The notes under the pieces: model-generated | What the model was told of the DNA's origin: nothing | Database searches by the model: none | Seen by the model: the letters and a program-made list of their open reading frames with translations, nothing else | Origin: Bispira polyomma | Taxonomy: Eukaryota | DNA length: 64,000 nt | Assembly: GCA_965649765.1 (NCBI GenBank) | Contig: OZ287752.1 | Coordinates: forward strand, 76,632,001 to 76,696,000 | Direction: 5' to 3' | Translations under genes and position numbers: made by a program | Part shown: in pieces, positions 1 through 64,000 of the stretch | Numbering within the stretch: position 1 is the stretch's first letter | Layout: each line of letters opens with the position of its first letter

Positions 1-3000
1 ATATACCCTCAGTATTATTTTCTTCTAACATCATACCCCATTTCATCACACTAATCGGTGTCTTATTTTGTTTCAAGTTATACCCTTCATTCAATATGCG
101 ATACAAATCTTTGCATCCTTTTGTTGGTTTTAACAAACATTTTAAATGAAAAGGGATAAAAGGTCTTGTAATTTCTAATAGTTTGTCCTGCATATATTTA
201 TTACAAAATTTTTTCACAAGAAACCTAACTCTGTAATAGTCCAATATGTTGACAATTAAACGAAATTTAATTTTAATGTTTTCCATGATCATTACTTCGC
301 CCTCTGCATTTACTATGTCATCAACAAAGACTATGCCTTTCTTATACCATGTTGGATAGTACAAGTCCTTTTCAATTTCAACATTAAACCAGATACAGGA
401 TTTCATTACGTCTAGTTTTGAAAACACGGTCTGATTTTTACATAGCTCAGACCAGTAGTCAAAAATGTTACACCAAAACACATTTTTTACATCTTTAAGT
501 TTATTTTTGAACCCATTGCCCCCCATTGTGAAGAAATTGTGTAAATTTTTGCAGCTTACAAACAGCACAATGCTCCATGGGGCATCACTTTGATTTAAAA
601 CTCTTTTCAGCCAATTTAATTTCAGTGCCCTCTCAAAGTGAAAAATATTGATCATTTTGATTCCTCCTTTGAGGTAATCTTGACAAATTGTTTGTCTTTT
701 TACTTTGTCTGGCTTATTATTCCATAAAAAACTATACAGCAAATTATTTACCTTTTTTAAAAATTCTTGAGATGTTGGAAGTGATGTTAAGAGGTGAATA
801 ACTTTTGAGACAATATTTGTTTTGATCAGAGTAATTTTGCCCAGAATTGTAAGATTTCTATGTTTCCATTTTTTAACCTCTTTACACATTTTATTAAAAG
901 CTTTAGTATAGTTTATGTCAGGGATATTGTTTAAATTGACTGAAAATTCTACACCCAACACACAAAACACCGAATTTTCCCAATCCAGCTTGCCAGTGAC
1001 GGATAACTTTTCTTTTGAATAACGCTTTCTCCCAATCCATATTATTTTTGTTTTTTCCATATTCATTTTTAATCCAGAGTAACTTCCATAAATTTCTAAA
1101 GTATTGAGAGCTGCCTGTAGAGAAACTTTTGAACCGTCCAGAATAAGTGTAGTATCGTCTGCAAATTGTGTTAGTTTAAATTCATGATTATTTATCTTGA
1201 TTCCACTTATATTTTTGTTCATTTTAATAAAAAGCGACATAATTTCAGCTGCAATCAGAAAGAGATATGGTGAAATGGGATCGCCCTGTCTACACCCTCT
1301 GCCAATCGCTATTTTTTCTGATAATTTACAGCATTGCAAAACATATGCACCAATATCTTGATTGAATAATTTTACCCAGTTTATAAAGCTTTCATTATAA
1401 CCAAAGAGGGTTAAAGTTTTATAAATAAAATTCCAGGATATGGAATCAAATGCCTTCTCAAAGTCTATAAGCACCAATAATCCTGAAATATTTTTATTTT
1501 CAGTCACTTGCATAATATCATAGATCAACCTAATACTATCATTTATTTGCCTACCTGCTAGAAAGCCGGTTTGGCTTTTTAATATGATTGAGTTAAGTGT
1601 GTTTTTTAATCTATTTGCAATTACTCCAGAAGCAAGCTTATATACAACACAAAGCAAGGAGATTGGCCTCCAATTTTTTTTAAAATCTCCTATCCTTACT
1701 CTCCTTAGGAAGACAGACTATTACACATTGTCGCATGGTGGTGGACAATATTCCCTTTTTGAAACAATTGTTTATTGCATATAATATGATATTTTTTAAT
1801 TTTCCCCAAAATACTTTCAAAAATTCAGCACTTATTCCATCCATTCCAGGTGATTTATTATGTTTCATTTTCTTCAAAATATTCCCCAGTTCTTCAATAG
1901 TTATTTCCTGGCCTAAGTCTGTGTCCCTGACCTTGTTAATTTTGATATCTTTGAAAACTTCAGTAAGATCTTCATTTTCGGTAAGGTGATCTTTACTTTC
2001 AAATAGATTTTCGTGGTATTTTTTTATCTGGTTAAGTATTTCATTTTGCTCTAAGATGTTTTAACCATTACTTAATTCACTGTTTTTTATGTTTTTTTCC
2101 AAATAATTTTTATTCTCCAAATTACAGAAATATTTGGAAGGCTTTTCACCTTCACTTAACCATTGCAGGCGAGTTCAAACTCGTTCTTCTTGAATTTTGG
2201 TTTTCCTTATTTGTTCAAGTTCGGCCTTTTTGTCTGACAAAAGTTCAAGGTTGGTATTGTTTAAGTGATAGCTTTGTTGCTCCAGGTATTCTATATCTTT
2301 GATTAACTCGTTTTCTTTTATGTTTGTTTGTCATTTTAAGTAGCTTGAGAATTTTATTGTTTCACCCCGTATTCGTAGAAATAATACCTCAAGAAATAAA
2401 TCACTATCGATTGTGTAATCTATATTTTCGTAGTTACAGCAATTCTGCAAATGGTTCATATCGTAAACAGGTATTGCATATTTAATTACCTCATCTTGAA
2501 TAGTTTTGTTAATGATTTCCAAGTATTCTTTATTTAAGAGGAGACTATTATTGAATTTCCAATTACCCTTGCCATTTTCAAAATTGTGAAGTACAAATTC
2601 AAGTTCTATCATTGAATGATCTGACCGGTATCCAGGTTTTATGTCACATTTTTTTATAATGTCATTCATGTTATTTGATATTAAAAAGAAATCGAGTCTT
2701 GCTTGTTTCAGGGGTTTTTTCTTTCTCCAGGTAAAACGTAGGCTTTCTGGATGTTGATGCCTGTAGATATCGAGAAGGTCAGCTTGATTTATCATATTTA
2801 ATACTGTTTTTCGTGCTTTACAATTATTTATATGCTTATAGCTTTGGGTGTCTTTGACAGGATCTAACACAAGATTAAAATCCCCACATATTACTGTCTA
2901 GTCAGCATCATTAGTCTGTATATTTTGTATTACAGTGAAAAAGTCAGGGTTGTCAATATTGGGACCATAGAGAGTAATGAGATTTATAGTCATTTTACTA

Positions 3001-3311
3001 AGTTTAAGCACTAGATGTAGATAGTTCCCTTCCTTATCTTTGTTACAGTCTAGTACCTCATATTTAAAATTGTTTCTAAATAGTATTGCAACTCCACGAG
3101 AGTTAGTTTTAGTTCCATGAATAAAGCATTTGCCATTCCACATTTCAGTGACCTTTGATACATCTTTTTCACACCAATGTGTATCTTGTAAGCACAGAAT
3201 ATTTAGCTTGATGTCTTTAAAGTATGACAGTACATCGATCCTTTTTTCCATTTTTTGTAAACCTTAACAATTTGCAGACAATACCTTTAAATTATTTCCA
3301 ATATTTGACAT
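1..3311 (-). mobile_element. L1/Tx1-clade LINE ORF2 (APE endonuclease + reverse transcriptase), disabled; runs off the window edge
   Basis: ATG at 3311 (MSNIGNNLKVLSANC*GLQKMEKR). EN motifs ILCLQDTH, SRGVAIL, LYGPN, CGDFN, GYRSDH. RT motifs KSPGMDG, WRPISLL, IDFEKAFDS, GCRQGDPISPYLFL, QFADDT. Several stops/frameshifts (~3265, 2898, 2331, ~1680). Confidence 0.95.
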
Positions 3312-4460
3312 TTTCTCTGAGATGGAATTTCTCCCCAGGCAAACTCTGAAATATATATTTTATCTATGACAATCGAAATTTTATTTATAAAATTTACTAA
3401 ACTGTTACATCTAGTTTTATATTTATAAATATTAGGATTCTTCCATTGATACCTTATAGTTCTATCAAAACATAAGATATATGACATGTGTAACACAAAG
3501 AACAAGTGACACAAACAGAATATGGTATTAAACACAATTATTGCAACATATTCTATCTTAACTATGAACTTAAACAAAAAATAACAAACTATATATATAT
3601 ATATATACAGTAAATTTGTAAATAACTGCATGGTTACAATCCGGCCAAAAAATTAAATAAAGGTTGGAATCAATGTTAAAAGCGATGTAGATATTATACA
3701 TGTCATACATATTGTTCGGGTTTTAAGAAATTGACTGATTTTCTAGATACTGACAGATATTAAAAAGGAAGGTTTTGTTTATTGCCATATACCAGTGCTT
3801 GTAAACAAAGTTGTACAACAGTATAAATAATTAATTTTAGCGATTGATTTAACAAATCACAATTAGTGTTGGTTATGAAAAGTCTACAGTAGATAAAAAG
3901 TGAGAAGTGTAAAAGTGAGACTATATTCATAATATCAAATGCAAGATAGTTTTAGTTTTAAAGATTCTATTACATTTACTTTCATAACCCACTGTGTAAA
4001 ATAACAACACATTGTACTAATATATGATAATCTCTCACTTCTATTTAGTTGTTAACTATTTCACATACGTGGCCAAACAAGAAATTATGTACATTATCAG
4101 AACATAATCTGGCCATATCTTCCACTAATAATGATTATCTATACATTAACGTTAAAAAAAACAAAAAAAAACAGAAAAAACAAAGTCTAGTAGTTACTAG
4201 GTTATCCTAAAAGTGCCATGTGTACTTATTATGGCTATAGTGTATAGAATACCATTGCTTATAGCACTAAATAATTTATTCTAGCATGGTGGTGGGTTGA
4301 TGGTGACAACATTATACATGTTCTTACTTTCATAAAACACTAGATCACTTATTAGTCCAGAAATAACAACAGCCTTTACAATGGAAACAATAGATACACA
4401 AAACTTGATGGTCATAATCTTTTACTTCAATCAGCTTGTTTATTTTGCTTCATGCTTATA

Positions 4461-4646
4461 CAGTAGAACCTCTATTTTATGGACATCTTGGGGGAGTGAG
4501 AATTGGTTTGGATAATAGAAGGTCCGTAAAATAGAAGTGGTATTTAAGTGTAAAACAATAGCAAAAAATACATTTCGGAGAGTAAAATTGAGTTCCTAAA
4601 ATCAAATACTCGTTTAATAGAGGGTTGGATAACAAAGGTTCTACTG
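4461..4646. mobile_element. Tc1/mariner-pogo-like MITE (family A, TIR CAGTAGAACCT, TA target duplication)
   Basis: TA|CAGTAGAACCTC...AGGTTCTACTG|TA; related copies at 35151, 46367, 56455, 59431 and 59890. Confidence 0.8.
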
Positions 4647-4804
4647 TACGTATTTTGAACTCTCATTAAACTTTATCCACTGTTTACATTTACTCTTTCA
4701 TTTACTGAAGTTTTATTATAAATTATGGCTATACAGGTTTTTGAGTTTTAAAATGGGGTTGTACTATATAATAATACATGTATTTAGGAGAAAAAAAGTC
4801 TGAA

Positions 4805-5866
4805 TTAGTGGGATTTAAGTACTTCTGTTGCTACTTTCCTAATAAGTTCAAACCTCTGTTTGCCTAGGTTATAACCTCCATATTTACGAGTTACAATGAG
4901 TATACCTTGAGTAACTTGATTTTCTTGCAACATCTCCATTAGAATTTTGCCTCCAGCCCATTCACCATCATCATTGTGCCCACAAACAGTTGCACCGTCA
5001 ATGTCTATGTAAGTATAGGCATATGCTATGTGGCTGCTATGTAAAATTAACTCATTCTGGTGAAGGGCACGGAGTACCAGATTGGCTTCATTTTTTGTAT
5101 GCACTGGATGAAAATGACCTTGAAATACACTTTGCTTAACTTCTGTCAGGGGTGAATGCAAGATGTGATCAAAGTTGACAGGATCTCCACTGGATATGGT
5201 GTAATCTAAGGTGTTGTGTTTAAAAACTCCGGTTTGGACCTTCGAGTTAACAATCAGCTTGTCTTTAACAAGTTGTATTTTAGTGTTAGAATTGTTTACC
5301 TTGGCCTCGTTCCGCATCTTTACTAACTGTGGTACCTGAACTGTGCGCCTTTCGCAAACTGCCTGGGGAAGTTGTTCACTCATGGAGTATGGAGTGGTCT
5401 TCAGATTTTTAGCAAAGGAGAGAACTATATCTTTTCCTCTTTGTGAGACAAAAGAAACAACAACAGGTCTGGGTTTACTTCCTTTTTTGCCAATACGATG
5501 GGTTACGTCTACTCGGATCTCCCCACCAGGGTTTTCCCTAGAAAATATGAAGCCAGCTGGAATATTTAATGTAGATAACAGCAGGTTGTGTACTACACTG
5601 TAAATGTCTTCCCTATCTTGCTCAGGGAGTTGGTAGAAAATGAGATTTTTTTTCATTTGCTGAGTTTCCATTGATGATACCTTGGCTTCCAATGATAAAA
5701 CTTTTGAATTCAGCCTTGAAACAATCCCATCCGATTCTTGTAATAGGAGTTTCAATTGTCTGTTCTCATTTTGCAGTGCATTTATATCGATTGCTGTTTC
5801 CACTTGTTGATGTTTTAGAATTTGAAGTATTTCATCCACCTTTTGTTTCATTGACATACTCGTCAA
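4805..5866 (-). CDS. L1-type ORF1 protein (coiled coil + RRM/CTD) fused to a C-terminal IMPACT/YigZ (UPF0029) domain
   Basis: N-terminal heptad coiled coil. ORF1p-like motifs KKNLIFYQLPE, THRIGKKGSKPRPVVVSF, SEQLP..ERR. C-terminal ~117 aa (5158-4808) carries KQSVFQGH, SSHIAYAY, NDDGEWAGGKIL, IVTRKYGGYNLGKQRF, matching IMPACT/YigZ motifs. Co-oriented and upstream of LINE ORF2. First real ATG is a few codons after the TTG start. Confidence 0.85.
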   Translation of the reverse strand: MTSMSMKQKVDEILQILKHQQVETAIDINALQNENRQLKLLLQESDGIVSRLNSKVLSLEAKVSSMETQQMKKNLIFYQLPEQDREDIYSVVHNLLLSTLNIPAGFIFSRENPGGEIRVDVTHRIGKKGSKPRPVVVSFVSQRGKDIVLSFAKNLKTTPYSMSEQLPQAVCERRTVQVPQLVKMRNEAKVNNSNTKIQLVKDKLIVNSKVQTGVFKHNTLDYTISSGDPVNFDHILHSPLTEVKQSVFQGHFHPVHTKNEANLVLRALHQNELILHSSHIAYAYTYIDIDGATVCGHNDDGEWAGGKILMEMLQENQVTQGILIVTRKYGGYNLGKQRFELIRKVATEVLKSH

Positions 5867-5980
5867 GTCACCATTCTCTGAGGAATTACCACTGGGATTT
5901 CAGCCTAGGCTAGGTGGACGTATTTCAAGATCTTGTGTAGCAATATCCTATGAAACAGTTTTTGTTTTTATTTGTGTTCT

Positions 5981-6250
5981 ATTTCAATCTAATACACCAA
6001 TATATCTATTACACTATATGTGTAGTGGAAAGAATTTTTTTTTGAAATGTCCCAAAGCACCTAACAGTTACTTTACTGAAAATTGTTTTAATATTGTTAC
6101 AGTTATTGTTTTTATTCCTAATGTATTTCAATCCAATACACCATTGAATCTGTTCCTTACACTATGTGTGTAGTGGAAAGACTTTTTTTTCAAAATATCC
6201 CAAACCACTAAACAGTCACTTCACTGAAAATCATTTCGATATTATTTACA
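5981..6250. repeat. Tandem dimer of ~145-bp unit upstream of LINE ORF1
   Basis: tttcaatc(t/c)aatacacca...tgtagtggaaaga...ctgaaaat occurs at ~5981 and ~6126. Confidence 0.75.
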
Positions 6251-7129
6251 TAGTAAATCCTTCTTGGTGTTGTATTGACCAAAGGTCAGTCCTTACCAAA
6301 AAAAACAACAAATAATATTAGTTGTGCACACCCAAGGCTGTCACAGACGTTTTTCTTCAATGAACTAGCCTGATATTCATTTTAAACCGCCAATATACAT
6401 AATAGTTCCCTGTATACTACAATAAATTAAAATCCAAGTCCACAACTTGCATTTATCAGACACTAATTGATTTTTTTTTACCCCCTTCCTAAATCAAAAG
6501 GGTTTGGTGGCATTATCAAGGTCTAGATATTCCATCAGTTCTATTTTTATCAAAGGCATCATTTGCACTGGCTTTTCAAAGTACATGTGAACACACGTCA
6601 ATATTTCAAATATGGCATTCTGTAGATTTTTACCTGAAGAAAAAAATATTTGTCTTCCACAAAATATATAGTTTTACAATCTGTGCATTTCTTATTCCCA
6701 GCTCATTTTGTTCACTGGCTATAATTCTTTCCTTTCATAGGTAAATTCCATGATTCCTGTATTTGTTTACTAGAGAAATCTTCTAAAAACGCCTCTCCCA
6801 AAAAAACACATGTTGCATGTTGAAGTGCCAAAATCAAGTTGAAATCAATCAATCTTGAAATTTTGTTGATTTTGACTGCTAGTCATACAACTTGTGCTGC
6901 TCTTCCATAAACGTATGGCCAATCCATTCTGTTCTTCTTGCAATATTTCGACAAATATCTCAATGACTTTATCACCTGACATTTTAAATTTTTCGACCTA
7001 GAACTGGTTTTAAACTTGATTCTTACCTGGGCAATGCCACATCCCTCCACTAAATTTGACTAGATTAGACCAAATCCTGATGACAAACAAACCATTGGAC
7101 ACAGGTAAAAATATGACATCCTCATTAAA

Positions 7130-10100
7130 TCTTTCTTTTGTTTTCATAAAAATCATATATCATCAATACTGTAACATGAAAAACACAATTTTACACAACA
7201 TCATTACTAATGTACTAAATGTTTCCTATATTTTACTTTCATGAAAAGTTTTTAAAAAAGTTTTATGTCTGCAAACATGTAATCAATTTCAAATATACCA
7301 TAATGTACGTAAATAAATTGGCAAATACCCAATTTTGTTGAAATTGACTTTGTGTATCGATTTCAATACTCAATACAAATATTGTTCTTCATAGTTTGTT
7401 TTAAGTCTCCTTTCTAATTTAATCAACTTCAGTAACGTAGCTTTACTGCGCATGTGAAGATAGAGTATTTAGTTGTAACTAACAAGGTATTAATTGGGAG
7501 GAAGATGTCATTGTTTATATGACCTAGTATAATCTCGATTGGAGTAATGCATATAATTTTATTTACTTTAACTTCTGTGCACCTTTTTAAATCTTCTGAA
7601 AGAGTTTTAGCATTTTCACATAAAACTAGTGGATGTAACAATGTTTCTGGATATGAGTGACAAAATCTGCACATTGTTGAATCACTTATGGCCATTTGAC
7701 CAAGGAGTTTGTTTGTTTCCACTATTCAATATTATTCTCTATACTGAAACCAAATTAGTTGGTTATTCTTTATTTACTTTGTTATTATACTTTTTATGAG
7801 TTAAAACAAACATTAAATATTCTTTTCTAAGTTAATCCATCAATAACGGTTTCCAAGTCCTTGTGCCACTCCTTTTTAAATTTTCTTTCCCTGGTTTAGT
7901 AAAAAAGTTAGGTGGTGGGCAAAAAGGGCCTTTGGCAAACTCCCAGAGTTTTAAGTTTAGTACATTATGTGAACTCCTGTATTATGCTCCTAACCTGGAA
8001 GTAGTCCAAGAAGTTTGTGATTGAAAAAATATATTTAGATTCAATCTCTTCCTTAGTTAATATTTTATTTGTGGAGGAGTCCACAAGTTCGCAGATTTGG
8101 GTAATCCTTTTGTTATACCACAATTCTTTGTATAATTCAGCATTTTTTTAGTCTACTATTATACCATAGAGGTGTAGACACTTTATCTAAGCTTGTCTTT
8201 AAGGGAATCGTGCAATATATAAAGTTCCACATTTTAAAAATTTCTCTTTAGAATGGGTTTTTAGTTTTTTTGGTATAATTTTACCGACCAATGTGGGCCA
8301 AAGTCCATTTATTTTTTAATGTGTGTGTTTTCAAACAATTTGACCTACCAACATTCTTCAGATTGTATAAGTCTTCTCATCCAAGTACATTTAAAAGCTT
8401 TAATAGAGTAGCATATATTTATCATTTTTAGCCCACCGTCTGTATATGTTTGAGTGACGTTAACACGTTTTATTTTGTCTGGCTTATTGTCCTAAAGAAA
8501 TTTTGTTTCAAGTTGTTTCAAAAAATTTTCGCTGGGTATAGGACTGACCATAAATAGGTGATTCAACTTGATAATTGCTAAAGTCTTAATTACCATAATT
8601 TTACCCAATGGTTATAGTTCGCTTTCTCCAGTTTTTTAAAGTCTCGTCAATCTTGTGCAGAGCTTTGGGGTATTTCAAATCTGGAATTTTATCCAAATCA
8701 ACGATAAATGCTATTCCCAGTAACGAAAATTCTACCATGACCCAATTTAATTTATAGTTTGTTTTCATTTTTTCTTTGGTAAATCGTTTTCTTCCTATCC
8801 ATACCAATTTTGTCTTGCTAATATTCATTTTTAACCCTGATACTGAACCGAAAACTTCTAAAGTATATAGGGCTGCTAACAACAAACTTGCTGAGCAATC
8901 CATTATCAAAGTAGTGTCATCAGCAAATTGGGTGATTTTAAACTCTTGGTTTCCAACAATTATATCGACAATTTCTTTATTTTTTATCAATTTAAATAGG
9001 ACTTCTGCACACAGAATAAATAGATATGGAACAAAAGGATCTCTCTGCTTACACTCTCTCTATGTTAATTAAATCAGACAGTACACCTGCTTGTAGTATT
9101 TTTACTTTTATATCTCTATTGAAGAGCTTTATCCACTCATTAAAACTTTTACCAAATCTAAATTGTTCTAGAGTTTGGTAAATAAATTTAATCGATATTT
9201 AATCGAAAGCTTTTTTGAAATCGATGAGCATGACAAGTCCATTGATATTCTTATATTGCATGTAATTCACTATATCATAAATTAATCAAGTGCCTTCTCC
9301 AATAAAGTGACTTTAATAAACCCAGTTTGTGCCTTTGCTATTAGTTTGAGCAGAAGTTCTTTTATCCGTGCTGCAATAGCAGAGGGAGCTACCTTATAAA
9401 GGACACTTATTAACGAGATTTGTCTCCAATTTTTTAGCTAATCTAAACAACTAATTATAATTTGTCTAAGACTATTTGGTAGCGAGCCTTTCAAATAGGA
9501 ATGATTTAGTGCCCCAAGAATGAAGTATTTGAGCTTCGACCAAAATACCTTGCAGAAATCAGCGGGAAGGTCGTTGATATCAGGAATTTTATTATTTTTC
9601 ATATTTTCAATGCTAAACTTAGTGTTAGGGGACCTTCTAATTTAGAAGCTTCCTCAAGTGAGAGTTCATTATCAGCGTCAATTAGGCCTTCCCAGTTTAA
9701 ATCTTGTAAATCTTTTTCCCTATTTGCAAAGAGTTTTGCATAAAAGTTCCTTACTTTGTCAAGTATCTCTTTTTGTGATGATGATAATGATGTATCACCA
9801 TTTTCGAGCTGAATCTTTCTTATTTTTTTTTTCTACATATCTATTTTTCTAGATTACAGAAATAATCACAGGGTTTCTCGTTTAAATGCAGGTTCTGTAC
9901 CCTAGATCTTATCATATGGTTATTCATTTGGGACTCTCTTAAACATCGTAATTCTTCTTTTTTTCTTTTCATGCATTCCAAAGATTCAACGGTCTCCACG
10001 TTTTCTAAAATCTCAAACTCAACAGTCAGCCTCTATGCATCGTGCAGTTTTTCTTTTTAACTTTAGTTGCAAATTTTATTGTGTCCCCTCTAATTCTTAG

Positions 10101-11310
10101 CAAAAGCATTTCTGAGAACAGGTCATCGGATATAGTAGATTTAATATGGCTATCTGAAATTGAAGCTAAATTGCTCGAATTATATACAGGTAATATATAT
10201 TGTTGTTTTTAATTTGTACAATAGATTCATTTATAATTTCTAGATCATCTGGATTTTTTAAGTGACTACAATTTAGTCTCCAAACTCCTTTACCTTTTTC
10301 AAAATTATTGAGTATGATATCCACATTTACTCCTGAAAGGTCACTCCGGTACCCCGGCTTTATATTACAACATTGAGTCAAGTCAGTTAAAGTGTTTCAA
10401 ACTAAGAAGTAAACCAGTCGCGCCTGTTTTACTGCATTTCTCCCACTCCAAGTATATCTTTTAGTTGGTAGATTAAAGTATCTAAATGCATCATACAATT
10501 TAAATTGGTTCATTGTGACTGCTGATCTAGATTGGGGGTTATTTATCATCAAATAATTATTCGAGTCTAGCTTTGAGTCAATTGAATTGAATTGAATTTG
10601 GATATTTAACGTTCACTCTAGTACCTGTTTAGGTTATATTGAGACGGGTAGTTGGAAACGCTGGAGAAAACACTGCATACAGTTGATCAAGGTTCTGCAC
10701 TGAAACCAGCGGTCCACAATAAGGAACTCCCACTTTTCCCACATAGGCATCAACGGGATTCGAACTCATGCTGCCCAGAGGTGAGAGACCAGTGATTGTA
10801 AAGCGCAATGCTTGTTAACCACTAGGCTACCGCGCTTTGGGTCAAGGATCATGTTGAAATCTTCACATATTATTGTGTATGTTTTACATGATTCCTCCAT
10901 GTATTACTTCAACTTTAGAAAAAATTATTAAAATTATCTGTATTTGGCACATAGACTAATTAAAAGTACATTACCAATACAGTCTTTAACAGTATTTTTC
11001 ACCTTGTACTCAAAGTCGTTTTTTAAAATTATTGCCACCCCTCTCGAGTTTGATTTAGTACCATGTATTATAGTCTCGTAGGAAGAAAAGAGTATTCGTA
11101 TTTCATTTTTATCTGACAGAGTAACGTGTGTGTCTTGTAGGCAGAGGATATTTACCTTCTCATTATCGTTTAATAAATAATTTAAGACATCATATCTCTT
11201 TTTCTTATCTCTTATACCTTAAACATTTGCTGATGACACTCTTGCTGTATTATGTATAGACATTATGAATACTGGCCCAGAGAGTTTACATTTGCCGTAA
11301 TGTAATTTCA
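7130..11310 (-). mobile_element. Second L1/Tx1-clade LINE, ORF2 only, heavily degraded
   Basis: ATG at 11263 (MSIHNTARVSSANV*GIRDKKKR). Motifs ILCLQDTH, NSRGVAII, GYRSDL, QFADDTTL, C-terminal CRFCHSYPETLLH...C zinc-binding motif (7429-7722). Many stops. Confidence 0.92.
10582..10833 (-). mobile_element. tRNA-derived SINE inserted in the second LINE
   Basis: Minus strand has A-box-like GGTAGCCTAGTGG, B-box GAGTTCGAATCCC and a (TTCAA)n tail. 12-bp TSD gctttgagtcaa (10570-10581) / gctttgggtcaa (10834-10845). Sister copies at ~37175 and ~47945. Confidence 0.88.
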
Positions 11311-11475
11311 AATCGAATTGTCATTTACTGAGTCATTTTAGTGTAAATACTTCACAATAAACCTGCAAAGCTGAAAGAACCCTATCGTTGTCAAACCAGA
11401 GTACAGAATCCATAGGTTTTATCTACAAAGAAGTTTTTAACTTATTGTGAGTGGTTATTTAAACATATATTTCAG

Positions 11476-13500
11476 ATTGTCCACGTACTTGTGTTAGTTA
11501 TAACAGAATGTGGGTGTATCCCATGCCCCACAGAAGGCGCAAATATCCAAGGCAAAATTCTGGACTACTCTACAGGACTGCCCATAGCAAGTGCCATTAT
11601 AACAGCCACTGGCTTCGATAATACCTCATCTGATTCATACGGCAGCTTCTTTCTGGTGCTATCTGACACACAAGACAGCCGGCATGTACAGCTTATTGCT
11701 ACTCACATCCATTACACAGATTTACCCAGATATATTGCCATTTCACAACCAGGACAGTCACATATTGAGATCTTTCAAATGATCAAAAAAGAAGAACCTA
11801 TACAAATTGAGTCATCTGAGGACTCTACCCTGCCGCTCTTTGGAAGTTCTCCATCAGCCAAAAGGAAAAGAGCTGCAATAGGAAAAACAGGTAACAAAGA
11901 GCAACACAGATTTAGTGCTAATATTACTATTCCAGAGGACAGTTTTCTACAATTGGATGGCTCACAATATGATGGTAGTGTGAATGCCTCAATCACAAGT
12001 ATTGATACGTCTGACTTTAACGCCATGATAAACGCTCCAGCTGAGATGAGCTACATCAATAATAACGGTGATTTTCAGCCTTTAAGAGGTTATGCTTTGT
12101 TCACGTTAAACTTCATTGGTGCTTTAGTGGGAGAGAGACTGCAACTCCGACATAATATCTGTATTACAATGGAGCTACCTTATAGACTAAATAGTGAAGC
12201 AGCAATGTTTATGTACAATGATAAGTCAGCATCATGGGACAAGAACATTCAACTAAATGTGACTGAAATTGGCACTTCTATTACATCAATATCAGGATCG
12301 TTTTTTCTTCAGCATGATATTTCTTGGTTAATGATTGCCTCCGAGGTGGTATTAGATAACATTTGTTTCTCTAAGATCAAAGTCTATGAAACTAATAACT
12401 ATGATATCCCTGTGACTGACATACCCAATATTAAAATCATTGTCAATGACCAACCCAGTGGCAGTGTTCCAAATTATGGTGAGATTTCGAGTTTTAGGGC
12501 CATCTCAGATTCAGAAAATATTGAAGGATATTGCATTGCACACTCTTGTCAAAGAACCTCATCAGTACGACATTACACAGGTTTTTTTACAGCTGTAGGT
12601 GGAGTGAACTCTGATGTACCTTATCTAACACCAGCTCTAAATCATGAGGGAATCACAAATCAAACCGCAGAGCTTATTGACTATGATATTGATGACATTG
12701 CTGGTATACCACTAATCAGAGCCAAATTAAATTACAACATCATTCCAAAAGGTAACTATGGACCATATTACGACCAACATGATTACAACTGGCAACGATC
12801 AGATACCTGTTCGAAAATTCCTGAAGATCACTTCCGGTTTTACCTTAATAATGCTACCAGTGAAGATGAATCCTGCATCAAAGAAACTGAATTTAGCGTA
12901 CAGGAGGATGTACTGTCAGCCACAGACCCGGAACATATGAACAATCTGGCTTGGTTCAGCAGATCCCAGCGATCCCTGTATGACACCTGTTATGTGAAGG
13001 TATTGGTATCAAGTCCAGAACCGGTTTCCATAAGGGCTCTTAGTAAAGTCGGTAATATCTCTCACGGTGAGGACATCATTGCAGGGGAAACTCTGTATGG
13101 GTTTAGAGATAAATGTCAGCTTGGTGCCATGTGCCTGGAAGTGAAACATCCTGGAAAGGTGGCAGACGGTCAGATGGACTATACCCGCATTGAAATATCA
13201 CATCTAAGAAGTACAGGTAGTGATCTAGCTTGCAGCCTAACCGATATCAAGTGGGAAATAACTGCTGCCTATGGAGAATATATAACTACTTCACCAGGTA
13301 ACCCAGAGTTTCATATGTATTTGAAGAATTCTCCATTTGGGCCAACATTTGGTGTCTACTGTGTCAAAAGTGAGCAAAATAAGCAAACTGCGAGGAATAA
13401 AGCCAAGGCTATGTGTTACAGGGGGGATTATGATGATTCTCTAACTCTACTTGAGAAAGAAAATAGCGTCAATTGGGCTGTGAAATTTGATTGTCAATGA
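11476..13500 (+). CDS. Terminal exon of CILP-like paralog A (upstream exons not in window)
   Basis: Acceptor tttcag| at 11475, phase 0, intact 674 codons. Collinear with exon 9 of the 30737-41004 gene. Furin-type site KRKR at 11860-11871. AATAAA at 13600. Confidence 0.88.
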   Translation: MVHVLVLVITECGCIPCPTEGANIQGKILDYSTGLPIASAIITATGFDNTSSDSYGSFFLVLSDTQDSRHVQLIATHIHYTDLPRYIAISQPGQSHIEIFQMIKKEEPIQIESSEDSTLPLFGSSPSAKRKRAAIGKTGNKEQHRFSANITIPEDSFLQLDGSQYDGSVNASITSIDTSDFNAMINAPAEMSYINNNGDFQPLRGYALFTLNFIGALVGERLQLRHNICITMELPYRLNSEAAMFMYNDKSASWDKNIQLNVTEIGTSITSISGSFFLQHDISWLMIASEVVLDNICFSKIKVYETNNYDIPVTDIPNIKIIVNDQPSGSVPNYGEISSFRAISDSENIEGYCIAHSCQRTSSVRHYTGFFTAVGGVNSDVPYLTPALNHEGITNQTAELIDYDIDDIAGIPLIRAKLNYNIIPKGNYGPYYDQHDYNWQRSDTCSKIPEDHFRFYLNNATSEDESCIKETEFSVQEDVLSATDPEHMNNLAWFSRSQRSLYDTCYVKVLVSSPEPVSIRALSKVGNISHGEDIIAGETLYGFRDKCQLGAMCLEVKHPGKVADGQMDYTRIEISHLRSTGSDLACSLTDIKWEITAAYGEYITTSPGNPEFHMYLKNSPFGPTFGVYCVKSEQNKQTARNKAKAMCYRGDYDDSLTLLEKENSVNWAVKFDCQ

Positions 13501-13599
13501 CGCAATAGACAGAGAACAGTGCCTTAATCTCATTTTCAGATAAGAGGGTGTTTTATCAATCTTCCATAAACTTACATCAAATTACAAAATACTAGTTAT

Positions 13600-13605
13600 A
13601 ATAAA
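13600..13605 (+). terminator. Putative polyadenylation signal of paralog A
   Basis: AATAAA ~100 nt after the stop codon, at the homologous position in paralog B (41111). Confidence 0.6.
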
Positions 13606-14750
13606 AAAGTATTTTTTGTGTGTTTCAGCTACATGTGATTATAATTTGTAAATGTATGATTACCCACCCCAATGTTGTAAGTAAGATTTTATGGAAGCAC
13701 GAAGTATTAATCTGAAAAAAAGTTCAAGTTACATTATGTGAATGCAGAGAGTAAGTGAAGTCACTGAATTTCAATTGGTAAACCTAGGTCAAACCCTTAG
13801 AATCCCTGTACAAATTTCAACTTTCCTCGAGTCTATAAAAATCTGACCATGCAGTTCAAGCCTAATGATGTAGGAATTTCCTATGAGACAGATTGGCGGT
13901 TGTGACCTAGTTGTTATAAGTGTCTGCATTAATATCACTAGCCTCTCACCAATGAAGACAATGGTTTCAACTAGTTCCTACACCAAGGAAAGATTAATTA
14001 CTGAAGGCCAGAGGAGACCAATACAAATAGTACTGGTATCCTCCACAGGTAAATCTGGCTTTTAAAGTATTAAAAAAGATGTTGAGTGGGATTCTAACTT
14101 ACAACCTTACATTAACTCCCGTTCAGTACTAGCATTTTATCTTTTTTTGGGACATTATTCAAACTGACATTCGGGTATCAGGTCTCCCCCAAACACAGGT
14201 AAAACACCAAACAAATATGGAAGGAAGTTAAATAAAGAATATTGTTATGGGGCTGTCCCACTCTCCCGATCATAGCTCCTGACCATCCCGATTATACAAT
14301 TGGAAGCGAATCAGGACAACATTCAGAATATTCGGTAAGTTGTCTGACTTATCGTGGTCACTCAGGACAAACTTAGTCGCTTGTCCCAATTAAATAACAT
14401 GTTAGAAAACGGGGGCTTACGAGTTATCGTTCACTTCTCCTGAGTTATCCTGTCAAATGTTAACAATAGGTCATAAAAAATGCCCCGATTGTAAAGATTG
14501 CTCGGGAAGACAAACAATAGGTCTGGAGGAACAAAGGATAATTCAGGAGTGAAAACGATAACTCGGGCGCAAATTGGGGGCGGGAAGTGGATTGTATAAA
14601 AGGCAGGCGGGACACTCTTCCTTCAACAGAGTCATCCCAGCTTTCAGAGAGGAAACATCGATTTGAAATTTTTATTAGTGATAATTATAACAGGCTTTTA
14701 TTATTTATTATAAAGAATTAGTTAGACTTAGTTTATTAAATATTTCAATC

Positions 14751-16140
14751 ATGCCAGGAAAAAGGAGAGTTACGAAGAAGAGGAGGATACAGCCAGTACA
14801 GGAGGAGGAGAGAGAGTTGAAGGTGAGAGACACAGATAATATTGAGGGGACTATTACCAGAGACTCAACAGTCTGCAATAGACAGTGACACCCTAGAACA
14901 TTTTCACAGTTGAACCAGGAGACACTGGATACCCAGGTAAGCGGGATACACCAGACAGTAAAGTGGCAGCCTTTAGTCGCGAACAGAAGAAGGGGAAGAG
15001 GAGGAAGCTGTGGTCAATTTTCTAAAGGACCATGAGTGACTCTACAATAAACATGATCCACTGTTTAAAGACACTCAGAAAAAGAACATGCTGTGGGAGG
15101 GGTACTGCACGGCCAGGGGATTGGATTACACAGAAGTGATGAAGTGGTTCTAATCCCAGAGGACTATCTTCGGCAAGCAGAGGGTGGCCAAGTCTGGGCA
15201 AGCTGCCTAGAGTTGACCAAGCAACAGCAGCGGGTGAAGACCTACTTCATCTTCCTGAAGCCACATATCAGACGTATCATCAATATCAAGCCTATCGTGT
15301 CAGCTTCTCAGGGGCTGCCCCTCGTGAATCTCCTGGTGTGCTGTCCCACTCCGATAGAGATCAGGGCGAGATGGAGTCGTCCCTCAATGTGGCCTCACCC
15401 AAATCTTCAATAACATATGGATCCAGTACCCCTATCCAGGAGCGACAGTTCAGCATTGAGTGGCACGCATTGGGAGGATGGAAGAGACAATAACAGGGAT
15501 CCTGAAGGAGGCCCAGAAACCCCAAGCTGAAGGAGCACGAGGAGCCTTTTTGAACTGGTTGACTATGGAGGCCAGGAAACTGCCAGAACATTCCTTCCTG
15601 TAGTTCAAGAGGGAAACCTTTAACCTAATAACAACACTCTAGAAAAGGGCAGCAGCTCAAACAGCTCCAACAGCAGCTTTTCAGCCACAGTAACAGCCTT
15701 TTACCCCCTACAGATGGCACCTCCAGCTTACATTCCTCAACCACCACAGCATAGACACTGCATTTATCAACAGCCACTGCCACAACCGCAACGACAAAGA
15801 CTACAGCCTTCTCCACAGTCACAGCCCAGCCCACATGTGATTACAACACTAACATTACCTACATTACCATCATTGCCCAGCACTAGTGGTCTTCAGCATG
15901 TGATATCTGGAGGCAGCGCGACTAGTCGGACTACTGGATCATACTATAACCCAATGTCTTTGAACCCACAGTGAACAGTGACATCCTGAATACCTCGGGA
16001 GCTTCCTCATTTGCCAGAGGCTTTGATTTGAAACCACAGACACCAGCTATCAGAACATTAGGACTGCTCCTGATATTGCTGACATAAGGTTATCAACAGA
16101 CAACACAAGCACAACCACCACCACTTCATCAACAACCACC
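14751..16140 (+). pseudogene. Harbinger MADF/Myb-like DNA-binding protein, disrupted
   Basis: EEEAVVNFLKDHE*LYNKHDPLFKDTQKKNMLWEGYC..RGLDYTEVMKWF*SQRTIFGK (~15000-15177), followed by a Q/P-rich tail. TATAAAA at ~14595 upstream. Confidence 0.8.
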
Positions 16141-16812
16141 GACAACTTGCCACTCCTCTCCTCCTCCGTCAGTCATGTGACCACCAATCTTTTCAGGGTC
16201 ACTTAAATCATCCACAAACATGCTTTGAGCTATTGTTGTAAAAATAATATTTTTTAAAAACCCTCATGACAAGAAGCAAACTGACCCCACAAAATATACT
16301 TGCCCCCACACACAAGAATAAAAATCATTTCTAAAATATCAAACATACGAAAGCCCTTCCAAATAAAATCCCAGTTATAGTATAAAGCCCTTCCAAATGA
16401 AATCCCCTTTATAATATGAAGCCCTTCCAAATATAATCCCTTTTAAATTTGAAAACCCATTCAAGTAGGAGTCTTTTAAGATGATTTCCCCTTAAAATAG
16501 TTCTATTTGAAGCCGTTAACAATGTTAAAGAACTGAGAAATTTATTTTGATGGTGTCCAAATAAAAGGGGAAATAATTTAACAGACTTCTATACAAGGGA
16601 TTAGACCACTATTTTTGACTTGGTTTCAAAATAAAAGGGGATAGTTCTACTTTAAGAATGGATTTTACAAGTTTGTACAAGGGTTTGGACAGTTATGAAT
16701 TTAATTTCATAAGGTATGTAGGGTGGGGGTGGGTTGGGGGGGTGGTAATGTGGTTATGTTCTTGGATGTTTTGGGAAGCCAATTGTTGTTTTTTTCTGCT
16801 CAAGGGAGGCTT

Positions 16813-18060
16813 CAAACACAGTCGTTCTGTTATGGCACTGCCCCTTCGTTCATAAAGTAATCCATCAGGGCATCTCTCTGTTCCTTGGCTACTCAGCTAT
16901 GATTTCTGATGTAAACTGGGTTGTGTTAATTTTCCAGCAGTGCATTCTGTGGGAGGGGGAGGGGGGTCATCTGCTGGGTTTGTGTGCTCTCCTCCCTGGT
17001 TGATATTTGCACTTCTGAGCAAGTTTGTGAAGGACTACATAGGCTAGGGTTAAGGTGGCTACCACAGGTGGTTCCTGCTGCATCGTCGAGAGCAAAAGTC
17101 TAAACCTCACCACTAATATTTCAAAGACATTCTCCACCACCCTTTTGCCCTGAGATATCCTGTAGTTAAACATGCATTGATTGGGGTCCGGCCCTTGTCT
17201 GGAAAAGGGTTTCATTATCCAAATTTTTAAGGCAAATTTGTGGTCTCCTATGATGAAATAGGTGGTGGGTGGCCTACCAGGGCTTATGGGTTGAGGAGCA
17301 GGAAAGTTGATACACTGGTCTTCAATCTTTTCCTTCAATTCAGATAGGTTGAAAATCTTGGAACCAGACCAGGAGCCACTGGAACCCAGGTCCACCTATA
17401 TGAAGCGGTACTCAGCAATAACCAGGCCCAGCACAAAGATGGAGTGGAATCACTTGTAGTTGAAGTACTCACTCCCCCCTTTCTTGGACATCTCATTGCT
17501 ATGTGTTTGCCATCTATGGCACCCAGAGCATTGGGGATATTCCAGCTGTCTCTGTATACAGCTGCGACCTTGGGGAGGTGGGGCAGCAGAGAAATTCCTC
17601 CTGGAATTTATCTATGCTAGCCTGGCAAACCTCAGAAACAAACGTGGTGATGGTTGACCAAATGTCTTAAAGTTATTGCAATCTTCAGTCCAGGGGACAG
17701 TGCTTTGCAGTACCAGGTCGTGTTTTTCCCAATCCGGTGGGCCACCCTCCTCTCCAAACCCGAGGTCATCCTCAAAGAGTTCCTATAAGACCATACATAT
17801 TGAGTCTCCATACATGGCAGAAGTGCAGAGTTGTGACTGTGCTTTTTCCTATCCCTGAGCAATGGTTTTATCCAGAACCTCCTTCGTGCTCTGCCTCTTC
17901 GGATTCCTACATTAATATCCTAATTCTGATTCTGTGCTAGTATGTGATTTTGTCTTCTTCTTCGACCCTGATAATCTGTAAATGCAAGTAATTGTATCTG
18001 CATAAATGCTAATAAAGCTTGTAGAATTCCAACCATATCTTTTATGATATGTGGTATCAT
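16813..18060 (-). pseudogene. Harbinger (HARBI1-like, DDE_Tnp_4) transposase, disrupted
   Basis: RRFWIKPLL, ALGAIDGKHI, YFNYK*FHSI, IIGDHKFAL..IMKPF, FNYRISQGKRVVENVFEIL..RF motifs. Confidence 0.9.
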
Positions 18061-18419
18061 GTTGCTCAATTGACTTCTCAATAAAAACTGTCTGGATTTG
18101 TGAGCTCTGCCCCTTTACATATGGTTTTGGAGACGAATCGGGTGGTTCTGTACGTCTCCCGATTGCAAAATTGAAAGATCTATCTTATCAGCGACCTAGC
18201 AGGATCGAGGTAGCGACCTGTTGGGAATGACAGCAACCTATCTTTACAATTGTAAGTAGTTGTACCGACATATCTTTGTCAATTGGGTGGATATATTTGG
18301 TTTGTACGAGTCAAATCCCCAATTTTACAGGATCTATAGGGTCTTGTTCCCGACCTATCCTTATAATCATTAACCAATACAATTATAGTCGTGTGATGTG
18401 AATTTTCTTGACGTAAATT

Positions 18420-19720
18420 TTTTTGCTCCAGACCTAGTGGCATCATCTTCCAGCTATGGACATTAACTTCCTTGGAGTTGTTACCCTCACTTCCAATGTA
18501 AAAACTGTCTTTTCTTGTAACAAATTGATTTCCTTCGGAGTTGGATAGGCTACCATTTTGTTAGTCAAACGGGTACCCTAGAAATTCCATGTTTTGGGAT
18601 GATGTTAATTGTTTTTTTATCTCAGCCAATTGTTCATGTACTGATCAATCCTTAAGCCCTTAGCTAAAGCCATCCTTTGCTACCCTTGTGAATTTTAAAG
18701 GACCTGTAGTGATTCTGAATGGAATCGAAGTGAATGCATCTGTAAGGTCAAGGCCTTGCCTTTTTGTAACGAATTCCAAATCGTTTCCACAGTTTCCATT
18801 TTGAAAATTGAGTTATGTACATACCGCTTTACCTGGCTTAAAGCTGTTACTGGTCGACCATTTATTGCCTGGCTTTTGTATAACAAACTGCCGACAGTGA
18901 AACCCTAAGGATGTGCTCTTCTTGACAGGAAGTACAGCCTTTTGTCGATTATTCGATAAACTGCTTCCATCATAAACTGCTGTTTCTCCCTGTTATGATA
19001 TTTGGTTTTTGTCATTGGAAACTATGATAAAAGTGGAAGATTTTTAAAATTAAGTAATAGCCTTCCTTCAAAATGAGCACAACCATTGGATGAGCATTTA
19101 ATTTCTCCCATACTTGTCAAAAGATAGACAAACAGCCTCCTGGACTTTCTCCTGGCCAATCTTCCACCCCTGTTGGATGACCTGGCTAAGGAATAGAACC
19201 CTTGTCACTCTTGATTCAGAGTGAGCTGAGAGTTTCATGTAGTGATGAAAAATGCCTCTTTATTCTCCCGTTTTGTCCTTTCTTGATTCAATACATCTGA
19301 AAGTATTATCATCCTAAGGCCTGTAAGAACCAGACACAGATGTATCCCTAATCACATAAGACCACTGGATGAATTTCTGTTGCACCTCAAACGACTTATT
19401 CACAGGAAAAAGTTAATTGGATGTGAAAAACGAGTTCCTCAATATCTGTATACCTTATTGTTAGAACATAACTTCCAAAATTAACTCTCCTATTTAAACA
19501 CATGTTGGCAGTCATTGTCATGTAACTTTCCAACAAATTATCCATAGCCTTTCGTAGAGTTAAAAAAGTAGTTGAAGGTTGATCAAGTGAGGAAGTAATA
19601 TTTCTGAAGGCATCCAGCTCCTCTGGAGTAGCAATGGTTGAGGCTGTGAATATCAGATATCATCTCATGGCTGGGTTTTTTCCATGAGCTTACCTCTAGT
19701 CAAAGCATTCCTTCTGAATG
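18420..19720 (-). mobile_element. DIRS-like retrotransposon RT fragment, degraded
   Basis: Across frameshifts: GGRL..W..L.EGY, LGFHCRQFVIQKPGNKW/RPVTALS, FKMETVETI, LDLTDAF, LRIDQYMNNWL (YLDDWL-like), QNMEFLGY, MPLG. This order is typical of DIRS1 RT. Confidence 0.7.
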
Positions 19721-20234
19721 TTTTATTGGTAGCCTTTGGCTTCTCAGATGTTTCATATTCTTTTAACATGTGATCATGGTGGCATACATGTTGTTATTGT
19801 AACAATATGGTATTGTTGTAAGTGTGTAGTAATTAGTAGCTGTCGATATGTAATGAAAATGTGTGACACTGTGTCATGTGTAGTTAAGGTTGCATACATG
19901 TTGTTACTAATAAATATGCTATATATGTTTATCACAAAACAATTACAGTATTCTCACGCTTCATTCAGAAGGTCAAGATGTAAATTTTTGGAGGAATTTG
20001 AGAAACCCACTAGAAATACTTTCTAAATCTAGAAAAGACTAATCATAATGTTAAACACATTCGTGCTCTAATGCACAATGGCAAAATATTTACTAAGCCT
20101 GACGATATTCTTTATATTCAAAACATACTTCTCAAAACTATACTCTGAATTGAATACAAATTTAGAAATAAACACAACTTAATGTGAAACATATCTAATG
20201 TAAAGCTTAAACTGCTCAAAACTGCTTAGAACTT

Positions 20235-20640
20235 GTGTGGCATAAATTTGTCATAAACGGGGGAGATCTGTTCAAAACTGGGCATATCCTGGGCATAAAT
20301 GGGGCTAAACGGGGGATGCAAATAAACATTTTCCCCGCCATTCTCTCCTGATCAGCCAAGTTTTAATGTTTGGGAGTAAACTGGTATAAACGTGGCGTGA
20401 ACTTGGTCAGTGTGAACCCTACATAAAGGGGTTCACGCAGTTCAAGTTCACACACCGGCATCGCCCCGGCTAGCTGTTTAATCAAGATCTGAAGAACTTG
20501 GCTAATCGGGAGAGAAAATGCGGGAAAATGTTCATTTGCATATATTTACTTTCCTGTTTATGTCTCGTTTACCCCCTGCTTTTAGCCCATTTATGCCCAG
20601 TTTATATAACATTTTCTCCAGTTTTCTCAAGTTGGGCTAG
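20235..20640. repeat. Imperfect palindrome made of two head-to-head ends of a Harbinger-like non-autonomous element
   Basis: atgcaaataaacattttccccgccattctctcctgatcagccaagtt (~20316) is the reverse complement of aacttggctaatcgggagagaaaatgcgggaaaatgttcatttgcat (~20495). Centre gtgtgaaccct-acataa-aggggttcac. Same family as 22919-23432. Confidence 0.7.
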
Positions 20641-21319
20641 TTTTCAATCCTTATCCACTCTTAAGTTTTGCTAGTTTTCCTGGCCAATCTTAAGATTGGC
20701 TAGTAAGATGGGCTGGTGGTCCATCTCAAGATAGGCTGGCAAACTTATAATCCTAAATTGGGCTATAGCTCATCTTAAGGTTGGCTAAATTGTAAGTTGG
20801 GCTACAACATTTACAATGACAAAAATTTATCCGCCATTAAATACAATATGTTATGTATTAATAAATAGTAGAATTATTTAGAATACATGTGTTTTTCCCA
20901 TTTTTGCCTTTCTTCTCTCACATTTATGTACATACAATATTACATATAATACTGAATTGGCAATATTGTCCCATATTTGGCATAACATATAAAATGCAAG
21001 CAGTGAAAAGTTCACACTGTCACTTGGCTACAAATGGGATCATAGTTTGATCGCTGTGTTAAGCCCAATCACAGAAGGAAGAATAAACATATTAAATATT
21101 TCTATACATACAATGGCCATAATATTTGGTGGAATCATAAATAAATGCCATATCTATTAGTTGAGCCATTAACATTTAAAAAATGTTGAAAACTTATAGA
21201 GGTTCAAAGTCCAAAATATGCCTAAATTAGGACCATCATTTGATAAACGCTTCTATCTGATAGAAGTAAATCTCTTTGTGAGGTAGTCATTTAACTTGAA
21301 CAAGACATGTAAGTAAAAT

Positions 21320-21945
21320 AAACCAATATTATCTGTCTATCTGTGAACCTATAAGATACAAAAAATCTGTCTACCTATAACCTAAAAAATAATTGTCTTT
21401 CTGTGTTCCAAAATCTTACCAAAAATTATCTGTCGACATATCTATCTAAAAGTAAAATTTAAAAACATTATCTGTCTATCTGTCAACCTATAATTTACAA
21501 AAAAAATTATGTCAACCTGTCTGCCTGTCAACTTAAAAGTAAAATACTAAAAAGTATCTATCCGTCGACCTGTCATCCTGTTTGTCTAAAAGGGAAATAA
21601 CAAAATATTATCTGTCGACTTGTCAACCTATAACTACATAAATATATATATATATATATATATCTACCTAGAACTTAAAAAACAATTATTAGTCGACCTG
21701 TCTACAAAAAATTTCCAAAAAAAAAACCATTGTAAGTTACCAAAAAAATTGCCTATTAAGTTACAAAAAAAATCATCTGTCATCCTGTCTACCTATAACT
21801 TTTAAAAAATTGATCTGTTAACCTGTCTACCTAAAAGTAAAATAAAACAAATATTGTCTGTCTATCCGTCGACCTGTCAACATATAAGTTACAAAATCAA
21901 TAATCTATCTGTCGACCTGTCATCCTGTAACCTATCATCCTGTGA
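21320..21945. repeat. Degenerate tandem array of ctgtc(g/t/a)ac / acctataa motifs
   Basis: Many interspersed copies of tctgtctatctgtcaacctataa-like units separated by A-tracts. Confidence 0.7.
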
Positions 21946-22918
21946 CTTGCATTACAGTCTTTTAGAAAATTAGTAATATGTATTCTTGTAGAATGTGTAA
22001 CAGCTGTGACGAATAAAGCATAAAAATGTGAATGAAGTGTTTGTTTTCTCCGTCCTACCAAACCTGGACTTTATCCCTAATTCGGTTGATGACACTAGTG
22101 ATACAACTCATTTTCAGTTTTAGCACCGCCTTTAACAACACAACATAATATCAAAAGTTATACCTAGAATAATATTAAAAATATCTCTTGGTACATACTT
22201 AATATGAATTAACTATGCTTTGTTATGTTTTGTCCCTGTAAATTTGCTCGTTAGTTTGTTTGATTGTCAGAAAAAAATATGCTGAATCGATTTTTACCAA
22301 GCTTAATTGGTGGAAGGTCTAGGGCATGAACCAAGGAAAAAGCCATTAAATTTGGATGCAAATCGGGATTTTTACCTTATGCCTAAAAAAAATAATCGAA
22401 AATGCTTGTTTTGCTCATATAAATTATTCATTCACTTTTGATGTGTTGTCAGCTAGCAGTGGTGAGCATTTGTTGCTGCCAGAATCTGTCTGTCTGCAAG
22501 CACTTAACACCCCTAAAATATTTTAATTTTCTTTTACTTACTCGCAATAGGAATTTGTTGGTACAGCAGAATCCACTGTTTAGAAAAAAATTTAAGAAGT
22601 TGTTACAGAATGCCGAAAGTTGTAGCTGGTAAAACTAAAAATCTGCAAGCATCAACAATCATACAAATTTATTTACAGCATTTAAAAATACCTGAAGTAC
22701 CAAATCATAAAATGTTTTACAAGATATAGAATTACGTGTTACTGTTATTTTTCTATTGTTGAACTTTCCTTGAAATAGTTTTTATCTATACAGTCATATA
22801 CAATACTTATTGGGTTCCTTCAACTATGTACACCAAAATTATTTGATCAACAATAAACAATGGTTTTTAAACATGGTATCTCTATTTTTATCATCAATGA
22901 ATTACCAGCCATACTTAT

Positions 22919-23432
22919 GGTGCATTCACATAGTCCAAATTCAGGCCCCGGCATCGCCCCAGCATTGCCCTTTACTCAAGACCTGAATAACTTAGCTGAA
23001 CTTTGCCGATCGGGCGGGAAAAGGTGGGAAAATGTATATTTGCATTTGCGTTCCCCGTTTTTGACCTGTTTTAGACCCATTTTTGACTCGTTTTAGACCC
23101 GTTTATGCCCAGGTTAGGTTACGTTTTCTCAAGTTCTCTCCAGTTCTTGTCAGATCACACAAGTTCAGTTCAACTCCCGTTTACGCCCCGGCATCACCCC
23201 AGCATTGCCGTTTTCTCAAGTTCTCTCAAGTTATATCAAGAGGTGCTTTCAGAGTCATCCACCCACGGAAGTTTTGAACATGTTTAAAATTTATGGGCGT
23301 AACCCCCTTTCTTGCCGTTCGCCCCAGTTAGCCTTAGTTCTACCCTTGTTTAAGCCCAGTTCTCAAACGTTTGTTCAAGTTCTCAGCACGGGTGAAGAAA
23401 AGATCAGAGAACATGAAAAGTGTGAACGCTCT
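22919..23432. mobile_element. Non-autonomous Harbinger-like element
   Basis: Termini ggtgcattcaca ... tgtgaacgctc; internal ccccggcatc and ttctcaagtt repeats shared with 20428-20640. Confidence 0.6.
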
Positions 23433-23798
23433 TTTATGCACACAGGATGAAGTACCTACGTGCTGTTTAAAACAATACCTACATTCTAAAGTGGTGCTTC
23501 TTAGTTAAAGTACTCAGTACTATAGATTAGCAGAAAAGAATCAACTTATACTGAGTCATTTCTCTGACTAAAACCAAGATTACAATACTTATCTTTTGTC
23601 TGTATAAAAGGATCATTTAAGTCTTGCCAGTGTAAGATGGTAATAATCAGTTAATTTGTACTTATGTTTTGACATTATTAAGTTTAGAGTAATTTCCATT
23701 ATTTAGTCAACTAGCTTAATTGACAGCACCATCACGCTCTCATCAATCAGTACAAATCTGTACTTTGACCAACAGATGACATCACCACTGTATTGCGA

Positions 23799-26254
23799 TT
23801 AACAAGAAAACTTGACAGCCCAGTTATTTAATGTAGTCTCACTAAAATGTACCTTATCATCATTTGTTCCGGTCATGCACATATTCACAGCACGTTGTCT
23901 GGCTAGACCTTTGTCATGTACACCTTTAGCACAGTAGATACCAAAGTCAGGACCGTAGGGAAGATCTCGAAGTTGTAAGGAAAATCCCCCAGGTAACCAT
24001 TCCATGCCATCTGGATATATTTTCATTAATAAATGATTGATGTCCAATGGCATACACAAACCTTGCTCATGTATATGGGCTTGAATATTAAGCAAAGTGT
24101 TTTCATACTCAGATACACTTAGCCCATCTGTTACCAAGCCTGGATGTTTGACCTCAAGACATGATGCCTCAATCTGATGTTCTATACACTTAAAAGCTTT
24201 ACCATAGTCTATAAAATCATGGGATTTGTTTATGTAGCTTGCAGCTGTCAGATTCACAATAGCATGTTCAAGACTCATCTCTACCAGGACTTTGAGGTAA
24301 CAGACATCATATTTGTTTTGGTGAGACCTTGAAAACCACGCTTGAAAGTTTTTGTTTTGCTCTGCCACATTTTCTGGAGGAAATTTAATTTCCTCTAAGG
24401 CATAAGTAGTTGATCCATTTCCCAGATGAGAACAAGATGTTATGGCAGTAACTGTTGTATCCTCTGGTGTTTCTAATATGGTAACTGGTTCTGTTTGTTC
24501 TTCTGTAACACTTGTCATACCAATAACTGTTGTATCCTCTGGTGTTTCTGATGTAGTAATATGTTCTGTTTGTTCCTCTGTATCACTTGTCGTACCAATA
24601 ACTGTTGTATCCTCTGGTGTTTCTGATGTTGTAATATGTTCTGTTTGTTCCTCTGTATCACTTGTCGTACCAATAAGTGTTGTATCCTCTGGTGTTTCTG
24701 ATGTAGTAATATGTTCTGTTTGTTCCTCTGTATCACTTGTCGTACCAATAAGTGTTGTATCCTCTGGTGTTTCTGATGTAGTAATATGTTCTGTTTGTCC
24801 CTCTCTATCACTTGTCGTACCAATAAGTGTTGTATCCTCTGGTGTTTCTGATGTAGTAATATGTTCTGTTTGTTCCTCTAAAACACTTGTCGTACCAATA
24901 ACTGTTGTACTCTCTGGTGTTTCTGATGTAGTAATATGTTCTGTTTGTTCCTCTGTAACACTTGTTATATTATTAACTGTTATATCCTCTGGTGTTTCTA
25001 ATATAGTACTATTTTGTGTTTGTTCTTCTGTAACACTTGTCACATCATTATTAGTTGTGCTATCTATTGCCCTATCTATTGTACTATAGATCCATGGATC
25101 ACCTGAATTTGTTGTGAAATCTCTATCTGTGATTGTCTCTGGTATCTCTGATGCTGTACTGTTTTCAATGACATATTCTGTAGCAAATGTTATATGAATA
25201 TCTATTGTGGCATCTGTTGTTACAGCGTCATTACTTTGCCCCATCAGTTCATCTTGGGTACTTGATATCGCAGTGACTGTTGTGCTGTCTCTTACTTGTA
25301 AAGCTTTACTGTGTGTTTTGTGCTCTTCAGTGGTAACTATGATGGCCTTGTTCTTCTTCATGCCACCCATAAGACTACGCCTTATTTTCATCTGATCTAC
25401 AAACATATTCGTTTAGGTTAGTTTACTTTGGGTATAATGTTGTTTTCAACATGTCTTGTGTCATATCACGACATGAAGTTCACTGATGGAGGATTTCAGA
25501 ACGGGATAGTTGGTCAAGGTTTTTGTCTGCTCTGCAAATCACCATCCTTAAGGAAGTCAGGGCCAAGGGCCACGATTAGACCACAGTGCAATAAAATTAC
25601 TATTTATCCAAAATTGCACACTGCAACAGTTACTAGCACATAGTAATTCCATCAGTTAACACGTAAAAAATTCAAGTAATGTAGGAAATAGGAGTAGATA
25701 CAAACCATGTGGGTGCACCATTAGTTTGACAGAACAGATACTGTTACGTTGACCAAACACATTCTCCGAATACATTGTTAATGACATTCCATCAAAGTAT
25801 CTTGGCACATTTGAGATGAACAGCTTTCCACCGCTGCAATTTGCTAATGATGTTTGCTGATCAACATCAGTTTCTTTTATTTGATGGGTGCAAATCATAA
25901 TGTTTTCATCTGATATCCAGTCTATCTGCACTACATCATTGGGTAAACTTGAGTTACAAACTATTATGGCCCCCTTCCTTTCATGGACATGGACACCAGC
26001 AACTGAAAGAAAACTTTGAGGATATAAATATAGATATACATGTACGTGAAAGACTTTTAAGGAAATGATGTTAGTGAATGTTATTTGCCTGTTGTTTTCA
26101 AGAAAACAAACTTGCCAATAATGCATATATTATGATATAAAACTGGGTTATCGATATGATAGCTAAATTTACCTGTGCAGATATGTAGGCTTAATCCCAA
26201 ACTGCAAGTAATTATATATAATCCATATAAACCATGTCTTAGGTGTTGATCCAT
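23799..26254 (-). CDS. Secreted CILP-C-terminal-domain protein: signal peptide, Ig-like domain, Thr/Glu mucin-like repeats, Cys-rich C-terminal domain (~658 aa, 3 exons)
   Basis: Exons 26254-26173 (MDQHLRHGLYGLYIITCSLGLSLHICT, donor gtaaat), 26002-25706 (phase 1-1 Ig-like exon; ttttctttcag acceptor, gtttgt donor) and 25396-23799 (tttgtag acceptor). Phases are compatible. C-terminus AWFSRS..YDVCYLKVLV..CLEVKHPG..YGPDFGIYC..MC..NWAVKFSC aligns to the two + strand paralogs. Confidence 0.85.
24450..25040 (-). repeat. Coding tandem repeat, 75-bp (25-aa) unit, ~8 copies
   Basis: Unit EEQTEHITTSETPEDTTLIGTTSDT; DNA landmarks recur every 75 nt (24568, 24643, 24718, 24793, 24868, 24943). Confidence 0.95.
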
Positions 26255-26304
26255 TTTCACGAATCAATAGACCAAAAGCACACTGCCTGGTTCTGATCCT
26301 GATA

Positions 26305-26320
26305 ACTATATATATATAGT
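26305..26320 (-). promoter_or_regulatory. Possible TATA element of the secreted gene
   Basis: (TA)n run ~55-65 nt upstream of the ATG at 26254; could equally be a microsatellite. Confidence 0.3.
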
Positions 26321-27689
26321 CTAAGGTCTCAGTGTGGAAGTTATATCTAGTTAAAGTGGATGTGCGGTAACTGCTATCATTAAAACCAACAGCTATGAGG
26401 TATTTTTGATGTCACTAGTATGGTGCCCCTGTTAGGACATCCATTTTTCTTTTCACATCTTATTGAGCTCACAATTTTATTATGTGATCACAACTTATTA
26501 AGTTGTGCGCACAAGAATGATGTTGTGAGCATGATTTAATAAGTGAGCACAAGATGATATCATGATTACAAGATTATTTTGGGCTCATAACTTATTTTTT
26601 TGCTTACCACTTCAACTCGTAATCACCAAATAATTTCATGCTCAACAGACTATCTTATTAAGTAGTCAGCAAGAGATGTGGTGATCAATGATTTGATGAT
26701 CAACACAAATAATATGGGGGAAGTATTTTGATGACCGAACGGGGCTACATATAAAAATAATATCTGTTAAATATATCAAGATGTTTTTGTTATATGCCTA
26801 TGATATGTTTGTTTTTTTTTAAATATGATGATAGGTAAACCACATCTAGAGGATCTGTTTAATGTGCTTTTTATCTCAAACAGCCTCTTTCAATCACCGT
26901 AGTCACCAGGTTCCAAGATTCAATTGCACTGTTTCTCTTCTGACAATTTTATTGCCTTATATATCTTTAAAAGTGTATTATATTAAGACACCTTTATTGT
27001 CATAAATATCTTTAATTATGTAATATACTAAGATGGACGAAATGCACAATCAATAAGGATTAAGTCTCACATGCCTGGATTACTGCTAACTGAAACATAA
27101 AACCGACAGCACTTCGGATGATTTAGAGCCAAAACACTTCTAGTGATATTGTGTCTCCTGGGTGACCTTGTCCTCCTAAGGGTACAATCTTCAGATCTAG
27201 ACCGACAATCAATCCTGGGTCCCTCTGAGCGTCTTAGCACTAGGCCACAGGGACCAGTAAACCATAAAATGCTCATACTCGCATACAGGGAAAATATTAT
27301 TTAAAATTCAACTACCATGTGAATAAATTCCTACACAAACAAAGTTAACCCAATAAAATACATTTATGTGTTTTTGGTTTGGTGTAGTATTTATACAGCT
27401 TGTATTATAGCTTCAGTAATGTTGCCTGTAATACCTTTTTTACAAATCTATAAACATGAACTTATCTAGAACTCATAAATAATTTGTAGGAGTTTGTATA
27501 GATTTTTACAAGGTTTATTTCAATCTTCACCTACTAGATTAATATTTTTTTTTGTGCTTTCGTTAGATAAAATATTGCAGAACGGTTTAACTTGTTTCAT
27601 GATATGCTTTGGCTCTCCAGATAATAAAGAATTGTGCTAGTTGCCATGCTGGTTTTTGAACTACCATATACATTATGGACTTGAAACCA

Positions 27690-27975
27690 ACAGAGATAAC
27701 AGTTTTTACAAGTCTAATTTTCTACAAGAGTTGGGAATATCGTTAAAATAGACTGAATGGCCATATTTAAGAGTGTTGTATGTGAACAGGCCAATTTTGA
27801 ATTGAATTCTAAATTCTAGTTGAGGTGTTACATGGTTAACAAGTGAAGATCGATAACCACTTAAATACAATTTGCGAAATTTGCACACACATTATTCTTT
27901 TTAAGTCATGGTTAGATACAACACCAAAGAGAGAGGATTGAAGTAGTCTAAACAAGTAAATTGGTGAAGCAGCAG
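27690..27975 (-). mobile_element. CR1/L2-type LINE 3' fragment
   Basis: Degenerate RLDY.NS.L.G, VNHVTPQL, FRIQFKIGLFTYNTL..GHSVYF motifs. Confidence 0.6.
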
Positions 27976-29029
27976 TTCCATTCATGTCACGTAATTGTTG
28001 TGTCCTGTATAACTGTAAAATCGAGTTTGGCAGACTTGTTGATGAGAGGGTCATGATCAAACAAACACAAGGCAGTGTCGAATACACGTTTTTTGGATGT
28101 ATGTATATTCTGCCAAACATATATAAACGTTTATAGATGTTTCTATAAATAAAAAACGTCATTTTCAATTTCGTAATAACATAGAACATCACCGCAGATG
28201 CCATTTGGTAACATGGGGGAAGAAACAGATGAAGTATTCCAGTTTTATCTGTTTTGTTCATTGAGAGCCATTCTTTTAATATGGGCAAAATAAGAAAATA
28301 ATTTGCTATAGAATCTGTAGAATACAAAATACCTTGGTTTATGATGTGTTTGTTTAAATAATGGGTTATATTTTTTCTCCCTGCACAGGAAGTTTCTGTC
28401 ATGTTTAAGGTTTAAAGAAGGTTTAAAATGGTGTGCTCCTAAACTTTTGTATATAACTGTTTATAAACAATCATGTGTTAATGTTTACAAATGTTTAGAA
28501 ACCCATTATTGTAAACCTTTGTGGGCAGGGATACGCTAGACGTGTCCAAAATAATTGAAAAAGTCAAAAACAAGAAAACCTCTAATACAAGTGCAATACA
28601 AGTTTTCACTATTAGAGAACACAATGGGCACAGTAAGGGGATGGGGGGGGGGGGGAGTTACACAAAGTGAATACTTTAGTGACACTCCTCTGAACACAGA
28701 ATAGCAGAGGTGTCAACAATGTTGGAGGCGCTTGTGTAAGTACACATTCACTTAGTACATAATGTACTCAATTATTTAAATTTGACTGAACCTTCAAACT
28801 TCAAAGTTTCAATTCATCACCAACTCATGCTATGGTGACCTCGCACCTGATGCTACGGTAACCCTACACCCCACTTAAGGTGATATTATGCTCTCAACTT
28901 AAACTGAAACTGTACATAGAACAAGTAGCTCTTAACTTAGAATTAATAAAATATTTACCGCAATCTTTTTTCTGTCTGTTGAACTTAAAAGTACAAACTG
29001 ATATTTTCTGCTCATTTTTTTTTGCTTAC

Positions 29030-29960
29030 GTCTAAATAAACTTGGCTTAACATCCCGAGGCATTGTTATCCTATTCCACTTGGTAAGCCTATCAAGAGAA
29101 TAATATGATCAATGGTGCCATATTCAGCAGAAAGATCAAGTAGTGCGAGTGCATTGAAAGCACCAAGCATTAAAAAGGAGAAGTAAATCCTGTCTCATCT
29201 GAATGTATTCAAAGGTTTGAAAAAGCTTGAAATTCGAAAAGGTTTCTAATTTTTAAGGATCTCTTTATCGAAAGACATTTTTTCAAGAGTGGGGTAACCA
29301 TGTGCTTATTGGAAGGGGGCCTGAAGTGACCAAAATATCAAGGTATTTAAGGACTACAAAGGGAGACCCTCAGCCTTGGCAACATGGGTTGACAAGGGAT
29401 TTAGGTATGATATTATGAGATTTTGCTTTCATACAGAATTTGTTATAATGGTCATGTACAAATTATGCACAAGAACACATTTGCGAGTTGGAAAATTTAC
29501 CTGAATTAGGTCCAATAAAAAAGAGATTGGACACTATTGAAGGAATTGGATCGATAATGCATCACCTTGTCAATTGAAATCTCTGAGCACCACTTAGTCA
29601 TCCGTGGTGGGGTGAACCGAAACTAACGAGATGCAGATTGATGCAGATCGCCAGTGATAGGTTATTTACAGCAGGGGAGTCCATGTCAGAATTGCCACGG
29701 TCGAGATGACCATGCATTGTCATCACAAGGATCGCACATTAATTAAGTAAATATCACCCCTAAGTGACGGTACAATCGTGAAAAGAATGGACTGGTCACA
29801 CAATGAATGAGTTGTAGTCGAGTTTGGGGCGAGCTAAGAAAATAATTTGCACATGAGGTGATCAATGAAGTCACCCCTAAATCTAGTATGAGCTTTGTAT
29901 GACCAGTGTGAATTCTATGTCGGCTTGACTGCCTAGACTCTTCAGATACATAAAAGAACA
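29030..29960 (-). mobile_element. Highly degraded CR1/L2-type LINE fragment (EN/RT remnants)
   Basis: HTGHTKLILDL (EN-like) and LDLSA..GTIDHIILL.RL (RT-like) remnants. Confidence 0.45.
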
Positions 29961-30736
29961 ACCATAAGCTTGATATTGTTGACTATTATACTACAAAGCA
30001 GCTACCATGTTTGTTTCTCTGTATATTTTGACTTTCTCATAGAAAATGATATCTTATATAATACTGTGTTAGTGAATAGTAACTGCAAACCACTTTGGCC
30101 AAAAAAATTGAATTACATACTATGATATTTACATGACATAAACCGAAACGTTTTTTTGTTTTTCAGGTTAGTTAAATGTAAGTATCTGCAGAAGGACCAG
30201 TTTAAATGTTCATGTAAAGAAATAAAATTTTTGGGGATACATGTAAAAAGATAAATCATAAGTCAACTTGAGGAGCTTAATTTATTGACTCTTGTAATTT
30301 TTATAAAATACAGCTTGTTTGTACTTCATGTTTGACAGTCATTGAAATTATAGCCAAAAACCTCAACCACATTCCTGAATAAGTACTTGGTGGTATCATT
30401 AATAAGTCTTCAATTGTTTCATATATCATGCTAATAAAAAGTGAGCTGACAATATAAAATTGTATTGATTAACAATTATACTGATTCCTCCAAGAGTATG
30501 TACAAAGTGTACAGCCTCGTTTTGGTATAAAATCATAGTAAATAGGTCACTTTAGGTTGGTTTGTGGGTTCTGATTGGCTGACATAGTAGTTGAACATTT
30601 TCATGAAGTAATTTGATAGCATTTCTTCTGTATTATTTCCTGAAAAAACATTTCAATGCTCACAATTAAAGTATATATGTATCACTGTGGTAATTAATAC
30701 ATTTGTGGCTGTTTACTTCTACACAAAGCTGACATC

Positions 30737-33700
30737 ATGAGCTGGCAGGGAAAAATGGAAGGAAAACCCTTGTCAGATACTGGATACACCAGTCTGCAAG
30801 AGACTGAGATATCACATGATACTAAATCTGACATAAGTAGCGCTCAAACTGACATCAACAGTACTGAAGAAACTTTGCCATACAGAAAGATGAATGGAGA
30901 CTTTGTGATCCGATTTACTGGAAATAACGAGTTGAAATCAATTGATGAGGACATACCGTATTGTAATAAATCATTTCACTGGGGAGAGGATGGTGACGAG
31001 AGAAGATTTGCTGAAGAATCAGATCATAATGTCAACAATGCCACAAGAAAAGGGCTTCGGGAGAAGAGTCAATCCCATGGAATGTCTTCCTACATGACTA
31101 GCAGTGGGATTGGGCCAACATTTTACCACAACACTGGTCAAGGAGGACATCTATCCGAGCAAGCTATCGGTGGATTTGACAGTCATCAACAACCCGTCAA
31201 TGAAAACAAAGGATACACTGGAAAAAGTCAAGGCTTAACCAATGAAAATGCAGACTGCACTAAACATGTGTATCAAGGTCACTGTGTTCCAACCAGTGAT
31301 TACCCAGAGGAGGATTATCTAACCAGCAGTAATACAGAAACTACTTTTAATGGAGAAGTTCTACAAGATGGCTACAGCTCTGTTAAGCATCATACTGGCT
31401 TATCACAAGGCAGTGGTTATACCAAACCTTTGCAGTCTGGAGACAGTTACAGGAAACTTCAACTCGGAGATGGTGAATATATTCATCCAGATAATGACAT
31501 TAAGATCTACGAAGACTGCTCTCAGGGTGGAAAACAAGATGGCTACCATGAAATTGCTTACAAAGATATAGATCCTGATTACCCAGGATCAATGGGTTAC
31601 ATACTGCAGCCACTACGTAAGCCTGCTCATTTAACACTAGGTGGAGCTACAGTTACTTCTATGGATGATCACGGTTGGTCTGATTGTGTACACTTTCATG
31701 TTTTACATTTCAAACTGTTAAAGTTTTACAAATTATGTTCTTTCTCTTGACAAAATGACTTGTACAAATATGAATTTGTCCAAGTTTGGGTACAGGTAAA
31801 TGAGTGTTATCACTGTACCTTTTTTACAGTATCAGAGGATTATCTGACGTTACCTGAATCAGCTATCAGACCACTACCCAAGCCCCCAAGATCCACCACT
31901 CGGTGTAGCAGACCTTGCCAGTGGAAGGCAGTAGGTGTTGTGATAATTGTGGTGCTGTTGGGTGCCATTATTGGTGGTATACTGATTAGTGGACACAGGG
32001 ATGATACAGAAACAACAACAGGTAGTTGCATGCACTTTTTGTACTGTTGGAATTTCACTAACCTGGATTTAGTTCCATGGTCAGAGAGTCCAGTGACTCA
32101 CAATACAATACAATAAAAAGTATATAAGATACCAGAATCTATCTATTTCACTAACCTGGATTTAGTTCCATGGTCAGAGGGTCCAGTGACTTACAATACA
32201 ATACAGTAAAAAGTATATAAAATGCCAGAATCTATCTAAAAATATGAATTGACACAACAATGAATTAATTGGGTCTGTATATCCTTCATTGAACAAAAAT
32301 GATGTTTCATTTGGAGATTGACAGTTGACAGTTCTTTAATCTGGCAGAAGATCCCTACCAAAGTTGTGCTTCTTTAGTGAAATTTCAGGAACGATCATCA
32401 CCTGCATGTGGCAGAGTAGAAAAGATGGATTCAAGAACTGTGTCATTGCAATTTATAAATAGTACAGTGGCCTAGTACAAGGGAGGTCAATTAATCTGTT
32501 TCTTAAAGAACTCATTATTTTAGTAGATTCAAGAACTGTGTCATTGTATTTTATAGATAGTACAGTGGCCCAGTATAAGGGAGGTCAATTAATCTTTTTC
32601 TTAAAGAACTCATTATTTTAGTAATTTCCCTCAGATAACTAATCATGTTTATCTACTCAGGAAAGTCAATCACAGTTTAAATGTTTTATCTGCTTTAAAA
32701 GCTGGATTTCTGACCTGGCTCGTGACGAAAAAGAGTTGTTGTGTGAAATAGGGAAAAACTTACAAACCCATACTTGTACCGTATTGTTCGTATAATTGCT
32801 ATACATATGCTTAGAATGAACTGTATATTCACAAATATCTATAATAATCATATTACTATACAATGTGCTTATTAATTTTTATTGTAGCCTATTGCATTTC
32901 TTTTATTGTAGCATTGATTTAAGCATAGGAAATTAAATGTACTTTTTCTATATCCATTTTCTGTCTCATAAACTAAGCAAATAAATGTGGCATTTCCTAG
33001 AGTTTTTTTGTTTTTTTTTGCTTTACTTAGCTGTACCAACTCCTGGATTGTCAGGCTGGACAGAGTGGACAGACTGGTCATCTTGTGACAAGACATGTGA
33101 CCAAGGAATACATACCAGGTCACGTGTATGTCGATCAGAAAAGGAAGTGTGTATTGGTCCAACTGAGCAGGCAGAGACTTGTATTGACCAACTCTGTCCA
33201 GTCCCTCGTAAGTTTACAAATCATACGCATCACGTACATACTTAGGGACTCCCATAGAGTGACATAGAGTCATCTCCAAAAAATGTTGAATTTTTAATCT
33301 TCTTCAAAAAATCCCTGAAATTGGAAAAAAGAGTGGTTCATATATAAAAATAAAACTCAAAATATGTAAAAAGGCACACTACACTACATTGTTGAGTTTA
33401 ATTATATTGTTGTTTGTCACTTTTTTTTAGAAAATATGTAACAAGCTGTTTTAAATGGATGTATGTGGTATTATACACTAACAGTTGAATTCGGTTGAAT
33501 GTAACTACATGCTATGATGTTTATGACCAGTGTTATTTGTTTTATAAATGATATATATAAAATTGTTAAATTAACAAGGGTTAAAATGTAATCATTGTAT
33601 TATTAGTATGTTGAAAAAATTAGGCCCTGAAACGCTTTGACATGAACTCTCTATACATGCCCTGAAGACTAAAATGAACTAAGAATGCCCGGAATGCTGT

Positions 33701-36700
33701 ATGTGTAATGGTTTTTCCTTGTTTAGCACGGGGAGTTTGGAGTTCCTGGAGCCAGTGGTCAATCTGTTCAGTGACCTGTGGACCAGGGGTTCAGGTCAGA
33801 ACTCGACATTGTGAGGAGTCTGGTGATAAGGACTGTGTGGGAGATTCTGGACAGCAAAGGGACTGTAACCATGGAAACTGTAAAAGTAGGAAGATTTGTT
33901 TTTGGTTTGAGTATATAAGGCATAATCTTGTATTATTGATTCTGAATGTGAATGTAAAAATACTGTTGTGTCATTTGATATTACATCATCCATTTTTTAG
34001 GCCAAATACTAAACATGAATGCCAAAAAAATCTATTGGGTAATGAATTTTTTTTTAACATTTTGTCTATCTAATCAAGCAACTTTTTTTTCAAAGTGGAT
34101 ATTGTATTGAAATAACGCATTTAATTACCAAATGTGTATCAACAGTGTTTATGTGTTTAAATGTGTAACAATATCACTGAAACTGAAAACAATCCAATGA
34201 ATTTGACTATAAAACGTGGGTATAGCTTTTGTGTAGAAGATATTTTCCTCTGAAATATGTTATGTAGCCACAATAGCTTTAATTAAATATCCTTTAATTT
34301 TTACGTGATTCAATTTGGAGATTTTCTTAAATTTTAAAAGTCACTATTTAGGAATGCAGAAAAGTTGAAATATATACCAGTTGTAATTGTGCTATTCATA
34401 ACTAGTATTTAATATTAAGTAAAAAAAAAATAATATGTATTTGTCCTTACATAAATATTAAATAGTGTACTGTAAGCCTGTAAGGATGGGTGTTAGGCTT
34501 TTTGGAGCAAATTTACTTTAACAGTACCAATTATGTTTACCTTTTTCGAAATGGCAGAAAGATTTGTAGATTTAAATTGTTCTTTTGAAGAACTTTTTAG
34601 ACAATTTGGAAGACAATAAAGCATTAATAGGTAGTTCATGACAGTTAGAAAGAAATAGTTTAGCACAACAAAGGGGCAAAGCTCCCACACCCCTTCTTAA
34701 ACTTTTAAAGTGGACTTAGTGACGGCAAATTGCACTTAATTATTCGGTGAAATTCTTGTATACCACATTGCCATTAAAATAAAAACCTATGTAAATGTAT
34801 GTATCTATATATCTTACACAGACTGTAACTTTTCCTGCCCTGGAGGGGGTGTAGTGATCACTGATGTCACTTGTGACCAGTGTAAATGTAATCAGTCCAG
34901 TACACTTCAGCTCACAGTCACAGATACTAACAACATACCTCTGGATGGGGTCACCATAAGTGATAAGCAGTGGGCAGGAAAACAACTGGCCATCTCAAAC
35001 TCAAATGGACAGATAAAACTAGATGGGGTCTGTAGCGGAACTGTGTTGATGTTCCTTAGAGCTGGCTATGTGACACAGGAGATAACAGTGTCTGTTACTA
35101 TGGATACAAGGATACGCTTGGCTAAAATAGGTTATAAATAAAACGATATGCAGTAGGACCTTTATTATCCAAACATGTTGGGAGAGCAATAAAAGGTTCA
35201 TATAAAATAGAAGATGCATTTCAGTGTGTAAAACAATAGGACGTCAATTGGGGAGAGTAAAACCGAATGTTTGGGTTACAAGAAGTTTCAGATAATAGAG
35301 GTTCTACTGTATTAGTAATGCTTATTAGTCGTAATGTTTTCACTTAAAACGAATTTTTAGGTTTTTTATTTTTTGGGGGTTTGCTAAAGCAATAGTGAAC
35401 AATTTAAACCAGACTGAGAATTTAAAAGTTTCCTGGTTGTTTAGTTGAAAATGATGAGAAATGATCAAATTCAATGAATTCCATATATTTACTTTACATA
35501 TCCCTCTACTATATTGTAAATGTTTGAAACTTTATTCCATCAAAATTGCTACTTATAAAATTAACAGTGTTTCTTGTATCCTAGTTCTACTCTACATAAC
35601 TGCCCACCCACAAAACAAGCTTAGATTGACAGGAGAATCAGTCCGATTATGCTGTACTGCAGAGGGCAGCCCACCGCCTGAGTACTTTGAATGGTATTTC
35701 CTTGGATATTATTTTGCAGTTGAACCCATTTTAATCGAAGCTCAAGGAACCATGAGAAATAACTCAGGATTTCTACTTAACAGGGCAGATTTTTTATAAA
35801 GGCATATAATGAAATTGTATTGAATATAAAAGAGTTTTACTTAAAAGGGTTTGATTGCAGTTATTTTTGATGTGGTTCAACTTTACCATTGCTAGATTGT
35901 ATCTATATTGTTCAACCGAAGTTATATATATTTAATTAATATTTGACCACTTTTAAAGCTCTTATCTCTCAACAGCCATCCTACCTTGCTGCTCACCTTT
36001 CTTTCCCTTCAGAGGGGAAAGATACTTTGTGTTTCCTCAGTCAAACCTGCCAAGAGGGCTGGATCCAGAACTTTCTCTGTTGCTACCGCTTTGTTATGGA
36101 ATAGGCTCCCAGCTGAGCTTAGATCACTTAAAACACTTTCTGGGTTAAGAAAAAGCTTGAAACATATCTAATCAAACTCCCTTATCTTCCTTAGTTCCCT
36201 CCATGTACACCCACGATCTTTTCTTACCACCTTGGCTATGCTTTTTTTGACTTCTCGATTGGTTGATTATATTGTTGTAGTTTAGAAGATGCCTTACATC
36301 AATCAATAAAGCGTGTCAAATACCATATACATCACAAAGGGTGTTACCTACCTCAGTAACTCACCAGTATACTTGTACATACCACCGTCATCCAAGCAGT
36401 TGAAATTGAGCACCAGTGTAAGTTTTTGCTCACACATGTTAGTTTATGTTATCCAGTTAGGGACTGTATAACCAAACAATGGCTATGGTAGCCATGATTT
36501 AGTTGATGTTGTTTGTAATGTATATCACAGGTATCGAGATGGGATATTTGTGAAAGACATTTGGGGTGACAATTACACCAGTGAATTGTCAGTGAGCTCC
36601 CTGAGCCAAACGAATGATGCTGGAGGGTACACATGTAAGGCCCATAACAGATTCAGTGCAGTCACTTCATATCCTGGGACACTGGTCATAAATAGTAAGA

Positions 36701-39700
36701 TTTTTTTCAGTTGCTAAGTTGGGGTTTAACATTAATTTTGACACGTTTTTCAGTCATATAATGATGTGCAGGATCTCATAGCAGGTTAGTTGGTCTAGGG
36801 TTTTTTTGTGCTCCAAACCACCAGCCTTCAGCAAGTCTACTTCCGCCCATACATGCCATACAGTCGAGATTCAAACCCATGACTACAGAGGTAGGAAGGC
36901 GAGAGTGTTACCTCTACACCACTGAGGCCCATATATGGTACAAAGTGAATGGCCCAGGGTCATCAAGCAATTCAGGAAGTTTCTCAATATCATCCAATTA
37001 GATTCCATGGAACAATATTTCCAGCTAATCAAAATGTTTTGAAGTTAAAAATAAGAATCGTTTTGGAATACCAGCCCTAAATCTTTAACATATCGCATTA
37101 ACCGTGGAATTAGCTAACCCTATGAAATAATGACACTAAACAAGACAAAAACGTGTACATGTGTAGACGTGATGAAAGGTTCTGCACTGAAGCCAGCGGC
37201 CCACAGTAAGGAACTACCACATTTCTCACATAGGCATTGACAGGATTCGAACTCACGCCGCCCAGAGGTGAGAGACCAGTGATTGTGAAGCACAATGCTT
37301 GCTAACCACTAGGCCACCACGGCCCCAGATATTTTAGTACAGCAACTGGAAGAGCAGGAATGAGTTCATCAACTTGAATATTTTACAATAGAAGTTTGCA
37401 TCAAATACATGTTTTTACACTATATGATATAGCACATAGTGTCTATAATCACTACACTTACAATTGCTTTCTGGGGCCACGGTGGCCTAGTGGTTACATC
37501 AAAGAATTTGCTTCACTATCACTGGCCTCTGACCAATGTGGGTTTCTATCCTGTTCCCTCCTTTATCTGGAAAAGTTTGACAGGTACTAGCCACTATAGG
37601 CCGGTGTTTTACAGTGTTTCAGCATTGGTTTCCTCCACCATTCAATCTGGCTGCTGTAATATGATCTAAGCCATTGCAAGAAATGTAAAAACTCAGCTAT
37701 ATCTAATTTTAATTTGTTTTTGTGTTGACTTTTCCATCAGATGCCATATCGGCTTTCTGTCAGACATCTCTACAGTCTAAATCTATCACTATTAACAACT
37801 GTGTGGATAATAAACCTGTACAAGTAGACGTTGGGAAGTGTGAACCTCTGCCATGCCGCAATACTAACTCTGACAATGATGACAGCTCTTGTGGCAACAA
37901 AGGCGGACTTTGCTGTGGACCAAAATCTACAGCTACAGATACAGTAGAATGTGGTGTAAGTTACTCCTTATACAGACATATTACATACATCCATGACTGA
38001 ATCTATAGAATTGCAAAACTTGAAAGCTACTCAGTAGTGCAAATTTTATTGCTATTGGAATTTTGATTAATAAATATAGTTACCTCAGCCGCAAAAAGTG
38101 ATATAGTATCCTCAACGAGGCCTATGAAATGGTACACCTGTTTTACACACACACTAGGTCATCGAGAATGTGTACACTGTGAGATTGACATCCCTTCTCA
38201 GATTGTTAAGGTCACCATATAGCTTTTTCAGCATGTGTGCTGAGCCCATAGAGATATGCTAGCAAATTTACCGGAATTCCAAGTACTACATTTTATGACA
38301 GATGATCATTACTGAAAATCATCACATGACTAGGCTCTGTGGCTTTAACAACTGTTATGTAAAGGTGTCTACACGCTAATTTCATTTTCCTGTACCTGCT
38401 GTCATTTTGGGTATAACTATAGTCCTTGTATTGTAGATGTCCATAAATGACTTTCGTCCTGATACGTTGGTCAAAGTCAGATATATTAAATTGTGCTAGA
38501 TAGAGTCAATTCCACTTCATTTTCTCACACAGAGGGTGTTTGAATTGCTGCATTTGTTGTCCAAAAATGTCCGTCCGACAGAGCGATTTTAATTTAATTT
38601 TATTCTCAACCCGATTTTAACCAACCTAGATCCCACTTCACCCCAGATATGTTCTGAAATTTTATGAACAATTCTTACCTGGCCTATGCCACATCCCTCC
38701 ACCAAATTTGACTGAAATTGTTTCAGTCAGGTATGTGTAATCTTGATGACAAAGAAACCGTTGGACACAGGTAAAATTCTAACATCCTCAGCAAAACATA
38801 TGACTTGAATTGTCATATACTAGGTCATTTTGGTGAACCGTTACTACTTCCCAATAAACCTGCAAAGCTAAGAGTACTTTTATGTTGTCAAATCATATAG
38901 TACAGAATCCAAACTTTTGTTTTACAAAAGGGTTTGTAAATTATTGCCAGTGTTATTTAAACATATATTTCAGACTGTCCACGTACTTGTGTTAGTTATA
39001 ACAAAATGTGGGTGCATCCCATGCCCCACAGAAGGCACGAATATCCAAGGCAAAATTCTGGACTACTCTACAAGAATGCCCATAGCAAGTGCCATTATTA
39101 CAGCCATTGGCTTCGAGGCAGGAAGAACCTCATCTGATTTTGAGGGCAGCTTCTTTATGGTGCTATCTGACACACAAGACAGTCGGCATGTACAGCTTAC
39201 TGCCACTCATATCCATTACACAGATTTACCCAGATCAATTTCCATTTCACAACCAGGACAAGCACACATCGAGATCTTCCAAATGATCGAAAAAGAAAAA
39301 CCTATACAAATTGAGTCCTCTGAGGATTCTACCCTGCCACTCCTTGGAAGTTCTCCATCAGCAAGAAGGAAAAGAGCTGCAACAGGAAAAACCAATCAAG
39401 AGCAATACAGTTTCAATTCTAATATTTCTATTCCAGGGGACAGTTTTCTGACACTAAATGGTTCCGAATATGATGGTAGTGTGAATGCATCAATTACAAG
39501 TATCGATACGTCCGACTTTAACGCCATGATAAACGCTCCAGCTGGGATGAATTACATCAATAATAACGGTGATTTCCAGCCTTTAAGAGGTTATGCCTTG
39601 TTTACATTAAACTTTATTGATGCCTCAGTGGGAGAGAGGCTGCAACTTCGACATAATATCAGTATTACAATGGAGCTACCTTATAGACTAAATGGTGAAG

Positions 39701-41004
39701 CAGCAATGTTTATGTACAATGATCAGTCAGCAACATGGGACAAAAACATTCAACTGAACGTGTCTGAAACCGACACTTCTACTACAACAGCAATATCAGG
39801 ATCGTTTTTTGTCCAGCAGGATATTTCGTGGTTAATGATTGCTGCGGAGGTCGTATTGGACGACATTTGCTTCTCTAAGATCAAAGTGTATGAAAATAAT
39901 AACTATGATAACCTAGTGACTTACATACCCAATATTAAAATCATTGTCAATGACCAACCCAGTGGCAGTGTTCCAAATTATGGTGAGATTTCGAGTTTTA
40001 GGGCCATCTCAGATTCAGGAAATGTTGAGGGATATTGCATTGCACACTCTTGTCAAAGAACCTCATCAGTACGCCATTACACAGGTTTACTTACAGCTGA
40101 AGGTGGAGTGAACCCTGATGTGCCTTATCTAACACCAGCTCAACATCATGAGGGAATCACAGATCAAACTGCAGAGCTTATCAACTATGATATTGATGAC
40201 ATTACTGGTATACCACTAATCAGAGCCAAATTAAAGTACAACATCATTCCAAAAGGTAACTATGGACCATATTACGACCAACATATTTACAACTGGCAAC
40301 GATCAGATACCTGTTCGAAAATCCCTGAAGATCACTTCCGGTTTTACCTTAATAATGCTACCAGTGAAGATGAATCCTGCATCAAAGAAACTGAATTTAG
40401 CGTACAGGAGGATGTACTGTCAGCTACAGACCCGGAACATTTGAATAATCTGGCTTGGTTCAGCAGATCCCAACGATCCCTGTATGACACCTGTTATGTG
40501 AAGGTATTGGTATCAAGTCCAGAACCGGTTTCCATAAGAGTTCTCAGTAAAGTGGGTAATATCTCTCATGGTGAGGACATCATAGCAGGGGAAACCCTGT
40601 ATGGGTTTAGAGATAAATGCCAGCTCGGTGCCATGTGCCTAGAAATAAAACATCCTGGAAAGGTGGCAGACGGTCAGATGGACTATACCCGCATTGAAGT
40701 ATCGCACCTAAGAAGTCCAGGTAGTGATATAGCTTGCAGCCTAGCTGATATCAAGTGGGAAATGACTGCTGCATATGGAGAATATATACCTACTTTACCT
40801 GCTGACCCAGAGTTCCATATGTATTTGAAGGATTCTCTATTTGGTCCGACATTTGGTGTCTACTGTGTCAAAAGTGAGCAAAATAAGCAAACTGCGAGGA
40901 ATAAAGCCAAGGCTATGTGTTACAGGGGGGATTATGATGATTCTCTGACTCTACTGGAGATGGAAAATAGCATCAACTGGGCTGTGAAATTTGACTGTCA
41001 ATGA
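30737..41004 (+). CDS. Type II transmembrane CILP-like protein (paralog B), 9 exons, ~1430 aa
   Basis: Exons 30737-31673, 31830-32021 (TM AVGVVIIVVLLGAIIGGILISG), 33031-33207 (TSP1), 33727-33885 (TSP1), 34822-35130 (Cys-rich + carboxypeptidase-regulatory-like), 35585-35693 and 36531-36694 (Ig: HPQ..VRLCC.AEGSP..W...DAGGYTCKAHN), 37741-37955 (Cys-rich, CCGP), 38974-41004. All introns are GT-AG with matching phases; total 4293 nt. Furin site RRKR at 39364-39375. Domain order matches the CILP family. Confidence 0.9.
32052..32237. repeat. Tandem duplication, ~93-bp unit x2, intron 2
   Basis: atttcactaacctggatttagttccatggtcagag...ccagaatctatct repeated directly. Confidence 0.9.
32429..32623. repeat. 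Tandem duplication, ~97-bp unit x2, intron 2
   Basis: gattcaagaactgtgtcattg...aagaactcattattttagta repeated directly. Confidence 0.9.
35151..35309. mobile_element. MITE family A copy
   Basis: CAGTAGGACCT...AGGTTCTACTG|TA. Confidence 0.75.
35950..36320 (+). mobile_element. CR1/L2 LINE 3' end fragment
   Basis: AGSRTFSVATALLWNRLPAELRSLKTLSGLRKSLK is typical of the L2/CR1 ORF2 C-terminus. Confidence 0.75.
36715..36930 (-). mobile_element. tRNA-derived SINE, degraded
   Basis: Minus strand begins GGGCCTCAGTGGTGTAGAGG, has a B-box-like GGGTTTGAATCTC and ends ..tgttaaacccc. Confidence 0.55.
37175..37326 (-). mobile_element. tRNA-derived SINE (same family as 10582-10833), 5' part
   Basis: Near-identical to 10690-10833; A box GGTGGCCTAGTGG, B box GAGTTCGAATCC. 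Confidence 0.85.
37473..37700 (+). mobile_element. tRNA-derived SINE, related family
   Basis: GGGGCCACGGTGGCCTAGTGGTTA head; internal tttcctccacca; similar to decayed copies at ~41423 and ~13895. Confidence 0.65.
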
Positions 41005-41110
41005 CACCATACACAATGAACAGTGCCCTAATCTCATTTTCAGATAAGAGGGGGTGTACAAAACTTATGTAAGGTTTTATCAGATTCTATGATTAGAAAA
41101 TATTACTTAT

Positions 41111-41116
41111 AATAAA
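41111..41116 (+). terminator. Putative polyadenylation signal of paralog B
   Basis: AATAAA ~107 nt after the stop codon, conserved in paralog A. Confidence 0.6.
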
Positions 41117-41814
41117 AACATAATTTGCGTTCCAGCTGATTACCTATTATAAAATTTGTAAATGTACAATCACACACAAAAACTTTGTCAGTTAAGTCTG
41201 ATATAATATTATATGTAAGCAAGAAATATTAGCTTAATCTAAAAAATTTCAAGTTACATTAATGTAAATGTAGGGAGTAAGTGAAGGTCACTGAAGGTCA
41301 ATTGTAAACACTTGGTCAAAGCCTGAGAAGCCTCTATCAATTTAAACATTCCCAGAGTCTGCAAAAATCAGAAAACCATGGATTTGAGGCCTAATGATGT
41401 AGGAATCTCCTATGAGATGGATGGGCCATTGTGGCCTCATGGTTATAAGTATCTGGTTTATTATCAATAGTGTCTCACTTCTGAAGACAAGTTTAACTCT
41501 GACTAATTCCTACATCTGGAAAAGTTTACCAGATAAATACTGAAGGTCAGTGGTGCCCATTACAAATAGTACTCGCTTCCTCCACCAAAGAAATATGTCT
41601 TTCGAGGTATGACAAAAGATGTTGAAAGTAAAACAAATATAAATTCAAATTCCTCAGTGGGATTCTAACACACACTCTTGCATTAAATATTGTTCGGTAC
41701 TAACCTCTAAATGACAATGGTCTGGGAAATTTAAATCAATTGGCCTACAAGCATGGCCATTTCATTGAAATGGTTTGTTGTCTATAAAAACTAAATACAC
41801 ATTTCTTTATCCAA

Positions 41815-43140
41815 AGATGAACCCACAGCATTGACGCTGCTTAATCTGTCAGCTGTTTTGACACCATTGATCACAGAACACTTCTTGAATGTTTGTCATC
41901 ATGGTTTGGTTTCCAAAGCACTGTCTTAATATGGTTTACTTCATATCTCTCAGATCGATTCCAAGCAGTTAACATAGGCTTGGCTCTGTCAGACTTAAGT
42001 TAGAGCTTGGTGTACCTCAAGGCTCAGTTTTGGTCCAATTTTATTTTCTTAATACACAACACCCCTCAGTCATGTTATTGACCAGTACAAATCAATCAAG
42101 TATCATTTCTATGCTGTTGATGCACAACTGTATGTTTATTTATCAAATAGAAATGCAACTTCTGCATTTAGCAAGCTCAAAAACTGCCTTGATGATGCTT
42201 ACAAGTGGATGTTTGACAATAAGTTAAAACTCAACCTGGATGAAACAGAATTCATTCAAAGTCACAATGAGAGAGTTTGGTTGATGATTTCGCAGTCAAT
42301 ATTTTTGGAAACTTGTTGCACCCTGCTGATACTACCATAAACCTGGGTGTTACGTTTGACTCTGATTTTTCATTTGGTAAATAAGTTCAGTCAGTTTCCA
42401 GGGCTTGTTTTATCTAGTTGAAAGATTTAAGACGAGTGAGACGGTACCTGTCTATCGTATCGGCACTGCAACTCGCACTGCAACCATGGTGCCAAAAGTA
42501 CTGTTCTGCAGTCACCTTGATTACTGTAACTATCTTTTTAGAGCTCAGGCCGCGAGTGACAAGCACACATTGCAGTGTGTCCAAAACAATTTGACTCACA
42601 TAGTAATGAGAAAGTCCAAAGTTACTCGCATTACTGCTGTTTTAAAAACCCTCCACTGGTTGTCTATTACATATATAAGGCAATATTTAAAACTGCTACC
42701 TTAGTCTATAAATACCCCAATTGAGGTCTCCCTTTGTATTTCAGTTCTTACTAGTCTCCCTATACATGTCAACTGAATGCAAGGCGTAGTAGGCCTGATA
42801 TGACTTTCTTAAGTGTCCCTACTTTTGTACCATGTACATCAGTTCATAAGTCAAACACGTATTTTAACAATAGTTTCTAATATGATACTACTAAGCTGTG
42901 GAAGGATCTGCCTGCGGAATGATATTTGCACTGCCCCTTCACTAACTTGCTTAAGAAAGAAGCTCAAAACCTACCTATTTACCAAAGGTTTTCAACCTCA
43001 GCCTCCTTACCATTTCCGGCATTTCTACGGTCATGACCCCTGTACATTCAATGGCTATATGAATTATGACAAAGATTTTCCTGTCTCATGCATCTCAGAA
43101 TCCGCTAGTACAGAGATTAAGTGCTGTAAAAGTTAGATTA
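41815..43140 (+). mobile_element. CR1/L2-type LINE, 5'-truncated, degraded RT
   Basis: LLNLSAVFDTIDH, WFTSYLSDRFQ, GVPQGSVL, HFYAVDAQLY, LDYCNYL, LQCVQN, LKTLHWL, LRKKLKTYLF. Confidence 0.9.
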
Positions 43141-43399
43141 ACACTTTGCATCACATAGAGGGACTTGAACTAAACTGAGATTCAGGTGTCATAGCTTCAC
43201 ATATTTTTGTATTCAGGAAATGGTTCCTATTGGGCAGTTTATGCTACAGTTTTATTGAAGAGAAGAAAAAACACTTTGACACAATAATAGTTAATCAGCA
43301 TTACATTTTTTTTAAATTTTACATTATACATAAACCACATAGTATATGTTGACTAGCAGTCTCCCAAGAACATTGTTAAGAACACTATTCAATGAAGAA

Positions 43400-46300
43400 T
43401 TACAAAATCCAATCTTTGTCAAACACCAATGGGAAAAACTGTCCTTCCATTTTCTGACCCTGCAATAATAAAACAAAAACAATGAACTCACAAACAAAAG
43501 TCACAATAGGCTGCATTTAATGCAATTTTAGTTAATTGATGTTACTACTCTTGAAAAAATGTACAAATATGTAAATTTGAGTAACTGTTGTCTTTATGTT
43601 AAAGTTCCTTTCTACTTTCTTGGTAATGTTTGGAATATTTTTTAACAAAATTAAATTCAATAACTTGTACAGTTATAAATGCCAGAGGTCAATTTATTAC
43701 GTAAAAAAATCCTTCTGTTTTGTCTGTTGAATCAATTCCCTTTTAATGTAAAAAAAAATCTGTGACAAAGTCTGTTTACCTTTAAAATGTCGAATTGAAA
43801 TTCTGCTAAAGAAAAAGGTAGTAGTATTTATCCTAATCCCTCACGGGTTCACTTAAAAGAATTCAAAACTATATTGTATATCACAATCCCCAAACTATCC
43901 AAACGTTGTAAGACATCAAAATATACTGTACTTTCCCCCCACCCGCCTTTTAAGAGATTCTTAGGTCACTAATTACAAATGTTTTACTAAAACATAGTTG
44001 GAAGTCTGTAAATCTTGTCTTCAGCAATATTTGCAATGTTAAAATAGTGACATGTATTTGATAATTTAATAATAATAATCCAGATGAGTCTGTAACATTC
44101 AATAAGCTATGCTATTTTATTCATATTATTATGATTTTTTAACACTATTTAACACTCCCACATATAAACATTGTTTTCTTTAATAATAGCCCCCGTTTAC
44201 GGAAAACTGTAAAGCCCTCTGGAGAATGCATTATAGAAGTTACAGTATTTGTGTAATTAACAGTTCTACAGAACTGAATTTCTGGTGTAAAGAAGCCTAA
44301 AATACTCAACAAATCCAACCCTTTTAATGTAACTGTTCTGGAACATTTTATCATCCTCCCCTCCTCCCGCTGTGGGTTTGACTAACATGTAGCCATCTGA
44401 ATCTGAGTAGACACCATCGGCAAAGTAGTTCAGTACAGCTGACCGTCTGGGTTTGTCTGATCTAGAAGCCAAAATACACAGGATTTAAGGATAGCACAAC
44501 GTTCCATAGGTTAAAACATTACAGCAAGCAACTCTTATTATGTGAAAGATTATCATTAAAAATGATACATATGTATACTTGTGGAATGGGTACCTGTTAT
44601 GATGAATAGGAGCATGGAAATGTAAATGAAGTCTTTTACAGCCTTACCGAACCTGAACTTACCCAATGCCGTGATAACACTAGGCTTCTATTTCAATAAA
44701 AAATTAACGAATGGAAGGTGAAACCTAATGACAATGAATCTGAAAAAATTTTGCTTATTGAACGTATATAAACATATGCTTGCGTAAGTAAAACATAAGA
44801 AAAACGAATAAAAACTCTATAATTTCGAGCAACATAAAAATATGCTACATTTGAAGCCGTTTTTGACAATATCCACTATCACGGTTGCTGTGTTTGTGGG
44901 AAACGTAAGGACATGTATGACACGTCTTCAATGCGTATGTAAACATACAAGACGGCACTAAGACGTACTGTACATCGTATGGAACGTATCAAAAAACGTG
45001 GCTAACATCACAAACATAGTTGAAGTGGCTACCAAAACATGCTGAATGTGTGTACAAAATGTGTATAAAACATCTCGTACATTATTTTTTTTTTGTTTAT
45101 GTTTCCCCAATGTAATATGTGTGTATATCAGTACATTAAACACTCTGGAGTTCCCCTTTAGCTCAACTGTCAGTGTACTGGCCTATTCATCTCAAGATGC
45201 ATGACAACCCACGATCGAATCCCAGCAGTAGCAAGCCTCTTAAAAACTTTACAGCAGAGCTTAGTTTTTTTTTGTTGTTTACACCGATGTCACTTCGTTT
45301 TTTTATCGTTTGCTTATGTTTCTTAAAAGAAAAACTGAAACAAACATAAACCCTAACGTAGCCAGTGAAACCAAGCCATAAGCTCTTCCTCTACCTCACC
45401 CCAAGCTCAGTATATGTGTTTCAGGTTGCGACACTAGTGATAGGACTCATTGTCAGATGTTAACACCGCCTTCAACAACAACAATGTTTTACATTATTGA
45501 CTAACCAGAAAGTCGGGATCCATGTTGAAAATGCATAATAATAGTATTGTTATGGGTAATTTATTGGTGGAGGAAAGCAATCCAGGATATCATTTGACCG
45601 ACTGGGGCAGGGGGACGGCATTTCTTACTCCCAGAACCTCCTGTATGTCAGCAAGCAGTTGGCAGCCCAAAAATATTATATTATTTTTCTTCAGTTCCTC
45701 ACAATAGGAAATTGTTAGGACAGCAGACTCTTTTGCTTAAATACGTATACGCGAGGCCATTATTGAATGCTGGAAGTAGTCTTTGGTGTGTGTTTTAGTG
45801 AATCCAACAATCTGTAACTTTTTACCGAAAATTTTGGGTCGTGCCCAACCAACCCGTCCCAACCAACCCACCACTACAAACTCATCCTCCATATATATTA
45901 CAATGTTGACACCAATTGATTAACCGGCTATCTTTAAGAATACTTCACACAAAATGTTTATTTTGGATATCGCCACAAAGCTCATATTATGTACTTATTG
46001 ATAGCTTCCACGAATTTTAATTAAGATGATTATAAAAACATTAAATGCTCATATTTCAGGTTAGTATAGGTGATGCAGATGTTGCAACCCAAAACGTAGA
46101 CTATTCATAAATAACTCTGAAATTACTAAAGCTAAAAATTAACCAAAAACATTGCAAGAAAGCTTATTCCCTTGTGATTATTGTTCCTTTTGTTGGATCA
46201 TAATCCGTTAAGAAATGGCTGGGTTAATTAAGCTTAAATACAGGTACCCATCAGAACCTCGATTGCAATTAAATAGGAACGACTTGGTTGGAGCCGACTT

Positions 46301-49300
46301 TGTATTGCTGGGGACGAGTTGGTTGGGGACGACCTTGTTTTGGGGACGACCTGGCCATATACCCTTCAGTAGAACCTCTAGTGTCTCAAAAAGTTGTGAG
46401 AGAAAGACTTTGTTTGGACAATACAAGGTTGATAAACTAGAAATGGAATTTTAGTATTACACAACAAGCAAAATGTAAACTCTGTGTAGGTAAATTGAGA
46501 TCACAACTTCGAAATATTCAGACAATAGAAGAAGTTCTGATAATGGAAGACTCTAGTGATACTGTATAAAAGATGTGTATCTATATGGATTTGCCAATCT
46601 AAGTCACAAAATTTAGTCAGTATATATTGTATCAAAACGGGACAAAAATACAGAAAATGTTGTCACCTGTTGCCATAGGAACCATGAACCGTTAATGAAC
46701 AATGGAAGCTGGCTTCACCCTTCTTGAGCAGAGAGGGTACAGGTTTAAACTGAGACCGCTCCTCATCTGTCAAAATGGTCTACAAAATACAAACATCATA
46801 TATTTAGTTATTTGGTATAAATCAATGGTATTTGTATTCACTGTTTCTTTGAGATGACACGACCAGTTCTCACTGTTCTACTTACCTTTATACCTTCCAT
46901 GTCCTTAAAGCTAAAGTCCAGAACAGGTAATGGATTGCCATCCCGCAACCATCTGAAATAAGGATGATATTCAACTGGTAATACCTCTATAACGAACAAA
47001 TGACAGATATATCAACACGACACGGTACATTAGTGAGTAAAAATCTACCAGAAACTTTAACAAATTACAGCCATGTATCAACACCATGCACTACAATCAG
47101 TGTTTAGTATTACCTAGCCTTTTGTCATATGCTATGATGTTGTATTGTTTTTCAGATTTTTTAATATGTCTTATTGATGCTAGGCATTTTCTCAAAGTGC
47201 CACATCAGAATCAAAAAACCATCCATTCTGATCCTACTACGTAGCCCAATTATTTCGTCATCAGTAGTCAATGGTGTGTTCACATCTTGTACAAGGGTGT
47301 TTTTTGCCAATGACCATTATGGTATTATTACTATGAGTCAAACCAGCGACCCAACTACAAGACCCACTTCCAAGTTGGGAGGCAAATCGTAGACCTTCTA
47401 ATCACTAGACCAACTCCTCAGTTGGGAGGCAAAGCATAGATCTTCTTATCTCCAGATCAACTCCCCACCTGGGACTAGAGCCGTAGAACTTTTGCGGCCA
47501 TATTCTTGAAAAAAAATATTTTGCTCATTTAAGATTACATTAAATCTCAACTCAGTTTGTATTCTCCCAATATTTTGAATTGAGATTTTACCTCAACTCA
47601 AGCTCAAAGTTGAACAAGGTTGTACCTTGAATCAACTGTAACAAGAATTTCACTCGAATGAAAATAAGCAAAGTCATGATGTGACCACAGGTCCAATATA
47701 CCAGTAAGTTTGATTGGCCTGTTGCCATTGTTGGACCTGTGTCAACATGATGTCTAGACTTGTGTCTGAGATGAGAAAAAAACTCAGCTGAACTTGAGTA
47801 AAACCGTGTTCGAGACTACCAAATTAAGAAAAAAACTCAACTGAGCCAAAATCTCAGATTTGAGCTTGAGTCCAAGCTTGAGTTTGAGTTTTTTGCGAGA
47901 ATATGGTCATTCATCACTAAACCAACTCAGAACCTTCACACTATACATTGGAACGCTGGAGGAAACAGTGCATACAGTTGTTCAAGGTTCTGCACTGAAA
48001 CTAGTGCTCTTTAGTATGGAACTACCACCTTTCCCACATAGGCATCAACAGAAGGCAAACTCACAACAAGTAAATCCCAGAGGGGGAAAGCTAGCTGGTG
48101 CTTTACCAATTGAGTTACCGAGGCCCCTCTTTACACTATACAGTCCTGTACTTTGCCATTGACATCATAATGTTAGTAAGTGAGCTATTTTTGTCAATCA
48201 GTAACAAACAAATGTTATTTTATATATATACATGGTGTTATTCTGAAGTTTGAACAAAATTAGTGTAAGAATGAGACTGGACAAGGTAAACATTAGAATT
48301 ATATTGACCATGGTTTGAACCTGTAACTGACCTGTGAGACCCTGGAATGTAGAGTAGTGTGCCATTCTCTTCAGTCTGGTCATCTAAGGCAATGTGACAC
48401 TGAGTAAATAGTGGACAAAATATTAGAGCTCATATAGGGGACGGAGGATTATAGGGAAAGTAAAGGTTATTGTGTGAAACAGAAAATGGGGGAAAAGTAA
48501 TTGTTAAAATGAATATGTAAGAGTGAGTAAAATAGTGGAGAAAGTGTTAGAGTTAATCTATGGGACTGACAAATATGTGAAAAGTAAAGGTTATTTGTGA
48601 AACTGAGAAAATAGCGGAAAAGCAATGATCCATTTTTGGCACAGACAAACTAGAGGAAATGTAATATAAACTTAAACAGGATAGTAAAGAAATAGTGGAA
48701 AGTGCGATGAATAACAGATTGAGAAAAAAAAATAATACATATATATTACCATATATTATTATTAAATATTAATATACGGTAATACATTGAGAAAGATAGA
48801 AGAAATTAATGCTTGAAATACTGTACTAAAAAAATAGGAAAAAATAAGAATTATAACATGACACGTAGATTTAAAAGAGAAGTCAAACAATTAAAATATA
48901 TGCGTTGCAAGAATTAAATTGTCAGGCTGTCAAGTGCAAGTCTAACATTTAAACCATGGCACTAAGAAAATAGGCAAAAGTATAACAGTTGAAATGTGAC
49001 AGTGAGATAACAGAATAAAAGTAAAATGGTTGAAATGTAGGACTGACACAATATAAAGTAATAAAAGTCACAACTAAACAACTCAAGGAGTTTATTACAA
49101 ACAGAAAAGATATTGATCTGTCTGGTGTAATATGGTTTCCTGCAAAAACACAAACTTTGAAGTACATTTAGAGTAAGGGATCTAAAATTTGCGACTGTAT
49201 CTGAAATTTGCCACTGTATCTGAAATTTGCCGCTGTATCTGAAATTCGCCACCCAGAAAATGTTGTGTTTTTGGTAGAATTGTGGGTAATATTTGCTGAA

Positions 49301-52300
49301 ATTGAGATTTTTGTGACCATTTTGCCCCTTACTTACCTAAATTCCAGTTATTTTTAGCCAGTTTTTAATTTGGCTTAAAGTTTACCGGGTGGTGAATTTC
49401 AGATAGAGTGGCGAATTTTAGATTGTTTACTCTGTCTACTAGTTGTATACATTACCAACAACAGACTATATATAGAAATGGTCTCACTGAATATTGTACC
49501 ATATTGGTGACTGTATCAGTTAAAAGTAACATAGTGACCATAGACCCATGACATTTACAACAAAAGAAAAGGTTAATAAATTAGCATGCATAGTAAATTT
49601 TTACTTTGTATCCATAAAATAAGCTAAATGTTTGGGTTTACTAACTTACAGTAAAATGCATACATGGCTTGGTTCTGATCCAGTACGAATAGTCTTGATG
49701 CCTAAAATAAAGAAATGTTCCAGTTAATAATCCAAAAATAGACTCTGAGAAACATATTCATATTTATGTTTAGTGAAAGATATATAGCACACAGCACCAA
49801 ATAAATGGCTTCAAAAGACTTTGATCAGCATATGTTTCGAACAGTAAATACACAATTTTTAATTGAAGATCTATTAAACGAGTACATTGTATGTTATTTC
49901 ATAGCACCTACATTGTATAAAACTACATGGGCACTCAGTGCCAAAAAATTAAACACAATTTTGGGATTCGCTTTTCTACATGGATCTGCTCCTAACTACA
50001 TTGGATCCTGCCTTCTTCCATGCCCCAGTTGTCATGTAAACTGGTTTAATAGGGTTTTTTGTTGTAATCCAGGTAATAAACAAACCAACTAACCAACGGA
50101 CATGGGCAAAGAACATAAATCTGTATGACAAAATATGAATGTTTGAATTTATTAAAGTCGCATAATTAAGGCGACCTCAGACATGTTCTATACTGCCCGA
50201 GTTTGACGTTACATTTAGGAACATACGTATAGATTATTATTAGTACAGTAGATATTATCCAAACCTGTTGGGAGAGTACGATTTTATACTATATAGGCAG
50301 GTACCTCACACACTGTCCCACATGAAGGAACAAAATACATTCAAACCAACATTGGTAACATGCCAGTGTTTGTGAACCGTATGGTATTCAATCAGAGCTC
50401 TCTACCTACCAAGCCGCCATCTTGCCCAAGGATGTTATGCCACCAATGAACCATGTAGTATTCAAACAGAGCTTATTTTTACCTACCAGGCGACCACCCC
50501 TCCATGTTTTGCTGGTTTAGCGAAGGCCTGGTCATGCCAATACCTGACTGACTTCTCTGTACCTTCACAGACTAGTTGAGAACAGGGAACCTGTACGCAG
50601 AGGAAGAACATATACAGAGATATGTCACCGTGGAAACACAGGAGAATCACAATTGCCCCAGTGAAAAGTCTGCCTCCCCCACCCCATTTTTAGGGCTTTA
50701 AAAGTACATTGTTTAATAACCATTTATCCATTGCATCTGTAAGTATGACAATGGCTATGTTGACTACTTGTCAATTTTCATGAAATGCAAACTAAAAATA
50801 CATTTATACAAGCTTTTTAGCATGACTGCAATCATGTATGGTTTCATAGACTGACAAGAACACAACTGGTTAATATGTAACCCCACACTGATCTGTTGGG
50901 ACTTGACTAGAAATCATATTACACACAGCTCCAGTATATTCAGCAGGCAGTAAGGAAAACCTCTTGTGCCTTATCTGCCACAGCTAACCATCAGCTCTTT
51001 GCTATATCTTTTTAAGTTGAGATACTTTTTGTCTTGTTATCACAAGTACTGATCCCATTTGTCACTTTACTGTTGCCTACTTTAATTGGTTTGGCAACAA
51101 TAGAAGACAATGACACACCATCACAGCGACAGGGCAGTGACTTCAAAGACAAATATGAGACAATACGGTCATTATCTCAACATTGTCGCCTCAGAGCGTG
51201 GAATTTGAATATTTTTAAATTCCGCCCCACAATCATTGAGCAGAAGCGATAGCTGGAGACAACAAACAGACAACACTGAGATACTAAAAGGAATTGAGGA
51301 GACACCAAAGAGACACCTTTTAAACTTCTAGTGTTATAGTCAAGCTGACTGGCCGTGAACAATAAGTCCTATACTTGTCTATTGTATTTCTACCTATAAT
51401 ACTTGTGTGGTCTCATCAGAGCGTTATGATTTTTTGGAGAGAATGGTTCCCTGAGATACTTTATTGGTCACAAGAATAGCACTGGAATATAACTTGTTGT
51501 ACAGAGAGGAAAAGTGGTATTGTGAGCCAAGGTTGACACTGATGTACCTATATTTAGGAATACATGTATATTGTGTTATAGGCTTAAATATAGATTGTAC
51601 GTTGTTAATTTATAAATTATGTCTATATGCACCTTTCTAATTAAGGTTACTGTTATGTGAATATTCTCCAAAGGCTGCAGATTTTCTCAACAGGTTAACC
51701 CTTATCACGTCAGGGCTTTTCTATCCACCAGAATATACTGGCACCAGACCTAAAGAAGAGCTACATTGACCTCACATCACCAATATTTAAGCTTAATTCT
51801 CATAATAGTGGCATTAATGATAATTATTCTATTAAAACAAGGTGTGGCCAAATAACAAGGCACTTACTACAACTTTGGGATGATAGATCAGGTCATGGAA
51901 GAGTTTGGTCATTCGCCAGTGTCCAAGGCAGTGCATCAACACGTTGTCAGGGTCACCACTCTGGTTACTATGGTACTCGTACAGTAACTCATGGCCAGCA
52001 TGCTTCTCTTTTTCACCCTTTATATTAATAATGTTAAAAAAGGAAAGTCCATGTCTGTATGGCATTACATAGTCCTAATGTCTGAAAATTTGAATTTGAT
52101 TAACCTTTTCTATTTTTTCATAGTTTGATATGAAATTCTTATTTAATTTTTATGAATTTTTTGATTCCCAGCATGCGGCTCAGGATTTTCAGTAAACAGT
52201 GCAAATGGTAATGGAAAAGGTTTGGTGTTGAGATCATAAATATACTACATGTAGTAACCAGCTAATAATCATCTAGTGGTAGGTTATCTCTCATTACTAG

Positions 52301-53596
52301 AGGAAATCGTCTGACCTCCTTTAACTTCTTATCAAAAATCTAGCAGGTTTAAAATAATTTAAAGTTGAAGCACCTGCTGAATGGAAGAGTCTCCCTACCA
52401 CTTTTCGTACTGAGAAAAGTATATTACAGGCTTCCAAAAAACACTAAAAAACATCTGTGTAAACTCGCTTTTACACCTTAACATTTGTTTGTTAGTTACA
52501 ACTGAACTTTTATCATGAACCTTTCTTCTAATTTGACTATTATTTTGCAATATTGACTGGGCTGTTGCCACAAATGATGCCTGGTGATCGATTGTGGTGC
52601 TATAGAAATAAAACATTAACATTAACCAGCAATTTGACTCAAGAGTAGCCTACTTATAAGCAAGTGCAACTGTATGACATATTGCGTATATTTTGTGCAA
52701 CAATGTTTTTCTGCTGTAAGCTAATAACTCACGGTTAAGTGTTTATAATCCTCTAGGATCAGATCACACTGTTCTGTAGTCAGTACAGGAATGTTTAGTA
52801 GAAAGCCATCCCTCCAAAACTGCTTCACCTGCTGGTCAGACAGCCGATACTTGGACAAGGATTTTCTGTCCTATAAAAGCACATTTCTAAATGACTGTTT
52901 TGTAACATATAGTATACTGTCATTTATGTAATAAACACCCTGGGGTTTTTTGCATCTTTTAATGTGTACCCTCTGGATGTGTCTGAATTTAAATAAATAA
53001 ATAAAATAAACAGAACAAAAGTTTCTTAATGACAGGTATAGCTTTTAGGTGAAAAGATACCCCATCCCCCGAGGTTATTTGGCCTGGCACTGGGATAGGA
53101 TCCAATGACAGCTAGGGCATCTTATGTAGTCATCTGAGCAACTACATGCATCAGCATGTATACCTGGTTTCCCAGACAGGGATCAAACCTTTGTCCTCTG
53201 CATTCCGATGCAAGTATATCACCCATGGCAGTAGGCCACAGTAACAGATGCTTGGTAACATATATTTAAATATTTGTAAGTAAAACAAAAAAAACCTCAG
53301 CCACAATGTAAACATTTATTGTATTTCCTAGTTAATTACATAACAATTAATTCTAATAATATCAAGATCAGTTTCAATAAAATATATTTAGTGTTAATAT
53401 TAATTTGAAATATATATAATATATGTTATAAATTTTACATTCAAATCCATACAAAACCATGCCAAGATACTTGTATATTATCTAAATACAGAACCATGTT
53501 TACCTCCTCGGGGTCAAACAGTTCATTCCCCACTGGTTGGGATACAGAACTCCAGTCAAATACTCCTGGCTTCACTTCCGTGGGAATAGTTGACAT
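43400..53596 (-). CDS. Phytanoyl-CoA dioxygenase (PhyH) family Fe(II)/2-oxoglutarate dioxygenase, 10 exons, ~328 aa
   Basis: Exons 53596-53504, 52870-52733, 52017-51868, 50590-50487, 49701-49650, 48399-48332, 46952-46886, 46779-46667, 44461-44320, 43459-43400. All GT-AG and in phase (987 nt); Kozak-like caccATG. Motifs [30 protein letters not shown] (HxD), [38 protein letters not shown] (distal His and 2OG-binding Arg). Confidence 0.93.
45836..46362. mobile_element. Non-autonomous DNA element with subterminal inverted repeat arrays
   Basis: Left ggtcgtgcccaaccaacccgtcccaacc versus right gggacgagttggttggggacgacc...ggccatatacc. Confidence 0.6.
47496..47908. mobile_element. MITE with TIR GGCCATATTCT
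   Basis: ggccatattcttgaaaaaa ... ttttttgcgagaatatggtc; internal aactca/tgagtt motifs. Confidence 0.6.
47945..48127 (-). mobile_element. tRNA-derived SINE copy (body as in 10582 family)
   Basis: Shares acgctggagaaa..tgcatacagttg.tcaaggttctgcactgaaac..ttcccacataggcatcaac with 10655-10755. Confidence 0.75.
49170..49433. mobile_element. MITE with long inverted arms and 19-bp internal tandem units
   Basis: agagtaa..atctaaaatttgcg(actgtatctgaaatttgcc)x3 versus ggtgaatttcagatagagtggcgaattttagat..ttactct. Confidence 0.7.
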
Positions 53597-55664
53597 GGTG
53601 ACAAATTAACTCATCAAAGTGTATTCAGAACTACAACCATACCAAAGACAAGTATCACATGGCAATATGTGTTTATGTCTTGCACAAAACCAACCAAACA
53701 GAAAATACTGTCAGAGCTATACCGTTGTTTACATGCACGTTATCTATTCAGTACTTTTTCAATAAACATACACGAGTGCATTGTAGATGTACTGGCAAAA
53801 ACCTAAGTAAATATGGAGGTGTACTGAACGTGTGCAAGATTATGTTGAATTAAGTACTATTTTAGTGTAAACTGTAGATATTCAACAAATATTATGTTTA
53901 CATTTGGCAACAGTTTATAATTTGAATTACATTTACAGATGGACCCCTTTAAGTAGAACTCTGTTTAGTCAATTTCTTTTTTTTTTTTGGTGGAAAAAAA
54001 ATAATTAAGTAGTCCCATCATGCCCTTCCTTGTTGCTCGACTTCAAAGGTTTTAACTGTATTTGTTACATGTCCTACCTTTATTATCTGTTTATGTTCCT
54101 TGTTGGTACATATATCTAGACGCTCTGTTAAATGTATACCTATTTGAAACAGAATTAAGGTAAATATATATGTAATTGATTAAAATTGTTATATTGTCAG
54201 TTTACAGTATGTGAATAAAGCAGATGTACTGTTTTTAAACACCAACATAGCTGTTGTGTTTTGTGCCTTGGAAAAGAAAGTCACTTGTTCTATACGGAAG
54301 CCTATACAGGTCATACATTAAAGAAAAAAATTAAATATTATCTTGCAATGGAAAAATTTGAAAGATAGGCGTTTCTCGTAGATACAAGAAAGGTGTTTCT
54401 TGTAATTAGAAGATATCTTAATGTATGATGGGGAGATATATAGACTTCCGTTCGTTCTGTGCAAAATATACCAACTGAATAATTCTACAATCATATGTCA
54501 TGTTAATTTACTTCTATTTTTGTTTTTATTGTAAAAACTGGACTACTTTTATTGCCAGGGTACCAGTATTTTTATAAATGGCAGGAATTATCATTAATAA
54601 AAATCTTTAAAACAAAAAAAAAAAGAAATTAAGCCTACTGCATTATTTTTGTAACAGACATATCTGATCTGGTTGCTTAAATCATAGTAACTCTGAAAAT
54701 TGTCTCTGGACATGTTATTTTAAGTACAATATTAATTTAAAATGATGTAATTGATATCTTTAGATACTAGATACATTTTGTCAGAACAACTTTTAGTAGA
54801 ATTGATTATTGCAGTGTAGATTCTGAAAATATCTATCAAAATGTGAATGTAATATAAATACAGTATATGTATTAAGCTTAATGTACTTGAAAGGGCGTAG
54901 ACTAATACCTCTGACAGTGAACACATCTGTATAATGAACACTTTTTGCTGGTCCTATTTTTCACTAGTATATTGTACATTACCTCTTAATTGTGAACACC
55001 TCTTTATAGCTTATAACGAACTCTGTGGCTGGTTCCTAGGACTGTTTATTATATGGAGGCCTATTACTATGTTAGGATATTAATGCCATCCTTGCTGAGA
55101 TGATCCTTAAGTTATAGTGACCTGACCATGCAAAAACAGTGTTTGTCCTTATCTTGCAATCACAAATTATATCATGTAACTATGTTTTATTATTGAATTG
55201 TTGAATGATAAAGAATCAAAACACAAATGAACACACTAAGTATCAATTCCACACCTTTTTTTGGTCAAATGCCAGTCTTATTTCAAACTCCAATCAAACC
55301 TTGATTTAAAACTGTTCCAAACCCCCAAATAAGTGTTTTTGTGGTGTACCGAAAACTCACTGAAAGGTAAACAAGTGTATTGGTCCACTTAGTACAATTG
55401 AGTAATGGGTAACAAGCTGTGCCAAAAGAACATGTATGTCAATGAAATGAAAGTTTCAAGCTAAGCCATATTCTATATATGACGCCTGGACAGACATGGC
55501 ATCTTCCTATGTCCCTGTACATCATTGTAGCAAGGATAATAAACTGCAAGTAGCTTAACATCAGCACACAGTTTGTACAGTTGATACACAATACTTGTGT
55601 TTTAGCAAAAGAGAAAAAGAGTAACATGAATATTTGGCCCGGTGATGAAATACAGCTCTTGTAA

Positions 55665-55870
55665 TAATCATAATCAATCAATCAATCAAGTTTAATCATT
55701 TAGTCTAAGAAGTAAGGAATATCATACAAATTGGAAACCACTGGTGACTAGTAGCAAAAACTTTGGCTGAACGGCTTTGCCAAAGAACAATGTTTGAAGT
55801 CTGGTTTTAAAATTTGTAAGTGTAGAGCCTGTATGTATGTTGTATGGAAGATGCTTTACATGAAAAACTT
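55665..55870 (-). mobile_element. L2/CR1 3' end with (TGAT)n tail
   Basis: HLPYNIHTGSTLTNFKTRLQTLFFGKA followed by a tgattgattgatt tail. Confidence 0.65.
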
Positions 55871-57023
55871 CCACTGAGGGAAAATAAGATTGATGGTACA
55901 CATCATATGGAATATCTAAAAACACTTTATTAAGATTACTTTACCTGGATCAAGCAAATGAAATGTAAGCGGACAGATAAAAAGAGCCCAAATATTATGG
56001 TATTCATCCCAAGGAAAAAGCTGTCATCACTGGTTATAAAGTAAAAGACACTGATTTCGTACAAAATTAATTTATTGTCGTAGAATTTGTATATTAACAT
56101 GACCATGATACTATGTACAATGAGAGGATGACTATAATGACACAAACACATGCTCTGAATAAAAGTTATATATATGTACATAGTTATATATAGAGTGAAA
56201 TAGCACCTGTAAAAGTATATTATATTGAAATAGAAAACAACACACCATGAATAACTGCAAAATATTACATCTTCCATTGCATCAAGCAAAAAATGCGGAC
56301 AGTTTACAACATATGCAGTTTTTACAATACATGCAACTTTATTTGAATATTTGGTCTATAAGTAAGTTACTACAAAGGTTTATATTAAAAACAATTTTAG
56401 TAAAACTTTAAATGATTGAAGGTATTATCACTTTTTAATCAAATTCAACCAAATATAGTTAAACCTCTAAAATCTTTTAAACCGTGTTAGGAGAGCAATA
56501 TTTTATTTCCAATAACAAGGGTTTCCTAAATTAAAAAAAGAACTTAAATATTTAATAATAGGAAATTGTTATTTAGGGAGAGATAAATTATGGTCATAAA
56601 ATTCAAGATTTGGATGAGAGAAGTTTGGATAACACAGGTTCTACTGTACCTACATTTACATTTAAATGAAATGCTCAAACCACAATACTGACTTAAATGT
56701 CAGTAATTTTAATCATTAAAATATCTTCCGTTGTGATACCTGTAAAGATGATTAACACTTGTAAAATAGTCATAAAGAATATATATATATATATATAGTG
56801 CAAACAAAAATCTTCAGATCAATACTCGTTGATTATCATAAATAAAAATACTGTTAACAGTAAAAACAATGTAAACTATGATCGATGCATTGCTGACATT
56901 TGCAATCCTCATATGCAAAGCAAAATAACAAAAAGCCAGAAACCCACAATTCAAATGAATAATGAAATATAACAATATATTACAACAGACTTATCCATAC
57001 ATATTGCTGTACCAATTAGGAGG

Positions 57024-57375
57024 GCAAGGGGAGCATAACTTGATTGTAAGAGTATGTAATAATTGAAACCAGTGTATTTTAACACTTTACACTGACATTC
57101 GTTGTATTAGTGCATGGAGAGCACGACTTATTTGTAAGATTATGTAGTAATTGAGACCAGTGTATTCAAAACTTTTACACTGACATTCATTGTGTTAGCG
57201 CAAGGGGAGCATGATTTATTTGTAAGATTATGTAGTCATTGAAACCAGTGTATTCCAAACTTTTACACTGACATTCGTTGAATTAGCGCAAGAGGAGCAT
57301 GACTTGATTGTAAGAGTATGTAATGACTGCAACTAGTATATTCAAAACTTTTATACTGAATTTTCATTGTTGTGC
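57024..57375. repeat. Tandem repeat, ~88-bp unit x4
   Basis: gcaaggggagcat.actt.attgtaaga.tatgta..aattgaaaccagtgtatt...acactgacattc.ttg recurs at ~57024, 57112, 57199 and 57287. Confidence 0.9.
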
Positions 57376-58337
57376 TTTTAACCACAACTACTATTCTGAC
57401 CAAACATGTAACAAATACCATATACTTATATATTCCGAGGACCTATGTCAATTACATTACACCACCTACATACTCCGTGAAGGTTGTATAGTGCACGGTA
57501 TTTTAAATGCTCTTTTTTGCTGAAGACAGAGGTTTGAGAATGCTAAGATCGAACCCAGTACCTCTGCATTCCAAAGACAGTTTTGTACCCACTAGACCAC
57601 ATTGGCAGATATTTTTCATATAGAAAATATTTATAGTCCCACAACAGCCCTCTATAACCCTTCACCACCGCGAGGCAAAATACTTGGACTTTGATGACTT
57701 CACAAATGATGTTTTCGCAACAACTGATTACATCACAATTGAAAAAATTAATTTTTCTTTATGTCAAATGCAGATTTTATTCCTGTGTTCTGAGGGGGCT
57801 ATATTATCAGAATATAAGCTGTTTGTGAGGGCTATACTGGGAAATATGCACCCGAGGTCGGGACAATATGTTCCAGTATGGCCCTTACAAACAGCTTATA
57901 TTCCGTTTATTATACCGTAGCATTTTTAAAAATTTTTAATAAAGATAATCTGTCAATAAGGAATTTTAGTCCGGACGTCTATTTTCGTGGAGCTCTGAGG
58001 TTTAGTAGCACCCTTTACTCCCGTAACGAGTATATAAACAATTTAGCCATGGCGGAAGAAGACGGCGGTGTATCAAGAACGTTTAACAGCAAATTCAATA
58101 TAATGTATTTACATTTGTTTAATTGTGTGTTAAACTATAAATCTTTAATATCCGTTGTGTGAAAACACAAATAACCGCCAATGGTGCTTGCTAAACTTTA
58201 CAAGTGATATGGCCCGCTGCAGTGATATGGCCCCCCGACTCCCAGGCCATATAGGGAAATATGGTATGTCACGTGATCACATTTTAACCAATTAGATCGC
58301 TAAATTCGCCGCCGAGGTATAATAAACAAAAAATATA

Positions 58338-58506
58338 CCCTAAAACTCCCTCCGAATAGCCCATGGGCTTTTAACTTGAACTTGAGGAAATGTAGGGGTG
58401 GGCTCTAAGGAGAATGTGGTATTTTCATTGAAAATTTTAACAGTATTTATAGAAAACTACGGGTGGGCTCTTATGGAAGCATGGGCTATTACGAGGGAGT
58501 TTAGGG
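58338..58506. mobile_element. TA-flanked MITE (TIR CCCTAAAACTCCCTC)
   Basis: TA|ccctaaaactccctccgaatagcccatg ... catgggctattacgagggagtttaggg|TA. Confidence 0.8.
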
Positions 58507-59430
58507 TATTATGCTGTTGACTGCTGGCCGACAGACATGGCACTGGCGAATACACTTGTCCAAGGTGGTCAAGGGGTCAAAATGTACCTTCTGTATTATA
58601 CATTTTTGCGCTAGATAGTGCAGTAAATGTTCTTGTGTGGTCAAACAATTCCAGTGGATGATGAATATGAGTATATACAGTGTTATACTTCTAGATATAT
58701 ATTTAGTGTTTAGAAATCCTGTTTCATTAGAGCTGAGACAATGCACACAACAATATAGTTCATTCATACAGTAAATTATATATATATATATATGTACATA
58801 CACGACTAGTTTTGTTTTAAAAACTGATTATACAGAATTTATACATTTGGCAATACAGCGTAGGCAAACACAGAATAATAATAGGATTACATACTGACCA
58901 TTGTAATAGTAATACACTAAAGCCAGATATTTTAGTCAAGAAAATACTTCACCAGTGTCTTGGCTATCTATCTAAGGCTTGTATAGCACCTAATCTCTGT
59001 ATAAACTAATTCCAATCTACCAATGTCTTTAAAAGTAGGCAGTATCAATGAAACTTTGCCTTTTACCAATGTATATGATCTGTGTAAAAGAATTGATTAA
59101 CATTGAACTTTTCTTTCTTCTACATTGTTTGATTGATCCATAAATCTAAAATACTGGATATTGCTGCTGGCTTAATCGTTTTATTGAAGGCCATTCTGGG
59201 TCATATTTTTTACATGGAAACTCACGCCGATGAAGAATGAAAATCTGACTTTTGATTACCTTTGGTAAAATTAATAGTTGCAAGCCTAGTCTATGCTCTT
59301 GGTGATGCAATCCATGTACATGGTACTTAAGTTCAATCATAACTCTGCAACTTTGTGTACACACACCTTTGTATCTGTCTATGAAGTGTATCAGGTGCCA
59401 TACAAACCACTACATTACATTATACAAGTA

Positions 59431-59621
59431 CAGTAGAACCTCCTTTATCAGAACTTCTATTATCCAAATATTTGATTCTATAAACACATTTCCACTCTCT
59501 CAATTTTACATTTTTCTTATTTTTTTAATATTAGATTATCTCTTATATTATTGTATTCCCTTTCCATTATCCAAACCAAATCTTACTCTCCAAACATGTT
59601 CGGATAATAGAGGTTCCACTG
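59431..59621. mobile_element. MITE family A copy
   Basis: TA|CAGTAGAACCTC...GAGGTTCCACTG|TA. Confidence 0.8.
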
Positions 59622-62107
59622 TAATACTAATCATAGTTAAGATTCATCAAGTATTGGTATAACTTCATTCAAATGCACTGTCATTGATCATATAAGAAAT
59701 GACTATTTCGAAACATTTTCAAACTTTTCCTTAAACCGATTCTTTATCATTAACAAATGGTACTCCTATAAAATAAAGAAACACTTCTCTACATCTCAAA
59801 CAAACATTAGTCTTAACAAATAGATCATTTATTTCTTATTTGCATGAATTTGGAGATGGCAAAAAGTCAAAAGTGAGTATGTAAGAAAAAATAGAACCTT
59901 TATTATCTGAACATGTTGAGAGAACAAGATTGTGTTGGAATAATAGAATGATCATAAAATAGTACCAAAGCATTTCAGTATATTAAAACAAAAGGAAAAA
60001 ACATAAATCTCGGAGAGAGTGAAAATATATTTATAAAACTGAATATTAAAATAAATAGAAGTTCAGATAACAGAGGTCCTACTGTGTCCGTAATTTGCAT
60101 AAACGACAACAACAAAACAAATTGTTTTCTTATCTATTAAGCCAGATAAACAAAATATGTCTCTGATAAAAAAAAACCACATAAAAAAAACAATAGATTT
60201 CAATGATGAAAAACAAGATATTGTCTGATAAAACTGAATCCAAAAAACAAAAGAATACAACCAATTTAGTCCCACAGATATAATGTAAACTGAAATATAA
60301 ATGGCATCAAGTTGAAATCCCTAATAGCCGCAATCTGAGAAACAATTATTCTCATAAAAGAGGTTTTACAAAATAGAAAGATGAAATTTAGCACATGTAT
60401 AAAAATATAACAACAGTATTTTTACATATTAATGTCATCAACAATATTTGTACACACAGATGAAAAATGACATTAAAACACTAACAGAGTCATAATAAAT
60501 AGGTTAGTAAAACAGAGAGAGACAACCTTAGCTTGGTAGTTCATATCAACAAAATGAGGATTAGAAAAATGTGTTAAGTTAATGCCATGTTCGATTAGTG
60601 GTTAAATTCTTGTCCCTAAATATAATTTGTTTAAACAAAGGAGTGCTGTACTAACAAAATTTTTATTGCAAAAAACTGAAGGGAAAAAAATAATATTTTT
60701 GGGGTGTTTGGTTGCCAACAGACATCAATTCTAGAAGTAACAAATACCTTGACTGCTTAATGACAGCCTAGAGATCGAAAGGGTTAAATAGCCTATATAA
60801 CTGTAAGCATTCAATATTTTCGGAAGTGCTTTCAGCACTGAATTCAAATAATATGCAGGCCAATTCTACTAAGCCTTACCCCAGACAGAGAAATGGGTAG
60901 ATTTCAGATCTGACAAGGAGTTGAGAATTTTCGAGAAATACACAGCCACATATCACGAATCGGGTCAACATAGGTCTACTTTAACCTTAAGTTGAACACC
61001 TGCACACAAAATTATAACCTTGGTAAAGCCCACTTAATTCTTGGTTTGTTTATTTTATGCAAATAATATCTGAGAAAATGTTGTAAAATATATGAGAAAC
61101 AGATATTAAGTTATAGTAGAATTAGACTGGAATATTTGTTAGTTGACAATATAATTTGTTTTACACAAGAAAATACAGAAAAAAAGAGGTACGTATAAAT
61201 TTTGCCAGGTGTTACCGAATCACACAGATTTTCTTTTGGTTTTTTAAGCATATCTTTCTGTCCGATTATGACGAACCGGGCACCTTTAGTACTAACACAA
61301 CTCAAACTGGAAATACTGATACAGAAATTGTTTTTTTAGTAAAACCTGCTTTGTGTTTACATTTCGATCAAAATTACACCCAGGGAGTAGTTTATTGTAG
61401 TCTGTACTAAACAATGTAATATATTAGGTGTTTTAGTAAAACAAGACAAACATTACCCGTTAATACTGAGATGGCTTTTTTTAAACACTGTACAACATAC
61501 ACTAAATATGAGAACACCAGCTGTAAAAACTGAGAGATTGCAATAGAAGAGCTCAAAACATTGCCACCATTATTGTATTATGTCATGTGACCATACTGCA
61601 TGTTGTATTGATTATAACCCTTTGACGACTGAGGGAACAGTTTCACGTTAAAACACATAAACGGCCGTAGTTGGCTTTAATTTTTACACACACAAACATG
61701 AAAGTTAATCAATAAAATGCAATAATCTTGCGATAATTCGTAGAAACCATATTAAACATGCTCGCACAAATTGAGTGATCTGAAAACTGCAATATACTGG
61801 TGTTGGCACATGTGAGTAGATGTGGTTTCTAGGAATTACAACCATCATGGTCAGTAAAGAGTAATCGAGAGATGGTACATTACCAGTGGTCACCATATTT
61901 AGTTGAATTTACATTACATAGACTCAGTGTGTTGCAAAGCAGCATACGTGCATGTTACATACATATATTTTGAAACAAGATACACTATGTCAATACGGAT
62001 ATGGGAGTCCCGATTGGATACGAAAATATTTATTAAATAAACCATTGTTTTTCAATAAAAAAATTTTCATCTTGTCATTTCTACCATTTTGGGAAAACAG
62101 GTCTGTT

Positions 62108-62225
62108 TCAACTACTTTTTGCACTTGAATCTGAATCGAGAATAGAAACGTTAACACTAATAGGACTACCAGATTTTGCAATTGGACCCTCAAAATTACT
62201 GAATAGGGGGTTTCCTACTGGACTC
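62108..62225 (-). CDS. Possible terminal coding exon of an unidentified gene lying beyond the window
   Basis: Acceptor aagttttcag| followed by SPVGNPLFSNFEGPIAKSGSPISVNVSILDSDSSAKSS*; AT-rich UTR-like sequence follows. No family recognised. Confidence 0.35.
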
Positions 62226-62246
62226 CTGAAAACTTAAAGCTGTGCA

Positions 62247-62386
62247 GGGCTGGTATTCACAAAGATTCTTATTCTTAAATTTTTGTCCGAGTCTATTTGA
62301 TTGGCTGAAAATATTTTTTCGAGGAATCTGAATCTAGCTGAAACTAAGAAAATTCTGCATTCTAAGAATGTTTGTGAATACAGCCC
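62247..62386. mobile_element. Harbinger-like MITE
   Basis: gggctggtattcacaaagattctta ... taagaatgtttgtgaatacagccc inverted termini. Confidence 0.7.
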
Positions 62387-62999
62387 AGTTGAACAAAATA
62401 TTACAAGTAGAATGCAGCTTATAAGTAAGGTTTAATAACCTCAAAATTTGTGATGTAGTTTCCACGATAAGATTACCTATAATCAATACTTTGTAATGTC
62501 ACAACCTTTTTACACACATTACTTGTACACGTATACAAATAAATAAGCAAGAAAATCATAAAAAGAAATGCATTGTGTATTAAAGGATATTAAGTGGCAA
62601 AGTAGACTTCTAGGAAAAATTTTAGCAGAATAGAAAATGTGATGTTTTTTACAGAAAATATACAGTAGTGTGTAATATAATTCAAATGATTGCAAAAGCC
62701 ACATTATCGAAATGTCCAATAACATACAAGTCAACTACAGTACTGTTGGAAAAGTTATACTAATTTTCAGGAATCCTTTTTAAATTGTATACAAGTGAAA
62801 TTTTACTCCAGCTAAAAAGTTTCAACCGATATAAGATTTCAGTGAAAAGATTGTAAACAGATCGTAACCCTTTCATGACTGAGTGAACAGTTTTGCGGTA
62901 ATCCACCGAAACGGCTGTATTTTGCACTTACATTTACACACAATTGTTCAATTTAATCAATATTATGCTAAATTTAGTGTTCAAAATAACACTCATGTA

Positions 63000-63622
63000 C
63001 AGGGGGGGACAGCAATTCGTGGTGGACAGCATTTCGCCAATTATATGGTCATTATATCTAATCACTGTATAATATTCATTTTAAAGGAATTATTTTCGCA
63101 TTATAATATTCATATAACATACACATGCCTACACCACAAATATATAGAATGCTGTCTGCCTAAATAAATTTTAAATGAATTTAAAGCTAAATAAACAGTG
63201 GTACTGCACAAAATTTGAGGTTGATGATTAGACAGTACTAATGATTGGCTATTGGGCTGTTTTGGGGTTTCTTTTCTGTTTCTCATATTATGTATCATGT
63301 ACATAAACTATTTCATAATATAATTATTATTGTTACAGAAAATTTACAGTAGGTATAGGTAATATTTTAATCTAAATATTTATTATTGTTTGAAAATGGC
63401 GAAATGCTGTCCACTTCTAATCTATATTAACCCAGTGACTTTAGTTTCTAACTTGTGGTTAAAATTCATCAGAAGTACCTAATTAATGTATCTGGATACA
63501 AGTCAGATTTATATGCAATGGAACGACCTCCACAAATTACCAGTGAATTGCCTCAACATTATTTCCTTTTGCTCATATTTGTTAAATTTTCGTGAATTTC
63601 GAGCGAATCGCTGTCCCCCCTG
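63000..63622. mobile_element. TA-flanked Tc1/mariner-like MITE
   Basis: TA|cagggggggacagcaattcg ... cgaatcgctgtcccccctg|TA; inner inverted ggacagcatttcgcca / tggcgaaatgctgtcc. Confidence 0.8.
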
Positions 63623-64000
63623 TATACACAATGTAGTCTCGCTATAACTCCTAGTGTCCATATTTTAACACTCTCACACGAACAGAGTGATCGAAAAACT
63701 GCAATAGACTGGTGTCGACATACAGCGGCAGAAACATGGTATCTAGCAATATAAAAGTCTGTTGTCGACTGTGCTCAACAGACAAGATCGTTGAAAGGTG
63801 AAAAAGGTTATTTTGTACAAAATTTTTTGTTTCATTACATAAACAGAACAACCTTGCTACCATTGGCCAATAAAGGCAGAGTTTACTCAAGGTTTACTGA
63901 ACCATATAAAACAGTCTCTGATAAAAATAAATTGTTGTTTAATACTTTATTTTTTAAGGAAAAAAAGCTAGCACGTTTCGTAACAACACCAAAACTATAT

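Follow-up and report, generated by a model that had tools for sequence, protein, structure and literature searches.

Three classes of LINE ORF1 protein are distinguished in a structural survey, namely LINE-1-like, Jockey-like with zinc knuckles, and esterase-type (PMC3905857). The LINE-1-like class, exemplified by human/mammalian LINE-1 ORF1p (PDB 2ykp/2yko), has the order coiled coil, RRM and CTD, and is encoded upstream of an ORF2 with an APE endonuclease (EN) and a reverse transcriptase (RT), from which ORF1 is separated in human L1 by only tens of bases. A precedent for an ORF1p with an enzyme-like accessory domain is the esterase-type ORF1p of CR1/L2 elements (ZfL2-1), in which the domain lies behind a coiled coil and has a single origin, yet is scattered among LINE clades; these proteins have no RRM, and their coiled coil is an antiparallel dimer (PMC3905857). 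The UPF0029 domain (Pfam PF01205, Impact_N) is known from a different context. It forms the "ancient" domain of the translation regulator IMPACT/Yih1 (PDB 6bqi), where it follows an RWD domain, and it precedes a DUF1949 domain in bacterial YigZ and TT1547 (PDB 1vi7 and 2cve respectively). IMPACT/Yih1 inhibits GCN2 and interacts with ribosomes, but the biochemical function of the ancient domain, which is conserved from bacteria to humans, is unknown (PMC4503747).

In a 64,000-nucleotide stretch of the Bispira polyomma genome (contig OZ287752.1, hereafter the window), we examined an open reading frame at 4805..5866 on the minus strand, which an initial annotation had described as a LINE ORF1p fused to an IMPACT/YigZ domain; this observation is confirmed. 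The frame is continuous and encodes 353 aa from a TTG, or 350 aa from the first ATG at 5857, and is open from 5899. The translation contains KQSVFQGH, SSHIAYAY, DDGEWAGG and IVTRKYGGYNLGKQRF, the motifs on which the domain had been recognized. Pfam UPF0029/Impact_N matches aa 244-350 over the whole profile (positions 1-107 of 107) at 71.6 bits against a cut-off of 27 (E 6e-20), and members of other subfamilies score 46-92 bits. The domain occupies the last 119 residues (4808..5164, minus strand), and its best sequence relative of solved structure is Yih1 (6bqi). An AlphaFold2 model of the domain alone (pLDDT 95.3) aligns by VIA-align to 2cve with Z 17.2 (rmsd 1.5 Å over 109 residues), to 1vi7 with Z 16.9 and to 6bqi with Z 10.6, with rmsd values of 1.5-1.7 Å for the two YigZ-family structures.

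The front two thirds of the protein have no Pfam hit, and no match to the L1 ORF1 models (Transposase_22 and related) was found at E<0.1 in five family members, so the L1-like assignment of this part rests on a predicted structure. The AlphaFold2 model (pLDDT 89.9) shows one long helix at residues 3-68 of the 350-aa protein (5654..5851), an RRM-like unit at residues 71-152 (5402..5647) and a CTD-like unit at residues 158-203 (5249..5386), all encoded on the minus strand. The best Foldseek matches are the human LINE-1 ORF1p trimer structures 2ykp and 2yko (E 8e-7, TM 0.62 on the target, ~190 columns covering coiled coil, RRM and CTD), with 2ykp/2yko/2ykq together ranging over E 8e-7 to 2e-5, TM 0.42-0.62 on the target and 190-214 columns. 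The structures 2ldy and 2w7a are matched next, and Yih1, TT1547 and YigZ also follow 2ykp/2yko. Identity in the structural alignments to L1 ORF1p is only 13-18%, and the ESM Atlas gives an L1 RBD-like cluster only at 0.78, which we regard as a lead. In a three-copy model, the helices run parallel with in-register heptad contacts along residues 3-67, and the score was 0.76 against 0.02 for the best of three controls, with runs agreeing in at least 50% of contacts and partner pLDDT of at least 70. This mark was reached by 21 of 30 proteins solved as pairs of one chain and by 0 of 23 solved as single chains, although it was calibrated on two copies rather than three, and the score reflects model confidence only and may derive from the model's memory of L1 ORF1p.

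The frame is ORF1 of a ~7.6-kb L1-like LINE, all parts of which lie on the minus strand. The 5' UTR (5867..6817) includes a tandem array of 148-bp monomers (1.9 units, 5955-6231) identified by TRF and, near 5939-5942, the site of a 124-bp deletion relative to sibling copies: window positions 6817 to 5939 align to positions 465-1300 of a sibling, and 5942 to 1 align to 1425-7378. Five sibling copies share the same 5' end at position 452-465. ORF1 is followed by an AT-rich spacer of about 1.5 kb (3309..4804, GC 0.28), which belongs to the element, because the window aligns to the sibling without a break over 5987 bases at 95.5% identity; other subfamilies have spacers of ~0.5-1.8 kb. The ORF2 remnant (1..3308) encodes an APE endonuclease (3308-2277) and a reverse transcriptase (2111-8), but is broken into several frames and is cut by the window start at about RT residue 660 of 830. 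Intact relatives best match human L1 ORF2p, with 203 bits for the RT (against 112 bits for R2) and 107 bits for the EN, and the ORF2 is described here as L1-like (L1/Tx1-type). Full-length siblings are ~7.6 kb long and 97-98% identical, and poly(A) tails are present in three of them. Of these three, one has a clean 12-bp target-site duplication (TSD), reached by 2 of 2000 shuffles, whereas the TSD is gapped in the second and not significant in the third; the 3' end of the window copy lies outside the window. The window copy itself is dead. The 124-bp deletion removed its native start codon, and ORF1 lacks the first ~36 codons of the 414-aa sibling ORF1; its ORF2 is broken, and it is about 4.5% diverged from its siblings.

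The fusion is multicopy and not confined to this family. A first-look search of the genome gave 1224 candidates, of which all 115 scored reach E<1e-51, with identities of 33 to 95%; the full-length matches at every identity level span both halves, and about 60 have no internal stop. The design occurs in subfamilies 32-95% identical and on at least two ORF2 backbones, and an EN/RT ORF2 lies 0.5-1.8 kb downstream in every subfamily examined. The same order is seen in at least one other assembly, where the Pfam families recorded for the genes are Exo_endo_phos, RVT_1 and zf-RVT, although one relative in another assembly has no ORF2 within 7 kb downstream, and two deep-branching members (P0112 and P0070) lie on ~2-kb contigs that give no context. 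Among 161 retrieved proteins, 70 carry both halves. The fusion also appears in at least 56 unnamed 50%-identity protein clusters, and the nearest ESM Atlas clusters are annotated as hypothetical protein with Impact_N and are commonest in Mollusca.

To place the domain among its relatives, we built a maximum-likelihood tree rooted on bacterial homologs. All 50 LINE domains form one clade (support 99/84) that is nested inside RWD-bearing cellular IMPACT, next to a trio of RWD-bearing proteins (99/93), which fits a single capture from a host gene. The tree rests on 122 columns, its outgroup was chosen by a TRW[YF]GG pattern, and its cellular members are RWD-bearing proteins from a public protein library, as the host IMPACT gene of this genome could not be located: a search with an RWD-IMPACT protein returned only ancient-domain hits in LINE copies, and none of the eight RWD loci had an IMPACT exon within 1.5 kb. 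No RWD domain was found in the window protein, as the initial annotation had stated, or in four other subfamilies, whereas 32 of 51 non-LINE relatives have one. Unlike cellular IMPACT/Yih1, a single-copy host gene, the LINE protein is multicopy and transposon-borne, has no RWD domain and no linker, and has the domain fused to an L1-like ORF1p. Similarly, the protein ends 3 residues after the Pfam match, leaving no DUF1949, and this domain was absent from the scanned relatives as well. The LINE domains share the LG..RF helix and the DDGE..(A/S)G spacing of the eukaryotic type, while the S, H, DDGE, R and GG residues are shared with YigZ. The remark in the initial annotation that the LG..RF ending is more eukaryotic than YigZ holds for the solved YigZ proteins, which have a two-residue insert after DDGE and whose alignment to an IMPACT profile stops at the LG, before the RF helix, but some bacterial homologs do carry LG.DRF.

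Classical dN/dS was of limited use, as copies within subfamilies are too close (omega 0.2-0.8 on very few changes) and dS between subfamilies is saturated. We therefore compared pN and pS. Between subfamilies pS is ~0.8, while pN is 0.27-0.5 and equal in the predicted RNA-binding part and the IMPACT part. The residues invariant in cellular and bacterial homologs (S243, H276, D296/D297/E299, V322, R324, G328, G332, R335 and F336) are kept in 96-100% of the 50 LINE domains. The exceptions are the Trp after R324 (in the RWYGG motif), the first G of the GG pair (62%) and one further Gly; the Trp and a Gly, which are 100% conserved in cellular and bacterial homologs, have been lost in most LINE lineages, and the activity of the domain may therefore have changed.

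We interpret the frame, with a probability of roughly 0.85, as ORF1 of an L1-like non-LTR retrotransposon whose ORF1p has the predicted LINE-1 architecture plus a C-terminal IMPACT/UPF0029 domain, which was captured once from a cellular RWD-IMPACT gene and has been kept under purifying selection while the lineage split into many families. The initial interpretation, that a retrotransposon lineage captured a host domain, is supported, and the conditions it had named as potentially refuting (no UPF0029 hit or fold match, a single-copy fusion unlinked to ORF2, an architecture already cataloged in Repbase/Dfam) were not borne out, the last of these as judged from the literature searched and not from the repeat catalogs. 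The domains and their predicted folds, the linkage of ORF1 to ORF2, the multicopy state, the retrotransposition hallmarks in siblings, the residue conservation and the tree are results of the present analysis. In contrast, that ORF1p trimerizes, binds and coats its own RNA as L1 ORF1p does is inferred from a model only, expression of any copy is likewise an assumption, as no RNA run contained the stretch, and that the IMPACT domain serves the life cycle of the element is inferred, its mechanism being conjecture, since no function is established for any member of the family. The initial suggestions of ribosome or nucleic-acid association, or of modulated stress translation, have the same conjectural status. 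We tentatively prefer a mechanism in which the domain would hold ORF1p at the translating ribosome or on the RNA, favoring cis assembly of the RNP or translation of ORF2 across the unusually long spacer, without acting through GCN1, because the RWD domain is missing.

Among the alternatives, it remains possible, and is nearly as likely as the preferred mechanism, that the domain acts not as a ribosome tether but as an enzyme or an RNA-end/nucleic-acid module on the LINE RNA or at the integration site. The retained invariant polar residues (S, H, H, DDGE, R, R) are what one would expect of an active or ligand-binding site, and other eukaryotic proteins fuse UPF0029 with an MJ1316 domain (RNA cyclic-end recognition) or with HEPN_DZIP3, fusions that also provide a lead for the ribosome/RNA reading. 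The YicC endoribonuclease and RNase-PH-like exosome subunits are weak structural neighbors of the domain (Z 5-6.7), but Z values under 8 may reflect only a common fold, domain co-occurrence is indirect evidence, and no catalytic activity is known for any UPF0029 protein (PMC4503747). Manipulation of the host's integrated stress response to keep LINE translation going under stress appears unlikely. Although the domain descends from a cellular RWD-IMPACT gene and IMPACT/Yih1 inhibits GCN2, this inhibition works by competition for GCN1 (PMC4503747). That competition is through the RWD domain, which was not found in the LINE copies scanned.

A functionless passenger, picked up by one element and not yet decayed, is very improbable. 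Accessory sequences can hitch-hike on LINEs and some otherwise invariant residues are relaxed, but the domain is kept full-length in subfamilies 32-55% identical and in other assemblies, its pN is no higher than in the RRM/CTD part despite saturated synonymous sites, and young families have intact ORFs at ~99% copy identity. Least likely of all is a domesticated, single-locus host gene, as might be suggested by a frame still open beside a broken ORF2, an AATAAA about 90 bp after the stop, and a dN/dS of 0.3-0.4 against siblings. The frame lies within a 6-kb stretch collinear with sibling elements and has lost the start codon and N-terminal region of the family, and the low dN/dS is expected from substitutions fixed in the active lineage before the copies inserted.

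An IMPACT domain added to a complete LINE-1-like ORF1p is a new combination with respect to the three ORF1p classes, and differs from the esterase type in that the accessory domain is added to an RRM-CTD protein. No paper describing it was found in the literature searched; a 2024 survey of gastropod non-LTR elements does not mention the domain, and a search for LINE ORF1 proteins with NADAR found nothing relevant. The combination is not a one-off, being old, diversified, under selection and present on more than one ORF2 backbone. The UPF0029 domain occurs here without RWD, inside a protein that by analogy would bind its own mRNA as it leaves the ribosome, a context that, together with the MJ1316 and HEPN fusions, points to RNA or the ribosome, and mobility with and without the domain would give a simple genetic read-out for a long-standing question. 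More speculatively, the domain may be a ribosome- or RNA-acting module, and a mollusc LINE lineage may have taken it from the host's IMPACT gene, come to depend on it for cis-preferential RNP assembly or for ORF2 translation across the long spacer, and later passed it between LINE clades as part of an ORF1 cassette, in which case these elements would offer a natural, RWD-free setting in which to find out what the universally conserved domain does.

On the minus strand, positions 4805-5866 of the window form a single open frame of 353 aa when counted from a TTG, or 350 aa from the first ATG at 5857. The initial annotation described this frame as a LINE ORF1p fused to an IMPACT/YigZ (UPF0029) domain upstream of an L1/Tx1 ORF2. 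That observation holds, and all the motifs by which it had recognized the IMPACT domain are present in the translation. Pfam places a complete UPF0029/Impact_N domain at aa 244-350, with 71.6 bits against a cut-off of 27 and coverage of profile positions 1-107 of 107, and the best solved sequence relative is the yeast IMPACT homologue Yih1 (6bqi). The front two thirds of the protein obtained no Pfam hit.

To examine the fold of the whole protein, we aligned 23 family members (referred to as alignment A1) and used the alignment for an AlphaFold2 model, which has a mean pLDDT of 89.9 and a pTM of 0.76. The model consists of one helix (residues 3-68), an RRM-like unit (71-152), a small CTD-like unit (158-203), and a compact alpha/beta domain (238-349). 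A Foldseek search of the PDB with this model ranked the human LINE-1 ORF1p trimer first (2ykp/2yko, E 8e-7 to 1.5e-6, TM 0.62 on the target, 190-196 columns), followed by Yih1 (6bqi), TT1547 (2cve) and YigZ (1vi7). When folded alone from a 45-sequence alignment, the last 119 residues gave a pLDDT of 95.3, and this model aligned to 2cve at Z 17.2 (rmsd 1.5 A, 109 residues), to 1vi7 at Z 16.9 and to 6bqi at Z 10.6. All other matches were at Z 6.7 or less (the YicC endoribonuclease, RNase-PH-like exosome subunits, uS5, EF-G domain IV and GHMP kinases), a level at which a match may mean only a common fold. A three-copy model of residues 1-235 scored 0.76 against a best control of 0.02, with the three runs agreeing in at least 50% of contacts, a partner pLDDT of at least 70, and in-register heptad contacts along residues 3-67; however, although the mark used was reached by 21 of 30 proteins solved as pairs of one chain and by 0 of 23 solved as single chains, it was calibrated on two copies, and the pass may reflect the predictor's memory of L1 ORF1p. 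The model therefore supports, but does not show, self-association like that of L1 ORF1p.

The window aligns without a break to a sibling copy on the same chromosome, with window 5942->1 matching sibling positions 1425-7378 at 95.5% over 5987 bases, and window 6817->5939 matching 465-1300. ORF1, the 1.5-kb AT-rich spacer and the downstream ORF2 are therefore one unit. Relative to its siblings, which encode a 414-aa ORF1p, the window copy has lost 124 bp, and this deletion removes the native ATG and about 36 codons. Also lost through the deletion is an N-terminal motif of the form KKRNLS.LS ... SP ... PKK..KM (alignment A1 columns ~17-50, e.g., plus-strand positions 1318-1450 of genomic locus L005), which is conserved across subfamilies and assemblies and may be a nuclear-localisation or phosphorylation motif. 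Five copies share the same 5' end, and the 5'UTR holds 148-bp tandem monomers (window 5955-6231, minus strand, and the 5'UTRs of siblings) that resemble the monomeric promoters of mouse L1. ORF2 in the window is broken into several frames and is cut by the window start at about RT residue 660 of 830, and the 3' end of this copy lies outside the window. Three full-length siblings are ~7.6 kb long, 97-98% identical, and end in poly(A). One of them has an exact 12-bp target-site duplication at both junctions, which was reached by 2 of 2000 shuffles, while a second has a gapped one of ~15 bp, and in the third the match is not significant. Intact ORF2 relatives are closest to human L1 ORF2p, with the RT scoring 203 bits against 112 for R2 and the EN scoring 107 bits, a comparison that does not separate L1 from Tx1.

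Directly upstream of the 5' end of the element, window 7441-11272 on the minus strand contains a second, degraded L1-like LINE ORF2 (EN, then RT, then the C-terminal part). No ORF1 of its own was detected anywhere in the window, so it is probably 5'-truncated. Where its ORF1 would be expected lies instead, on the plus strand at 11491-13500, a 669-aa open frame that matches CILP_C (cartilage intermediate-layer protein-like C-terminal domain, 68 bits) and weakly a CarboxypepD_reg-like domain, and is presumably an exon of a host gene.

In the window's own 1.03-Gb assembly, a search with the protein returned 1224 first-look candidates, and all 115 that were scored have E<1e-51. These fall into groups at about 95, 55, 50, 37 and 33% identity, the full-length matches in every group span both halves of the query, and by our count about 60 have no internal stop. 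In every subfamily that we followed, an EN/RT ORF2 starts 0.5-1.8 kb after ORF1. A further family (genomic loci L045 and L047-L050 on contigs C6, C1 and C4 of assembly G000, with ORF1 at, e.g., L047:361-1845 on the plus strand) has a 495-aa ORF1p whose IMPACT domain still carries the cellular-type TRWYGG motif and scores best against cellular IMPACT. Its copies are nearly identical, and an endonuclease ORF lies 1.07 kb downstream.

The fusion is also found outside this genome. On a 4.6-Mb contig of another assembly, a 49%-identical ORF1-IMPACT gene is followed after 1.16 kb by Exo_endo_phos and RVT_1+zf-RVT genes. By contrast, a 417-aa ORF1-IMPACT gene in another assembly (locus L141, 7001-8254, plus strand), which has four equal-length cluster members on different contigs, has no detectable EN/RT within 7 kb downstream, and could be a solo ORF1 copy, a rearranged element or a domesticated gene. 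A search of 1.84 billion cluster representatives with the domain alone gave 1559 hits at E<=1e-3. Of the 161 proteins then collected, 70 carry both the ORF1 front part and the IMPACT domain, and as 14 of these came from the earlier search with the whole protein, at least 56 are further clusters at 50% identity. The two nearest ESM Atlas clusters (57 and 242 members) are annotated as "hypothetical protein" with Impact_N, and are commonest in Mollusca.

Between subfamilies, synonymous sites are saturated (median pS 0.80-0.82), while non-synonymous differences are 0.27-0.5 and are the same in the RNA-binding part (median 0.47) and the IMPACT part (0.44). The residues that are invariant in both RWD-bearing and bacterial homologues (S243, H276, D296/D297/E299, V322, R324, G328, G332, R335 and F336, numbered on the 350-aa protein) are kept in 96-100% of 50 LINE domains, although most LINE lineages have relaxed the Trp of RWYGG and one Gly, both of which are 100% conserved elsewhere. 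Some families are young and have intact frames. Three copies of one family appear to encode the same 432-aa ORF1p, judging from identical first 45 and last 30 residues and equal length, and three copies of another are 98.7-99.8% identical over ~4.7 kb, each with an open ORF2 of more than 1080 aa.

The nearest non-LINE relatives of the domain are RWD-bearing proteins, that is, cellular IMPACT, which make up 32 of the 51 scanned, and none of the 51 has DUF1949. Our searches did not locate the host's own IMPACT gene in this genome. We built an ML tree of 89 domains (122 columns, LG+C20) rooted on 11 bacterial homologues. In this tree, all 50 LINE domains, plus two fragments of unknown architecture, form one clade (bootstrap 99, SH-aLRT 84), which is sister to three RWD-bearing proteins (99/93) and lies inside the other RWD-bearing proteins, with the bacteria separate (100/97). 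The interpretation in the initial annotation that a retrotransposon lineage captured a host domain is thus supported, as the tree fits a single capture from a cellular IMPACT gene, although the alignment is short, the eukaryotic sequences are unnamed, and the outgroup was chosen by a TRW[YF]GG pattern. Two proteins from the public protein library (P0125 and P0142) fall inside the LINE IMPACT clade but have no detectable ORF1 front part; their IMPACT domain sits near the N-terminus and is followed by ~115 further residues, and one 90%-identity cluster-mate, P0177, is 579 aa long. The solved YigZ proteins align to an IMPACT profile only up to the LG and carry a two-residue insert after DDGE, whereas the LINE domains share the IMPACT-type LG..RF helix.

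The ORF1-IMPACT design occurs on two ORF2 backbones. The 33%-identity subfamily is followed by an intact 1087-aa ORF2 that is only ~25% identical to the L1-like ones, scores 67 bits to human L1 ORF2p, and hits Pfam Exo_endo_phos_2. This non-L1-type ORF2 is seen in the young family with copies 98.7-99.8% identical (genomic loci L143:2275-5535 on the minus strand, L146 and L147, on contigs C12 and C2 of G000), in which the open ORF2 is 1087-1139 aa and the spacer holds ~176-bp tandem repeats. Yet its ORF1p is closest (41.7%, 308 bits) to the ORF1p of a subfamily whose ORF2 is L1-like, and its IMPACT domain nests deep in the LINE clade. The ORF1 and ORF2 histories therefore disagree, which suggests that the ORF1 cassette moved between LINE clades.

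In the literature searched, we found no paper that joins UPF0029, Impact_N or PF01205 with retrotransposons. A 2024 survey of gastropod LINEs does not mention the domain, and the ORF1p classes described in PMC3905857 do not include it.

What the analysis shows concerns the domain content of ORF1, its linkage to ORF2, its multicopy state, its conservation and its phylogeny, while the functions of the protein are inferred. By homology, ORF1p should multimerise through the coiled coil and coat its own RNA, whereas for the IMPACT domain no role has been shown. We tentatively favor a ribosome- or RNA-linked role, to which we assign a probability of only about 35%, as Yih1/IMPACT interacts with ribosomes and its conserved residues cluster on one face (PMC4503747), ORF1p acts on its mRNA at the ribosome, the elements have unusually long inter-ORF spacers, and UPF0029 is fused elsewhere to an MJ1316 RNA-end recognition domain and to a HEPN domain. 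The main rival, an enzymatic or RNA-end role, is possible and only slightly less likely, while interference with GCN2 is unlikely without the RWD domain. The fusions are among the unusual non-LINE UPF0029 architectures seen in the public protein library (P0048, P0042, P0019, P0024, P0040, P0053 and P0108), which comprise RWD+UPF0029+MJ1316 (RNA cyclic-end recognition), HEPN_DZIP3 plus two UPF0029 domains, and proteins with two or three tandem UPF0029 domains, and which hint that the ancient domain works on RNA.

Follow-up and report, generated by a model that had tools for sequence, protein, structure and literature searches.

Gene organisation of the locus

Four CILP-like genes were recognised at the locus, covering about 57 kb in the order C' (-), A (+), C (-) and B (+). 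All gene models were built from splice signals and homology, without transcripts. The cluster consists of a head-to-head pair in two tandem copies, C'/A followed by C/B, and its left part falls outside the window, i.e. the whole stretch of 64,000 nucleotides analysed. The first-pass annotation had reported a three-gene cluster within 30 kb; the cluster is real, with a fourth gene and a larger extent that the window edge had cut. All four proteins end in the Pfam domain CILP_C, detected with 68.3 bits in A, 62.3 in B, 54.9 in C and 60.2 in C' (cut-off 27). Seven cysteines align across the four domains, confirming the common Cys domain first noticed in A, B and C, and the identity of C to A and B over this domain is 37-38%.

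Gene B runs on the plus strand from an ATG at 30737 to a stop at 41004, with 9 exons bounded by AG/GT and a product of 1430 aa. Exon 1 (30737..31673) encodes a predicted cytoplasmic tail and exon 2 (31830..32021) the end of this tail and a predicted type II transmembrane anchor. The 345-aa tail comprises 19 tyrosines, several of them in acidic contexts, and precedes a hydrophobic helix at residues 347-365 (hydropathy 3.14); a genome search retrieved no relative of it except the tail of A. Beyond the helix come two TSP1 repeats (exon 3, 33031..33207; exon 4, 33727..33885), a Cys-rich linker with a first carboxypeptidase-regulatory-like domain (exon 5, 34822..35130), an Ig domain divided between exons 6 (35585..35693) and 7 (36531..36694), and CILP_5th (exon 8, 37741..37955). 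Exon 9 (38974..41004, 676 aa) encodes a second carboxypeptidase-regulatory-like domain, a beta-sandwich, CILP_8th and CILP_C. Both regulatory-like matches are below the Pfam cut-off and the second was confirmed by fold, the predicted model giving a match with Z 13.8 and rmsd 1.7 over 81 residues. An RRKR furin motif (residues 885-888) is found in a low-confidence loop of the predicted beta-sandwich, between predicted strands 119-122 and 149-153.

Paralog A had been placed at 11476 on the plus strand. Its orientation and family were correct; positions 11476..13500 correspond to its last exon only, and C' accompanies it. Exons 1-8, encoding tail and anchor, are located 1.4-10.5 kb left of the window (G000:C5:76621533-76630605, plus strand), making A likewise a predicted membrane form. 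Most of its last intron (12.9 kb in all) occupies 1..11475 and is filled with antisense LINE copies. The last exon encodes a carboxypeptidase-regulatory-like domain, a probable ZU5-like sandwich, a CILP_8th-like region and CILP_C, and is 88% identical in amino acids to that of B. A follows the family domain order from TSP1 to CILP_8th, the latter being matched by a custom profile, without a Pfam CILP_8th match. A frameshift is present near the start of A. No indel was found over exon 1 in any of the three DNA runs, which rules out an assembly artefact; A may be made from an ATG downstream of the frameshift, or may be fading.

Gene C runs on the minus strand from an ATG at 26254 to a stop at 23799 and encodes 658 aa in 3 exons. 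Exon 1 (26173..26254) contains the ATG, with an in-frame stop four codons upstream, and a predicted signal peptide; exon 2 (25706..26002) is a single-exon Ig-like domain of phase 1-1; exon 3 (23799..25396) carries a Thr/Glu-rich linker, including a 75-nt (25-aa) unit repeated about 8 times at 24449-25041, then CILP_C and the stop. The predicted model of this CILP_C (pLDDT 87, pTM 0.87) had no clear fold match (Foldseek none at E 0.001; VIA best Z 6.2), which is not proof of a new fold. C', the short partner of A, lies on the minus strand to the left of the window (G000:C5:76616111-76619379), and its Ig exon is the only clear relative of the C Ig exon found in the genome. An origin of the C Ig exon as a copy of the B Ig domain was rejected, the exon structures being different and the genome search giving no match between them; nor did it match an amphioxus-like relative. 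On the minus strand at C and C' there were no matches to TSP1, CILP_5th or CILP_8th, and C has no WxxW domain despite its signal-like start. Judged from their predicted domains, C and C' are truncated, shuffled derivatives of the CILP family.

The start codons of C and B are divergent and separated by 4483 bp, as previously described for a secreted short form beside a membrane form: C begins with a signal-like sequence and B with a predicted anchor. C' and A are also head-to-head, the C' start being 2154 bp from the ATG of A. The region between the C and B start codons (26255..30736) shares colinear blocks, 70-79% identical, with the 2.15-kb C'-A intergenic region, and a promoter common to C and B would lie within it. 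No inverted similarity between C and B was detected at the DNA level. Overlapping short-read contigs from three runs span 24936-32081 without differences, which rules out an assembly error as the source of the divergent arrangement; the runs are DNA because their reads cover introns. The duplication is not an artefact either, with a dS of about 0.2 and the letters of both copies present in the short-read contigs.

Head-to-head pairs in the CILP-like family

We counted at least 32 family genes in the genome. Nine of the 20 adjacent pairs are head-to-head, distributed across 6 loci: 4 associate two membrane forms, 2 two secreted forms, 2 are mixed and 1 is unassigned, according to predicted topology. 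The mixed pairing is restricted to 2 of the 9 pairs, both at the C'/A and C/B locus. Close copies of the minus-strand gene of a pair on C4 exist at C12:40.6 with no partner, which implies that pairing is not obligatory in the family. Reduced forms are of two kinds: secreted forms with only CILP_C (C, C', four genes at C5:58.7 and one amphioxus protein) and membrane forms with only the N-half (at C5:25.6). The family having been reduced to CILP_C in this way, C offers a natural single-domain probe for CILP_C binding.

In the phylogenetic trees, pair partners group by locus. Together with the small share of mixed pairs, this makes it likely that the pairs arose by repeated local inverted duplication. 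The clade joining C with A/B received 91/34 and 85/71 in the best trees and is not starred, i.e. lacks strong support. A single clade of minus-strand partners was rejected (p-AU 3e-13). This also rejects, under the single labelling examined, whose group was defined once a tree was known, the spread of one ancestral pair through the genome. Placing every short secreted form (C, C' and the C5:58.7 genes) in one clade was not rejected (p-AU 0.35), so that the gene from which C descends may have been short already.

Could the head-to-head layout simply follow from local inverted duplications in a family with fast turnover, with C and B each functional in a separate job and not co-regulated? Pairs of every kind exist, their start-to-start distances vary from about 1.3 to 20 kb, the inversions at C5:58.7 are recent, and only 6 of the 8 clusters hold a head-to-head pair (P = 0.084 under random orientation). 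Against this, head-to-head junctions exceed tail-to-tail ones, 9 to 5 (P = 0.011 for at least 9 of them, duplicated units not being independent), both two-gene clusters on C5 are head-to-head, and the contig sizes described below suggest old linkage here and at two other loci. We consider this explanation possible and, on balance, doubtful.

Linkage, variation and function of the C/B pair

Both pairs of copies, B/A and C/C', are under purifying selection: dN/dS is 0.33 for the B/A ectodomain, 0.16 for the B/A CILP_C and 0.34 for the C/C' CILP_C, with intact frames. Linkage of C and B looks old. For their orthologs P0001 (of C) and P0009 (of A/B) alike, the longest contig measures 582,006 bases; the two are apparently linked in another assembly, a link deduced from the equal contig sizes. 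The expectation of conserved linkage thus gains indirect support. Equal longest-contig sizes give a similar hint at two other loci. Metagenome scans for DNA around the orthologs and a word-index search for long homologs returned no match.

The first-pass annotation had proposed a receptor with a soluble partner. The membrane/secreted contrast, the layout and the terminal domain stood; the recurrence of head-to-head pairs at 6 loci, with 6 of the 9 joining two genes of like predicted topology, and the grouping of partners by locus speak against it, and the idea is not needed for explaining the layout. In its stronger form, B and A would signal as receptors, with C and C' as soluble ligands or partners dedicated to them, the set working as one functional unit. 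The pair was indeed duplicated as a unit of which selection has kept both members, its linkage is likely conserved, and the tail of B is long and tyrosine-rich. Yet the two mixed pairs go back to a single event; next to about 20 further predicted membrane genes no short partner was found in the genome stretches examined; and tails vary in length and sequence across the family, that of B being related to the A tail only. Moreover, B has its own predicted furin motif upstream of CILP_C and could itself release a soluble CILP_C-bearing fragment, which counts against a dedicated ligand. A complex prediction between the B last-exon region and the C CILP_C (score 0.00, run without alignments and with an uncertain partner fold) counts neither for nor against this unit. 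Such a receptor-ligand unit is distinctly unlikely: possible, not favoured.

A polymorphic self/non-self recognition locus is another reading, by analogy with the loci for allorecognition or self-sterility in tunicates: membrane and secreted genes are linked, Ig and TSP1 domains occur, the tail is rich in tyrosine and the multigene family is large. We find this very improbable, since paralog dN/dS is below 1 in all extracellular regions and the tail (0.16-0.65), exceeding 1 only in the 31-codon anchor exon region. Moreover, all 21 listed differences from C and B in the three DNA runs (two samples, one study) are paralog-A letters. On the population polymorphism suggested earlier as a check, no allelic variation was seen in the two samples, weak evidence as assembled contigs drop rare variants.

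The reading we prefer, with a probability of roughly one half, is a tandem-duplicated head-to-head pair of a membrane CILP-like gene and a short secreted CILP_C gene derived from a local inverted copy of a 3' end, the two being co-transcribed and acting on a common extracellular target, one tethered and the other soluble. The four genes, their orientation and domains, the purifying selection and the family census are demonstrated, and the following steps are proposed from them. An inverted copy of the 3' end, encoding the terminal domain of the family, would have founded the short gene, which would then have acquired an exon for the signal sequence, an Ig exon of unrelated origin and a Thr/Glu-rich spacer, all this before the divergence from the species with P0001 and P0009. 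The whole pair would have been duplicated in tandem later (dS about 0.2-0.3). B would sit at the cell surface in type II orientation and be cut by furin inside the ZU5-like sandwich; the halves may remain together non-covalently, as read from secondary structure only, and the C-terminal 542 aa could be shed. C would display the terminal domain that it has in common with B on a glycosylated stalk, serving either in the matrix or as a soluble competitor. C and B would likely be co-transcribed and likely have one common extracellular target.

Relation to known systems

Of 35 long homologs, 21 have a predicted type II anchor, among them RefSeq CILP-like proteins from five invertebrate phyla. As far as predicted topology goes, the membrane form is thus the common invertebrate form of the family, and the lineage-specific character first attributed to the locus does not hold. 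Among the CILP-like RefSeq/UniRef proteins of Glandiceps, Saccoglossus, Amphiura, Mercenaria, Lingula and Owenia, 7 of the 10 looked up are named records with a predicted type II anchor, and the four scanned have the domain order of B. These records are automatic annotations and fall outside the clade of the genome's own genes. The amphioxus protein XP_078598593.1 (P0066, 524 aa), like C, is short, starts with a signal peptide and carries CILP_C. A literature search, covering few subscription papers, found nothing on invertebrate or membrane-anchored CILP.

The usual furin motif of the family, just before CILP_8th, was found in 48 of 62 homologous rows and in 12 of the 23 genes checked in this genome; A, B and P0009 lack it. 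In the alternative loop used by B, R-x-K/R-R occurs in 2 of 43 rows, B and P0009, while A has KRKR. From this alignment, B has lost the usual site and carries a predicted one in a different loop of that domain, and the moved site suggests that the cut itself matters. A bolder reading can be drawn, in which membrane-anchored CILP-like proteins would be undescribed invertebrate cell-surface sensors, ancestral to vertebrate CILP. Their ZU5-like domain would be cut as in adhesion GPCRs or Notch, holding as two halves until pulled or bound, with signalling through the tyrosine tail; in this lineage the cut site would have disappeared and re-emerged in a different loop, and a soluble CILP_C decoy, co-expressed with the receptor, would have been assembled next to it and retained across species. 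We regard it as rather unlikely.

The ectodomain of FAM171A1/FAM171A2 (PDB 9y63, 9y6n; PF10577) consists of two domains, a carboxypeptidase-regulatory-like one and, behind it, a ZU5-like sandwich, as described in bioRxiv 10.1101/2025.09.18.675241. The B model likewise has a regulatory-like domain followed by a beta-sandwich. B gave weak in-register profile matches to both FAM171 chains (E 0.78 and 1.5), PF10577 was found in 2 of 81 alignment members, and no direct fold match to FAM171 appeared among the matches listed for the B model. The sandwich of B and A is a putative ZU5-like domain. FAM171 proteins are type I, have only these two domains and form trimers, whereas B is predicted to be type II and has more domains.

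Linked membrane and secreted recognition genes are known in tunicates (Botryllus fuhc-sec/fuhc-tm, Ciona s-/v-Themis), and plant NLRs include head-to-head paired genes; these are hyperpolymorphic or functionally proven pairs. The CILP-like pair resembles them in having tightly linked partners of different topology or role, and the proteins are unrelated.

CILP, the cartilage intermediate layer protein, is a secreted matrix protein of vertebrates, which have two CILP genes, compared with at least 32 family genes here. Human CILP is cut by furin into N- and C-terminal fragments, according to PMC7251193. Vertebrate CILP1/CILP2 (Pfam PF23591, PF23708, PF23730, PF23599) share with B the order TSP1, carboxypeptidase-regulatory-like, Ig, CILP_5th, CILP_8th, CILP_C, and the vertebrate-type CILP P0028 aligns end to end with the last exon of B (23% identity, E 2e-32). 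A furin-type motif is common to both, that of B being in another loop. Vertebrate CILP begins with a signal peptide and WxxW; in A and B, whose scanned exon frames gave no WxxW match, a tail rich in tyrosine and a predicted type II anchor take their place. Of the family's domains C has kept CILP_C alone, preceded by an Ig exon of unrelated type and a Thr/Glu-rich repeat. Most invertebrate relatives are predicted to be membrane-anchored, as opposed to the secreted, furin-cut CILP of vertebrates. The C/B pair is a variant of the known CILP family, for which a common outside target is likely and is favoured over a receptor with its ligand.

Two divergent gene pairs in tandem

In this animal genome of 1.04 Gb, the window covers G000:C5:76632001-76696000. 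Its gene B (30737-41004, plus strand) comprises 9 exons with AG/GT ends that join into a single open frame of 1430 amino acids. Its N-terminal tail of 345 amino acids, with 19 tyrosines, is followed by a hydrophobic helix (347-365) and, in a Pfam scan, by two TSP1 domains, a carboxypeptidase-regulatory-like domain, an Ig domain and CILP_5th; the last exon (676 amino acids) carries CILP_8th and CILP_C, all CILP domains being those of the cartilage intermediate layer protein family. As the helix comes without a signal peptide, B is predicted to be a type II membrane protein. The minus-strand gene C (26254-23799) has 3 exons encoding 658 amino acids: a signal-like start, an Ig-like exon, a stretch rich in Thr (29%) and Glu (15%) that holds a 75-nt repeat, and CILP_C. 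The start codons of the divergent C and B, placed about 4.5 kb apart by the first-pass annotation, are indeed separated by 4483 bp, and the assembly across this intergenic region is backed by short-read contigs.

The same annotation described a three-gene cluster of A, C and B. These genes are present, but the locus has a fourth one outside the window, and the "paralog A" inside it is the last exon of gene A and nothing more, sharing a 2.8-kb block with B (86% identity) and having LINE copies on its left. Exons 1-8 of A, including tail and anchor, were found in the DNA neighbouring the window, as was C', a second short gene head-to-head with A and 2154 bp from its ATG. The locus thus reads C'(-) A(+) C(-) B(+) and is one pair duplicated in tandem. 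Between B and A dS is 0.21, and between the CILP_C domains of C and C' it is 0.28; dN/dS is 0.33 for the B/A ectodomain, 0.16 for the B/A CILP_C and 0.34 for the C/C' CILP_C. In exon 1 of A the frame shifts near codon 60 (G000:C5:76621533-76621730, L009:9533-9730); the shift is present in both samples, with no indel there in any of the 3 runs. An ATG directly after it, which B lacks, opens a stop-free frame of 1364 amino acids, and the gene is intact beyond this point. A polymorphic recognition locus seems very improbable. All 21 listed differences between the short-read contigs and C and B are letters of paralog A, which is weak evidence against high polymorphism.

Several mobile elements were observed. 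On the minus strand of the window, a 364-amino-acid frame with a coiled-coil-like start (4808-5899), which we take to be LINE ORF1-like, has a UPF0029/IMPACT-type domain at its end (E 4.8e-20) and is followed by endonuclease and reverse-transcriptase frames (3263-2). Between A and C, DDE_Tnp_4 transposase remnants (16970-17919, minus strand) are probably those of a Harbinger-type element, and similar pieces are present in other clusters of the family. Left of C', L006-L009 contain an LTR-type element whose integrase precedes its reverse transcriptase, together with a SCAN-domain frame, and also two retroelements with a tyrosine recombinase that are probably DIRS-like. Beyond the right edge of the window, some 9-13 kb away, are Ig-domain exons of another gene (L011:9108-9425 and L012:2328-2732 (-)).

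The CILP-like family in the genome

The genome was searched with a CILP_C protein and three Pfam families as queries, followed by domain mapping of 12 regions. At least 32 family genes were recovered, 30 with CILP_C, and a hydropathy screen predicted from single frames an anchor exon in 22 of the 32. The 20 adjacent pairs, across 8 clusters, are 9 head-to-head, 5 tail-to-tail and 6 tandem. Under random orientation, at least 9 head-to-head pairs are expected with P = 0.011, duplicated units not being independent; for 6 of 8 clusters with such a pair, P = 0.084. Four head-to-head pairs are membrane+membrane (two on contig C2, one on C4, one at C5:25.6), two are secreted+secreted (C5:58.7, signal-like exon in 3 of the 4 genes), the A/C' and B/C pairs are mixed, and the partner types of one (C5:57.95) were not assigned. 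By these types, the head-to-head layout is a habit common to the CILP-like family, and mixed membrane/secreted pairing is the exception. That C and B are devoid of functional coupling appears possible, if rather unlikely.

Individual clusters showed further features. At G000:C5:25642900-25681500 (L062-L066), anchored head-to-head genes carry TSP1, regulatory-like, Ig and CILP_5th domains, and the C-terminal half was undetected in both, making them the complement of gene C. Four recent short genes at G000:C5:58742400-58788450 (L022-L027) form two head-to-head pairs with signal-like starts, unassigned Cys-containing N-terminal exons and an intron splitting CILP_C; in one of the genes the frame is shifted and an exon duplicated. 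At G000:C12:40637600-40693100 (L104-L109), the C4 minus gene occurs in two close copies with its partner absent, one without detected 5' exons and the other interrupted by a stop and by frame breaks. Directly behind the C4 plus gene, a frame (G000:C4:61533242-61533898, L032) resembles a VWA domain by eye, and a VWA domain follows CILP_C in the protein P0005.

Relatives and putative origin of gene C

In CILP_C trees, head-to-head partners cluster by locus, and in one of them starred branches part the C2, C4 and C5 groups. The protein P0001 branches as sister of C/C', and the protein P0009 as that of A/B (100/99 in each case); in the best trees the two lineages form one clade, modestly supported (91/34; 85/71). 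Placing every short secreted form in a single clade was not rejected either (p-AU 0.35). P0001 is built like C, with a Thr-rich stretch ahead of a C-terminal domain that shares 51% identity with the CILP_C of C, and the CILP_C of P0009 is 69-72% identical to that of A/B. The longest contig has 582,006 bases for P0001 and P0009 alike, which suggests that their genes lie on one contig of another species. Equal longest contigs were also found for P0018 and P0004, which are related to the C2 pair, and for P0008 and P0011; the other 5 of the 10 proteins compared share no such value. Separately, a single clade of minus-strand partners and their close relatives was rejected (p-AU 3e-13, for one labelling and a group named after a tree had been seen).

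The analysis establishes the layout of the locus, the domains, the purifying selection and the family census. Beyond these we favour, with a probability of about one half, a joint reading in which C would derive from the terminal domain, copied locally in inverted orientation, with exon gain, and C and B would likely be co-transcribed from the short divergent region, a putative shared promoter. B would be a matrix or adhesion protein tethered to the cell surface and cut by furin, with C as a soluble bearer of the same terminal domain, acting as matrix component or competitor.

Membrane anchor, furin site and known relatives

At E 0.001 a profile search matched 259 proteins, and 150 of these were listed. 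Among the matches listed, 35 have at least 990 amino acids: 21 with a predicted type II anchor, 9 with a signal peptide and 5 ambiguous. Among ten proteins looked up, seven with the anchor are named records (Glandiceps, Saccoglossus, Amphiura twice, Mercenaria, Lingula and Owenia), and a short form from amphioxus is among the rest. The ingroup of the genome's genes is supported at 99/97 against three outgroup rows, which marks the expansion as specific to this lineage; the membrane anchor is widespread. CILP-like proteins are annotated in many invertebrates. Our literature search turned up no account of a type II anchor in them, of the family's expansion, of genes paired head-to-head, of forms reduced to CILP_C or of the shifted furin site.

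The usual furin motif, R-x-K/R-R, occurs in 48 of 62 homologous rows and is absent from A, B and P0009. At an earlier loop it is found in B and P0009 alone (2 of 43 rows), gene A having KRKR there. The model of the B last exon (pLDDT 87, pTM 0.70) contains a carboxypeptidase-regulatory-like domain (Z 13.8), then beta-rich domains. In it the loop with B's motif sits between strands 119-122 and 149-153, from which we infer that the halves of B may remain together after the cut. The CILP_C of C is confidently folded in its predicted model, and a fold search gave no clear PDB match for it. Human CILP, according to passages of PMC7251193, is cut by furin, its N-terminal part binding TGF-beta and its C-terminal part having limited enzyme activity. 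A dedicated receptor (B) with C as its ligand is improbable beside the tethered B and soluble C that we favour.

Profile matches to FAM171A1 and FAM171A2 are weak; Liao et al. in 2014 reportedly grouped CILP and FAM171 among ZU5-like domains. According to a study of human FAM171A1, the protein has a carboxypeptidase-regulatory-like domain followed by a ZU5-like sandwich, and a term search of the study found no mention of CILP (bioRxiv 10.1101/2025.09.18.675241). This regulatory-like and ZU5-like order may resemble the regulatory-like and beta-rich order predicted by the model of B.

Follow-up and report, generated by a model that had tools for sequence, protein, structure and literature searches.

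A predicted secreted protein with a mucin-like stalk and a terminal CILP_C domain, encoded head-to-head with a CILP gene in Bispira polyomma

The main gene analyzed in this study, X1, lies in a 64,000-nt stretch of the B. polyomma genome (here the window) and is read on the minus strand as exons 26254-26173, 26002-25706, and 25396-23799 (82, 297, and 1598 nt), whose in-frame join gives 658 amino acids and a stop codon. The introns, of 170 and 309 nt, both have GT-AG borders. The predicted product consists, in this order, of a 27-codon leader exon, a 99-codon exon of phase 1-1, about 320 Thr/Ser-rich residues including tandem repeats, and a Cys-containing C-terminal domain. The features of X1 are as follows.

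26173..26254, minus strand: exon 1, leader, 27 codons plus 1 nt (open frame, GT donor; same exon and donor in the paralog X2)
25706..26002, minus strand: exon 2, Ig-like domain (Atlas feature matches, AlphaFold2 model, register with the Ig domain of the neighbour)
23799..25396, minus strand: exon 3, Thr/Ser-rich spacer, repeats, CILP_C, and stop codon (acceptor conserved in X2)
25377..25388, minus strand: KIRR basic patch, residues 130-133 (read in X1; not conserved in X2)
24449..25041, minus strand: eight 75-bp (25-aa) Thr/Glu tandem repeats, mucin-like acidic stalk (TRF)
23802..24461, minus strand: CILP_C (PF23599), 8 Cys, predicted fold containing a beta-sandwich (Pfam score, AlphaFold2, dN/dS against X2)

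An earlier note on this DNA had proposed a three-exon gene at this place, and the single open frame and the GT-AG introns bear it out, the spliced transcript being a prediction. No RNA run was listed for X1, and its splicing is likewise predicted. The segment 25060-26900 was recovered in one contig with 0 differences in three DNA runs of one study, from which this assembly may derive; these contigs are unspliced across both X1 introns and are uninformative on expression. No AATAAA or ATTAAA was found within 1 kb past the stop codon. We take X1 to be an intact and functional gene. Intron 2 also contains a short, very high-copy element (window 25427-25550), where the summed contig depth exceeds that of the flanks by a factor of about 40-60; the intron of X2 can be aligned over this stretch.

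The paralog X2 was found by a genome search with the last domain of X1. It is located about 40 kb upstream of X1, outside the window.

G000:C5 about 76,616,111-76,630,600, upstream of the window: X2 and the 5' exons of its neighbour CILP-A

X2 matches X1 in its three exons, their splice sites, and their phases, and has an open frame of 639 amino acids, without KIRR. At a divergence of dS about 0.3, the leader shows a dN/dS ratio of 0.17 between the two genes (27 codons, p=0.017), exon 2 one of 0.48 (93 codons, p=0.053), and CILP_C one of 0.31 (209 codons, p=1.6e-5). All three values are below 1, that of the Ig-like exon at p=0.053 only, and they support purifying selection on X1.

The best 19-residue hydropathy window of the X1 leader scores 1.67 (residues 13-31), and in both X1 and X2 small residues are compatible with a -3/-1 cleavage site. 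We therefore predict a signal peptide cleaved near residue 29, and the X1 product is likely secreted. In exon 2, the B-strand Cys43 and Trp58 of the C-strand align with the Ig domain of the neighbouring CILP and are kept in X2, whereas the position of the F-strand Cys is Met in both copies, in register with the same Ig, leaving the canonical B-F disulfide without a partner. The Met at the second Cys position of an Ig-like exon, read in the earlier note, is thus seen in both paralogs. Cys65, Cys83, and Cys117 are also common to X1 and X2.

Several comparisons indicate that exon 2 probably encodes a divergent Ig domain. Its language-model features (Atlas) point to a V/I-set Ig (0.94, with 170 of 256 features shared), and all ten named matches belong to one clan. 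An AlphaFold2 model built from two sequences is weak (pLDDT 67); searched against known folds, this weak model gave a best Foldseek E of 0.09 and a best VIA Z of 4.9 (rmsd 3.0 over 67 aligned residues), nearly all of the listed matches being members of the Ig superfamily. The Pfam scan of X1 exon 2 gave no match, and a genome search with this exon returned two matches only, X1 and X2. A recent copying of the neighbour's Ig was considered and rejected, since BLASTP of the X1 Ig against the neighbour, CILP-B, gave no match at E<10.

After the Ig-like domain, the KIRR patch is not supported as a processing site. The furin consensus needs Arg at P4, which KIRR does not have, and X2 is without a dibasic pair there; a conserved cleavage site was rejected on the latter ground.

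The repeats that follow are close to the approximately eight 25-aa Thr/Glu units of the earlier note: TRF reports a 75-bp unit in 7.9 copies with 92% matches. Full units number 8 in X1 and 10 in X2. The X1 block is 40% Thr+Ser, 25% Asp+Glu, and 0.5% Lys+Arg; over both copies Thr+Ser make up 40-44% and acidic residues 23-25%, basic residues being nearly absent. With this composition the stalk is probably O-glycosylated and, if extended, would reach about 50 nm (203 residues, taking 0.25 nm for each).

The stalk runs straight into the first Cys of the C-terminal domain. Scanned alone, this domain matches PF23599 with 54.7 bits in X1 (model positions 2-199) and 60.5 bits in X2 (4-199), the cut-off being 27. 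It is easily missed, as neither the whole exon-3 frame nor the whole of P0001, a relative described below, gives a Pfam match, and a genome search for the family left X1 and X2 unlisted. The last approximately 190 residues of X1 are 37% identical to CILP-B (E 2e-29), and CILP_C of X1 is 35% identical to CILP-A (alignment A1); the alignment of this region with both neighbours noted earlier was thus recovered, along with all the motifs quoted for it. The closest full-length matches in the genome are these neighbours (34-35%), against 20-29% for seven other loci and 31-33% for two partial rows. No CILP_5th, CILP_8th, or carboxypeptidase-regulatory-like domain precedes CILP_C in X1. Exons 2 and 3 likewise gave no Pfam match to TSP1, and BLASTP against CILP-B matched the last domain only.

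An AlphaFold2 model of CILP_C from 30 sequences has pLDDT 89 and pTM 0.87, which supports folding of the domain as a unit. Foldseek, a check proposed in the earlier note, found no match to this model at E<=0.001. The best VIA match was a bacterial adhesin (Z 6.4, rmsd 3.1, 96 aligned) followed by generic beta-sandwiches, that is, no clear match. A sequence search of PDB gave one weak match (E 0.15), and the Atlas search yielded no named relative.

Each X gene faces a CILP gene. This head-to-head cassette is present as a tandem duplicate, X2/CILP-A and X1/CILP-B, with ATG-to-ATG distances of 2154 and 4483 bp, respectively, and we infer that the intergenic stretch of 2-4.5 kb co-regulates X and CILP. 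The features of the neighbours in the window are as follows.

30737..41004, plus strand: CILP-B, 9 exons, 1430 aa (all introns GT-AG, one open frame, Pfam matches on the exons)
30737..31673, plus strand: first coding exon of CILP-B, most of the predicted 345-aa cytoplasmic tail, 19 Tyr
31830..32021, plus strand: CILP-B exon with the predicted type II transmembrane helix (in CILP-A and CILP-B only, 79% identical)
11416..13500, plus strand: open frame with the last exon of CILP-A, partner of X2

CILP-B comprises a 345-aa hydrophilic region, a hydrophobic helix, two TSP1 domains, a CarboxypepD_reg-like domain, an Ig domain, CILP_5th, a furin-type site, CILP_8th, and CILP_C; the furin-type basic sites of the neighbours read RRKR/KRKR. 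We predict that it is a type II membrane protein with a cytoplasmic tail rich in Tyr motifs. The tail contains six Yxx[LIV] motifs versus 2.4 in shuffled sequences (p=0.022) and eleven [DEG]Y versus 4.8 (p=0.001), a modest excess for patterns that were picked after viewing the sequence. Between CILP-B and CILP-A the dN/dS ratio of the tail is 0.53 over 244 codons (p=0.006), and a search for relatives of the tail found none among 3641 candidates. A deletion of 13 nt near codon 56 shifts the reading frame of the CILP-A tail, and a new in-frame ATG comes after it (L044:625-1368 and the sequence directly upstream, G000:C5 about 76,621,533-76,622,470). The 54 codons ahead of the deletion have dN/dS 1.19, and the part past it is still under purifying selection.

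Other sequences were observed around CILP-A. A 364-aa open frame on the minus strand (window 4805-5899), with a coiled-coil N-terminus and a UPF0029 (IMPACT-like) C-terminal domain (72 bits), sits in a large CILP-A intron beside LINE-like endonuclease and reverse-transcriptase fragments and is possibly a LINE ORF1. Between CILP-A and X1 (window 16967-17919, minus strand) lie broken fragments resembling a transposase, by eye of the Harbinger/DDE type.

Relatives of both genes of the cassette were identified outside this genome. An unnamed ENA protein from another assembly, P0001 (one match among 148 candidates), has a Thr-rich stalk and CILP_C and is 50% identical to X1, with a repeat unit that differs, being roughly 14 aa. 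It forms one clade with X1 and X2 (support 100/99). The second protein, P0002, is 63% identical to the last exon of CILP-B, of which it is the orthologue. All eight Cys of the X1 CILP_C are kept in P0001 and P0002. CILP_C identity is 50% between X1 and P0001 and 68% between CILP-B and P0002, indicating that the domain changes faster in X. Both proteins list a longest contig of 582,006 bases, and from this shared figure only the two genes are probably linked in the second species; metagenome scans with P0001 and with P0002 confirmed no locus. No longer named homologue was found among 5048 candidates (1286-3670 aa covered). One further protein, P0011, is an unrelated repeat protein and was excluded from every alignment.

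In the B. polyomma genome, CILP_C belongs to an expanded family. Of 16 places encoding it, two are of the X type, nine of the CILP type, four of a type that we call Y, and one unclassified; with three more from the family search the total is at least 19. The CILP-type places are those with further CILP domains or CILP-type upstream sequence, four of the nine being judged by eye from the last exon only. In the tree, several places each have a single unnamed ENA protein as counterpart. The Y type occurs in four copies at G000:C5:58,742,432-58,788,430 (L031-L035), at least one of them with duplicated or disturbed exons. The Y model has six GT-AG exons encoding 438 aa: a leader, a Cys- and beta-rich region of about 200 aa that has no Pfam match, and CILP_C. 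Even at full sensitivity, a profile of the CILP last exon matches only CILP_C positions at the Y loci, and P0006 is a likely orthologue of the Y-type CILP_C. By these gene models, CILP_C is reused on at least two unrelated non-CILP N-termini (X and Y) in one genome.

Separately, a rearranged CILP locus was found at G000:C5:57,951,000-57,975,400 (L026-L028), where a CILP on the minus strand, with a frameshifted last exon, faces exons for TSP1, TSP1, CarboxypepD_reg-like, and Ig on the plus strand. A lone CILP_C exon lies another 15 kb along; no middle domains were found with it.

These data separate the parts of the proposal, made in the earlier note, that the C-terminal region is an independently shuffling module. 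Reuse on at least two non-CILP N-termini and the predicted folding as a unit agree with it. Its boundary, on sequence comparison, is not new, as Pfam PF23599 already defines it, and no symmetric exon cassette is seen. Exon-cassette shuffling of CILP_C was rejected, as the domain lies mid-exon both in X (acceptor phase 1) and in CILP-B (acceptor phase 0). The origin of X from the neighbouring CILP is suggested weakly: the two are sisters with support 88/73 in one tree, from which four of 30 rows shorter than 150 aa had been dropped, and with 75/61 and a long-branch warning in a second, from which three long rows were also dropped and to which Y1 was added. A grouping of X with Y is not rejected (p-AU 0.49).

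We suggest, with a probability of roughly 0.4, that X is a soluble, stalked display of CILP_C, a counterpart of the adjoining membrane CILP that buffers or bridges a partner shared by the two. X would be secreted, with its Ig-like domain joined through the acidic, probably O-glycosylated stalk to CILP_C, which would be presented as a free binding tip in the extracellular space common to the head-to-head membrane CILP. CILP_C would here act as an interaction domain. Since X would carry the outermost domain of its neighbour and neither anchor nor tail, its extracellular partner would be that of the neighbour or a related one, which X could buffer or bridge as a soluble counterpart or decoy, while the Ig end might tether it in matrix or mucus. 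The predicted type II topology and Tyr-rich tail of the neighbour give the decoy idea a concrete partner. In favor of a soluble counterpart are the conservation of X2 and the selection on both copies, the duplication of the whole cassette, the clade with P0001, the probable linkage in the second species, the eight Cys shared with P0001 and P0002, the neighbours being the closest full-length matches to the X1 domain in the genome, and the complete CILP-B frame with transmembrane helix and Tyr motifs; against it are the weak sister relation, the p-value of the Ig exon, the deletion in CILP-A, and the modest excess of Tyr motifs. Further, as CILP_C of X is only about 35% identical to that of the neighbour and changes faster, the two may no longer share a ligand. 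A stronger version is unlikely in our judgment, namely that a CILP matrix protein has turned into a type II signalling receptor with Tyr motifs in this invertebrate lineage, the co-regulated head-to-head X being a soluble mucin-stalk decoy showing only its ligand-binding CILP_C tip. If this were true, CILP_C would be mobile and ligand-binding, with at least two cases of reuse within a single genome.

An acidic stalk would suit a purely structural role just as well. X could be a glycoprotein of mucus, cuticle, or biomineral matrix that works independently of its neighbour, with the polyanionic stalk binding water and Ca2+, CILP_C and the Ig domain anchoring or cross-linking, and the linkage marking the place of origin only. 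This is the main rival reading, possible though on balance doubtful. The Thr/Ser-rich, acidic composition of the repeat block in X1 and X2 suits such a protein, as does the free variation of repeat number and unit (8 versus 10 units, and that of about 14 aa in P0001), and vertebrate CILPs are described as matrix proteins in the available text of PMC12839030. Head-to-head pairing has nevertheless been kept through duplication, probably also in the second species, and the literature searched, taken without supplements, yielded no link of CILP to shell matrix. A different topology, with the N-terminal stretch as an uncleaved signal anchor, would make X a type II surface mucin that lifts CILP_C over the glycocalyx and serves in adhesion or as a non-signalling co-receptor. 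The hydropathy peak of the leader would allow this, and an N-anchored stalk with a distal head resembles the predicted topology of the neighbour. We nevertheless find it distinctly improbable: the segment is weakly hydrophobic and has His, Thr, and Cys, the small residues fit cleavage in both paralogs, and the segment is encoded by a short phase-1 leader exon, which is typical of secreted Ig-superfamily proteins.

Head-to-head linkage, along with the predicted type II topology and Tyr motifs of the neighbour, might also suggest a linked ligand-receptor pair in which X binds CILP-B directly and triggers phosphorylation of its tail. We rate this as very unlikely. A predicted complex of the X1 CILP_C with post-furin CILP-B gave an ipSAE of 0.00 in two runs, made without alignments and with an uncertain partner fold, and weighs neither for nor against this reading. 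Vertebrate CILP is cut at a conserved furin site, which frees a C-terminal fragment (available part of PMC12839030); if CILP-B were cut in the same way, its CILP_C could be released from the half that is anchored. The available text of PMC5700204 gives no role for the C-terminal fragment. Finally, X could be a decaying, non-functional by-product of partial duplication, as no transcript was seen and breaks or rearrangements affect other CILP loci of this genome (for instance, the frameshift at L007). This is hardly credible given two paralogs intact at the observed dS with conserved splice sites, the constraint on CILP_C (dN/dS 0.31), and the intact relative P0001 elsewhere. Should X prove only a lineage-specific mucus or matrix protein, it would be a case of ordinary domain reuse.

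Among proteins with a mucin-like region, the gel-forming mucins polymerise through VWD and cystine-knot domains, and exons 2 and 3 of X have no Pfam match to either. Proteins of the TIM/KIM-1, fractalkine, and lubricin type display a folded head on a mucin stalk. X is similar in having such a head and a Thr/Ser-rich tandem-repeat spacer of variable copy number; it differs in its head, which is CILP_C, in a stalk rich in Glu and poor in Pro (4%), and in the absence of a C-terminal transmembrane segment from the model. As in soluble decoy receptors, such as osteoprotegerin and IL-18BP, X would have an outer domain in common with a linked, predicted membrane protein with Tyr motifs and would be without its anchor and tail, as judged from gene models only; it differs in the identity of only about 35% in the shared domain, and the likeness is one of layout only.

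Like vertebrate CILP1 and CILP2, X starts with a predicted leader, contains a single Ig-like domain, and ends in CILP_C, but it is without TSP1, CarboxypepD_reg-like, CILP_5th, and CILP_8th domains and the furin site, and has the Thr/Glu repeat stalk instead. By its domain content X is thus not a full CILP1/2 protein (TSP1, middle domains, and furin site being absent), yet it carries a true CILP_C. The neighbours resemble CILP2, which likewise has TSP1, Ig, CILP_5th, CILP_8th, CILP_C, and a furin-type basic site according to the available text of PMC12839030; the same text gives CILP2 a 21-aa signal peptide, as against the predicted type II anchor and 345-aa tail in the neighbours. The accessible parts of PMC5700204 and PMC9722982 call it unclear what the vertebrate C-terminal fragment does, and in human CILP1/2 this fragment was at one time regarded as a nucleotide pyrophosphohydrolase, an activity that it was later found not to have (PMC12839030 and PMC5700204, each as available in part). 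A search of the literature, taken without supplements such as shell or mucus proteome tables, found no paper on an invertebrate, membrane-anchored, or stalked CILP.

Three observations are new with respect to these systems. Judged from the predicted proteins, the combination of a stalk with CILP_C also exists in another assembly (P0001), and CILP_C ends an unrelated secreted protein, Y, in four copies. The genes of the X and Y types are natural constructs isolating CILP_C, a domain with a confident model and no clear match to a solved fold, and are direct material for finding its partners. Finally, each copy of X is head-to-head with a CILP predicted to have a type II anchor and a tail rich in Tyr motifs, unlike the secreted vertebrate CILP. 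If this holds, a membrane-anchored CILP with a Tyr tail and a soluble stalked partner would extend a family of secreted matrix proteins into cell-surface signalling.

Follow-up and report, generated by a model that had tools for sequence, protein, structure and literature searches.

The window, the whole 64,000-nucleotide stretch of Bispira polyomma DNA that we analysed, contains a CILP-like gene on the forward strand, preceded by the end of a tandem paralog. From the genomic sequence the gene was modelled as nine exons, all with AG/GT ends and matching phases, with a frame open over 1,430 aa. The features of the locus are as follows:

11476..13500, + strand: last exon of the tandem paralog, 88% identical
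30727..30728, + strand: candidate splice acceptor AG, 8 nt 5' of the ATG
30737..31673, + strand: exon 1, coding part (aa 1-312), predicted cytoplasmic tail, of low complexity and with 18 Tyr
31535..31591, + strand: conserved tyrosine block (aa 267-285) with YHEI (Y270), ITIM-like IAYKDI (Y275) and PDYPG (Y282)
31617..31622, + strand: alternative in-frame donor GTAAGC, whose use would remove aa 294-312 (19 aa)
31830..32021, + strand: exon 2, phase 1-1 and without Met, with the YLTLPES-IRPLPK motif (Y317) and the predicted signal anchor
31931..31987, + strand: predicted transmembrane helix (aa 347-365), GxxxG motif present, Kyte-Doolittle 19-mer score 3.14
33031..33207, + strand: exon 3, TSP1 repeat 1 (PF00090, E 3e-11)
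33727..33885, + strand: exon 4, TSP1 repeat 2 with WSSW, a WSXW motif (PF00090, E 3e-12)
34822..35130, + strand: exon 5, Cys linker and carboxypeptidase-regulatory (transthyretin-like) domain (PF13715, E 1.5e-5, under the curated cut-off)
35585..35693, + strand: exon 6, first half of the Ig domain (PF13927, E 1.3e-5)
36531..36694, + strand: exon 7, second half of the Ig domain (PF00047, E 7.8e-5)
37741..37955, + strand: exon 8, CILP_5th Cys-rich domain (PF23708)
38974..41004, + strand: exon 9, second transthyretin-like domain, ZU5/GAIN-like sandwich, CILP_8th, CILP_C and stop
39295..39858, + strand: beta-sandwich bearing the RRKR loop and the loop of other CILPs' furin site (model pLDDT 90.2)
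39364..39375, + strand: RRKR (aa 885-888), within ~20 inserted aa specific to this subfamily

The splicing of this model is predicted; the three sequencing runs covering the stretch are of genomic DNA, and their depth was flat over the introns, with no splice joints. The open frame of exon 1 spans 337 codons (41% GC), and the ATG at 30737 is the first in frame and has an A at -3. The flank around the candidate acceptor is almost identical in the tandem paralog, and a further 5' exon is likely, although none was found. In the ortholog from a second species, an in-frame stop lies 12 nt 5' of the ATG, and any upstream exon there would therefore be untranslated. The donor of the preliminary description, at 31674, is kept in both paralog and ortholog, whereas that at 31617 occurs in the gene and the paralog and was rejected as the main donor because the ortholog lacks it.

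Exons 1-8 of the tandem paralog lie ahead of the window (G000:C5:76621533-76630605); all nine exons are in order, exon 1 carries one frameshift, beside a run of six A (G000:C5:76621700-76621730), and exon 2 is 79% identical to that of the gene. The ortholog likewise keeps all nine exons. Its exon 1 is homologous (E 8e-8) and shares donor and phase with the gene, and its exon 2 matches (E 2.7e-9) with identical splice phases. The gene appears to be intact and to belong to an expanded invertebrate CILP-like family.

Pfam matching, done one exon at a time, gave the order TSP1, TSP1, carboxypeptidase-regulatory-like, Ig (two exons), CILP_5th, CILP_8th and CILP_C, in agreement with the ectodomain of two TSP1 repeats, carboxypeptidase-regulatory-like, Ig, Cys-rich and C-terminal regions described previously. 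Membership of the CILP family is indicated by CILP_5th (32.5 bits), CILP_8th (PF23730, 28.6 bits) and CILP_C (PF23599, 62.4 bits), each against a cut-off of 27. PF23591 gave no match, and a weak CarbopepD_reg_2 match and the corresponding fold occupy its place. We found no solved CILP structure; the AlphaFold model of exon 9 had a pLDDT of 85.7.

To our knowledge, studies of CILP1 treat it only as a secreted TGF-beta/IGF-1 antagonist, the settings being disc disease, osteoarthritis and fibrosis of the heart. Vertebrate CILP1 and CILP2 have TSP1, carboxypeptidase-regulatory, Ig, CILP_5th, sandwich, CILP_8th and CILP_C in identical order. In common with the gene they carry a WSXW motif and, within the sandwich, a convertase site, which in the gene is predicted. 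The profile was matched by quail CILP2 (E 9e-54), and identity to the vertebrate proteins was ~22% in the last exon. The claim of a vertebrate-like order holds for the shared domains but not for the N terminus, where quail CILP2 starts with a WxxW domain that matched no exon of the gene. The CILP1 signal peptide is 21 aa long (PMC7797476); the gene has instead a predicted type II anchor and a 345-aa tail.

The anchor was predicted by simple hydropathy. The helix at aa 347-365 is the sole strong hydrophobic stretch in 1,430 aa, no N-terminal hydrophobic stretch or signal peptide precedes it, and no signal-peptide exon was seen at the gene. The 15 residues on its N side, in a basic and Cys-bearing juxtamembrane stretch, include four basic and no acidic residues, against one basic and three acidic on the C side (charges +4 and -2). 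Its GxxxG motif is common to gene, paralog and ortholog, and the ectodomain has 10 N-glycan sequons. One helix, no signal peptide, a positive N side and a disulfide- and glycan-rich C side together predict a type II single-pass membrane protein, and the preliminary description was borne out in each of these respects: the missing signal peptide, the single helix after ~345 residues and the charge difference. At least four further paralogs in this genome have a type II anchor; for the paralogs on C3, C5 (57.95 Mb), C2 (90.35 Mb) and C12, no anchor exon was found within the DNA examined around each.

The tail had also been called tyrosine-rich. This is strongly so for aa 179-317 (13 Tyr in 139 aa, p=3e-4) but modest over the whole tail (19 in 345 aa, 5.5%; p=0.006-0.04 against an assumed background of 2.9-3.5%). 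The tyrosine block reads YDEI, IAYKDL and PDYPG in the paralog, and YHDL, LEYEEL and PDYPG in the ortholog. In the membrane-near third of exon 1, the ortholog keeps 7 of 8 tyrosines versus 28 of 82 other residues (p=0.005; reached in 4 of 2,000 shuffles), a statistic that comprises only two independent comparisons and an alignment scoring that favours Tyr matches. A single site fits the ITIM consensus (I/L/V/S-x-Y-x-x-I/L/V), and it is kept in all three copies. No ITAM (YxxL/I-x(6-12)-YxxL/I) was found in gene, paralog or ortholog, and an ITAM receptor was rejected on this ground. The tail sequence had no match in Pfam or Atlas. Relative to the paralog, dN/dS was 0.53 for aa 69-312 (p=0.006) and 0.38 for aa 180-293, whereas aa 1-55 showed no constraint (~1.2), and in the ortholog this segment is either missing or cannot be aligned. 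These comparisons support conservation of the tail tyrosine motifs by purifying selection, in keeping with a receptor-like role. Besides being read as kinase sites, YxxI/L motifs can be plain sorting signals; they fit the AP-2 consensus.

The usual CILP furin site follows the W-x-x-G-x-W hairpin of the sandwich and was present in 67 of 84 homologs, but it is absent from gene, paralog and ortholog. A basic motif at the place of RRKR, ~125 aa ahead of the usual site, was found in only 3 of 79 homologs, namely the gene, the paralog (KRKR) and the ortholog (RKKR). In the predicted model, the best folds for the sandwich were the GAIN domain of CD97 (Z 8.6, rmsd 3.3 over 143) and ankyrin ZU5 (Z 7.2). 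As judged from sequence and model, the usual furin site is lost and a new predicted site has arisen on a different loop of that ZU5/GAIN-like sandwich. The RRKR reported earlier is present, but it is not the CILP furin site. Because it lies inside a folded domain, cutting would nick that domain and shedding would not be automatic, so that the proposed shedding of the distal half by the CILP furin site was not upheld.

We also assessed how widespread the anchored form is. Exon 9 had a single match in a word search; as the claim of novelty depended on relatives being absent, a larger search was used, from which the homolog counts come. A type II anchor was predicted in 20 of 34 long CILP-like matches, from bivalves, an annelid, a brachiopod, a brittle star and a hemichordate, and the N side was the more positive in 18 of these 20. 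The anchored models come from Amphiura, Glandiceps, Owenia, Mercenaria, Mya, Potamilus, Mizuhopecten and Lingula. Several 'CILP-1-like' invertebrate models (XP_053392458.1, Mercenaria; CAH1795468.1, Owenia; XP_013387744.1, Lingula; XP_072028130.1, Amphiura; XP_077976884.1, Glandiceps) share the tail, the type II anchor, the TSP1 repeats and the CILP ectodomain. Their tails are 14-200 aa long, compared with 345 aa here (the longest seen), and do not align with that of the gene, and most of the models retain the usual furin site, unlike the gene. Several anchored homologs carry tyrosine-motif tails, with acidic YxxI/L/V sites recurring in P0042, P0062, P0132, P0037 and P0027; many others have short tails with few tyrosines. 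In P0006, from a related animal, tail, anchor and CILP domains lie in one frame on an intron-free 3.7-kb contig. Secreted forms also occur, including the hemichordate P0016, and anchored and secreted forms were intermixed in an unrooted tree of 43 rows, which fits gain as well as loss of the anchor. The anchored architecture, already present in public gene models, is on this sequence evidence real but common, an overlooked family variant and not a one-off invention. It is the commoner form among long non-chordate matches, which does not support the earlier claim of a CILP scaffold converted in this gene. The accompanying proposal of a cell-surface signalling or recognition receptor is compatible with the conserved tail motifs, but not as a novelty peculiar to this gene. 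We found no published description of the 'CILP-1-like' models, and no paper on invertebrate or membrane-anchored CILP in the openly accessible literature.

Three known systems resemble parts of the protein. The ectodomain of FAM171A1/A2/B consists of a carboxypeptidase-regulatory domain and a ZU5-like sandwich (10.1101/2025.09.18.675241), the domain pair of exon 9, and both proteins have long cytoplasmic tails. The sequence link is weak (top two PDB matches, E 0.23 and 0.47; PF10577 in 4 of 78 members, best E 0.0018), and FAM171 differs in being type I and trimeric, with only two ectodomain domains and no TSP1, Ig or CILP C-terminal domains, whereas the gene is predicted to be type II with at least nine domains. 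Teneurins share a type II anchor, a long N-terminal intracellular domain and a transthyretin-like domain, the last giving the top Foldseek matches (Z 12.3 over 88 residues). Teneurin EGF repeats, NHL propeller and YD shell had no Pfam match in the gene, and homology was rejected because only one small common domain aligns. The GAIN domain of adhesion GPCRs and ZU5 (ankyrin, UNC5, NLRP1 FIIND) resemble the sandwich in fold at a middling Z of 6.5-8.6. In GAIN/ZU5 proteins the two pieces remain bound after a cut within the domain. That cut is self-cleavage, whereas the gene's sandwich has a convertase motif instead; by inspection, its sequence lacks the H-L/F-S/T self-cleavage motif.

The best explanation, which we hold with moderate confidence, is a type II anchored CILP that most likely serves at the cell surface as a receptor for adhesion or recognition, working through endocytosis or through proteins that dock at phosphotyrosines. 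The helix would act as an uncleaved signal anchor, which would leave a mostly disordered 345-aa tail in the cytosol and display ~1,065 aa outside. Nicking of the sandwich by a furin-like convertase at the relocated RRKR would leave 888 aa, among them the Ig and both TSP1 repeats, tethered to the membrane; the distal 542 aa would probably remain attached non-covalently until a pull or displacement frees them. Once matrix, a growth factor or another cell is bound, the acidic YxxI/L sites would become phosphorylated and dock SH2 proteins, with a phosphatase at the ITIM-like site; unphosphorylated, they would dock the endocytic adaptor AP-2. Such a receptor would have no enzyme activity of its own.

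Alternatively, the protein could be a membrane-tethered precursor or growth-factor trap, its anchor displaying a CILP ectodomain at the surface, its tethered TSP1 repeats holding a TGF-beta-type ligand, furin releasing the distal fragment to the matrix and the tyrosines of the tail serving only sorting and internalisation. This is a real possibility, if an unlikely one: CILP1 binds TGF-beta through the WSXW motif (PMC7797476) that is found in TSP1 repeat 2, many anchored homologs have short, tyrosine-poor tails, a convertase site was regained after the usual one was lost, and the AP-2 consensus fits. However, the approximately nine conserved tyrosines, several outside YxxI/L, exceed sorting needs, their acidic context fits kinase sites, and the cut falls within a domain. 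It is quite improbable that the anchor is real and the tail shorter, through a start at Met52 or later, donor 31617 or a short alternative first exon, leaving an ordinary short-tailed anchored CILP. The unconstrained aa 1-55, the 253-aa exon 1 of the ortholog (which may match from Met52 onward), the existence of two donors and the paralog, where only a later Met can be the start if the frameshift is not an assembly error, speak for this. Against it stand the position and context of the ATG at 30737, as well as selection on aa 69-312 and the conserved tyrosine block, which imply that at least ~250-290 aa of the tail are real. That exons 1-2 lie outside the gene or the helix is cleaved off as a signal, with secretion of the protein as in vertebrates, is very improbable despite the secreted forms in the family, given the phase and missing Met of exon 2, the order, phase and sequence of exons 1-2 kept in paralog and ortholog despite introns differing by kilobases, the lack of a visible signal-peptide exon and the family-wide anchored design.

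Beyond the receptor reading preferred here, a broader and rather unlikely proposal is that CILPs began as early-bilaterian type II receptors, with a furin-nicked FAM171-like module of transthyretin and ZU5/GAIN-type domains in two bound halves and signalling through a phosphotyrosine tail. Vertebrate CILP1/2 would then be anchor-less secreted decoys, and the loss and regain of the site here, in another loop of one domain, would show that function needs the nick. The occurrence of anchored tyrosine-tail forms in several phyla of invertebrates suggests a receptor family not yet described and another origin of vertebrate CILP1/2, and the loss and regain of a convertase site in one domain, together with its likeness to FAM171, ZU5 and GAIN, yields a testable idea of the role of CILP cleavage.

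The anchored CILP-like gene of the window, which spans G000:C5:76632001-76696000 of the assembly, is real and conserved, and by its domains it is a member of the CILP family. Its nine exons have AG/GT ends and matching phases:

30737-31673, 31830-32021, 33031-33207, 33727-33885, 34822-35130, 35585-35693, 36531-36694, 37741-37955 and 38974-41004 (+), exons 1-9

Spliced, they give a stop-free model of 1430 aa, whose sole strong hydrophobic stretch (aa 347-365; KD 3.14) has flanking charges of +4 on the N side and -2 on the C side, supporting the type II topology that the preliminary description had read from a single helix with basic residues on its N side. The ectodomain order that it gave was recovered by exon-wise Pfam searches (TSP1, TSP1, carboxypeptidase-regulatory-like, Ig, CILP_5th, CILP_8th and CILP_C; the scores of the last three exceed the Pfam cut-offs). 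Intron 2 holds two short tandem duplications of 94 and 98 nt with roughly 94% identity (32052-32238 and 32428-32623), and intron 5 a very high copy short repeat (35150-35315; contig depth >20,000 versus about 20). Over exon 5 (34912-35132), where the depth of sequencing runs X1 and X2 falls, a contig of run X3 carries 14 differences and may represent the tandem paralog or another allele.

The three runs holding the stretch are genomic DNA, with even cover across introns and zero splice joints. Comparison provided good evidence that the predicted cytoplasmic tail (aa 1-345) is part of the gene, bearing out the earlier assignment of exons 1 and 2, which both paralog and ortholog keep. The tandem paralog, starting 41 kb upstream, retains nine of nine exons in order. 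Between the two copies, tail aa 1-55 show a dN/dS of about 1.2, aa 69-312 one of 0.53 (p=0.006) and aa 180-293 one of 0.38 (p=0.003); the ectodomain has 0.32. Two of the indels in exon 1 are of 6 nt, and those in introns are of any length. The paralog is open except for a single frameshift in exon 1, where a net 13 nt are missing around aa 57-66, adjoining a run of six A; it is either real or an assembly slip, and a new in-frame Met lies downstream. The last intron of this paralog (G000:C5:76621533-76645500, on the same contig) spans about 12.9 kb and contains LINE fragments (window 1-11400), and its last exon occupies window 11476-13500. At 4805-5866 (-) lies a frame that resembles LINE ORF1 and has an IMPACT-like end.

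In the second species (ENA ERZ22147071), exons 3-9 are present, the last exon being 63% identical, and the anchor exon (E 2.7e-9) keeps both its splice phases and its YLTLPES-IRPLPK motif. The first exon (253 aa, 16 Tyr) matches exon 1 in its 3' part (E 8e-8) and ends at a donor homologous to that of exon 1; an in-frame stop lies 12 nt 5' of its ATG, so a signal-peptide exon cannot precede it in frame. In intron 1 of the ortholog (stretch L032, 7310-7326), ATG-GTG-G stands directly before GTAAGT and shares the phase of the anchor exon; speculatively, it could be an alternative short first exon.

The tail had been called tyrosine-rich, which holds for aa 179-317, with 13 of its 19 Tyr (p=3e-4), and only modestly overall, at 19 in 345 aa. 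Across aa 223-312 the ortholog keeps 7/8 Tyr versus 28/82 other residues (Fisher p=0.005), a retention equalled by 4/2000 shuffles; Y317 is likewise kept. A motif scan found no ITAM in the tail, and four motifs are conserved in 3/3 copies (gene/paralog/ortholog):

YHEI/YDEI/YHDL
IAYKDI/IAYKDL/LEYEEL, ITIM-like
PDYPG
YLTL

These match SH2 docking sites and, equally, the AP-2 sorting signal, and either role would fit the sequence. We somewhat favour a receptor for adhesion or recognition that would act through phosphotyrosine or endocytosis.

In CILP1, furin separates an N-terminal from a C-terminal part (PMC9052998, PMC5700204). The usual site, C-terminal to a W-x-x-G-x-W hairpin and present in 67/84 aligned homologs, is absent from the gene, paralog and ortholog in that alignment. 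Their RRKR, KRKR and RKKR, respectively, lie about 125 aa N-terminal of it, within a 20-aa insert found in these three only among 79 homologs. In AlphaFold models (pLDDT 85.7 and 90.2), both places are predicted to be loops within a single beta-sandwich, and the new site follows the first two strands of that domain. Fold matches were GAIN (Z 8.6, rmsd 3.3, 143 residues) and ZU5 (Z 6.6-7.2); the scores are middling, but this fold group makes up the head of the match list. Cleavage at RRKR would therefore nick a domain, and the resulting pieces of 888 and 542 aa may remain associated, as in GAIN and ZU5 domains, so that shedding is possible, not implied. The earlier reading of RRKR as the CILP furin site shedding the distal half was thus not upheld. 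The WSXW motif binds TGF-beta in CILP1 (PMC7797476) and is present here in TSP1-2, on the tethered side of RRKR. The main rival to the receptor reading, a tethered ligand trap or precursor, is less likely.

Vertebrate CILP1/2 differ in having a signal peptide, WxxW and the usual furin-site features. The transthyretin-like domain of CILP and the sandwich that follows it (window 39295-39858; alignment A3) share the two-domain plan of FAM171, with a weak sequence link; a preprint describing the FAM171A1/A2 plan as new is silent on CILP (10.1101/2025.09.18.675241).

A profile search over 1.84 billion proteins gave 232 matches at 1e-10. Among 34 long CILP-like matches, an internal anchor follows the first 26-200 aa in 20 (N side more positive in 18), nine carry either a signal peptide or a very short N-terminus, and five are unclear; judged from sequence, a membrane anchor is not unusual on a CILP-like protein, and the architecture sought in invertebrate proteomes was found. 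Anchored models, nearly all named CILP-like, come from Amphiura, Glandiceps, Owenia, Mercenaria, Mya, Potamilus, Mizuhopecten and Lingula; bird CILP2, Styela, Branchiostoma and one Glandiceps copy are secreted. Acidic YxxI/L/V sites also occur in Mercenaria, Owenia, Lingula, Mya and Amphiura tails, and ITAM-like spaced YxxL/I pairs in those of P0062 (Mercenaria), P0037 (Mya) and P0027 (Amphiura). The source of the homolog P0006 is a 3.7-kb contig free of introns, with a frame that spans three exons of the C4 paralogs; the contig is therefore probably a transcript in which tail and anchor are joined to CILP domains. An unrooted tree intermixes anchored and secreted forms, leaving the proposed conversion of a secreted scaffold without support; the ancestor may just as well have been anchored as secreted.

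The last exon has 28 matching places in the 1.04-Gb assembly, and at least four further paralogs have a tail-and-anchor exon upstream. Three such loci keep the usual furin site and have tails of roughly 60-125 aa:

G000:C4:61512001-61533000 (two CILP-like genes head to head)
G000:C2:90380001-90400000
G000:C14:13402001-13422000

One of the C4 genes has a VWA domain beyond the CILP end. The anchored gene also has a head-to-head neighbour:

window 23799-26254 (-), neighbour; duplicate at G000:C5:76616114-76616674 (-)

It has a signal-like N-terminus, an Ig-like exon, Thr/Glu-rich repeats and, of the CILP domains, only the C-terminal one, at 37% to exon 9. Because it was duplicated along with the anchored gene, the tandem unit is the gene pair.

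Special to the subfamily of this gene are the longest tail seen, the block of conserved tyrosines in it and the new position of the convertase site.
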